Assembly (NCBI RefSeq): GCF_964194155.1
Contig: NC_135888.1
Span: 129,766,001-129,830,000 of the forward strand
DNA length: 64,000 bases
Origin: Cetorhinus maximus
Taxonomy: Eukaryota
Reading direction: 5' to 3'
Below, piece after piece: positions 1-64,000 of this stretch (positions are counted from its first letter, which is position 1; every line of letters starts with the position of its first letter). The notes beneath the pieces are model-generated. The model ran no database searches, was not told the DNA's origin, and saw only the letters and a list, made by a program, of their open reading frames with translations. Both the position numbers and the translations under genes were made by a program.

Positions 1-24
1 TGTCTGGGAAATATCTAATGAATG

Positions 25-810
25 CAGATTTAAAATCATCAATTGAATGAAAGCATGCACTGCTTTTTGTGGGTAAGAGTTCCACATTCTACCACCCTTA
101 TTGCGAAGATGTATTTCTTAATTTCCCTCCTGACTGACCTGGCTGTAATTTTAAGAGTATGTCCCATTTTCCTAGACTCCCCCAGGTTTCTCTATAAATT
201 CCTTTCAAAATCCTAAAAGCCTTATTTAAAGAACCCCGTGTATTCCAGGGAATACAAGTCTAGCTTATCAAATCGCTCCTCAGAATCTAACATTTGGAAC
301 CTTGGTGAATCTATGCCGCACCCACTCCAAAGCCAGTATATCCTTTCTAAGGTGCCGTCTACAGAACAGTACACAGATGTGGTCTGTACAGCTGCAGCAA
401 AACTTCCTTTCCTTTATAAAGGCCGACACCCCATTAGCCTTTTCTATTATTTTCCTCTACCAGGCTACCGCGTTTTCATGCTTTAGGGGTCTTCAATCGC
501 TTTGAACCTCCATTTGTTCCTAGCTTTTCACTATTTTAAATCGTAGGGTCTTAAAAGAAGTGGCTGCAGAGATAGTGGATGCATTGGTTGCAATCTTCCA
601 AAACTCCCTAGATCCTGGAAAGGTCCCAGCAGATTGGAAAACCGCAAATGGAACACCTCTGTTAAAGGAAGGAGGCAGTCAGAAAGCAGGAGGCCAGTTA
701 GCTTAATGTCTGTCATTGGGAAAAAGCTGGAATCCATTATTAAGGAAATAGTGGCAGGACATTTAGAAAATTATAATACAATGCAACAAGCCAAACATGG
801 CTGTTTTATT
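25..810. mobile_element. CR1 fragments (minus ~25-540, plus ~545-810)
   Basis: RPVSLMSVIGKKLESIIKE on the plus strand; CR1 3'-region similarity on the minus strand. Confidence 0.65.
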
Positions 811-1779
811 TGGTGAGTAGACGTCTTTCCCCTTAGGGGTGTATGCTGATCTTATATTGAGAGACTGAAAGGTGCTGTTGGGGAAAATGCTTTTTTTCTA
901 CCAGCAGGAAGGTATATCTCCTCCCTGGTGTGAAACAGCCAGGCGAAAGCACTTGCAGTGACAACTCCCTAAGCATTTGTGGGATTCCTTTATAAACCAC
1001 TGCTGCTGGGCTTGATATCATCTGGTGTCTTGTCCAGCCACTTTAGAGGGCAGTTAAGCATCAACCACATTGGTGTGGGTCTGCAGTCACATATAGGGCC
1101 AGGCAGGTTAAGGATGACAGATTCCTTCCCTAAAGGGCATAAGTAAACCAGTTGGATTTTATGACAATCTGACAGCTTCACAGTCACTTTTATCGAGATC
1201 AATGTCATATTTCCAGATTTTTTAAAGATTGAATTCCAGTTCACAAACTGCCTGTTATAATTTTCTGCTCCTGTTGTCTGGATTATTAGCCCCAGTAACA
1301 CAACCGCTGCACTACGCAGCATTTTCACTGCCTAAGTTTCCTATTTTAGTTGATTTCGTTTAGCTGAGGCTGCACTGCAAGTAGACAAAATTATTGCAAG
1401 ATGATTTACAGCAGTAATTATAAACAGCCTCCCTTGACCCGTTAGTAATGTGTCATTCTTCGTTTCCAAGGAAAGAACATGTAACCATGAACAACATCTC
1501 ATCACATACACAGGATGTCCTAAAACACTTTGCATTAATTTTGAATTGCTGTGACTGTGATGTGGGAAGATGCAGCAGCCAATTAACACTCAGCGAGGAG
1601 CCACAAACAGTAGATTAGATGACAATCAGTTAATCTAATTTTTTTAATGGCGTTGGTTGAACAAAAATGCTAACAGGACACCAGGAGGAAGTCTCTCTGC
1701 TCTCCTTCAAATAGCGCGGTGGGATTTTTCACATGAGCAAATAAGACAATGGCCTCAGTTTAATTCAAAAGGATGGCAC

Positions 1780-2365
1780 CTCTGACTGCAGCACTCCCTC
1801 AGTACTGCTCCTCTCAAAGTGTAGCATTCCCTCAGGACAACCTGTTGACAGTGCAGCACTCCCTCAGTACTGCTCCTCTCAAAGTGTAGCATTCCCTCAG
1901 GACAACCTGTGACAGTGCAGCACTCCCTCAGGACTTCACCTCTGACAGTGCAGCACTCTTCCAATGCTACCCCTCTTGACAGTGTAGCACACCATCAGTA
2001 CTGACCTACAACAGTATAGCACCCCCTCAGCCCTGACCTACAGACAGTGCAGCGTTCCCTCAGTACTGACACTCCAAAAGTATAGTACTCCCTCCATAAT
2101 GTCATCCGGCAATACAGCACTCCCTCAGTCCTGCCCCTCCAACCGTGCAGCACTCCTCAGTACTGATCCTCCAACAGTATTGCACTCCCTCAGTACTGAC
2201 CTACAGGCAGTGTGGTGCTTCCTCAGTACTGACCCTTGGCAGTGCAATACTCCCTCAGTACTGACCCCCCAAAATTATAGTACTCCTTCCGTAATGCCTG
2301 TCCAGCAGTGCAGCACTCTCTCAGTACTAACCTTCTGACAGTACAGCACTCTCTCAGTACTGAAC
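1780..2365 (+). repeat. ~32-bp degenerate tandem array (GACAGTGCAGCACTCCCTCAGTACTGCCCCTC) grown from a Deu-type SINE
   Basis: About 18 units, preceded by SINE body sequence ending AAAGGATGGCACCTCTGAC. Confidence 0.85.
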
Positions 2366-4790
2366 CTTGGACACGCCTTTTGCATGTCACTATTCCTCCG
2401 GACTCTAACCCCCACCCTGCCCCATGTTTTTCACTCCTATGTCACTTGCTGTGACTGGCAGATGTCCTTCAAGTCTTAAATGTATTCATACCTCTGTAAT
2501 CTCCTCCAGCCCACGGAGATCTCAGTGATCCTCTAGCTCTGGTTTTATAATCATGATTTCAATCACTTCCCCACTGGTGCTCGTGTCTTCAGCTGCCTAG
2601 GCCCTAAGCTCTTGAATATCCTACATCTCTCCACCCCTCCTTCTTCCTTTAAAATGCTGTTTGACCAAGCTGATAGCCACTTGTCCTAATATTCCCTTAT
2701 GTGACTTGGTGTTAAATTTTAATTGATAATTGCTTCTGTGAAGTGCTTTTGGATGTTTGACTACATTAAAGTTGCTATGTAAATGCAAGTTGCTGTTGCT
2801 CGATCCCATTCGTGGCACAGCGTGTTGCACCCTATCGCTAAAGGGAAATCACTTTCATTGTGACTGCCCTTCCCAATCATCCCGGAATGATCAAGAGTTT
2901 TCCGGAATCAGGGATACGTCTCCTGCAGCCCAGGAGAGAAGCAATTTCAATTTCCCGCTCCAGTAGGCCCTGCATTGCTTCCCATCCTCCTAATCCGGCC
3001 CTGGTGATACCACCTGACCTCTGTCGTAGGGAGGCACCGGCTAGAGGGCAGGGGAGTGAGGAGGCTCTGTCAGCTTCCACGGAGGCTCTGGCATCAGGGG
3101 TGGTGAGGGGGTGAGGGGGTGGAGGTGGGGGGGAGGTGGGGGGGGGTGGTTCCGAGAGTTGGGGTAAAGGAAGGAGGCTAGTGGATCAAGGGGTGGCTCA
3201 GGAACAAAAGCTTTCGGTGAGATCAGGAGAATGGGGGTTCGGAAGTGGTGGGAGAGATGGGTCCAGGAATTTGGGGTGGGGGAGGGGGTGGGGGTTTCTC
3301 CCAGATTCTGGAACAGCAGGAGTGGGGGTGGGGGTGGGGTTGGGGGGGTGGGGGGGGCAGTAAAGGTGAAAGGGAGAGACCTGACAGGGACAGCCAGCTA
3401 GTAAAGGGGGGTGTGAAACTTGGGACTGCCCACTCCATAAACAGTGAGCAATTAATACCATTGGTAGGTGAATAGAAAACACAGCAGCGGAAATCAAGAA
3501 TACTCATTGGAAGAAATAAGCAGAAAGGGAGGAAGAAGATTCTTGAACTGAGGGCTGTTAGGCAATGATATCTTTCACCGTTGAGGTAGAGACTTAAACC
3601 TCATTTCAAAGGGAATGGGAAGGAGGAGTATGGAAGTCTCTGAGAGTGTAGGGGACCGGGGAGGGAGAGCATTAGCACTAGGGCTGAATGGCCTTCTTGT
3701 GTCTAGTAACTTTTATGAATCCACGAAGGGAATGGTTTAAAAAAGTTGGTGCTGAGTCTTAATTCTCAGTGAGTTACCATTGGTTACTGGTGGAATCAAT
3801 GTTCCTCCAACACCCGGGGTGGAATGTTATGGTCCCTTTGCGGTGGGGGCTGGGCCGTAAAATGCAGCGAGCCATTCAGAAGTCTATTGACTTCAGCGGG
3901 ACTGAAAAATTCTGCCAGTGTAAAACTCCACCCCAGTTTCTCCTCCATGAATCCATTTCCCCTTGTTTGGATCCCACATCACTAGTTTCCGCTCTCCCCT
4001 CACCCATCCCCCCCCCTCCAACCTCCGTCTCCACTTCTCACCTAATTCCCAGTTCATGGAACATGTCACACAACAGCTGTTGGCAAGAAACTGTGAGCAA
4101 AAACACTCAACTGTAGGGAGCCTGATAGTTACAGGCTAAAAATACAGGTGTAGAAGTCATTTGATCACCTTTCCCATGACCTGATGTCATATGGTCAGGC
4201 ATCATGAGGTCAGAATGTCACCCGATCAAATGTGATCAAGGAATCGGCCTCTGATCAGAGTCTGAAATCCTAGCTGTGGTGAAAGGCCAAATATGCCTGA
4301 GTTTGTATCCTGGGGAATGTTTAACCAGGCATTCCTCAACTGAGTGCAACACTGGGCCATTCCCTCACTGTGAGATTGGGGTGGGGAGAAAGGTGGTTGG
4401 CAAAGAGTGAATTTACTGGAGTCCCCACCAGCAATCCCAGAGGGAAAAACCAGCTCGGAGCAGTTGGAAACCAGTTCCGCATCAAACTGGCCTATACTGG
4501 TATAAGCTGGTCCCAATCTGGTTTTAACTGGGCTGTACTGGAGTTGACTGAAAGGCTGGTGGATCTAATGGTCCCATCTGAAATCCAGCTCCAGGCCCAG
4601 TTCCTGGGCCAGAACCACCTCCTAGCCCCCACCCCCAAACCCCACAAACACCCAAAACCCACCACCTACTGACCCCACCCCCTCTACACCACCCCCCCAT
4701 CCTTTCTATACCACCACCCAAATGCAGGAAAGCAGCCTTTCACTGCCAGCAGGTTACTTTAAATAGTCGCATTATTCAGCATAGGGGTGA

Positions 4791-5103
4791 TGGTGGCATA
4801 GTGGTAACGTCACTGGGCTAGTAATCCAGAGTCCCAGGTTAATGCTCTAGGGACATGGGTTCAAATCCCACCAAAGCAGCTGGGGTAATTTAAATTCAAT
4901 TACTAAAATCTGGAGTTGAAAGCTAGTCTCAGAACATGAAATTATCATTGATTGCCATATAAACCCATCTGGTTCATTAATGTCCTTTAGGGAATCTTCC
5001 ATCCTTACCTGGTCTGGCCTGACCTGATTTGGTTAATTCTGAAATGGCCTAGCAAGGGCAACAAATGCTGGTCATGCTGGTGACACCCAAATCCCATGAA
5101 AGA
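4791..5103 (+). mobile_element. tRNA-derived SINE (representative copy)
   Basis: A box TGGCATAGTGG, B box GGTTCAAATCC, and a LINE-shared tail. Other copies at ~990-1310 (-), 34693-35040, 43070-44230 (split), 46255-46600 (-), 47330-47730 and 58881-59175. Confidence 0.8.
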
Positions 5104-7346
5104 ATGCTTCAACTGAACTCAAATTTGCAAACTACCCATGGTGAGATTGGAACCTGCATTCTCTGGACTTGTGGTCCAGTCACACCACAACCATAGCACC
5201 CATGCTCCAGAGATAAACAATAAATTCCAGCCTTGCTGGTGACACTGCATCCTGAGATCGCAAGATAAGTGTCTGATGACACGCACCCCTTTGTAATCTG
5301 ATTTTAATTTACACTTGTTGAAACAACCGTAATGTTCTCGGGTAATTGTCGCTTGATCTGCTTCCTGCTATATGGAAACCAAAATTGTTTTCAGGCACGT
5401 CTCTGAGCTGAGTCCTCTCCCTCTGAGATTAATAATCAGCTCTGAGATGCCGGTCAGTTAAGCATTCTGTTTTCCCCCTAAACTGGGTCAACTTTGGAGC
5501 TGATTGGTGACCCTTTACCGTAAACCTAGTCCCATCACTTCACAACTTTGTCTCACCATTTTATCTATACTACACCATACATTACACTACACATACATTC
5601 ATACAGTTACCCTGTACTTCATACAAAGGGTGGTGAAAATCTGGAGCAACCCCCCCAAAAAATGCTGTTGAGGCTGGGGGAGGTCAATAGAATATCTCAA
5701 GACTGGGATTGATAGGCTTTTGTTCGGTAAGTTATTAAGGGTTACAAAACCAAGGCCGGATGGTGGAGTTAAGATACTGCTAGCCATGATCTAATTGAAT
5801 GGTGGAACAGACCCAAGGGACCAAATGGCCTCCTCCTGTTCCTAATGATCCTCCTAAGTTTCCTTTCTCGGAATTCCCATCCTCATCCCGCTCCCTCCTC
5901 ACAGTCTCCTCAATGCGCTGAAATAAGATATCATCGTAACCTTCTCCTGACTTCAAATCCATGGAACTCCACGTCTCCCTCAATCTCCCCTTTCCTTTTT
6001 TAAACCAAATCTTGGTGTCACCTACCTCCTATTTTTGTGATGTCATTTTAACACTTGCTGCTAGGCTTCACTCTTCATTGTGGGTTTATAAAATCAAGGA
6101 ATTGAAAGACAGGCTGGGGACTTTTTTCAAACCAGCTCATCATTCAGGATCCATCCAATGGTGACAACATCATTGCAACCACTGATGGCCCCATTGGAGT
6201 CCTTATATTGGAAACAGTGAACAGACTGAGCCCAGATCCTTTTATGTGTTAGTCCCATTGCCCCAGGCACAAAGGCATCAAATTAACAATTATTTCACAA
6301 TAACAGTTGTGTAACCACGTCAAGATTTCTTCCATAATTATTGTCATACAACAGCATATTGCATTTAAATAGCACCTTCAACAGAGAGTAGTGGTTCGTG
6401 AACCCCTTTGGAGTTTGCGAAATGTTTCAGGCGGTTCTTGGGAAAAATTCTGTAATGGCGGAAGCAAAAGTGTTTGTGCGCCAAAATTCCGAATTTGGGG
6501 GGAAATGGCAATTGGCGCTTTTTTCATGAAGTATGAAGGAATTGGCAGGCATTGCAGACGCAATTAATTTGACATCTGTATAAATGAGTAAATAAATAAA
6601 CGTAATTACTGAAATGCAAGCCTAACGAAAGCAATACCAGTGCAACTAAGCTACTTAGTTTTTATTCGCATTATTCAGAAAGAGCTATCAGTTTAGCACC
6701 CACCAAATGGACGAATACACTCAATCACAGACCGGTATCTTGACACCTTGGAAGACCAGAGCCAAGGTCATTGCAGCCAATGCAGCAGCAGTGCAGTCTT
6801 TCAGTCACTTTTGTTAGTGCGCTGGTTTGCTGAATGTTCTCATTTACTAGGTCGTCCATTTGTTAGCATTTTCAGTGTGTTATTTTTTACGTTAACTGTT
6901 TTACACCACATAGGTGATATGAGTTATGAAAGTGCAATCTTGGAAGAGTGTTGCTGTTTTCATAATGTAATAAAATTAATAATGTAATGAATAATAATGT
7001 AACTATTAATAGTGTGCAATAAAAGTGTCATAATAAAAACAAATTTTATATTTCCATGATCACTGTTTTTATAATTTATACTCAAGGCAGGGAAAAAATC
7101 CCTGGAAAATATTTATTTTTAGCAGGGAGTTTGCAAAATTTGGCATTTTCATGAGACGGGTTTGTGGGATGTTTGGGAACAACTGACATAGAATAAAAGC
7201 CCAAGGTACTTCACACAAACACACATACACACACACACACCCCCGCACAAACTTACAGACACATACACACACTCATAGTCACATACAAACTCACACACAC
7301 ACACAAAACAAGCACAGAAACACAAACACAGGCAACATAGAAACTC

Positions 7347-7998
7347 AGAAACTGAACTGGACTAGCCATATAAATACTCTGGCTACAAGAGCAGGTCAGA
7401 GGTTAGGTATCATGTGACAAGTAACTCACCTCCTGACCCCCCGAAGCCTGTCCGCCATCTACAAGGCACAAGTCAGGAGTGTGATGGAATATTGCCCACT
7501 TGCCTGGATGAGTGCAGCTCCCACAACACTCAAGAAGCTTGACACCATCCAAGACAAAGCAGCCCGCTTGATTGGCACCATATCAACAAACATTAACTCC
7601 TTCCACCACCGACGCACAGTAGCAGCAGTGTGTACCATCTACAATATTCACTGCAGGGATTCACCAAGGGTCCTGAGACAGCATCTTCTAAACCCACGAC
7701 CGCTACCATCTAGAAGGACAAGGGCAGCAGATAGATGGGAACACCACCACCTGGAAGTTTCCCTCCAAGTCACTCACCATCCTGACTTGCAAATATATCA
7801 CCGTTCCTTCACCGTCGCTGGGTTAAAATCCTGGAACCTCCTTCTTAACAGCACTGTTGGTGTATCTACACCACATGGACTGCAGCAGTTCAAGAAGGCA
7901 GCTCATCACCACCTTCTCAAGGGCAACTAGGGATGAGTAATAAAAATGCTGGCCCAGCCAGCAAAAACCACATCTCATGAATGAATTAAAAAAAAAAT
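7347..7998 (+). mobile_element. CR1-group LINE 3' end (family ending GGGCAATTAGGGATGGGCAATAAATGCTGG...CCCATGAATGAAT-polyA)
   Basis: EYCPLAWMSAAPTTLKKLDTIQDKAARLIG RT C-terminus. Further copies at 8660-9930, 22464-22810 (-), 48620-48970, 56280-57630 and 59510-59980 (-). Confidence 0.8.
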
Positions 7999-10900
7999 AC
8001 AAACTCATAGAAACACACACACACACAGGCACAAAATACAAACACAGACACACATAACACACTACCTGCACACACTTAACTTCTCAAATCTCTCTTCAAA
8101 ACTGTGAACCTTATGAACATCCTAGTGCATCCACACAGGGCTTCTTTTGCTGTAACCCTATCTGTGGCTCATGGTCCTTGCAAATACATATCTGTGCTGT
8201 TTTGTGGGTTGGTGAATTCAACAATTAGTGTCCAAGGACCAACCATTTTTAACTGCTTCATAGGAACATAGGACTTAGGAGCAGAAGTAGGTATTCGGCC
8301 CTTTGAGCCTGCTCTGCCATTCAATAAGATCATGGCTAATCTGGTCCCAACCCCACTTTCTTGCCTGCCCTCCATAACCCTTGACTCCCTTGCCTATCAA
8401 TCACCTGTCCAGCTCAGCCTTGAATAAACTCAATGACCCAGCCTCCAATGCTCTCTGGAGAAGAGAATTCCACAGACTGAGAGAAAACATTTCTCCTCAT
8501 CTCCCTTTTAAAAAGGAGACCCATTATGTTCAAATGTGTACCCTGGTTCTAGTCACCCCCAAAAGAGGAAACATCCTCACCCTCAGGATCTTATATGTTT
8601 CAATAAGATCAGCCATCATTCTTCTAAACTCCAATGGGTATATTCATCGATGACCTTCTCTCTATCAGAAATGGGGATGTTCGCTGATGATTGCACACTG
8701 TTTAATACCATTCACAACTTCTCAGATACTGAAGCAGTTTGTGTCCTTATGCAGCAAGACCTGGACAATGCTCAGGATTGGGCTGATAAATGGCACGTAA
8801 TATTCATGCCACACAAGCACCAGTTTTGGAGAGAGATTTGAGAAGTTAAGTGTGTGCAGGTAGTGTGTTATGTGTGTCTGTGTTTGTATTTTGTGCCTGT
8901 GTGTGTTTCTATGAGTTAGTATTTTTTTTTTATTCATTCATGGGACGTGGGTTTTGCTGGCTGGGCCAGCATTTTTATTGCCCATCCCTAGTTGCCCTTG
9001 AGAAGGTGGTGGTGAGCTGCCTTCTTGAACTGCTGCAGTTCTCCAACAAGAGAAAATCTAACCATCTCCCAGTAATGTTCAATTTTTTAAATTCATTTCT
9101 AGGATGTGAGCTTGGCTGACTGGGCCAGCATTTATTACCCATCCCTAATTACCCTTGAGACAATGGTGGTGAGCCGCCTTCTTGAACTGCTGCAGTCCCT
9201 GTGGTGTAGGTACACCCACAGTGCTGTTGGAACATTACCATTGCTGAATCCCCCAATATCAACATCTTGGGTATTACCATTGACCAGAAGCTTAACTGGA
9301 CAGCCATATAATTACAGTGGCTATAAGAGCAGATCAGTTGTTGGGAATTCTGTGGTAAGTAACTCACCTCCCGACTCCTCAAAGCCTGTCCACCACCTAC
9401 AAGGCACAAGTCAGGAATGTGATGGATAACTCTGTACTTGCCTGGATGAGTACAGCTCCAACAACACTCAAGAAGCTCAACACCATCCAGGACAAAGCAG
9501 CCTGCTTGATCACACCCCACCCACCACCTTCAACATTCACTCCCTCCATCACCGATGCACAGTGGCTGCAGCATGTACCATCTACAAGATGCACTGCAGC
9601 AACTCGCCAAGCCTCCTTCAACAGCACCTTCCAAACTCACGATCTCTACCACCTAGAAGGACGAGGAGAACAGATAGATGGGAACACCATCACCCAATTC
9701 CCTTCCAAGCCACTCACCATCCTGATTTGGAAATATATCGCCCGTTCCTTCACTGTCGTTGGGTCAAAATCCTGGAACTTCCTCCCTAACAGCACTGTGG
9801 GTGTACCTACACCACAGGGACTGCAGCGGTTCAAGAAGGCAGCTCACCACCACCTTTTCAAGGGGCAATTAGGGATGGGTAATAAACACTGGGGTACCCA
9901 CATCTATGAGCAACTAATCAAAAAAAAATAGTACTGTAACATATTCCAAGGTACCTCACAGAAACTTGTCATAGAGAGGGAGGTTTTAAGCATCCTAAAG
10001 GTGCAAGAGAAATTGAGGGGCAGAAAGGTTTAGGCAGGGAATTTCAGAGTTTAAGGCCTTGAGGGCTGAAGGCACAGTCACCAGTGGAGTGATGGAAATC
10101 GATGATGTGCAAAAGGCCTGAATTGGAAGAGTTTACAGATGTCTGGGGGTTGTACAGCTGGAGGAGATTACAGAGATGCGGAGGGGCAAGGCTGTGGAGG
10201 GGTTTGAAAACAAGCATGAGATTTTAAAAACAGAGGTGCTGCCGGACCAAGAGCTAACGCTGGTCAGCAGAACATGGGGGGCGGGGGGTGTTAGGTGAAC
10301 AGGATTTATGATGCGCAGGCTGGGATCTTCCGGCCCCATCGCCTGTGGGACCCACCGTGGGTGAGACAGCGCCCCTGACTTGCAGTGAGGCTGGAAGATC
10401 GTGGCAGCGGGCGGGCGGGGTGTGGAAAATCCTGCCGACAGTCTTGGATAAGCTGAAGTTTTCAGAGGATGGAAGATAGGAAGCTGGCTAAGAGAAGCAT
10501 TGGGACGTGTAACACGGCAGAGAACAATATGATGTTACGCAGCGTACACACCCGGCATTCCCGTGGGCTGGGCAGACAAGGCAGAACAGTCGAGAGTGAG
10601 ATACATTTATACATAATATGCCACAGCCCACAGTATACACACACTAATGGTTAACACACTCAACTGTGCCAAGTGTTGACACTTTGGTAACAGAGGAGAA
10701 AAATGGAGTCCAACCCTGAAAATAAATTCAGTTTCACACCAGCTCTGCGGCCACTGCAGTCAAGTGGCAAGAAATTAATTGTGTTCCCACAATTTAATGC
10801 ATGAGCGCAAGACTCAGTCGAGCTTGTTGGAGCCACCATGTTGGCACGGAGATGTGGTTAAACCTGGGCAGGTGAGACATCAGCCCTGAAAATCTTTACT

Positions 10901-11079
10901 AACGGGTAATCATGTGAAACAATGATCGAGACTACGCACTCAAAAAGAGCACTTGAGCAGTATGCTGGAGACAGAGTCGCATGGGTCACAGCTGACAGGA
11001 CGTTTGAGATTGATATTAGGGTGTTGGTATTAGCCTGCAGAAAATAAACAGAGAAGGAGAGACAGAGAGAGAGACATAC

Positions 11080-11217
11080 CCCTGTTCGACACTCGTAGTA
11101 GGCCAGCCTGGACTTGGTCAGAATGAAATATCGTTCCTTGTAGTTAGAAGGTGAAGTCCTTCGTTTCTGTTGCGAACGTTTGATGAGAAACTCCTCAAGG
11201 ATGGAGTTGGGATTCAT
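11080..11217 (-). CDS. ITK: ITK (Tec-family tyrosine kinase), first coding exon (start of PH domain); downstream exons not found in window
   Basis: Translates [46 protein letters not shown], 138 nt, followed by a GTATGT donor. The [11 protein letters not shown] motif matches ITK rather than TEC/BTK (QQKKKTSPLN). Proximity to MED7 matches known ITK-MED7 linkage. Confidence 0.9.
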
Positions 11218-11389
11218 TCTAATTGTGAATGTCCTTCCCCCATTGAGAGAGAGAGAGAACGAGCGTGAGAGCAGTGTGTCAGAAGTTTCAGTGAATGTCA
11301 CAGTGTGAAGGGGTAGCGTAGGTGCAGTCACTGATAGCTGAGAAACTGTCAGGAAAAAGCTCTACGTAGTCTTCAGCTTCTGATGAAGG

Positions 11390-11485
11390 TAAAATGTGAA
11401 ACCACTTCCTTTGCAAATCCTGCGAGTAGGCAGATAAAAAACCCAGAATGTATCACACCAAGTTCAGTGCAGGCCAATCACTGGC
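11390..11485 (-). promoter_or_regulatory. Putative ITK proximal promoter
   Basis: About 180-270 bp upstream of the ITK ATG. Minus-strand ATTTGCAAAGGAAGTGGTTT contains an ETS core GGAAGT overlapping a RUNX-like GTGGTTT. Also AGATAA at ~11432 and GCCAATCA at ~11473. Motif inspection only. Confidence 0.4.
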
Positions 11486-11944
11486 ACCGATTAAAAATAA
11501 GAGAAACGTTTTGATCCAATTAGCGGAAGATTTAGGGCAGACAACTTATTCTTTGTAGCTTCACAAATGATCAGGGGTGCTGATAAAGGTATTAGTGAGA
11601 AAGTATTTCCACTAGAGCATGAGTAATCGGGGGAAAAAATTCACACAATCATTAAACAAAGACCGAGTTTGGAAGAGTTTGTTACACAGAGTGGAGCATG
11701 TTTGGCCAGAAACAACAGGAGGCCAGGGGCCTAGAATCTATAACGGCCTATAATAGAGCAGGGCGTAAAGATTTGAAAAGTAAAAGAAATTAAAAGGAAG
11801 TGGGGATGTTGCTGGAGGGTGTACTGCTGCAAGGGACGTGCAAATGGTCTCGTGTCTGAAATAAAGATGCCAGCCTGAGATTCACTGCCATAAGGGACAC
11901 AATAAAGGAAAATTGAAGCTTTGGATAATCTATATTCAGGAAAG

Positions 11945-12510
11945 GAGTAGAGGGACAGGATGATGTGCTGCACTGTCGGAGGATCAGTACCGGGGGAGTG
12001 CTACACTGTCAGAGGGGCAGTACTAAGGGAGCGCTGCACTGTTGGACGGTCAGTGCTGAGGGAGTGCTGCACTGTCAGAGGGGAAATACTGAGGGAATGC
12101 TGCACTCTCACAGGATCAGTACGAAAGTGCTGCACTGTCGGAGGATCAGTACTGAGGGTGTGCTGCACTGTCGGAGGATCAGTACTGGGGGAGTGCTGTA
12201 CTGTCAGAGGATCAGTACTGAGGGGCTACTGCGCTGTCAGATGGGTGACACCGAGGGAGTGCTGCACTGTTTCAGGGACAGTACTGATGGAACGCTGCAC
12301 TGTTGGAGGGGTAGCACTAAGGGAGTGCTGCATTGTCAGGCTGTCAATGCTGAGGGAGTGCTGCACTCTGAGGGGCCGTACTGAGGGTGCACTCACTGTT
12401 GGAAGTGCAGTACTGAAGGAGCACTGCACTGCAGTACAGAAGGAATGCTGCACTGCTCAAGGTGCAGTACTGAAGGAGTGCTGCAATCTCAGAGGTGCAG
12501 TTCTCAGGCA
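11945..12510 (-). repeat. Same ~32-bp tandem array, reverse orientation
   Basis: Repeated GAGTGCTGCACTGTCGGAGGATCAGTACTG. Further arrays at 31190-31365, 40885-40950, 42825-43060, 45650-45870 and 49125-49430. Confidence 0.85.
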
Positions 12511-13216
12511 CCAAAATCCTTATAAAAGCTGATATGTCAAACGATCCCGAAGCTACATGCTGCGTTGCCATGCTGAGGTCATGTGGTGCGCATGAGCAAT
12601 GGATGAGCCCCTGAAGAAATGTTTTGGTGCATTGATAAGAGAAAAGCAATTTTGTTGCAGTCAGAAGAAATATAAATCTGTTTAAAAGCAACTTTGAAAC
12701 AACGTTAATGAGATGCCCAGAGTGGTGATGACTTGGTCAAGGTAAGAAAGCAAGAAGAGAAATCACCCAGGAAGACAACACCTTGTCCTCTGAGGACATG
12801 GCATTGCTAATGCTAAATACAAAACACGAGCTGCGGGAGCCTCACCTGAAACATCCCTGACCTGGTGTATCTGACTTCCACTGTTCAAACTGCAACTGTT
12901 CATTGCCAGCAGGTCCCCAACCCCAGGCCCTGGTGGACTTCTTCCTAGAGTCTTAAAAGAAGTGGCTGCTGAAATAGTAGATGCATTGGTTTTAATTTTA
13001 GATTCTGGAAAAGTCCCATCAGATGAGAAACTAGTGAATGTGACTCTTCTATTCATGAGTGGAGGGAGACGGAAAGCAGGAAATGGAAGTTATAGCAGGG
13101 CACTGAGAAAATCTCAGTGCAATCAGGCAGAGTCAACATGGTTTTTTGAAAGGGTGATCATGTTTGACTAACTTATTGGAGTTCTTTGAGGAAGTAACAA
13201 GCAACGTGGTATAGGA

Positions 13217-16200
13217 TGCTATAATCGTTGGCCAGGCCCTGGGACGAGGGGAGAAATCTGGCTAGGGACTAATAGCATTTTGTTTAAAATAGATAAAGTT
13301 TGAGATTCAAGATGCTTACAAAGTGAATAAAGCCGCAAGATGCCACGGGTTTTGAACAAAAGTAAACTTTAATATAGAAGTTCTGAAAGATGAAACAATT
13401 TACAATATCTACCTTACCCTCTAGTGTTCAGGGTAAGTATGAGGTACATGTGAACAAACAGGCAAACTGTGGTCAGACACACCACACTGCACAATAGATG
13501 ACAGATGCGACCAAAACAGATTCCATGGATTTCTCAACAACCCACCCAGGTGTTTGTCACAACGTGTGCCAACCAATCTCACTGAAACTTTGTCTTTCTC
13601 ACGAAGGCTTCCAATCTCCACTCTTGAAGATCTCGCCTCGGAATCCTCATCAAAAGTCACTCCTACTTGGACGTGTTCAATAATGACCCCACCTCACAGC
13701 ATTTCAATCTCACCTTCTGAGATTCCTTTCGGCTGGCTCTCCGAGTACACTCAAGCTTCATCTTTCATGTACAATTTCAGATCTTCAACCATGCCAAGCA
13801 GAACACCACTGCTCCAAAAGGGTATCTTTCCATGCTACAGGCCATTGGCGCAGTCATCAACGTTCAGCTGCCTTCTCAGATCTTCAGGGCTCCTCTTGTG
13901 CCCACTTCACTCAAAATCTGCTCCCTGCAGCTCTTTCATGAACTTGGAGCCTATTATTCTGCTCCATTCTTTAACTTCACTTAACAGGACCCATTCCTGT
14001 CCTCTGTCTTTATCCCCCCCCCGCACCTCTCCCTCGTTTGGGACCTTCTTCCTGTCCTGCTCCCTGGGAAACTTAGAAGACAATGGCACTCCCTATCAGG
14101 TCATCTGACGTGCCTTTTTGCGCTGTTCTTCCCTCTCTTGCTTTGCTCATTCTGTGCAGGGCTTGTCACCAGCCTGAAGAACATAAAGAAAACCGTACTG
14201 CGCATGTGCAGCCATTTCCCGGCAGGCATATGCATAAGAGGCCCAAGGTTCATCAGGAACCAGAGCTCCCGACCTCCGGACTGAAAACAAAGGTAAGTAA
14301 AGGTTTCTTAATACTTATCACTTTGGAAGAAAGAAAGCTTCACTGCTGTGAAGGTTTCTTTGCAATGGCTTTACACTTTCTTTGTAAGAACTTAACATCA
14401 TAAAATTCTAACAAATAGCTTATTGCATGCAATACAGATAAACTTTTCATTTTGCTCCACAATTACACATCATACTATACAGTTACAAAAGTTTAACTGT
14501 AACAATATGCCCACATCCCATGAATGAATAAAATTAGCAGAATTTAAACATCATAGAATTATCATGACTCAACAATTGTGTTTATTTTTCCTCTTATTCA
14601 TGGTCTTTAACTCAGTGAAGGATGCTTCACTTAAGTCTACAGCCCAATTTTCATCATTTTCGTTTGCATTTCCATTTCCTTTGCTCTTTCATTTTCTTTT
14701 TCCTCTCGTTCAAGTCGAGCATTTTCATTTTTAAGCTGCATCATCCGTAACTGAATTTTAGCTAACTCAACAGAATGGCTACCTGGATTTTAACTTTTTC
14801 TTCTTCCAATCCCAGATACTGTGCTATTACCTCAATTATTTCTGCTTTCTTAGCCTCTGCTTTGAACTCTAACTTTAACCCTTCTGCTAATGCAATTAAA
14901 CTAGCCTTGGTCAGTTGTTGCAAATCACTCAGGGATAAATCTCCCCTTTCCAGAAAAAATATTAGCCATTGAGAAAGCCATTCTGCTTTTCAATCAGTCT
15001 AGTAAAATTCACTGTGGAAATCTTATAAACCTTAACCTCAGCAAGTATCAACACTCATATTTTTCTGTGGATTCAAGACCCTGGATGAGCCCCCAGTTTA
15101 TGTTATGATCCTTGGCCAGATGTGGGAGGAGATCCAGTTTGGGACCAATAACATTTTGTTTAAAGTAGATAAAGTTTGAGATTCAATGCATTTACTAAGT
15201 GTATAATACAAGATTCTATGGGTTTTAAACAAACAAAAATAAACTTTACTATATAAGTTCAGAAAGGTAAAAATCATTTCCAATATCTATCTTATACTGT
15301 AACATTCAGGGTAGGTATGAGGTGCCTATGAATTAACAGGCGAGCTGTGGTCGGCCACACCACATTGGCACAATAGATGACAGATGTGACCAAAACAGAT
15401 TCCGTGGATTTCTCAACAACCCACACAGACGCTTGTCACAATGTGAGCCAACCAATCTCACTGAAACTTTGTCTGTCTCATGAGGGTTTCCAATCTCCAC
15501 ACTTGAAGGTCTCACCTTGAATCCTCATCAACAGCTGCTTCTACTCGGACGTCTTCAACAATGACCAACCTCTCAGGGTTTCAATCTCACCTTCCAAGAT
15601 TCCTTTCCCTTTCCCCTGGATCTCTGAGTTCACTGAAGCTTCACCATCCATGCACAATTTCAGACCTTCGACTATGCCAAGCAAACACCACTGCTCCAAA
15701 GGGGTACCTTTCCCACAATGGCCTGCAGCATGGAATCGCCAACCTTTGGCTGCCTTCTCAGGTCTTCAGGGCTCCTCTCATGCTCACTTCACTCAAAGTC
15801 TGGTCCCTGAAGCTCTTTCTTGAATTCAGAGTCTATTACTCAGCTCCTTTTTTTGACCTCACTTAAGGGGACCTATTCCTGTCTCCTGCCTTTATTCCTT
15901 ACTTGGGGCCACCCTTTCTGACCTCTCCATGACCCCCTTCCTGGTTTGGGACCTTTTCCCTGTCCCCTTCCTGTGTCCTGTTCCCTGGGACACCGACAAG
16001 ATAACGGAGCTCCCTATCAGGTCATTTGACCTGCCTTTTGACTCTGTTCCTCTCTTTCTTCTCTTTTTTCTTTTGCACAGGCGAATGGGGCCAGTCCCCG
16101 ACCTGAAGAATGTTAAAAAAGAAAATGAACTGTGCATGTGCGACTATTTCCTGCCGTCGCATGCGCAAGAGACCCAAGGTTCGTTGGGAACCGGTGTTCC

Positions 16201-16244
16201 TGACCTCCAAACTAAAAAAAAAAGTAAGTATGGGCTTCTCAACA
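13217..16244 (-). mobile_element. Internally deleted Gypsy-type LTR element: 5' LTR 15101-16244, PBS(tRNA-Pro) 15078-15095, gag N-terminus 14981-~14650, 3' LTR 13217-14313
   Basis: Two ~1.1 kb direct repeats with TG...CA-like ends. PBS TGGGGGCTCATCCAGGGT matches the tRNA-Pro 3' end at 15/18. Gag-like LQQLTKASLIALAEGLKLEFKAEAKKAEIIEVIAQYLGL. Splits a CR1 RT sequence, with flanks AGGA/AGGG. Confidence 0.8.
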
Positions 16245-16820
16245 AGGGGAACTGGTGGATGTGCTATACTTGGATTTCCAGAAGGCATTTGACAAGGTGC
16301 CACACAAAAGGTTACTACGTAAAATAAGAGCTCAAGGTGTAGGGGTTAATATGTTAGCACGGATAGATTATCGGTTAGCTAACAGGAAGCACAGTAGGCA
16401 TAAATGGGTCATTTTCAGGTTGGCAGGATGTGACAAGTTTAGCGCCACAGGCTTCCGTGCTGGGACTTCAACTATTTACAAATCATATCAATGACTTGGT
16501 TGAAGAGACTGAATACGTGGTTGCTAAATTGGCCTATGATACAAAGATAGGTAGGAAAGTAAATTGGAAGGGTTAAGTGGCCAAAAAAATTGGCAGATGG
16601 AGGATAATGTGGGAAAATGTGAACTTTTCGACTTTGGCAGGGAGAATAGTAAAGCAGCACATTATTTAAATGGAAAGAGATTGCAGAACTCTGAAGTACG
16701 GAGGGATCTGGGTGTCCTGGCACATGAACCAGGAAAAGTTAGTATGCAGGTACAACAAGTGATTAGGAAGGCAAATGGAATGTTGTTTATTGCAAGAGGA
16801 ATGGAATATAAAATAGGGAT

Positions 16821-17028
16821 AAAAACAAAAAAACTGCGGATACTGGAAATCCAAAACAAAAACAGAATTACCTGGAAAAACTCAGCAGGTCTGGCAGCAT
16901 CGGCGGAGAAGAATAAAGTTGACGTTTCGAGTCAAGGGTCATGAGGACTCGAAACGTCAACTTTATTCTTCTCCGCCGATGCTGCCAGACCTGCTGAGTT
17001 TTTCCAGGTAATTCCGTTTTTGTTTTGG
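16821..17028. mobile_element. Penelope-derived hairpin insertion
   Basis: 83-bp inverted arms (16851-16933 and 16946-17028, one mismatch), 12-nt loop, perfect 14-bp TSD TATAAAATAGGGAT. Confidence 0.85.
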
Positions 17029-18079
17029 TATAAAATAGGGATGTTTTGCTACAGTTGTTGGTGAGACTTCAAATGGAGTACTATGCACAGTTTTGGTCTC
17101 CTTCTTTAAGAAAGGATATACATGCATTAGTAGCAGTTCAGAGATGGTTCATTTGAGTGATTCCTGGGATGTGGGCAGTGGTGGGGGGGTGGGTTTGTGG
17201 GTTATCTTACGAGGAAAGGTTGGACAGGCTGGGCCTGTATCTATTGGAGTTTGGAAGATTGAGAGATGATCTTATTGAAACATGTAAAATCCTGAAGTGA
17301 CTTGACGGCGTGGACACTGAGAGATTGCTTCCCCTTGTGGGAGAGACTAGAGCCAGGGGGAAACAGTTTAAAAATAAGGGGTCTCCCATTTAAGATGGAG
17401 GTGAGGAGAAATTTTTTTCTTTCAGAGGGTCATGAGTCTTTGGAACTGTCTTCCCCAGAGATTGGTGGAGGCAGAGTCATTTGATAATTTTAAGGCAAAG
17501 GTAGATAGATTGTTGACTAACAAGGGGGTCAAATGTTATGGGGGTAGGTGTGAAAGTGGAGTTAAGGCCACAATCAGATCAGCCATGATTTTATTGAATG
17601 AGGAGCTGAATGGCCTAATCCTGCTCCTAATTCGTATGTTTACGTGTAAAAGCTGGTCTCAATAGTAAGTTTTTTGATGAACTAAAGGAGAGGGATGACG
17701 AGGGTAGTGTGATGGTTGTTGTGTATATGGAGTTTCAAAAGGCATTTAACAAAGAATCACATAAATCGTTATGAATTGCAAAGAATTGTTTAAAAAAATG
17801 AAGCCCTTGGGGTTATAGGGACACTGGCAGCATGGGTACAAAACTGGCTATGAGACAGAAAGCAGGGAGTAGTGGGGAATGGTTGTTTTTCAGACTGAAT
17901 TCACACACTTCTTTCCTGCTATGACCTTGACTAGTGAATATATTTTTTTTTAATTCCTTCATGGGGGTGTGTGCATTGTTCGCTAGGCCAGCATTTATTG
18001 CCCATCCCTAATTGCCCTTAAGGAGATAGTGGTGAGCTGCCTTCTTGAACTGCTGAAAGTCCATGTTCTTGGTGTTACC

Positions 18080-18990
18080 ATTCTTGATTCGTCAGCTCTT
18101 CCATTCAGCCAGTTGATTCTGGCTTTTGTACAGGCTGTCGTCATATCAGCACACAATCTGAGGTAATCTCTGCTTTATACACCACTGGCCTTTCTGTCGC
18201 ACATCTCTATGAGGCCTAAACATTCAACTGTCATCCATGGCTGTTTTGCATTTTGTTTCGGGTATAGCTCACCTAATGCAGTCAATCGCATTGTTGACAG
18301 TAGTGGCCACCCCTTTTTGCCCTGCATCTGTTCTTTTACTTTTCTCTCAAGTTCCGTTGGGCTCTCATGATGAATTCCAGTTTTCCCTTGGGTGTTCTTT
18401 AGCTTATGACATCAACTTTTTCCTGTGATCTTTGCCCGTACTAGTTGATGGTCAGAACCAGGATCAGCACAAGGCAAGGCTCTGGAATCTAACCCTTCTT
18501 TTCTATCTGTCCTCTGACTATGATTTAATCAATTTGGTCCTTGTGACACTTACCAGGGGAAGTCCATGTATCGTGCTGACTATCTCTATGACAGAAGCAG
18601 TATTAAGCAACTTGTTGCCTTCTAACCAATCAAGGGGCATTAGCCCCCTCTTGCTTGGTTGCACCAAGTCCATATTTGCCACAAGAACGATGTTGTTATT
18701 TTCTCCCAACTTTGCATTAAAGCCTCCCATAACTACCAGATGCTCTCTCCAAGAGCTTCTTGAATCTTTTGATACACAGCCAAAATTGTGACATCATTGC
18801 TGTCAATTGTTGAGAGATAAAACTGATGGGCTTAGCATCCACTCTCAACATCCTGTCACTGACTAACTTCACTGCCGCGACAGCTTTATCAACTCTCGGT
18901 GAGATCAAGAAACCCAACTCCATGGAGATGATTTACTCCTCCAATATAGTGGAAGGTCCGGTACTCTCTCTTCCACTGGCTGTAACTGCC
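18080..18990 (-). mobile_element. RTE-like LINE endonuclease remnant
   Basis: GFLISPRVDKAVAAVKLVSDRML and MGGFNAKLG (APE GDFNAK-like motif), heavily decayed. Confidence 0.6.
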
Positions 18991-20419
18991 TGTCCATCTG
19001 ATGTCAGAAAAACACATGTACGTTTAAAAGGGGGTGTTTTGATCAATTTAGACTTGATTTAATTTAGCTGCACGCAGCCTAATTACTGGATCCCAAATCA
19101 ACCCTTTAAACTGATTTAGCTCGACAGAGATACAACCATCAGGACAAAGACTCAGGCACTGAATTAGCCTGCATTACCAAAGTTTATTGAATATAAGCAA
19201 AATTAAACAATACACTTATCAATTAATTGTAGACATATCAATTAACTAATAAAAAGAAAACAAAAATATACTTATCAACCAAACACGACATCAGTCCTCG
19301 CGCAGACAGGAAACTCCCTTTGACCCCGAGGATCTGTCAATTAGCTCAACCCTTCATGCCTCTGCCCCTGGGGGAAACTGCACTATCCGGGGTCCATGCT
19401 GACAGGAATTCTGCCTCCGTCCCTGGGTCCTGTGCTTCACTATTGATTCCTGCACTGACAGGAAACTCCCTCTGTAACTGGTTTTCAGGTGAGCTTGGTG
19501 AACATAAACACAATTGTTCCCGAGGCCCTCTATTAAACCCAACTCTGGATCACCCAACTTTAACCCGTAGTTGTTGCTAATGGCCAATTGATCAGTAATG
19601 GTGTAAGGGTTAATTTTGTTGGCTCTGGCCATTTGCGCACATGGCCTTAAATGTAAAACAATGGATTATTTCAAAATGTATCCTTTATCTTAATGCTTCA
19701 TCAATGTCCCATTCATTAGACCAGCACTAAACCAGTCAAGGTCGGTATGTTCTGATAGGTACCAATACTGGGTCGTTCAGGGTTCCTTTCTCACAGCTTC
19801 TGCTGCAGCATTTTTAACTTTCGGACTTTAATCCTAACGTGGGAATATTAGTAGGAAATACAGAAATAAACATAATCTGATTCTTATTAATTATTTGATT
19901 ATTAATTACTTACCTTTCAATTATTGGGTAATTGAGGTACTTTCTTCGAATACAATCATCTGTTGCTGGTTGGTGACTATTTCATATTAAGTTAGCTTGT
20001 AGTGAAAGGTTAGCATGCTCTTGTGTCTGTCAGAGTCCTTACGTTCCAGGTTGCCAAGCTCAGTTCTCTGTGATATTCATAAACATGTGGTTAAACAGAG
20101 ACACCCACTCTAACCTCGTCATACATTGCCTTTCCCGCAATGTCAGATGTGCATCCCCGCCCCCCACCCCAGCCACATCTGGGTGCCGCACAATCCTGGG
20201 GGTCTCAGTTGCTGGCTTCCTTGACATTAATCGATGTGATCTTCTCATGCAAGATGGTTGTAGGCTAATATCCTGGGGCTCGCCAGTCTGGTCCAGAAAG
20301 TGTCTTTAAGGTGACATGGCCGCCCCCCCTGGGTGACCATTGGCAAGCGTGACAGCTCGTCCGCCCTTTGACAGGTCATGTTCTTTGTCCTACAGGGGCT
20401 CTAGGGGCTGGGTTTACAG

Positions 20420-21217
20420 GGCATAATTTGAAAGTTTGCAGATGATACGAAACTCAGAAATATAATAAATGAAGAGGGTAGCGACAGACTTCAGGCGGAC
20501 ATAGACAGACTGGTGAAATGGCAGACATGAGAAGAAAATTTAATGCAGGGAAGTATGAAGTGATGCATTTTGAAAGAATGAGGAGAGACAATATAAACTA
20601 AATGGTACAATTTTAAAGGGGGTGCAGGAACAGAGAGGCCTGGAGATTTGAGAAAGCTGTTAAAATGGAATTCTACAGAGTACGAAAGCAAGGACATTAC
20701 GCTAAGTCTTTACAAAACACTGGTTAGATCTCATATTGTGTTTAATTCTGGGCACCATGCTTTAGGAAGAATATTAAGGCCTTAGAGAGGCAGCAGAAGA
20801 GGTTTACCAGGGTGTTACCAGGGATGAGGAACTTCAGTAACGTGGAGAGACTAGAGAAGCAGAGAAGGTTAAGAGGGAGATTTGATAGGGGTGTTCAAAA
20901 TCTTGAACGCTTTTAATGGAGGTCACAGAGTTAAGGTAATTGACGAAAGAGCCTGAAGTGATGTCAGAAACCTGTTTTTTTTTTTTACACAGTGAGTAGT
21001 TACAATCTGGAATATGCTGCCTGAAAGGGTAGTGGAAGCAAATTGAATAGTAACTGTCAAAAGGGACTTGGATAAATAGTCGAAGTGAAAAAAAAATCTA
21101 CAATGCTATGGGGAAGAACCCGGGAGTGGAACTAATTGGATAGCTCTTTCAAGGGGCTGCCACAGGCCTGATGGGCTGAATGGCCTCCTTTGATGCTGAT
21201 TCAGTCTATGATTCTAT
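20420..21217 (+). mobile_element. CR1 LINE 3' fragment
   Basis: aagtttgcagatgatacgaaact (KFADDTK) through the ctatgattctat tail. Confidence 0.8.
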
Positions 21218-24200
21218 CAAAGGGCTCACTGCAGAAGATGAGGTGATATTCTGATTGTTGTCTTCGATACCGAGGGGCAAATGATGACAAACCTTCTAAG
21301 ATTGACTTGCTCCAATTTTAGCTCCAGAAAGTACCCAATTAATCAGCTGTGGAAACTGGTTGTTATCTTCCCAGAAGAAAAAAAAGCATTTCAGATCAGT
21401 ACTCTTATTTCCCAGTTTCTATTATATTATCGCTCTGGGTTCCAGCTCGGGCCTTCATTTCTATTGTCACTTTTTTGCACCCGAACAGTGATAACATTAA
21501 TAACTAACGTCAATTCCCCTGCCTTTTCATGCCTCCTTAATTTAACTTCTTGTCCTGAGTGAAGGCATTAACTGTAGGCCCAGGCTGCCTGGCCTAGTGG
21601 TTCAGGTGGGTGTTAAAGAACCTAAGGCACTTGTTTGAAGAGCAAGATCCTGGACTAACATTCTTTCCCCTACAAGCAGCACCAGAAAAATCAGATTAAT
21701 TGGACATTCACTGGGAAAGATACAAAAGGCCACAGTTAGAAGGACGCAGAAATCTTGGAGGTTGTAAGGCTGTAGGAGGTTACAGAGATAGGGAGGGGGC
21801 AAGGCCATGGAGCATTGTAAAAATAGAGATGAGAATTTTACACTTGAGATGTTGGTGGACCAGAACCAATATCATGTTATCTTTGGAGTATTTTGGCGAA
21901 TCTTTGCTTGTTTGCAGCTCAGTGCAGGATAAAAAGGTGCCACTAAAACAAATACAAGCTCATTCACAGATAACATCAACATAAATGCAAATGTTTCTCA
22001 GTCGTTGATGTGTCTGGCCCTCCTCTGCTGGAGGGATGGGGTTGTCAGACACTTCTGTGTAATAGCAGCGAGTGGCATGGAACTCAGGTCTTTGGAGTCT
22101 CACACAGAGTGCTAGTAAGAAAGAAAAATTAAATCTTAGTCTGTGAGCATTGCTGGCAAGGTCAGTTTTATGTTTTGGGTTATCGGGTTCGCTGTATCCT
22201 TCGAACGCGAGCTGCACCCTTGATATCCACACACTGGTCAGTGCTTGAAACAACATAGGCAGAGAGAGGCCGAATTACTTAACAAACACTGGTGGTTTAT
22301 TGTAACTAAGAACAGGACACTAACACGAAGCGTGCTTCTTCAATCACCTCCAGCTCTAGACTTACAGTTACCCAAGTAGCCCGCTGTATAGCGATTGGTT
22401 GACACAGCCACGTGGTCGATTAACTACATTCACTTAAAGGTACATAGCAGTCCACTTTACCACAGCCAGCATTTGTTGCCCATCCCTAGTTGCCCTTGAG
22501 AAGGCGGTGGTGAGCTGCCTTCTTGAACCGCTGCAGTCCATGTGGTGTGGGTACACCCACGGCGCTGTTAAGAAGGGAGTTCCAGAATTTTAGCCCAGTG
22601 ACAGTGAAGGAACGGAGATATATTTCCAAGACAGGATGGTGGGTGACTTGGAGGGGAACTTGTAGGTGGTGATGTTTTCATGCACCTGCTGCCCTTGTTC
22701 CCCTTGGGTGGTAGAGGTAGCAGTTTTGGAAGGTGCTGTTGAAGGAGCCTTGGTGAACTGCCGAAGTGCATCTTGTAGATGGTAAACACTGTGCACTAGT
22801 GGTGGTGCGAGTGGATTAAATCCAAATGTTAAAAAAGGTCCAGTGGCAAGTTCCTCCACCAGTCCCCACAATATAACCTCCGCCAAGGCTGCTTCTGTCC
22901 TTGTGAATACAGAACAAGGTCACAGGCTTGACAATTCACCCCATCCGATAGTCCCATCACAGAATCTAGTTACTTCTTAACTAATTCTGGGTTTTTTGCC
23001 TTGAAATTCATTGGAATCCATTCTGCGTCTGGCTCACCCTCAGTGTGGAAACTCTAGAAGTTGCTATGTCATCGGTTTCACCCCATTGCCAAGTCTCCGT
23101 TTTATTTGAAGTGCTGTCCCTGACTTGTTCAAAAAAAATCCTTCTCAGAATCTATTCAAAGCAGCATTTTTGTCCTTTCTCCTTCTCTTCCTTCACTGGG
23201 ATGCACACAGCCTGGATTTCCACCTCTCTCAGGGCCCCCCTCACTGGTTCTCGGTCTTTCTCTCTCTACTCCAAGGAATAATTTTCTATTACGATTGGAT
23301 AATACTCTATTGAATAAATATCCTGCCCACTTCTCAGTCCGTTGATCTCAAAGGGATGCGAATTGCCTACGTTTTTACCAGTGCACGTTTCGTTTTAGTT
23401 GGGGGTCATTTACTCTCCACACAAGCAATTAGTTCTGATTGTATTTATCCATCTTGTTCCCCTATCCCTTCAACTCCTTTGCCCCCCAACCAACCTAATC
23501 CTGAATGTTGACATAGTTTCTGGTCTCAAACCACTAACTCTGCATCTCACAACCAATGTTCCTTCTAAGCGGCACAGTTGCAGAGCAACCCAGAATTCGC
23601 CACACAGGCTGTATATAAGTCAGCCCCTTTAATTTACAGCAATACTGTGGCAGTGTGATAAAAATTTAAAGGGCCCATGCAGAACTGCACGACTCATGGT
23701 AAAGAAGTATCTCCTGCCTTACTTACTCGCTTAGCTCCTCCAGTCCCATGCAGGACAACGGGCAGCAAGACTCTGCCAGTGGCCCTGGTCCATCGCAATC
23801 TCTTTCGCTCCAGCCCAGCTGGTGTCCCACTCTTGAGGTCCTCCTCAAATGTACTTCACCAGGTCTTCTTTGGCTGGCCCTGTCTTCTTCTGCCTGCTCT
23901 ACTGCCACTCTGGCAAGGCGTATGTCCAGGAGATGCAGAACATGTCCTGACAGCATCCGTCATCTCTCTGTCACAATGTCCCACAGGCACCTCTGACCGG
24001 TCCTCAGTAGCACTTCCTCGTTTGTTCTCTGTTCCAAATCTCTTAACTGTGTTGCTGTTTGCTGGAGATCACTATGAGAAAATTGGCTTCCGGTTTCCTA
24101 TGTTACAACAGTGACTCCATTTTAGAAGTATTTCATTGCCTCTAAAGTGTTTTGGGATGTCCCAGAAGCCATGAAAGGTGCTATGGAAATGTAAGTTCTA

Positions 24201-24504
24201 TTTTAAGGATATAATTAAAATGTCCAACAGGTGGCAGGATTTAGTCAACAGTCTCGAACCTTTCACAAATCACATCAATGCTTCTTTGAGTCATGTGACA
24301 GCATCTACCGTAAAGCCTGGTGTACAAGTTACCATTGAATCTGGTATGCAGCGTGTGTTTCTGTCTATGGCAAGTGAGAGCATAAGTTGCATGTTTAGGC
24401 TTGGGTATGGTACCCTAATAGTTTTGGTATCGGAGTAGCAATCTAGAGATTGAAGGCAGGAATTTTAACTCTCTCCTTCTGGTAGAAATCAGGCAAATTT
24501 CTAA

Positions 24505-24796
24505 AATTTCTAAAAACAAAAATAAAAAATGCTGGAAATACTCCAGCAAGTACTGGCAACATGTGCGGAGAGAGAAACAGACTTATCGTTTCAGCATCCG
24601 AAGTATTTTGCTTTTGCTTCATCAGAACTGTTCCGGTCTGTTCTTTCTTCAGACCACCAGGAGCTCTGATAAAGGTCGTAGATCTGAAACATTAATTCTG
24701 TTTCTCTCTGCATAGATGCTGCCAGACCTGCTAAATATTTCTAGCACTTTCTGTTTTTATTTCAGATTGCTAGCATCGGCAGCATTTTACTTTTGT
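24505..24796. mobile_element. Older Penelope-derived hairpin insertion
   Basis: Inverted pLTR-like arms. Degenerate CTGATAA...GAAAC at ~24666. Flanks GGCAAATTTCTAA / GGTAAAATTCCAA. Confidence 0.65.
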
Positions 24797-26886
24797 GGTA
24801 AAATTCCAAGCGGTGGACGTGAAACAACTTTCATTTATATGGAACCTTTAAGGTAAAATATTAAAAAGTGCTTCACAGGTGCACAACAAAATTTGACACT
24901 GAGACATTAGGTCAGGTGACCAAAATCTTGGTTGAAGAGGTAGGTTTTGAGGATCATCTTAAAGGAGGAAAGCGAGACAGAGGGGTTTAGGGAGGGAATT
25001 CCAGAGCTAAGGGTCCAGGCAGCCGAAGGCACGGCCACTGATGGTGGAGAGGTTAAATCAAGGATGCTCAGGAGGCCAGAATTGGAGGAGCACAGGGAGC
25101 CTGATGGATGGGGGGAGCAGGAGGAAGTTAGACAGATAAGGAAGGATGAGGCCATGGAGTGATTTTAAAACAAGGATGGGAATTTTTAAAAATGTTATAT
25201 TCCCAATGCCACGCTAGGTGGCACACTTTGCCACACATGCGCAGTTTTAGTGTTTTGCAGTGATACGACCTTGCGCGTGACAGTGCAGCCAGTGACCAGG
25301 TACTCATATCACCATGGCAGTGTTTATAGGTGGCGCCATTTTAAAATTGGACTACGACCACTTAAACGCTGTTGTTTCTTGGGCACCTGAGGTACCCATT
25401 GGACTCGGGCAGAAGCCTCATGAATAAATGTAAATCAGGCTCCCAAGTTGGACTTGGAACCTTGAAGAGATTGAAACCGTCTATTGAGCAGATGCTGGTG
25501 TAGGGGCTGCACAATAAAACTGGTGAAACAGCCTTTGGAAGGGGTTAGGGAGGAAAATGAGAGGGGGAACGAGGAGGAAGGAGAGAGAATGGGAGAAAGA
25601 TGGAATGGGAAAAATGAGAGATGGTGAGAAGGGAGGAAAGACGAGGGGGATAAAAGGAAATAAAGAGACAGCGACGACAGGAAGTGAACATAAAAAATGA
25701 GCAGGTGTAGGGCACTCAGCCCCTCTACCATTCAACAAGATCATGGCTGATCGTATACCTCAACCTCACTTCTAGCAGAAGTAACTGGATAGATTACAAG
25801 AGTCCAGGGTGATTTCTCCTCACATCCCACTCTTCTCAATCAAGTCCAGGGGACTCTGGAACAATGTGCATTTATCAAAGCGCCACTGGTGACCTCAGGG
25901 TCACCCCAAGTGTTATGATCCCAGCTGATGTTACTACTGGACCTATCAAATCCCAACTGGCTTGATAGATCCTAACATGTATATTTTTCGAAACTTTGGA
26001 GGTAAAGTTACTGAACAAATTCCCAGGAGTCTGCTGATGAACTTTTAACAAAAAGGAAAATCATTTATTAAACTAGAAAAATGAACTATATTACACCAGA
26101 CAATGGTTGGAAAGATCTCAATACAAACACAAGAAAATGATTCAAATAGTCACTATTCCTTCACCCTTCACAGACATATATAAATTCGGAAAGAGAAAAC
26201 AATTTACCAGGGTAAGTATGCAGTGCACGTGAACCAACGGGTGAACAATGGACGGACACACTACACTCCAAAGTAAGTGACAGGTGCCACCAAAGCAGAT
26301 TCTGTGGATTTCTCAACAACCCACCCAGACGCTTGTCACACTGTGAGCCAACCAGTCTCACTGAAACGTTGTCTTTCTCACGAGTTTCCAACCTCCACGT
26401 TCAAAGAACTTGCTTTGGAATTCTCTCCCAAATGTCAGTCCCACTTGGACAGTTTCAACAAGGGTCCACCTGCAGGGTTTCAATCTCACCTTCCAAGATT
26501 CCTTTCCCCTGGATCACCAAGTTACATGCAAGCTTCACCTTCCAAGTGCAATTTCAGATCTTCAGCTGCGCCAAGCAGAACGCCACTGCTCCAAAAGGCA
26601 CCTTGGCCCTTGTGGCCCGCAGCATGGAGTCACCAACCTTTGGCTGCCCTCTCAGATTGTCAGGGTTTCTCTCGAACCCACTTTGCTTCAGGTCTGCTCC
26701 CCACAGCTCCCCCTCTTCAATTTGGTGCCTATTGCTCTGCTCCTTTCTCTCAACTTTACTTAACAGGAATTGTTTCATACCTCTGTCCTTGTCCCTTAAC
26801 TGGGATCTTCTTCTGGGACCTCTTTCTGTCCCACTCCCTTGTTTGGGACCTTGGTCTTGGTTTGAACATAGAAACATCAAAACATA

Positions 26887-27581
26887 GGGCAGAATTTTCT
26901 GCCTGTCGGGTGGGCGGAACCGACCCAATCTCCGGCGGGCGGGGAGCTTATCCCTGCCGGAGAAGCGGGCCCCGCCGCCATTTTACGTGGGTGGGCCAAT
27001 TAAGGCCCGCCCAGCGTGACGTCCGGCGTGATATCCGCTTCCTGTGCGGGTGGGTGGGGGGATTCCCCAAAATCAACAGTGCACTCTTTCACGCATGTAC
27101 ACAAAAGAGCGCACATCTCCCTGAGGCTAAGTGCAGCCTCAGGGAGATCGCTGACACTTTTAAAAATAGAAAATAAAAATCCTTAACATGTCCCCCTCAT
27201 GTGACAATGTCACATGAGATGGGACATGTTCATAAATTACACTAAAACTTTATTAAATTGTTTAAAACCCAACATGAAGCTTCATCCCGCCGCTGGATGA
27301 GGTTTCATGTTTTTTCTATTGCCCGCTGGGGCTCCTGGCCGACCCGCCAACCTTAAAGTCGGACAGGCAGGTCCTTTAATTGTTTCAATGATCCTGTCAA
27401 TGGCCTCAATTGGCCATTGACAGGTCGGCAGGTGGACAGCTGATCTTGCTGTGTCCCCGCCATCCTGAAAATTTAAATGGGGCAGGATGACGTCGGGGGT
27501 TCCGCCCAACATCATCCCGCATCATTTTACGTGTCGGCGAGCAGGCCCTGCCCCCTGCTCGCCAACGGCAAAATTCAACCC
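26887..27581. mobile_element. PIF/Harbinger-like MITE
   Basis: Imperfect TIRs GGGCAGAATTTT...AAAATTCAACCC with extended internal inverted similarity, 3-bp TSD ATA/ATA, no coding capacity. Confidence 0.7.
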
Positions 27582-38894: not shown

Positions 38895-40954
38895 ACACAA
38901 GCGGCAGCCGTCATCGTGCTTACATCCGCGCAAAGGGCTAGGCGGGATTTTGGCATTTCATGGGCGGGGCTGAGGTTTTGAGTGATAGGGAGCCAAAACC
39001 AAGGAAAAAGAGAGTGGGAGAGGGGCGGGACCAGACCGTTGAGTGGCAGGGGATAAGGGGGCGCGGCCTAGTCACTGCGGAACATGCTTGGGGGGAAAAA
39101 GACAGACTTGAATTTCTATAGCACCTCTTCTTTAAATGAGAGAATTTAATGAACTCAACCTGACATCATATAATTTGTGGTCCTTAACTCAAAATACAAA
39201 GTGCATTAGACCTTTTTATTTTTATTCTGTAAATTATGAAAACTTGCATTTTATATTGTAATTTTTTGTATGTTGAGATGTTCATAATTATGCGATTTTT
39301 AATTATTTTATACTTTATTTTTAGTTTAATGACAGTCTATAACTATGTTAAGAATTATGATTACTTGTTTTATTTCTATTATCAGAATATGGCACATGCC
39401 ACCATGATGATTTTTCAATGAAGCAATTATCTTTCTACCTATCTGTAACCACAGGACATCTCAGTCAGGAAGCTGCTTTTTGAAGTGCAGTCTGTCATAT
39501 TTTGTTTTATTCTGCTCTTATGAAGCACCTTGGGACATTTCAATCTTTCTTTTTTTTCCTTTTTTGAGAAAAATATGTTGTTGTTGTACTCAGCCTTATA
39601 TAGAAGGAACAACAACAGCTTGTTATTATATAGCACCTTCAACTTCGCAAAACTTTCCAAGACACTTCAGGGGAACATCAGCCAGATAAAATTTGACATT
39701 GGGCCATGAGTGAGGAGATACTCGGGGAGGCAGAGAGGTTGAGCGAGGGAATTTCAAGAACTTCGAGCCCAGGCAGCCAAAGGCATAGCCACCAATAGAT
39801 GGTGGAATGTGTAAAATGGAGGATGCCCAGAATTGGAGGAGTGCAGAGATCTTGTAGAATTTGAAGGGCTGGAGGATGTTCAGGGATGCGTGGGGTCTGT
39901 CACACAGTTGATATGCAATAATCCTCATTATTTAAAAGTGAACATAAGAGCATAAGAAATAGGAGCAGGAGCAGGCCATTCAGCCTCTCGAGACTGCTCC
40001 ACCATTCGATAAGATCATGGCTGATCTGATTGTGGCTTTCACTCCACTTTTCTGCCTGCCCCCTGTAACCCTTCATTCCATTGTTGATTAAATATTCCTA
40101 ACTCAGCCTTGAATATATTCAGTGGCTCAGCCTCCACTGCTCTCTGGGTAAGATAATCCCAAAGATTAACGACCCTCTAGAGAAGAAATTCCTCCTCATC
40201 TCTATCTTAAATAAGAGACCACATTTTGAAACTGTGCCCCATAGTTCTAGACCCCCAACCTCAGCATCCATCTTGTCAAGCCCTCTCAGAATTTTATGTT
40301 ATTCAACCCCAGGTGACTGTCTTTCAGCAAAGGAGAGTGAAAATTGAAAATAAAAACAGGAGACTCCTTCTACCTGATTGATTTTTTATTATCTATTATT
40401 ATGTTGTAAAAGTTTAACAAGCGACTCAGAGCCTCCTTCCTGTTCGGTTGCTTTTCCTGATCAGAGTGCTCACTGTGGTTTTATTACCAATAGTGAAATC
40501 ACCAAACCCATATCAAATTCTTCACTGGTTGCCAATAAGGTGCATACAGCATTTTATTTGTTGTGCACAGCAGCAGAATAGAACTGAATGGAGACAGGAT
40601 GTACCAAAACTCTTTACCAGCCAATGAAGGGCTTCTGAAATGTAGTCACCGTTACAATGTAAGTACTGCAGCAGCCAATTTACACACAGCAAGCCCCTAC
40701 AAACAGCAATGTGATTCTGACCAGATAATGTATTTTAGTGATGTCAGTTGAGGGATAAATATTGGCAAGGACACTGGAGAGAATCCCCTGTTCTTCTTCA
40801 AAATAGTGCCATGGGATCTTTTATGCCCACCTGAGAAGGCAGATAGGGCCTTAGGGTAACATCTTATACAGAAGGAGGTTCCACTGACAATGCAGCCTTC
40901 CCTCAGTCCTGCCCCTCCACTAATACAGCATTCTCAGTACTATCCCTCCTAGAG

Positions 40955-42819
40955 CGAAGAGGGCACATGAAAAGTCACTGGAGGGCAAGATAAAGGAGAA
41001 TCCCAAGGCATTTTATGAATATATTAAGGGCAAGAGGATAACCAGGGAAAGAGTAGGGCCCCTTAGGGACCAAAGTGGCAATCTGTGTGTGGAGCCAGAG
41101 GACGTAGGCGAGGTTTTTTGAATGATTACTTTTCATCTGTGTTCACTATGGAGAAGGACGATGTAAGCGTAGAAATCAAGGAGGGGGACTGTGATATACT
41201 TGAACAAATTAACATTGAGAGGGAGGTATTAGAGGCTTTAGCGGGCTTAAAAGTGGATAAATCCCCAGGCCCAGGTGAGAGGTATCCCAGGCTGCTATGT
41301 AAGGCAAGGGAGGAGATTGCAGGGGCTCTGACACTAATTTTCAAATCTTCTCTAGCCACAGGAGAGGTGCCAGAGGACTGGAGGACAGCGAATGTGCTAC
41401 CATTATTCAAGAAAGGTAGCAGGGATAAACCAGGTAATTACAGGCCAGTGAGTCTAACATCAGTGGTAGGGAAACTATTGGAAAAAATTCAGGAATAATC
41501 TCCACTTGGAGACGTAGGGATTAATCAGGGATAGTCAGCATGGCTTTGTTAGGGGGAGATCATGTCTAACAAATTTGATTGAATTTTTGGAGGTGGTGGC
41601 TAGTTGTGTAGATGAGGGAAGTGCAGTTGATGTAGACTACATGGACTTCAGTAAGGCTTTTGACAAGGTCCCGCATGGGAGAATGGTCAAGAAGGTAAGA
41701 CCCCATGGGATCCAGGGCAATTTTTTAAAATTGGATCCAAAATTGGCTTAGTGGCAGGAGGCAGAGGGTGATTGTCAAAGGTTGTTTTTGCGATTGGATG
41801 CCTGTGATGAGTGGTGTACTGCAGGGATCGGTGCTGGGACCCTTGCTGTTTGTAGTAACATTAATGATTTAGACGTGAATATGGGAGGTTTGATCAGTAA
41901 GTTCGCAGATGACATGAAAGTTGTGGTGTTGAAATGATGCGGAGGAAAGCCTTAGACTACGGGACAATATAGACAGGTTGGTAAGATGAGCAGAGCAATG
42001 GAAAATGGAATTTAATCCTGAGAAGTGTGAGGTGATGTATTTTGGGAGGACTAACATGGCAAGGGAACACACAATGAATAGTAGGACCCTAGGAAGTACA
42101 GAGGATCAGAGGGACCTTGGAGTACATGTCCATAGATCCCTGAAGGCAACAGCACAGGTAGATAAGGCGGTAAAGAAGGCATATGGAATACTTGCCTTTA
42201 TTAGCTGAGGCATAGAATACAAGAGCAGGAAGGTTATGATGGAGCTGTATAGAACATTAAGTTAGGCCACAGCTGGAGTACTGTGTGCACTTCTGGTCGC
42301 CACACTATAGGAAGGATGTGATTGCACTGGAGAGGGTGCAGAGGAGATTCACAAGGATGTTGCCTGGGCTGGAGTGTTTCAGCTATGAAAAGACTGGATA
42401 GGCAGGGTTGTTTCCTTAGAGCAGAGAAGGCTGAGGGGGACCTGACAGAGGAATACAAAATGATGAGGGGCATAGGTAGGGTAGATAGGAAGAAACTTTT
42501 CCCCTTAGCGGAGGTGTCAATAACCAGGGGGCATAGATTTAAGATAAGGGGCAGGAGGTTTAGAGGGGACTTAAGGACAAAACTTTTTAATCCAGAGGGT
42601 GGTTGGAATCTGGAACGCACTGCCTGAGGGGGTGGTAGAGGCAGGAACCCTCAGAGCATTTAAGAAGTATTTAGATGAGCACTTGAAATGCCAAAGCATC
42701 CAGGGTTATGGGCCAAGTGCTGGAAAATGGGATTAGAATCAATAGGTTCTTGATGGCCGGCACGGACATGATGGGCCGAAGGGCCTGTTTCTGTGCTGTA
42801 TAACTATAAGTCTATGACT
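40955..42819 (+). mobile_element. 5'-truncated CR1 LINE
   Basis: DKSPGP, WRTANVLPLFKKG, NYRPVSLTSVVGKLLE, FADD-like motif, CTATGA tail, TSD CTAGAG. Confidence 0.9.
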
Positions 42820-43113
42820 CTAGAGTTCAGCGCTCCCTCAGTACTACTCTTCCAACAGTGCAGCACTCCCTCAGGACTACTCCTCCAACAGTGCATCACT
42901 TCCTCAGTACTGCCCCTCTGACAGTGCTCCCTAAATACTGCCTCCCTAACAGTGTAGCACTCCCTCAGTTCTGCACCTCCAACAGTGCAGCACTCCCTTA
43001 CTACTGCCCCTCCGACTGTTCAACGCTCCCTCAGTACTGTCCCCCAACAATGCAGCACTCGCTGCTAATATCGTGGACTAGCAATCTAGAGGCCCAGGCT
43101 ACTGCTCTGTGGA

Positions 43114-43943
43114 TAAAGACAAAAAGCTAAAAGCTACTGCAGATGCTGGAAATCCAAAACAAAAACAGAATTACCTGGAAAAACTCAGCAGGTCTGGCAG
43201 CATCGGTGGAGAAGAAATCAGTTAACGTTTCGAGTCTTCATGACCCTTCGGCAGAACTGAGTATAGTTAGGAGAAAGATGAAATATAAGCTGGTCTAAGG
43301 TGGGGGGGGCGGGGGGAGAGAGAAGTTGAGGGTGGGGTGATTGTGGAGATAAGCAAGCAGTGATAGGAGCAGATAATCAAAAGATGTCACAGACAATCAA
43401 AAGATGTCACAGACAAAAGGATCAAAGAGGTGTTGAAGGTGGTGATATTGTCTAAGAAAAGTGCTAATTAAGAATGGAAGACAGGATACTCAAGGTACAG
43501 CTCTAGTGGGGGTGGGGTGGAAAGACTAACAAAGTTTTAGTTTTAGATTTCACCTATTTCCATTATTTTTAAATCTAAAACTAAAACTTTGTTAGTCTTT
43601 CCACCCCACCCCCACTAGAGCTGTACCTTGAGTATCCTGTCTTCCATTCTTAATTAGCACTTTTCTTAGACAATATCATCACCTTCAACACCTCTTTGAT
43701 CCTTTTGTCTGTGACATCTTTTGATTATCTGCTCCTATCACTGCTTGCTTATCTCCACAATCACCACACCCTCAACTTCTCTCTCTCCCCCCGCCCCCCC
43801 ACCTTAGACCAGCTTATATTTCACCTTTCTCCTAACTATACTCAGTTCTGCCGAAGGGTCATGAAGACTCGAAACGTTAACTGATTTCTTCTCCACCGAT
43901 GCTGCCAAACCTGCTGAGTTTTTCCAGGTAATTCTGTTTTTGT
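43114..43943. mobile_element. Penelope-derived long fold-back insertion with two hammerhead-like cores
   Basis: Arms 43158-43550 and 43571-43944 are near-identical reverse complements with a 20-nt spacer. TSD TACTGCTCTGTGGA / TACTGTTCTGGGGA. Splits a SINE. Confidence 0.85.
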
Positions 43944-44384
43944 TACTGTTCTGGGGACATGGTCTCAAATCTCATGACAGCTGGTGGAAATGTCAATGTA
44001 ATTAATAAATTGGGAATTAAAAGCTAATCTCAGTCATGGCAACCAAGGGAGCTATTATTGTTAAAAGCCCACCTGGTTCACTAATGCCGTTTAGGGAAGG
44101 AACCCACAGCAATGTGGCTGGCTCTTAACTGCCCCTCTGAAATAGCTGAGCAAGCCGCACAGTTCAAAGGCAATTAGGGGTGGGCAACAAATGCTGGTCT
44201 TGCCAACAACACCTACATCACATGAAAGAATCAAGTGCTTGAAATCAGGAGGCAGAACCCATCTGTGTGTAAGTACTTGGATTATCTCTATACTCCCCTG
44301 TCCAGCACAAGTCAGGTAACTTCATTGGTTCTAATCCCCTGAATCAGCTCAGAGACGGAGGGGGTAAAAGCGCTTTGCGTGACC

Positions 44385-44860
44385 TGCATCTATATAGCGC
44401 CTCTAACACAGTAAAACATCCCAAGGTGCTTCACATGAGTGTTATCAAACAATGTTTGACACTGAGCTACTTAAGGAGATGTTAGGATGAATGACCAAAA
44501 GCTTGCTTAAAGTGATAGGTCTTAAGGGGCATCTTAAGGGAGGAGAGAGATGTAGAGAGGATGAGAGGTTTAGGGAGGGAATTTGAGAGCTTAGGTCCCA
44601 GGCAGCTGAAGGCACAAGCCGCCAATAGTGGAGCGATGAAAATAAGGGATGCTCAAGTGTTCAGAACTGGAGGAGTGCAGAGACCTTGGAGGTTTGTGGG
44701 GCTGGAGGAGGTAGGGAATGGGGACATGGTGGGATTTGAACACAAGGATATGAGTTTTAAAATTGAGGCATTGCTGGACCTGGAGCCAATGTAGGTCAGC
44801 GAGCACAGGGGTGAAGGGTGAACAGGGACTTGGTGCAATTTAGGGCATGGACAGCAGAGG
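44385..44860 (-). mobile_element. L2 LINE 3' end (representative copy)
   Basis: LADLHWLQV...NFK.LILVFK L2-type C-terminus and tail. Other copies near 2480-2790, 9950-10310, 21700-21860, 24830-25190, 33720-34030, 34330-34680 and 39620-39880. Confidence 0.7.
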
Positions 44861-47800
44861 TCACGGAGGGAGGGTAGCCAACAGAATATGTAAATGGGAG
44901 ATGGGACCCTGGCTGCTTAACTAACACCCGTTTAATCCAAAAGAACCAGGGCAGACCAGTTCAAATCCACACGTGCCCTCATCCCAACCACCTTGGTGTC
45001 CAAAAACTGGGAAATAGGAATACTGGTCCAAACTGGTCTTGTATACCTTAAAATGGAACACCAGTAAAGACTGGGAAATAAGAGTACTGGTCCAAACTGT
45101 TTTTTGCTCCTGGGATCCCTCAGCCAACACCAAATAAGCGGTTCAACTGGTCATCATCACATTGCTGTTTGTGGGATCCTGCTGTCCACAAATTGGCTGC
45201 CGCGTTCCCTTTAATACAATGTGACATTTCATTGGCTGTAGAGTGCTTTGGAACATGCTGAGGTTTTAAAAGGTGCTGTTGAAATGCAAGTTCTCTTTGC
45301 TTTTCAAGAGTCATTTAAAACCAGGGACTGCAGTTTATAATTTTATAGCGAGGAGCTTCGTTTCAGGGTATTGAGACTGAAAGCAATGACACAGTCCTTG
45401 GAAAGGTAAGTTATGGAGGGTTCATTCTTTATGAGAGCTGAGTTGTTGCTCCTCTCGCGCCAAACTGCTGAAACCGATCGGTCTAAAATGATGTCATCAT
45501 AAATAATTGGCTTTTTCTGAGATTGGGAACTAACCCCAGGTTTCGCTTAATGCAGCTTCTGGATCAGAATCAGCATTGTTTTCATCTCGAGAGAGAAAGA
45601 AAATCTCAGTCCCAATTCCCTGAAATGAAGCTCCTCACTATTAAATCACAAACTGCAGCACGCCCTCAGTACTGTTCCTCTGAAAGTGCAGCACTCTTTC
45701 AGTATTGCCCATCTGACAGTGCAACACTCCCTCAGTACTGCCCCTCCGTCAGTGCAGCACTTCCTCAGTACAGCCCCTCCTACAAATCCGCACCCTATTG
45801 GCCCTCCTATAGCACAGCATTCCCTCAGCACTGACCCTCTGACATGTAGCACTCCCTCAGTACTGCCTTCTCACACCAATTGGAAAGCAAAAAGACTAAT
45901 TACCCAATTGGATGATGCTTGACTGTTAGCCAAACAGCTTTTCTGCTCATTTTCAATATTTTTATCTTCGGTGAAGAGAAATGCTTAAAGAAAATGAAAA
46001 AAAAAACAATCTTTTTTAGCGTCCTGATGATTTTTCTCCGGGGTTGTGCACAGCAGTGTCCTGGAGATTGATTTTCCATTCCTGGGGACTCCAGGCCTAT
46101 CCTGGAGGGTGTGTTCCCAATGTAATAGCCACCAGCCACAGGTGGCGAACTGGGAACTCGAGAGAAAGTTAATAAATAACAATTGAGCAATCAATTGACT
46201 CTAGGCGAGTGACATCAATTCTCATATTCTCATGGTGTGCTTGTTTTTTTAAAATTTGCTCATGGGATATGGGTATTTCTGGCTCAGCTAGCGTTTTAGC
46301 CCATCCCTAATTGCCCTTGTTCAGAGGGTGTTTAAGAATCAACTACATTTCTGTGGGTGTGGAGTCACATGCAGGCAAGACCAGGTAAGGACAGCAGATT
46401 TCCTTCCCTAAAGGGCATTAGTGAACCAGATGGGTTTTTTCTGACAATTGGCTGTGGTTTCATGGTTGTCATCAGACTTTTAATTCCAGATTTTTATCAA
46501 ATTCAAATGTCACCATCTAATGGTGGTGGGATTCAAATCCATGTCCCCAGGGGATTACTCTGGTTCTCTGGAATACTAGTCCAGTGACAATACCACCAGG
46601 CACTAGGCCACCACCACCCACTGTGTGAAATTTTAACCTCTTTGTGCCTTGGTTGACAAAATGTTAAGATGAAAAGCAGAATGCATGAATGTTTCCTGGT
46701 CATTGTGAACTCTTTACTTTCCTAGTAACTGAATGATGAGAGATGTTTGTTCATTAAAGATATGCATGCAAAGTAAATTTACATGTGTTGTGTGTAAGCG
46801 GTTTTCAACTAAAATTAGTGCTTGTGGTTAAAACAGTGTTGCCATAGCAATGCCTGTGATGAGTCAACAATATCTGTTGGACAACACTGGTGTAGAGTAA
46901 GGAAGGGTGGAAGGTCATCTTCTGATCGCTGGTGTGAACCAGTTGGGTTTCTGTGATGGCTCAGTCATCCTTCATAAAATCATACAATGTTAGAGAGCAG
47001 AAGAAGGCCATTCAGCCCATCATGCCTGTACCAGCTCTTTGAAAGAGCCATCCAATTAGTCCTACACCCATTTCAGTCACCCGCCCTAATACATTAAATT
47101 TAATTTCACAGTGCGGCAATGGAGGGGGCGGGGTTTGAACTCAAAATCTCTGGGCTCCCAGTCGGGTCCTAGGAAGCTGTGGCCTATTCACTGGCAATTC
47201 AAGGTGCATTTGAGATCTCAATACACCATACCTACAGCACCAAAAAAGGCCAAGTCAGCCCAACTTGGTGGATTTGTCTTGCCAGAGTGAATTCTATACT
47301 TACTGCCACATGGACTTTTTGTTAAGGCACCAGTAATCCAGAGGGCTGACTAATAATCCACAGAACATGAGTTCATAACTCAGGTAAAAATCAGGTCTCA
47401 GTGAAAGTGACGATGAAGCTGTTGGATTATCATAAAGCTCAAATGGTTCAGCAATGTCCTTTAGGGGAGAAAATTTGCCATCGTATGTGGTCTCGGTCCA
47501 TATGAGACTTCAAACCCATTCCAATGTGGTTGACTCTTTAACCACCCTCTGAAGCGGTCTAGCAAGAACTCGGTTTGTATCCAGCCCACCACCAGTGGTT
47601 CAAATAGAATCCACCACCCCCAACTCTCCCCCGCCAACCCACTCCCCCAACCCCCATCACCTTCTCAGAGTAACCCAGGATGGGTAATAAATGCTCGTCT
47701 TGCCAATGACAGCCACACCCTGAGAATGTGTTTCAAAATATTGCTGACCTCACGGGTCAAAGGGTATGCTGGCATTCAGTTCATCAACAGGTGAGTCAAC

Positions 47801-48309
47801 AAAACAGGTCACGGGATCACCGATAAAAGAGCGAATGGAATAATGGGAGAGCTTTATGCTCTGTTGGCTTCTCAATCTATTGTCTGTATGTGAGCAAGAA
47901 TGTTTGAAAGCTCTCAAATTATCCCAAATAAGAAATGATCTCACCATACCATCAAACCAATGATTTGTGAAGTGAATTTCACACATATCCACCCTTTCAT
48001 GCAGTGAGCCAGGCACTGTTAGAATATCCATAGTACAGGACGCAAAGGGCACACTATATTCTGTGCATAAAATTAAGGGGAAAAAAACACCTTTTGACCA
48101 AAGAGAGCATGTGAGATTTTCTTTAATTTTACACGTGGTTATAAAGACACAGTGTGGGATCAGCCCAGCAGTAGCTGATGAGCACAAGTTTCTGCTGATA
48201 AGACTCCAGCACATGGTAAGATCAATTGAGATCAAAGAACTTGCATTTCAATAGTGCCTTTCACAACCTCAGGAAGTCCCAAAGCGCTTGACAATGAAGT
48301 TTCTTAGAC

Positions 48310-48535
48310 AACAGCAAAATGCTGTGGCTAGAAATCTAAAATGAATACAGAAAATGTGAGAAGTACTTGGCAGGACTGTGGGGAGTAAAGCAGAGTTAAT
48401 ATTTCAGGCGGTTGACCCTTCCTCAGAATTGGCAAAAGTTAAAAGAGGTGTAAAAGCTTTTAAGCCACAGAGAGATGTGAGGGTGGGAAATAGAACAAAA
48501 AGGGAAGGTCTGTGATAGGGTAGGAGGCAGGAGAC
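48310..48535 (-). mobile_element. Penelope-like pLTR remnant
   Basis: Similar to the left arm of the 43.1 kb element (gcagagttaatatttcagg...gacccttcctcagaa). Confidence 0.5.
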
Positions 48536-50030
48536 AGGAAGCGCCTTTCAGGTGTACTTATTGTTGTAACGTAGGAAATGCACAGCAAGATCACACAACA
48601 GCAACGTGAAAGTGACCATCCTCAAGATGCACCGGAGCAACTCGCCAAGACTCCTTCAGCAGCATCTTCCAGACCCACGACCGCTACCACCTATAAGGAC
48701 AAGGGCAGCAAATGGATGGGGACACCGCCACCTGCAAGTTCTCCTTCAAGCCACTCACCATCCTGATTTGGAAATATATCACCATTCCTTCACTGGCGTT
48801 GGGTCAAACCCCTGGAACTCCCTCCCTAACGGCACTGTGGTTGTACCTACACCACATGGACTGCAGTGGTTTAAGAAGACAGCTCAGCACCACCTTCTCA
48901 AGGGCAATTCAGGATGGGCAATAAGTGCTGGCCCGGCCAGCGATGCCCAGATCCCCTGAAAGAATATTAAAACAATTCTGTTTTGGTGAGCTCCATTGAG
49001 GGGTAAATATATCCCAGGGCACAGGAGAGAATGTTCTTCAAAATAGAAGCCATGGGATCTTCTGTGTCAGGACCAGAGCCTGACAGGGCCTTGGTTTAAC
49101 GTTTTATGCAAAAGATGGAACATCCAACAGTGCAGCACTCCCTCAGTACTGCTTCTCTGATAGCACAGCTTTCACTTAGTGCTGCACTCTAAAAGTGCTG
49201 CACTCCCCCAGTATTGCCCCTCCGACAATGCAGCAATCTCTCAGTAATGCCCTTCTGACAGTGCAGCTCACTTTCAGTACTGACCGTCCATTATTGCAGC
49301 GTTCCCTCAGCACTGCCCCTCTGATAGTGCAGCTCCGTTTCAGTACTGGCCCTCTGATACTGCAGCACTGCTGTGAGACTGCCCTTCCAACTATGCAGTG
49401 CTGCCTCAGGATTGCTCCTCCAACGATGCAACACGATCCAATCAGATCAGCCATGATCTTATTGAATGGCAGAGCAGCCTGAAAGGGCCGAGTGGCCTTC
49501 TCCTGCTCCTAATTTGTATGTTCGACTGTAATTGTAACTCTATCCCATTATTTTTCTGTCTCATAACATTTCTCTCATCTTCCATTATTTCTCTTCATCA
49601 GTCTTATGCTATCACTTGATCTGATCCCCCTCTCTCTATCTCTCTCTGGATTCTGTGTTACTATTAGCTGCCAATTTCAAATCTACAGTCAGTCTCTAGC
49701 TAGCAGTTTTACTGCCAGGTTTTGAATCCAACCCTTGAAAGGCAAGAAGGAGCTCTGTGAATGGTTGTAACAGGGTTATACTACCATACGCGCCTCCCTG
49801 TCACTTCACATCCACGAATGTGGCAGTATAACTGCACTCAAATCTGCTTTGTGTTCATACTACAGTAGTATGAACACAGGATCAGGGTCTGACCAGGCTG
49901 CTGAGAATGTGCTGAGAGTTCTGGGGTAAGGGGTCCATTTGGGCAATGTAAGCAGGCTGCCATCACCATGAAGCAGGCCCCACAGTGAATGGTCAGACTC
50001 ATTAACTCTCCAGACAGGGTCAGTGCTGTG

Positions 50031-50233
50031 ACAAAAACAGAAAACGCTGGAAAACTCCGCAGCCCTGGCAGCACCTGTGGAGAGAGAAATAGAGTTAACG
50101 TCTGAGTCCGTATGACCCTTCTTCAAGAGCTTGAAACGTTCGCTCTGTTTCTCTCTCCACAGATGCCGCCAGACCTGCTGTGTTTTTCCGGCTGGTTCAG
50201 CTTTCCATCATCCACAGTGTTTGATTTTATCTT
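50031..50233. mobile_element. Penelope-derived hairpin insertion
   Basis: Inverted pLTR arms. 14-bp TSD GGGTCAGTGCTGTG / GGGTCAGCGATGTG. Confidence 0.75.
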
Positions 50234-50387
50234 GGGTCAGCGATGTGCTTGGTGCCAGTGGTTCATGAAGTTATGTTCTGTCTGTTTCCGTCTCCTCCCT
50301 CATTCTGGGGATAATGAAGGAGAAAATCAAGAGAAGAGAATGAATGAGGGATGAGAAAACAGAAGTAACGGAAACAGGAGGGGAGGC

Positions 50388-53352
50388 CTTCTCTCTATCT
50401 CCCCTTCTTTACTTTCTCTTCCTCACACTTTCTGTCCTGTCCTCACTCATTCCCTCCCTCCCTCTTCCTCTCCCTCCCTCTTGCTCTCCCTTTCCCCTCC
50501 TTCCCACCTTGTTACACTCCTTTTCCCCTTCCTCCCTCCCTCTTTCTCTCCCTTCTCCGCCCTCCCTCTTGCACTCTCTTTCTCTCCCTCTCCCTTTCTC
50601 TCCCCTCCTCTCCTTGCACCTCTTTCTCTCCCTCCCCTCCCTCCCTTTCCCCTCCCTCCCTCGTAGTCTCCATTTCCCCCTCCTTCCTTCTCTCTCACCC
50701 CCTTCTTTTTCTCTCTCTCCGCCCTCTCTTTCTCTCCCTCCCTCCACTCTCTTTCTCTCCCTCCCTCCCCCTCGCTCCCCCTCTCTTTCCCTCCCTTGTT
50801 CCCTCTTTCTTTCTCTCCCTCGCTCCCCCTCCCTTTTTCTCCTTCCCTCCCCCTTCGCTCCCTCTCTCTTTCTCTCCCTCGCTTCCCCTCTCTTTCTCTC
50901 CATCCCTCCCTCTCTTTCCCTCCCTCCCTCCCCCTCTCTTTCCCTCCCACCCCTTTCCCTCCCTCCCTCCTGCTCCCCCTCTCTTTCTCTCCCTCCCTCC
51001 CTCCCTCATTCTCTCCCTCCCTCCCCTCTCTCTCTCGGTCCCCCTCTCCCTCCCTCGCCCTCCCTTCTCTCCCTCCCTCGCCCTCCCTTCTCTCCCTCCC
51101 TCCCCCTCCCTCTCTCCCTCCCTCGCCCTCCCTTCTCTCCCTCCCTCGCCCTCCCTTCTCTCCCTCCCTCCCCCTCCCTTCTNNNNNNNNNNNNNNNNNN
51201 NNNNNNNNNNNNNNNNNNNNNNNNNNNNNNNNNNNNNNNNNNNNNNNNNNNNNNNNNNNNNNNNNNNNNNNNNNNNNNNNNNNNNNNNNNNNNNNNNNNN
51301 NNNNNNNNNNNNNNNNNNNNNNNNNNNNNNNNNNNNNNNNNNNNNNNNNNNNNNNNNNNNNNNNNCCGTCCCTCCCCCTCCCTTTCTCTCCCTCCCTCCC
51401 CACTCTTTCTCTCCCTCCCCCTCGCTCCCTCCCCCTCTCTTTCTCTTAATCCCCCTCTCTCTCCCCCCTCCCCTCTTTCCCTCCCCTCTTTCTNNNNNNN
51501 NNNNNNNNNNNNNNNNNNNNNNNNNNNNNNNNNNNNNNNNNNNNNNNNNNNNNNNNNNNNNNNNNNNNNNNNNNNNNNNNNNNNNNNNNNNNNNNNNNNN
51601 NNNNNNNNNNNNNNNNNNNNNNNNNNNNNNNNNNNNNNNNNNNNNNNNNNNNNNNNNNNNNNNNNNNNNNNNNNNNNNNNNNNNNNNNNNCGCCCTTCCT
51701 CCCTCCTCTCTTTCTCTCCCTCCTTCCCTCCCTCCTCTCTTTCTCTCCCTCCCTCCCTTCCACCCTGCTCTCTTTCTCTCCCTCCCTCCCTCCCTCCTCT
51801 CTTTCTCTCCCTCCCTCCCTCCCCTCTTTCTCTCCCTCCCTCCCTCCCTCCTCTCTTTCTCTCCCTNNNNNNNNNNNNNNNNNNNNNNNNNNNNNNNNNN
51901 NNNNNNNNNNNNNNNNNNNNNNNNNNNNNNNNNNNNNNNNNNNNNNNNNNNNNNNNNNNNNNNNNNNNNNNNNNNNNNNNNNNNNNNNNNNNNNNNNNNN
52001 NNNNNNNNNNNNNNNTCTTTCTCTCCCTCCCTCCCTCGCTCCTCTCTTTCCCTCCCTCCTCTCTTTCCCTCCTTTCTTACTCTCCCTCCCTCCTTCCTCT
52101 CTTTCTCTCCCTCCCTCCTCTCTTTCTCTCCCTCCCTCCNNNNNNNNNNNNNNNNNNNNNNNNNNNNNNNNNNNNNNNNNNNNNNNNNNNNNNNNNNNNN
52201 NNNNNNNNNNNNNNNNNNNNNNNNNNNNNNNNNNNNNNNNNNNNNNNNNNNNNNNNNNNNNNNNNNNNNNNNNNNNNNNNNNNNNNNNNNNNNNNNNNNN
52301 NNNNNNNNNNNNNNNNNNNNNNNNNNNNNNNNNNNNNNNNNNNNNNNNNNCCTCCTCTCTTTCTCTCTCTCCCTCCCTCCCTTCCTCCTCTCTTTCTCTC
52401 CCTCCCTCCTCTCTTTCCCTCTGCCTCCCTCCTTCCCCTCTTTCTCTCCCCCCCTCTTTCTCTCCTCCCCCTCTTTCTCTCTCCGCTCTTTCTCTCCCTG
52501 CCCCCCTCTTTCCCTCCCTTTCTCTCCCTCCCCCCTCTTTCTCTCCCCCCCTCTTTCTCTCCCCCCCTCTTTCTCTCCACCCCTTTTTCCCCCTTTCTCT
52601 CCCCCCTCTTTCCCCCCCCTCCTCCCCTCTTTCTCTCCCTCCCCCTCCCCCTCCTTTCTCTCCCCGCCCTTTCTCTCCCTCCCCACCTTCTCTCCCCTTC
52701 CCCCCTCTTTCTCTCCCCCCTCCCCCCCTTCACGCCCCCCTCCCCCCTCTTTGTCTCCCCATCGCCCCCTCTTTCTCTCCCACCCCCCCTTTCTCTCCCT
52801 CCCCCCCCTTTCTCTCCCTTCCCCCCTTTCTCTCTTTCCCCCCCTCCCTCCCCTCTTTCCCCCCATCCCTCCCTCCTCTCTTTCCCCCTCCCTCATTCCT
52901 CTCTTTCCCCCCTCCCTCATTCCTCTCTTTCCCACCCCTCCCTCCCTCCCTCCTCTCTTTCCCCCCCTTCCCTCCCTCCTCTCTTTCCCCCCTTCCCTCC
53001 CTCCTCCCTTTCCCCCCTTCCCTCCCTCCTCCCTTTCCCCCCTTCTATCCCTCCTCTCTTTTCCCCCCTCCCTCATTCCTCTCTTTCCCACCCCTCCCTC
53101 CCTCCCTCTCTTTCCCCCCTTCCCTCCCTCCTCCCTTTCCCCCCTTCCCTCCNNNNNNNNNNNNNNNNNNNNNNNNNNNNNNNNNNNNNNNNNNNNNNNN
53201 NNNNNNNNNNNNNNNNNNNNNNNNNNNNNNNNNNNNNNNNNNNNNNNNNNNNNNNNNNNNNNNNNNNNNNNNNNNNNNNNNNNNNNNNNNNNNNNNNNNN
53301 NNNNNNNNNNNNNNNNNNNNNNNNNNNNNNNNNNNNNNNNNNNNNNNNNNNN
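50388..53352. repeat. ~3 kb polypyrimidine (C/T) tract with five N gaps, immediately upstream of FCHSD1
   Basis: Directly visible. The N blocks indicate unresolved or masked sequence. Confidence 0.95.
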
Positions 53353-53428
53353 AGACAGTCAGTCAGGGAGAGACAGAGACTGACAAACAGACCCAGAAAG
53401 AGTGCTGACCCCCCCGGGGAGACTCATC

Positions 53429-53449
53429 ATGCAGCCTCCCCCCAGGAAG
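53429..53449 (+). CDS. FCHSD1: FCHSD1 (F-BAR and double SH3 domains 1), coding exon 1
   Basis: ATG CAG CCT CCC CCC AGG AAG|GTGAGC encodes MQPPPRK, the conserved N-terminus of FCHSD1/2, followed by a canonical donor. Confidence 0.9.
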
Positions 53450-53532
53450 GTGAGCCGGGACCGGACCCCGGGACAGGACGGGACGGGACAGGGGAAGCGG
53501 ACCCGGAATAATCGCCTCTTTTTCTCCCCCAG

Positions 53533-53630
53533 GGTCGAGTGAGCCAGGAGGTGAAGATGAGCTTCTCGGAGCAGTTGTGTAAAGTGCAGAACAAACAGCA
53601 GCAGGAGGCTGAACTGCTGGAGGACATCAG
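53533..53630 (+). CDS. FCHSD1: FCHSD1 coding exon 2 (start of F-BAR domain)
   Basis: Acceptor ttttctcccccag, 98 nt, GRVSQEVKMSFSEQLCKVQNKQQQEAELLEDI(R), donor GTAACC. QEVK..F.EQL and LLEDIR match FCHSD1 better than FCHSD2 (QELK...LLEDMR). Confidence 0.88.
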
Positions 53631-54797
53631 GTAACCTGACTGGGCTCTGACTGACTTCAACCTGGGATTCACTCCACACAGTGATGGTCTCAGACTCTGG
53701 GGTGATAATTGGCTGGGCAGACACAAAGGGGTTGTTTCTCCTGGCTGGAGAGTCTAGAATAAGGGGGCACAGTCTCAGGGTAAGGGGATGACCATTTAGG
53801 ACAGAGATAAGGAGCAATTTCTTCACTCAGGGTTGTGAAGCCTCTGATACTCTGCACCCCATCTCTCACCTTTCTCCCTCCTCATCTTTCCCTGTTACCC
53901 CCTTGTCACTATATCCCTCCTCACTCTGCCCCATCACTCCCCTCTCTCCTCTCCCCTCACCCCTCCTTCCCTTCCATTTCCTCGCTCACTTTCTCACTCT
54001 TCCTCCCCCTCAAACCATATGCCCCCCCCCCCTTCTATTCTACATGACTCTGGTGCTAAAGTTGCCAGGGGAGAGATGGGCTTTGCGAACAGTTTTGAAG
54101 ATAAGGGGGCAGGTTATGGGTGGAACCAGAGTGATGGGTCAAGGTGCATACAGTCACCAATGGTTGCTGGGACAAAATACTAGAACTCCACCCCCTTGCC
54201 GCACTGTGGGTTCAAGAAGGCAACTCACCACCACCTTCTCCAGGGCAATTAGGGATGGGCAATAAATGCTGGCCCAGCCAGCGATGCCTGCATCCCACGA
54301 ATGAAGGTAAAAATAAGGATTGGGCAGGGGCCCCTACAGGATCATGGGGGAGATTGAGGTAGACAACCCGGTGAGGAGGTTTGAAGATCAGGGTTTTGAA
54401 ATTGAGGTGTCGAAGAATGGAGGAAGATCCAATGGAGATGGGTGAGGAACGAAGGATGAGCGGGATTTGGTGCTGGAGGTGGTATTGGAAGTTTGTAACG
54501 GGAAAAACTTGAGGCTGGAAAAGAGGTAGAATGAGGTGGTGAAAATTAACAATGGTCTGATCCAAGCGGCTGAGGGGCCATCTCACAACCTCCCACCCTC
54601 AAACTGCTCTTTTCCCTCCAATATCTGAGATTTCTTTACCTGATCAATAAAAACATTGAAGGAGAATGTAAAGAAAAGGCTGAGTCCCTTAAGAATTGCT
54701 CACCTGAGTTAGTGGAAGTTAGTGTCCCAGAGGTTAATCCCTCCTTGGTGCAGAGATGGCAACCCAAGGGGCTTGTGATACAGATCTGTGTTGGTTT

Positions 54798-55151
54798 GGG
54801 TTGCCAACTGTGATTAAATGTATTCTCGGAGGTTTCATCACATAGCTCTAGCCATTAGTCGGCCAACACATCCATCCTCGTGATGCACTGCCTTCCACCA
54901 ACTGGAAAGCAAAAAGACTCATTACCCAATTGGATGATGCTTGACTGACAGCCAAACAGCCTCCCCCACTTTCCAATTTTCAATATTTTTTATATCTGGT
55001 AAGGAGAAATTTTCAAAGAAAATTTTTTTTAAAAAAACAATCTTTTTAAAGTCCCTGTGATTTTTCTCCAGGGTTGCACACAGTAGTCTTCCAGAGATTG
55101 ATCTTCAATTCCTGGAGACTCCAGGCCAATCCTGGAGAGTTGGCAGCCCTA
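54798..55151. mobile_element. Non-autonomous DNA transposon-like repeat
   Basis: Termini GGGTTGCCAACT...AGTTGGCAGCCC. A partial second copy lies at 45875-46110. Confidence 0.55.
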
Positions 55152-56279
55152 GTGTTGGCCTCCGTTGTCCATTGCAGTAGTTTTGTGAAATTCTTGTCGA
55201 CAGGAAATGAATGAAAAGCAACATGTTGGTGAAGTATCGAGAACATGTTAAATAAACACAGAAGACCCGATGAGCTTACCTCTCTGGAGTTTAGAGGAAT
55301 TGACAGGGCAGACACAAAGGGGTTGTTTCTCCTGGCTGGAGAGTCTAGAACAAGGGGGCACAGTCTCAGGGTAAGGGGATGACCATTTAGGACAGAGATA
55401 AGGAGCAATTTCTTCACTCAGGGTTGTGAAGCCTTGACGTTTTCTAGCCCAGAGGGCTGTGGATGCTAAATTGTTGAGAATATTAACGACAGAGATTGAT
55501 AGATTTTTGGACATTCAGGAAAACAAGGGAGATGGGGATCGGACTGCAAAGTGAAGTTTTTTTTGTTCATTCACGGGATGCGGGCGTCGCTGGCTAGACC
55601 AGCATTTATTGCCCATCCCTAACTGCCCTTCAAAAGGTGTCAGTGAGCTGCCTTCTTGAACCGCTGTAGTCCACCTGGTGTAGGTACACCCACAGTGCTG
55701 TTAGGAAGAGTTGCGGTAGAAGATCAGCTACGATCTCATTGAATGACAGAGCAGGCTCGAGTGGCTTGCCCCTGCTCTACTTTCTTACGTTATTCAGGGA
55801 CTCTGTGCTTGGTAATGTCCTTCACTGTTAGCATCTGGGAGACAGTCCTGATCCTGTGAATGCCTCTGCTTGTGTCCACTGCGCAGAACTGGACTGTTCA
55901 CTCCTGCTGTGCACATAAATGGAGCAGAATTTGTACATGCTGCAACAATGAAAGTTGAGAGGTATGGAGATATGGGTCTCACTTTCCAGACGCAGAACAT
56001 GGTATCAAATCAGGGCCCACAGAGCACACTGCCGCTTGATACTGAGCCATCCAGGAAGGCTATTGAGTGTCATCCCTTGGGTTGTTACTTGATCTGATCT
56101 ATGAAAGTCACTAACTTCAGGGAAAATGGGAGTAGGGGCTTCTGGGGCTGAACGCCAGCGAGTGTTGTCACTTTCGGGGAAGCGTGGAGGGCCGTGTGAG
56201 GGAAAGGAAAATGGGGAGCACATATTGATAAACAACACTGAAAATTAAGTAATAGAATAGTATAGCACAAAAAGCAGGA

Positions 56280-57630
56280 CATATCCAAGCAATTACCGCC
56301 CCATCAGTCTACTCTCGATCATCAGCAAAGGTGTCGTTGACAATACTAACAAGTAGCACTTGCTCAGAAACAGCCTGCTCACTGACGCTCAGTTTGGGTT
56401 CCACCAGGGCCATTCAGCCTTTGACCGCATTATGGCCTAGGTCCAAACATGGATAAAAGAGTTGAACTCAAGAGGTGAGGTGAGAGTGACTGCCATGACA
56501 TCAAGGTCGTGTTTGACTGAGTTGGCATCAAGGAGCCTAGCAAAACTGGAGTCAATGGGAATCGGGGGAAAAATCTCCACTGGCTGGAGCCATACCTAGC
56601 ACAGAGGAAGATGGTTGTGGTTATTGGAGGTCAGTCATCTCAGTCCCAGGACATCACTGCAGGAGTTCCTCAGGGTAGAGTCCTAGGCCCAACCATTTTC
56701 AGATGCTTCATCAATGACCGCCATTGTAAGGTCGGAAGCGGGGATGTTCGCTGATGATTGCACAATGTTCAGCACCATTCGCAACTCCGCAGATACTGAA
56801 GCAGTCCATGCCCATATGCAGCAACACTTGGAGAACATTCAGGCTTACGGTGATAAGTGGCAAGTAACACTCGTGCCAGGCAATGGCAGAGCAGGCTTGA
56901 GATTCCAAATGGCCTACTTCTGTTCCTATTTTGTATGTTTGTATTTCCAACAAGAGAGAACCCAACCATCTCCCCTTGACATTTAATGACATCACCACCA
57001 TCAACATCCTGGGGGTTACCATTGACCAGAAACTGAACTGCACCAGCCTTATAAATACTGTGGCTACAAAAGCAAGTCAGACGCTAGGAATGCTACAGCG
57101 AGTAACTCATTTCCTGAATCTCCAAAGCCTGTCCGTCTACAAAGCACAAGTCAGGAGTGTGATGGAATTCTCTCCACTTGCCTGGATGAGTGCAGCTCCA
57201 TCAACACTAAAGAAACTTGACACCACCCAGGACAAAGCAGCCTGTTTGATTGCCACCGACACACAGTGGCAGCAGTGTGCACCATCTACAAGATTCACTG
57301 CAGCAACTCACCAAGGCTCTTTCAACAGCACCTTCCAAACCCACGACCTCTACCATCTAGAAGGACAAGGAAAGCAGACTCATGGGAATAGCACCACCCC
57401 TCCAAGTCACACACCATCCTGACTTGGAAATATATCGCTGTTCCTTCACTGTTGCTGGGTCAAAATCCTGGAACTCCATTCCTAACAGCACTGTGAGTGT
57501 ACCTACACCACATGGAATGCAACGGTTAAAGAGGCGGCTCACAACCACCCTTTGAAGGGTAATTAGGGTTAGGCAATAAAAATGCTGGTCCAGCCAGCAA
57601 TGCCCACATCCCATGAAAGAATAAGAAAAG
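56280..57630 (+). mobile_element. CR1-group LINE RT fragment (same family as 7347-7998)
   Basis: aattaccgccccatcagtct (NYRPIS), GVPQG, GMFADDCT, YKAQVRSVMEFSPLAW. Confidence 0.85.
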
Positions 57631-59302
57631 GAGGCCATTCAACCTGTCATATTTGTGTTGGCTCTTTGAAAGAGAATCCAATAAATTTGTCCTTTTTAAG
57701 TAGAGATCTAATTCTCTCTGTTTAAGTCTATTTTCTGAAAGTTATTTATTTTTTCCCCGCCTTCCCCCAACGCCTTGGGCATCCCTAAAAATCTTGTGGT
57801 TGGAAATAATAATGGGGTCAGTAACAAGTTAGTCAATAACCAGAGCAGGAAAGTTCCACTTGATAATCCCAAATTGGGCAAAAGGTGTCAAAATTTGAAA
57901 TGATTGTCTTGTTCTGTTTGTGAGTCAGAGCTCTCTGTTCGTGTGGTTATTGGAGAGGCCACCAATGACACCTCGCCCCAAAAGTTTAGTTGTGAGAACT
58001 GTGGCAATGAAGCTTTGGTTGTGATTGGCTGAGATTCATTAGAAGCTGGAGGTGACGTTGATCCCTTGAGCAGAGCTGTTATAAAGTGGAGGCAGGGGAA
58101 TGGAAACGAAACCTGGGGGAGGATCATTTTCTGAATGAAGATCTGGACAGTTAAGTGCAACCTGGAGTGTTTAAAAAGGAAGAAATTATCAATTGCAAAA
58201 GACTATTTTTAACACCTTTTTATGTTTCAATATGATCACCTCTCATTCTTGTAAACTCCAACGAGCATGAACCCAACCTGCTCAACCTTTCTTCATAAGA
58301 GAAAGGACTTCATGGGCTGCTTTGAGACAGCTTGAAGCACAATATAAATTCAAGCTTTTTCTGTTTAAGTCACCCTTTTCCCCTCATTAGGGGATACAAA
58401 CATTGCAGGTCAGCCTTTAACTCTGTCAGAACACAGTCTCGGAGTGACTCTCAGGTGGACTTTCGATCTGCGTAAGCTATCTCTGTTCCATGCTAGTGAG
58501 AGGACCGCATCAAACCTCTGCTGGTGTTTCCTATTAGTGACCTCGTGCTGTGTTCTCATCGCTAAGGTATGTGTTAGGAAGTCCCTGCCCCCATACCCGG
58601 ATAAAAATCGATCAGGGAAAACATTAGACAGGCAGCAGCCTGCTGGCAGAGTGAAATGTTGGAGCAGATCCATAGAGGAAATAACATGCCTGATGTAAAG
58701 TTTGAACATTAAGAAATGAAGGAGTCTGAATGCAACTCCCCCGCTGAACACATTGAGTCTGTGGTTCTCTGATGTCTCCGCACTAAATTTTAGCAACGGT
58801 TGATTTATTTTCAATTTTTTACCAAAAAAGTCAAGAGATATAAATAAAACAAGAGTTTGTGAGGCAAGTTTATGGGGAGCTGGTGGTTTGGTGGTAATGT
58901 CACTGGAGTATTAATCCAGAGGCTCGTTGATAATGTCCTGGGGACATGGGTTCAAATCCCATCAGGGCGGCTGGAATTGAAGGCTAGCCTCAGCCACAGA
59001 AGCCATGAAACCCATCTGGCTCACTAATGTCCTTTAGGGAAGGAAATCTCCCATCCTTTCCTGTCTGGCCAATAAGTGAGTCCAGATCCACAGTAATGTG
59101 ATTGATTCTTAACTGCCGTCAAGGGCAATTAGGGAGGGGCAACAAATGCTGACCTTTCCAGCAACACGCACATCCCCCGCCCCCATATTTTACGCTCAGC
59201 ATTTCTTTAAAAACAACTGGGTTTTCCTCTGTTTCTTTGGAATAAGCGTCTAACTGAGCTTATAGTAATGGCAGAGGGACTGGAGTTAGACCTTGGCAGT
59301 TG

Positions 59303-59333
<31 letters not shown>

Positions 59334-60906
59334 CTTATAGGCATTAACCGGACATTTTTATTTATTCCTCCTCAATACAAATCTTCACCTTCGATTTAAA
59401 TAAGTTTTCTCGAAGGGTGAGATTCTTGAAAGGATATCCATGCATTGAAAGCAGGTTATTACTAGTGCACAAATACTTTATGAAATATTTAAACCTATTT
59501 CAACAAGCATGTTTATTCGTTCATGGGATGTGGCCCTCACTGGCTGGGACATCATTTGTTGCTCATCCTTAATTGCCCTTGAGAAGGTGGTGGTGAGGTG
59601 CCTTCTTCAGCTGCTGTAGTCCATGTGGTGTTGGTACACCCACAGTGCTGTTAGGGAGGGAGTTCCAGGATTTTGACCCAGCGAGAGTGAAGGAATGGTG
59701 ATATATTTCCAAGTCAGGATGGTGTGTGGCTTGGGGGGGTGGGATTTGCAGCTGGTGTTGTTCCCATGTACCTGCTGCCCCTGTCCTTCCAGGTGGTAGA
59801 GGTCATGGGTTTGGAAGGAGTTGCTGCAGTGCATCTTGTAGATGGTACACATTGTTGACCCTGTGCGTCAGTGGTGGAGGGAGTGAATGTTTGTGGATGG
59901 GATGCCGATCAAGCAGCTGCTTTGTCCTGGATGGTGTCCAGCTTATTGAGTGTTGCAAGTGGAGAGTATTCTATCACAATCTTTCAAAGTAAAATATGAA
60001 TCAAAATGTAGAGTGTCAGGGTATGATTACCCCCCCGATGTTTTCTGAGTGTCAACCATATGACCAATGGAGAAATGAAATAACCATGTGGACATGGGTT
60101 ACGTCCTTGCCAAAGTAAAAAACAGAAGATGGCTTTGGCATTTTCACGACCACATGAAAGCAAAATAAGATGCAAAGTATTTCCGGAGTTGGAACCTGAT
60201 GTTTGGAAACAGATGAAGGTTTGGAAACTTTATTAGGTTTTATGGATAAGATCTAACAAAAAGATGATTTATTAACTGCTCACGAAGCATGGTTGGATTT
60301 TGACAAATTTAGAAAGTTGGAAGAAAATTCTGCAGAACATTACATAATGGAATTCAGTAGCCTTTAGCAAGATTGTTAAAATTCTGTCTGGAAATTCCCC
60401 AATCAGTGCTGGCGTTCAAGTTACTAGACTGCGCCAGCATCTCGAATATGGACAGGCTTCTAGTTCTAACAGGAGTTAAGTGTGCAGAAAGACACACACT
60501 GCTAGAACAGATGTCAGAAGCTCTTAAAAAAAATTCCTCGGAAAACATTCCTTTCCGGCAGCATTCATGGCACAAGTGAGCCATTTGGCAGTAAGACAGA
60601 AAATGAAGGATACAATGTTAACGGGATGGCGAGATCGTTTAGAAACAGGACACAGGCATCAGTACAAAAGGAGATTTGTAACTAGAAACAATGGGGAAAG
60701 AAACACCTTGGACAATTATGACGGGAGAAAAGAATTAGGGATTTACGACAAAAAAAATGAACCCCAGAAATGCCCAGGGTGTGGTCAATCGGTGTTTTAG
60801 ATGCAATTCAAAATATCATATGCAATGGACTGTCCTAAACGATATAATAAGGTGCTTGAAATTAAACATGAGACAGAAGACTCAGAAGAAGAAGAAGATA
60901 GAGATA

Positions 60907-61050
60907 AGTATTTGGGATTTGCCATGGCATACAAGGCTATGGGCCTAGTGCTGGAAAATGGGATTAGAATAGTTAGGTTCTTGTTTGACTGGCGCAGACT
61001 CGATGGGCCGAAGGGCCTTTTTCTGTGCTGTAGACCTCTATGGCTCTATG
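60907..61050 (+). mobile_element. Short CR1 3'-end insertion in the Copia gag-protease linker
   Basis: Matches the 3' end of the CR1 at 40955-42819. TSD AGAGATA at 60900-60906 and 61051-61057. Confidence 0.75.
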
Positions 61051-63040
61051 AGAGATATTGACCAAAGAGAGGGCATTGTATTAGTTGCAAGATGTTTCAA
61101 CCCAGTGCTGAATGTCTTGGTGGCAGAGTCCTTCAACTGTGCGGTGCTAGATAGCGGATGCATGTCTACAGTCTGTGGAATAGACTGGCTAAAATGCTAC
61201 CTGGACTCCTTAAATGACAAGGACCGGAATAAGGTTAAAGAATTTGAGAGTTCCACCAGTTTTAGATTTGGAGATGATAATACCCTAAAATATTTAACAA
61301 GTGCAGTGATTCTCTGTAAGATAGCTGGAGTCAATCATTTCATCAGCACGGATGTAGGAGATTAAAGAAGTGTTATTAGCATTGGGGGATAGGAATTTGG
61401 AAGACAAAAAGCGAATTTGTGTTAAAATTGCATCGCCAGTTTGCCCATTCCTTCTTCGCAAAGATTAAAAATTTTGCAAAGGGGCGCGGGAATAAGGGAT
61501 GGAGAGTACGCAAAGCTTATAGAGGAGATAAGGGATAGATGTGATACATGTAAGAAATACAGAAGGATACCGCCATGGCTGACAGTGAGTCTACCTTTAG
61601 CAAGGGATTTCAGTGAAGTCGTGGCGACGGATTTAAAGGTGTAGGGTAAAGAAAAGAACATTTTTATTTTACATTTCGCAGATCTGGCAACAAGGTTTAG
61701 CCAGTTGACAATCATATACAGTAAACAAAATAATTGTGGATCAGATAATGGAGAAGTGGATAGGGACTGGATTGGGACCACCAGCAAAATTCCTCACTGA
61801 TAATGGGGTGGGGCGGGGGGGGGAGTTTGCTAAAGATGACGCCTGGGATATGTGTGAAAACATGCATACAATAGTTATGAATACCACAGCTGAAAGCCCC
61901 TTTAGCAATGGTGTGTGTGAAAGAAATCACGCGGTTATAGGTGAGATGCTTGATAAAATATTGGTGGGTAGACCAAGCTGTAAATTAACATCAGTTCTAG
62001 CATGGTCTGTCCATGCCAAGAATTCACTGCAGATGATTGGAGGCTACAGTCTATACCTGTTGCTTTTTGGTAGAAACCCAAAAATTCCTTCAGTCCTGTG
62101 TGATCACCCTCTAGCTTGGGAGGGAACGACTATTAGCTCTATCTTTCCTGAGCATTTAAACGCACTACACATGAGTAGAAGAGCGTTCCTTAAAGCCAAA
62201 GCTTCAGAAGGAATTCGGCGAGCTCTTAAGACACCATGCACGACCATTGGAAACTATTTTCAATCAGGGAGACATGGTATACTAAAAGAGAGAAGGGCTT
62301 AACGAGTGGAAAGGCCCGGGAAAGATTATAGGTAAAGATGGTATTACAGTCATTTTACAACATGGGAACCAGACCATTCGGGTATACTCATCAAAGTTAG
62401 TCGGCACAGACTACAAATTTGCAGGTTCAGAAAGGATAGGAAGGGACAAGGAACCGTGTGCTTCTCATGCCCATGTGTTGCATGATTGTGAGGACCCAGG
62501 TAGCTGAAGTTGACAGGGTATCTGAAGATGGAGAGAGTGATTTGGACGAAGAAAATGAAGCGATTTGTCCCAGAGGACAACTGCAGAAAGCTGGCACTAA
62601 AGTTAAGCACTTGCCAGAAGGGGCCAGTCAATGGCGGAATGCGACAATTGTAGGTAGAGCAGGGAAGACCACTGGAAAATTTAAAAACTGGTTAAATGTA
62701 CGAGATATAAGGACAGGAGGTTAGGCCTATGATTGGGAACATGAAATACAAAAATGGAAGGCACGGAAAGGCAGCATCAGTTCAGACATTGGGTCTGGGA
62801 GTAAACATGCCTCTAGGAAGAGATCACGAACTGTTGAAAGAACATCTATAAATGGAGAAGGAGATCAAACAGTAACAGTGATAGAAGGCAGGGTAGAGGA
62901 CATTGCTTAGCAAGGTCAAGGAATATGGCACAGGCTGGTAACGCTACAGGAGCAAAAGCCCATGTGATTGAGAAGTCTTAGTAGCTTCAAACAAATTAGA
63001 TGATAAATCAATAAAGGATGCAAAGCAGCAAGAACTACAT

Positions 63041-63232
63041 AAAAGCAAAATACTGCGGATGCTGGAAATCTAAAGCTGGAGGTGTAAAGCATCTGTGGAG
63101 AGGGAAACAGAGTTAACGTTTCAAGTCTGTATGACCCTTCTTCATACAGACTGGAAACGTTAACTCTTGTTTCTCTCTCCACAGATGCTGCTAGACCTGC
63201 TGAGCTTTTCCAGAACTTTCTGTTTTTGTGTG
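63041..63232. mobile_element. Penelope-derived hairpin inserted in the Copia pol
   Basis: Inverted arms. 14-bp TSD AGCAAGAACTACAT / AGCAAGAGCTACAT. Confidence 0.8.
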
Positions 63233-64000
63233 AGCAAGAGCTACATAGTTGGAAAGAATTTGGGGTATACACAGAGGTGCCAGATAGAGGACTCCGTCTC
63301 ATAGATGGATATGCACAGAAAAGGTGCTTCCTAATAGGACTTATAAAGTTAAAGCCAAGCTAGCGGCACGGGGGTTTGAAGAAAAATTAGGTGACCAGGA
63401 TATAAGGTAAATTCATCTACATCAGGGAAAGTTATGCTGAAGCTGTTTTTAGCTCTATTAGCTACAAATGCTTGGGAATGCAAGTTCATTGATATTAAAG
63501 CTGCTTTTTTGCAGGGACACCAGCTTCAAAGGGAAGTTTTTCTCCCTCCACCAAAAGAGGTGCTAAATGCAGAAGGGACTCTTTGGAGGCTAAATAAATG
63601 CATGTACGGTTTAAATGATGCCTCAGAGTTTCGTATTTCTCAGTGAGGTCAGTTTTATTAAAGTTGGGCTGTCTTCAGTTGGAAGCAGACCTTCCAATGT
63701 TTAATTGGCACCATGGAGGGGAAACTCGCAGGCATCTTTATGATGCATGTAGATGAATTTTTGTGGGGTGGTAGTAGCGAATTTGAAACAGTTGTCGTTA
63801 ATGGGCTCAGAATGGAGTTTAAAATTGGAAGTCAGGCTTCTGGTGTGTACATTGTACGCTGGATTGGAAATCAGGCAAAGCTTTTACATCAGCAATCCTA
63901 TTTAGAGAATGTCAATATCATTGCAATTAGTTGTGGTGGGGCCTTCCAGAAAGATACAGCAGCTTCTGAAATGGAAAAAGAGGAACTCAGAAGTCTAATT

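Follow-up and report, generated by a model that had tools for sequence, protein, structure and literature searches.

Hairpin insertions of Penelope-like elements in Cetorhinus maximus, probably made by twin priming

A stretch of 64,000 nucleotides from Cetorhinus maximus (GCF_964194155.1, contig NC_135888.1, positions 129,766,001 to 129,830,000, forward strand), called here the window, contains five hairpins, each built of two inverted arms carrying the terminal sequence of a Penelope-like element (PLE). All five were found where an initial annotation had placed them. Is such a hairpin a unit that moves as such, or is each one made at its own insertion, and if so by what reaction? I propose that each probably arose in an insertion of its own, as two 5'-truncated Penelope-like ends set head to head, likely by way of twin priming. 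The hairpin architecture itself is already published, and the added part is a set of quantitative rules. No earlier statement of the twin-priming rule was found in the literature searched, most subscription papers lying outside that search.

The hairpins and their parents

Element positions are numbered from the first base of the hammerhead motif (+1), and the arms either carry a tail or lack it. Hairpins, single-armed copies and target-site duplications (TSDs) in the window are as follows.

16807..16820: left TSD copy of the 16821 hairpin, 14 bp, perfect; its final 3 nt also match the end of the element's tail
16821..16933, minus strand: tailed arm of the 16821 hairpin, element about +136 back to +23, young CUGUUGA-type subfamily
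16934..17028, plus strand: its tail-less arm, element about +11 to +105
17029..17042: right TSD copy
24505..24796: older two-armed hairpin, left arm tail-less, right arm tailed
24492-24504 and 24797-24809: its putative 13-bp TSD, 3 mismatches, weak
28013..28572, plus strand: the 28010 single-armed copy, 5'-truncated and tail-less, ORF end and then 3' UTR
27997-28012 and 28573-28588: its TSD, 13-16 bp
35127..35196, plus strand: extra decayed tailed fragment, no significant TSD
38047..38147, plus strand: extra single-armed stub starting near +1, canonical CUGAUGA core, no significant TSD
43100..43113: left TSD copy of the 43114 hairpin, 14 bp, 2 mismatches against 43944-43957
43114..43550, minus strand: tailed arm of the 43114 hairpin (L003), of the young CUGCCGA subfamily, with a tail of 44 nt and a truncation within the 3' UTR
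43551..43943, plus strand: its tail-less arm, exceeding the tailed arm by 20 nt at the centre
43944..43957: right TSD copy
48307..48455, minus strand: extra decayed tailed single arm, no significant TSD
50031..50233: older two-armed hairpin; 50031-50126 is the tail-less arm, 50126-50233 the tailed one, which is decayed
50017-50030 and 50234-50247: its TSD, 2 mismatches
63042..63232: the 63041 hairpin, older and two-armed, left arm tailed, right arm tail-less
63027-63041 and 63233-63247: its TSD, 1 mismatch

The hairpins had been described as two inverted copies of one terminal sequence. The arms are indeed inverted, but they are unequal and come from several subfamilies rather than one family. 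The fold-back centre, said to fall within the hammerhead in the short hairpins, does so in those at 16821, 50031 and 63041. In that at 24505 the centre consists of several pieces, an internal tail fragment among them. The 16821 junction is blunt and falls within hammerhead helix II, and the 63041 arms are joined across a 3-nt microhomology (TCA). The 43114 hairpin has a hammerhead motif in both arms: at 43220-43258 (minus strand) in the tailed arm and, with an A6C core, at 43844-43882 in the tail-less arm, where a TATA-like box occupies 43814-43819 and the predicted +1 is 43844. The 28010 copy bears a TATAAA (28449-28454), a damaged hammerhead (about 28477-28513) and, as first noted, a Penelope-like ORF end: its IEFNNFRP* (28023-28049) matches the IEFNNFRS* of the parents.

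Those parents, full-length elements with RT and GIY-YIG, exist in the C. maximus genome in the order pLTR, ORF of about 900 or more aa, pLTR. What the arms carry is the terminal module of these autonomous elements, which upholds the Penelope origin already assigned to them. The module, consisting of hammerhead, site 1, tail and site 2, occurs twice, once 5' of the ORF and once at the 3' end. Leader, body of about 2.7 kb and 3' module were present in 12 of 14 fetched places, and 10 of the 12 also have a piece of the module preceding the leader. One short, internally deleted derivative (L302) keeps both modules. In the 898-aa frame of L303, Pfam places RVT_1 at 406-567 (E 5e-5) and GIY-YIG at 820-855 (E 4e-4), both below the curated cut-offs, and a PDB sequence search with the same frame returned no match. 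The parent ORF has the motifs DKG, CX4CxxC and LVYCxxCxxCxxxYIG, a CCHH motif with two cysteines between GIY and YIG (LVYCIRCSQCGLLYIG at 820, histidines downstream) and, between RT and the C-terminal EN, the linker CPRRRCNTC at 783, which has the form CX2-5CxxC. The host being a vertebrate, I take the elements to be Neptune rather than Nematis. A CX2-5CxxC linker is a feature of Neptune that is shared with Nematis (PMC8557442). Judged by these motifs rather than by a tree, the parents are EN+ PLEs of predicted Neptune type. The protein of a relative is predicted to be dimeric. The repeat is covered by contigs of four presumed-RNA runs, all from other organisms, which give no view of starts or expression.

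Are the flanking duplications real? Scored against a null of 1,457 random flank pairs, the perfect one at 16807/17029 was equalled by 0 of 1,457, that at 63027/63233 (15 bp) by 0.07%, those at 43100/43944 and 50017/50234 by 0.4% each, that of the single copy at 28013-28572 by 0.07% and that at 24492/24797 by 2.5%. The duplications reported around the hairpins are thus genuine in the window, save that the one at 24505 is weak. For 16821 and 28010, paralogous host repeats show the two flanks adjoining, with the duplicated stretch present once (30 and 19 contiguous pairs); no contiguous pairs were found in such repeats for 24505, 43114, 50031 or 63041. A TSD is present in 21 of 37 head-to-head pairs (32 random plus the five in the window) as against 0.4% of 1,332 cross-locus pairs. 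In two sets of loci the TSD score is at least 9 in 14 of 18 and 27 of 30, with lengths of 10-17 and a mode of 14 rather than lengths scattered at random. Tailed single arms give a hint of shorter TSDs, of 8-11 bp. The decay of TSDs had been taken as a sign of age, and I reject the mismatch count as a clock: the 43114 arms are 96-99% identical with two TSD mismatches, the 63041 arms about 82% identical with one.

Tails and 5' ends of the arms

In all five window hairpins one arm is tailed and the other ends 30-44 nt earlier. The same holds outside the window. An unbiased 1.2-Mb sample, assembled blind to tails, gave 32 head-to-head pairs with arms no more than 4 kb apart: 27 were tail/tail-less, three tail/partial, two tail-less/tail-less and none tail/tail (P 4e-4). 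A second tail-blind set (29 insertions) kept the one-tail rule in 17 of 18 two-armed copies. A third (39 insertions, read by eye, leaving out long copies whose far end lay beyond the flank) kept it in all 15. Tail/tail pairs number 0 among 65 head-to-head pairs, and the exceptions to the rule are the tail-less/tail-less pairs L010, L114 and L142, none of which has a good TSD. On the parent module, site 1 lies at +99 to +107, followed by the tail and then by site 2 at +134 to +143. The overlap between primer and template averages 1.3 nt at the tail end and 1.6 nt at the tail-less end, as measured at 22 of 30 loci, the remaining 8 having an exact TSD shorter than 12 bp.

The 5' ends of arms are also regular. 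They cluster at the hammerhead's first base, about 29 nt downstream of the TATA-like box. In one young subfamily, 10 of 41 arms end at -1 to +2, and these make up 10 of the 21 arms that end between -30 and +34 (p about 1e-8), two of them coming from one insertion. Single-armed copies too have 5' ends at +1, and L302 and L248 begin at +1 and continue into the leader. To judge by these ends and by the box, the first base of the hammerhead is likely the transcription start of the element. Stalling of RT at the 5' edge of a folded hammerhead would give a similar pile-up.

The cleavage site (+35/36) serves as the end of none of 46 hairpin arms. Relaxing the query brought in no more than 2 of 41 places, and the one of these two that was inspected starts at +40. 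Old single copies that seemed to cluster near the cleavage site were discarded, as they are decayed, lack TSDs and vary in their starts. Predicted hammerhead motifs were recognized by pattern in 28 instances, with helices I and II paired and compensatory changes; an Rfam scan at the gathering threshold gave no hammerhead match, only a tRNA. The core A6 is replaced by C or U in 20 of the 28 intact motifs, and it is the young subfamilies that are without A6. In another hammerhead, A6C lowers Mg2+-dependent cleavage more than 10,000-fold (PMC7151607).

How a hairpin might be made

I suggest that the element's protein would cut both strands of the target with an offset of about 13-15 nt, providing two 3' ends. 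The tailed arm would result from priming of cDNA at site 2 by one of these ends, the tail-less arm from priming at site 1 by the other, each end pairing with the RNA over 0-6 nt. The two cDNAs would stop independently and be joined end to end, bluntly, by microhomology or with filler, yielding the order TSD, tail, arm, junction, arm, TSD. Short arms would likely come from cDNA that is primed on the 5'-leader module, runs off the end of the RNA at 100-140 nt and is trimmed slightly at joining. Short hairpins would then be abundant and centred on the hammerhead because the RNA likely starts at its first base, and cleavage by the hammerhead likely plays no part. Twin priming is not the sole outcome: of 100 insertions in the unbiased sample, 68 have a single arm, and a TSD is absent from several young copies of that kind. 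More tentatively, as a proposition slightly more open to doubt than to belief, PLE integration may be an obligately asymmetric two-primer reaction, performed by a dimer with a stagger of about 14 nt and one RT start site per strand, on templates that could be either terminal module or two RNAs. Hammerhead-centred hairpins would then be capped 5'-leader run-offs, and the hammerhead would now be structural, its catalysis lost in young subfamilies (A6C/A6U) and its helices kept.

Could the short hairpins instead be a non-autonomous, hammerhead-processed element that moves as a unit, as the initial annotation allowed? Retrozymes are short, non-coding, hammerhead-bearing and TSD-flanked, and their direct-repeat units are mobile as such. 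The shark hairpins resemble them in being short, TSD-flanked and hammerhead-bearing. They are also abundant, with 23 short ones in the unbiased 1.2 Mb (about 77,000 genome-wide by extrapolation); L302 offers a small derivative with both modules; and one junction, that of 63041, recurs in 24 of the 30 best matches and in 43 exact matches genome-wide. But the shark hairpins are inverted, each with its own junction: all 23 unbiased junctions differ, so that breakpoints shared by a single propagating family were not what was found. The recurrent junction is absent from those 23 (three loose matches in the random sample were false) and occurs in no fewer than three subfamily backgrounds, in some loci with the tail to the left and in others to the right. 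Even among 35 loci, 30 of them picked for likeness to one hairpin, there are 29 distinct end pairs. The ends avoid the cleavage site, the junction breaks the hammerhead in three window hairpins, most intact motifs have lost A6, and arm lengths are continuous from about 20 nt to more than 2 kb, the long arms including RT/EN coding sequence. A unit of this kind is largely refuted and very improbable. MITEs of a DNA transposon are likewise short inverted repeats with TSDs, but here arms run into an RT and GIY-YIG ORF, ends are unequal and lengths extend continuously beyond 2 kb per arm; this reading is refuted, and neither a match to DNA-transposon TIRs nor a lack of pLTR homology emerged to unsettle the Penelope origin.

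Self-priming, in which one arm is copied off the other by fold-back of cDNA or of an antisense template and the hairpin is then integrated, deserves more attention, though I consider it unlikely. Arkhipova et al. favour it for palindromes at inverted PLE junctions, with an antisense template in rotifer PLEs (PMC3846280). The shark data do not favour it. The 3-nt overlap at the 63041 junction is compatible with fold-back, tiny fold-back pieces occur at the 5' ends of L231 and L246, and both arms share a donor allele in 7 of 11 informative loci, where 1.2 are expected by chance. However, a copied arm cannot gain a tail that its template lacks, yet it is the arm shorter at the centre that bears the tail in three of four near-perfect long palindromes and, among the 24 loci that have the 63041 junction, in 14. 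The latter count was made by eye, a loose script (11 short-side, 9 long-side, 3 both, 1 neither) having miscalled 4 of the 24. Arm alleles differ in 4 of the 11 informative hairpins, at two linked diagnostic sites in L049, and about 160 nt of foreign filler separates the arms of L253. The differing alleles also qualify the annotation's phrase of two-ended inverted priming from one RNA: the two-ended priming is supported, the single RNA is not. Less probable than self-priming is that long inverted insertions were later shortened by deletion at the palindrome centre during replication or repair. Microhomology at some junctions agrees with it. So does the closeness of the arm ends, which lie within 40 nt of each other in four of the 17 long copies with two arms (permutation mean 0.8, p 0.002), an excess over independent stops that implies some coupling or later trimming; overall, arm lengths in those 17 are uncorrelated (Spearman 0.02). 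Such deletion leaves the tail rule and the TSD unexplained, and single-armed copies, free of any palindrome, end at the same +1, so that the pile-up there arises at insertion. It may act on top of twin priming.

Known systems and what the hairpins mean

Twin priming is familiar from L1, where both target ends prime cDNA, joining is by microhomology and a TSD results. In L1 the second priming occurs at internal sites that vary, and the resulting inversion overlaps little, whereas here two fixed start sites 30-44 nt apart give near-complete inverted duplicates. Among PLEs, for which Craig et al. 2021 (PMC8557442) give the general scheme of inverted-pLTR EN+ insertions, Pen2a_Av of Adineta vaga is likewise a head-to-head, 5'-truncated inverted copy with a TSD (PMC3846280). 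In these two papers, a tail of 30-40 bp is often one-ended and pLTRs carry TATA, Inr-like motifs and a hammerhead, as here; what the shark copies add are counts for the one-tail rule and the +1 pile-up in place of description. Compared with the rotifer examples, both shark arms are usually stubs, the copy number is very high and TSDs are 13-15 bp rather than 8-10 bp (PMC3846280). Metazoan PLEs carry minimal type I hammerheads (PMC4209133), here with A6C or A6U cores in young subfamilies.

The closest biochemical parallel is Poseidon of Anolis, whose protein in vitro cuts and extends both target strands, the hammerhead being dispensable (PMC11167929). Its PAc element belongs to another clade, while the shark element has the CX2-5CxxC linker. 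As here, two RT start sites bound the tail; they are situated within the 5' portion of the transcript, 3' of the hammerhead. The ORF, by contrast, starts after the tail in the shark and inside the hammerhead in PAc, and the in vitro study reported no difference in start site between strands (PMC11167929), whereas the shark genomic copies pair one site with the other.

The origin of inverted pLTRs, one-sided tails and TSDs in PLEs is called open in PMC8557442 and PMC11167929. The very regular ends of the shark hairpins bear on insertion in this class, which is little understood, and do so in a form that can be tested. For the in vitro system they predict how long the stagger is, a single start site for each strand and run-off at the RNA 5' end, with cleavage not needed. 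Tens of thousands of such hairpins could otherwise be annotated wrongly as MITEs or structured RNAs.

Hairpin insertions in the window

The window, G000:C10:129,766,001-129,830,000, comes from a vertebrate genome of 3.99 Gb whose repeats look like those of a cartilaginous fish. The five inverted insertions of the initial annotation, named here by their starts (16821, 24505, 43114, 50031 and 63041), and the single-armed copy 28010 are all present as it stated. Their arms are 5'-truncated terminal pieces of a Penelope-like element (PLE). The flanking duplications are significant for 16821, 63041, 28010, 43114 and 50031, judged against 1,457 random flank pairs (0-0.4% of the null), and only marginal for 24505 (2.5%). 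Other copies of the host repeats interrupted by 16821 and 28010 have both flanks contiguous, with a single copy of the duplicated stretch. An HMM of the PLE terminus, used to scan the window and a random sample, found three further decayed copies in the window. By the same HMM, one arm reaches the end of the tail and the other ends 30-44 nt short of it in each of the five hairpins.

Other features of the window
32914-33648, minus strand: MED7, single-exon coding sequence (Pfam Med7, E 5e-49)
11080-11223, minus strand: exon that encodes the first part of a PH domain (domain search), which we take to resemble a Tec-family kinase such as ITK
38812-38895, minus strand: tRNA-Ser(TGA) gene (tRNA call)
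4787-4878, plus strand: weaker tRNA-Thr (ARAGORN only)
7847-9228: cluster of inverted arms of 45-118 nt (I3, I4, I7, I9, I14), from other repeats and not the Penelope terminus
60973-62302, plus strand: broken frames, presumably resembling protease/integrase pieces of an LTR retroelement; a Pfam search of them gave no match

A propagating unit or separate insertions

As one of two readings, the initial annotation offered a non-autonomous family, in which hairpins would propagate as a unit. One junction speaks for this: that of 63041 is seen again in 24 of its 30 best hits, and the genome contains 43 exact matches to it. Yet it is a 3-nt microhomology join, it occurs on at least three subfamily backgrounds, the tail lies to one side of it in 10 loci and to the other in 14 (read by eye), and none of 23 unbiased hairpins contains it. 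We read it as a recurrent join. The range of arm lengths also counts against a mobile hairpin, running from about 20 nt (loci L097 and L110) to more than 2 kb (L096, where the arm includes RT/EN coding sequence), as do the 29 distinct end pairs among 35 loci (the 30 best matches to the 16821 hairpin and 5 others). Shared breakpoints, the check that had been suggested, did not appear: all 23 short junctions in the unbiased sample differ, as read by eye. That sample consists of 120 stretches of 10 kb, spaced evenly over 11 large contigs. In it the HMM found 68 single arms and 32 pairs lying head to head no more than 4 kb apart; the long pairs may include a few chance neighbours. Among pairs spanning at most 350 bp, 23 were head-to-head versus 1 in the reverse geometry.

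The parent element and where its copies begin

When a 143-nt piece of the 43114 arm was used as query, the 30 loci retrieved continued directly into an ORF ending IEFNNFRS*. The full-length parents sought in the initial annotation do exist: the sequence behind the tail, used as query, matched 41 places, and 12 of the 14 fetched have a leader, a body of about 2.7 kb and the 3' module, 10 of those 12 with a piece of the module in front too. One 898-aa frame carries the motifs DKG, CX4CxxC and LVYCxxCxxCxxxYIG; its Pfam matches to RVT_1 and GIY-YIG are weak and below curated cut-offs. Judged by motifs and not by a tree, the parent appears to be a C-terminal EN+ PLE of the Neptune/Nematis type, as defined in PMC8557442. 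The terminal module runs in the order TATA-like box (about -29), +1, hammerhead (+1 to +39), site 1 (+99 to +107), tail, site 2 (+134 to +143), leader, ATG, where sites 1 and 2 are the two putative RT start sites. L302 (G000:C10:23890486-23895485) is a short, internally deleted derivative with the +1 module, leader, 317 nt of body and 3' module, and is a candidate true non-autonomous form. Beside the insertion at L017 (G000:C16:19769405-19772547, minus strand) lies a 341-aa frame that we take to resemble a G-protein-coupled receptor.

With a query wholly downstream of the hammerhead, 10 of 41 arms start at -1 to +2, 9 at +5 to +29 and 2 at -8 and -25; the other 20 extend at least 134 nt upstream. 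Single-armed copies show the same pile-up at +1, which therefore arises at insertion. Position +1 is the A of a word fitting the initiator consensus YYANWYY, about 29 nt below the TATA-like box. A similar arrangement is described for a rotifer pLTR (PMC3846280). L248 and L302 start at +1 and go on into tail and leader. The simplest reading is that RNA would start at +1 and that synthesis primed on the module's leader copy would run off the RNA end. The arm ends do not mark the hammerhead cleavage site: none of 46 hairpin arms ends near it, and with a query relaxed by 5 nt just 2 of 41 places were new, of which one starts at +40 and the other was left uninspected.

The hammerhead keeps its helices with compensatory changes, and core position 6 is C or U in 20 of 28 intact matches. 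In another hammerhead, A6C lowers Mg2+-dependent cleavage by more than 4 orders of magnitude and spares Mn2+ activity (PMC7151607). The unbiased sample (L111-L230) holds at least five core variants, CUGAAGA, CUGAUGA, CUGUUGA, CUGCUGA and CUGCCGA, with covarying helix II. These variants mark successive PLE subfamilies.

Probable priming from two target ends

Hairpins of this kind follow a pairing rule. The 32 random pairs comprise 27 tail/tail-less, 3 tail/partial, 2 tail-less/tail-less and no tail/tail combinations (P 4e-4). In a set of 29 insertions, 18 are two-armed, and 17 of these have one tail per hairpin. The 39 insertions of another young subfamily include 15 two-armed copies that could be classed, all 15 with one tail; long copies whose far end lay out of reach are not in this count. 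Target-site duplications (TSDs) have a mode of 14, with lengths of 13 (5), 14 (6), 15 (2) and 17 (1) in 14 of 18 loci, and span 10-16 in 27 of 30 loci of a second set. Target and element overlap by 0-6 nt at both outer ends (means 1.3 and 1.6 nt, 22 of 30 loci; chance is roughly estimated, not computed, at about 0.4 nt). Of 11 informative loci, 7 have the same donor allele on both arms, against 1.2 expected, and 4 have different ones, one of these at two linked sites. Arm lengths show no overall correlation, but in 4 of 17 pairs the two lengths differ by no more than 40 nt (p 0.002).

Several copies depart from the common form. In a small sample, tailed single-armed copies (L246, L247, L261) have TSDs of 8-9 bp and tail-less ones (L234-L236, L252, L260, L265) mostly 13-15 bp. 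At L097:3381-3403 and L110:5793-5819, the 5' end of an apparently single copy carries an inverted stub of the tail, only about 22-27 nt long, and the TSDs measure 13-14 bp; L234 possibly has such a stub of 8 nt. L253 (G000:C2:58467803-58470868) is two-armed and flanked by a 13-bp TSD, and its arms are separated by filler DNA of unrelated sequence, about 160 nt long.

The geometry, the counts and the structure of the parent are observed; we infer that the target would be cut with a stagger of about 14 nt, that its two ends would each prime one cDNA, one per start site, that the cDNAs would stop independently, and that end-joining would then unite them. Such dual priming fits the behaviour of PAc, the Poseidon PLE of Anolis, which in vitro cuts and extends both strands from two start sites that bound the tail; PAc is a predicted dimer and its hammerhead is dispensable (PMC11167929). 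Strand-specific use of the sites was not seen in the PAc study. Self-priming, proposed in PMC3846280, would make one arm from the other. It fails for insertions in which the tail sits on the supposed copy, and for hairpins whose arms carry different alleles. Palindromes may, in addition, have been trimmed later.

Inverted 5'-truncated copies, one-sided tails, TSDs and minimal hammerheads, including opposite-strand pairs, are already published (PMC8557442, PMC3846280, PMC4209133 and PMC2377424). A literature search of limited coverage, supplements not included, found no published statement of the rule that pairs a tailed with a tail-less arm, of the 14-bp stagger, or of run-off at +1. The hairpins are real, and they bear on the PLE mechanism.
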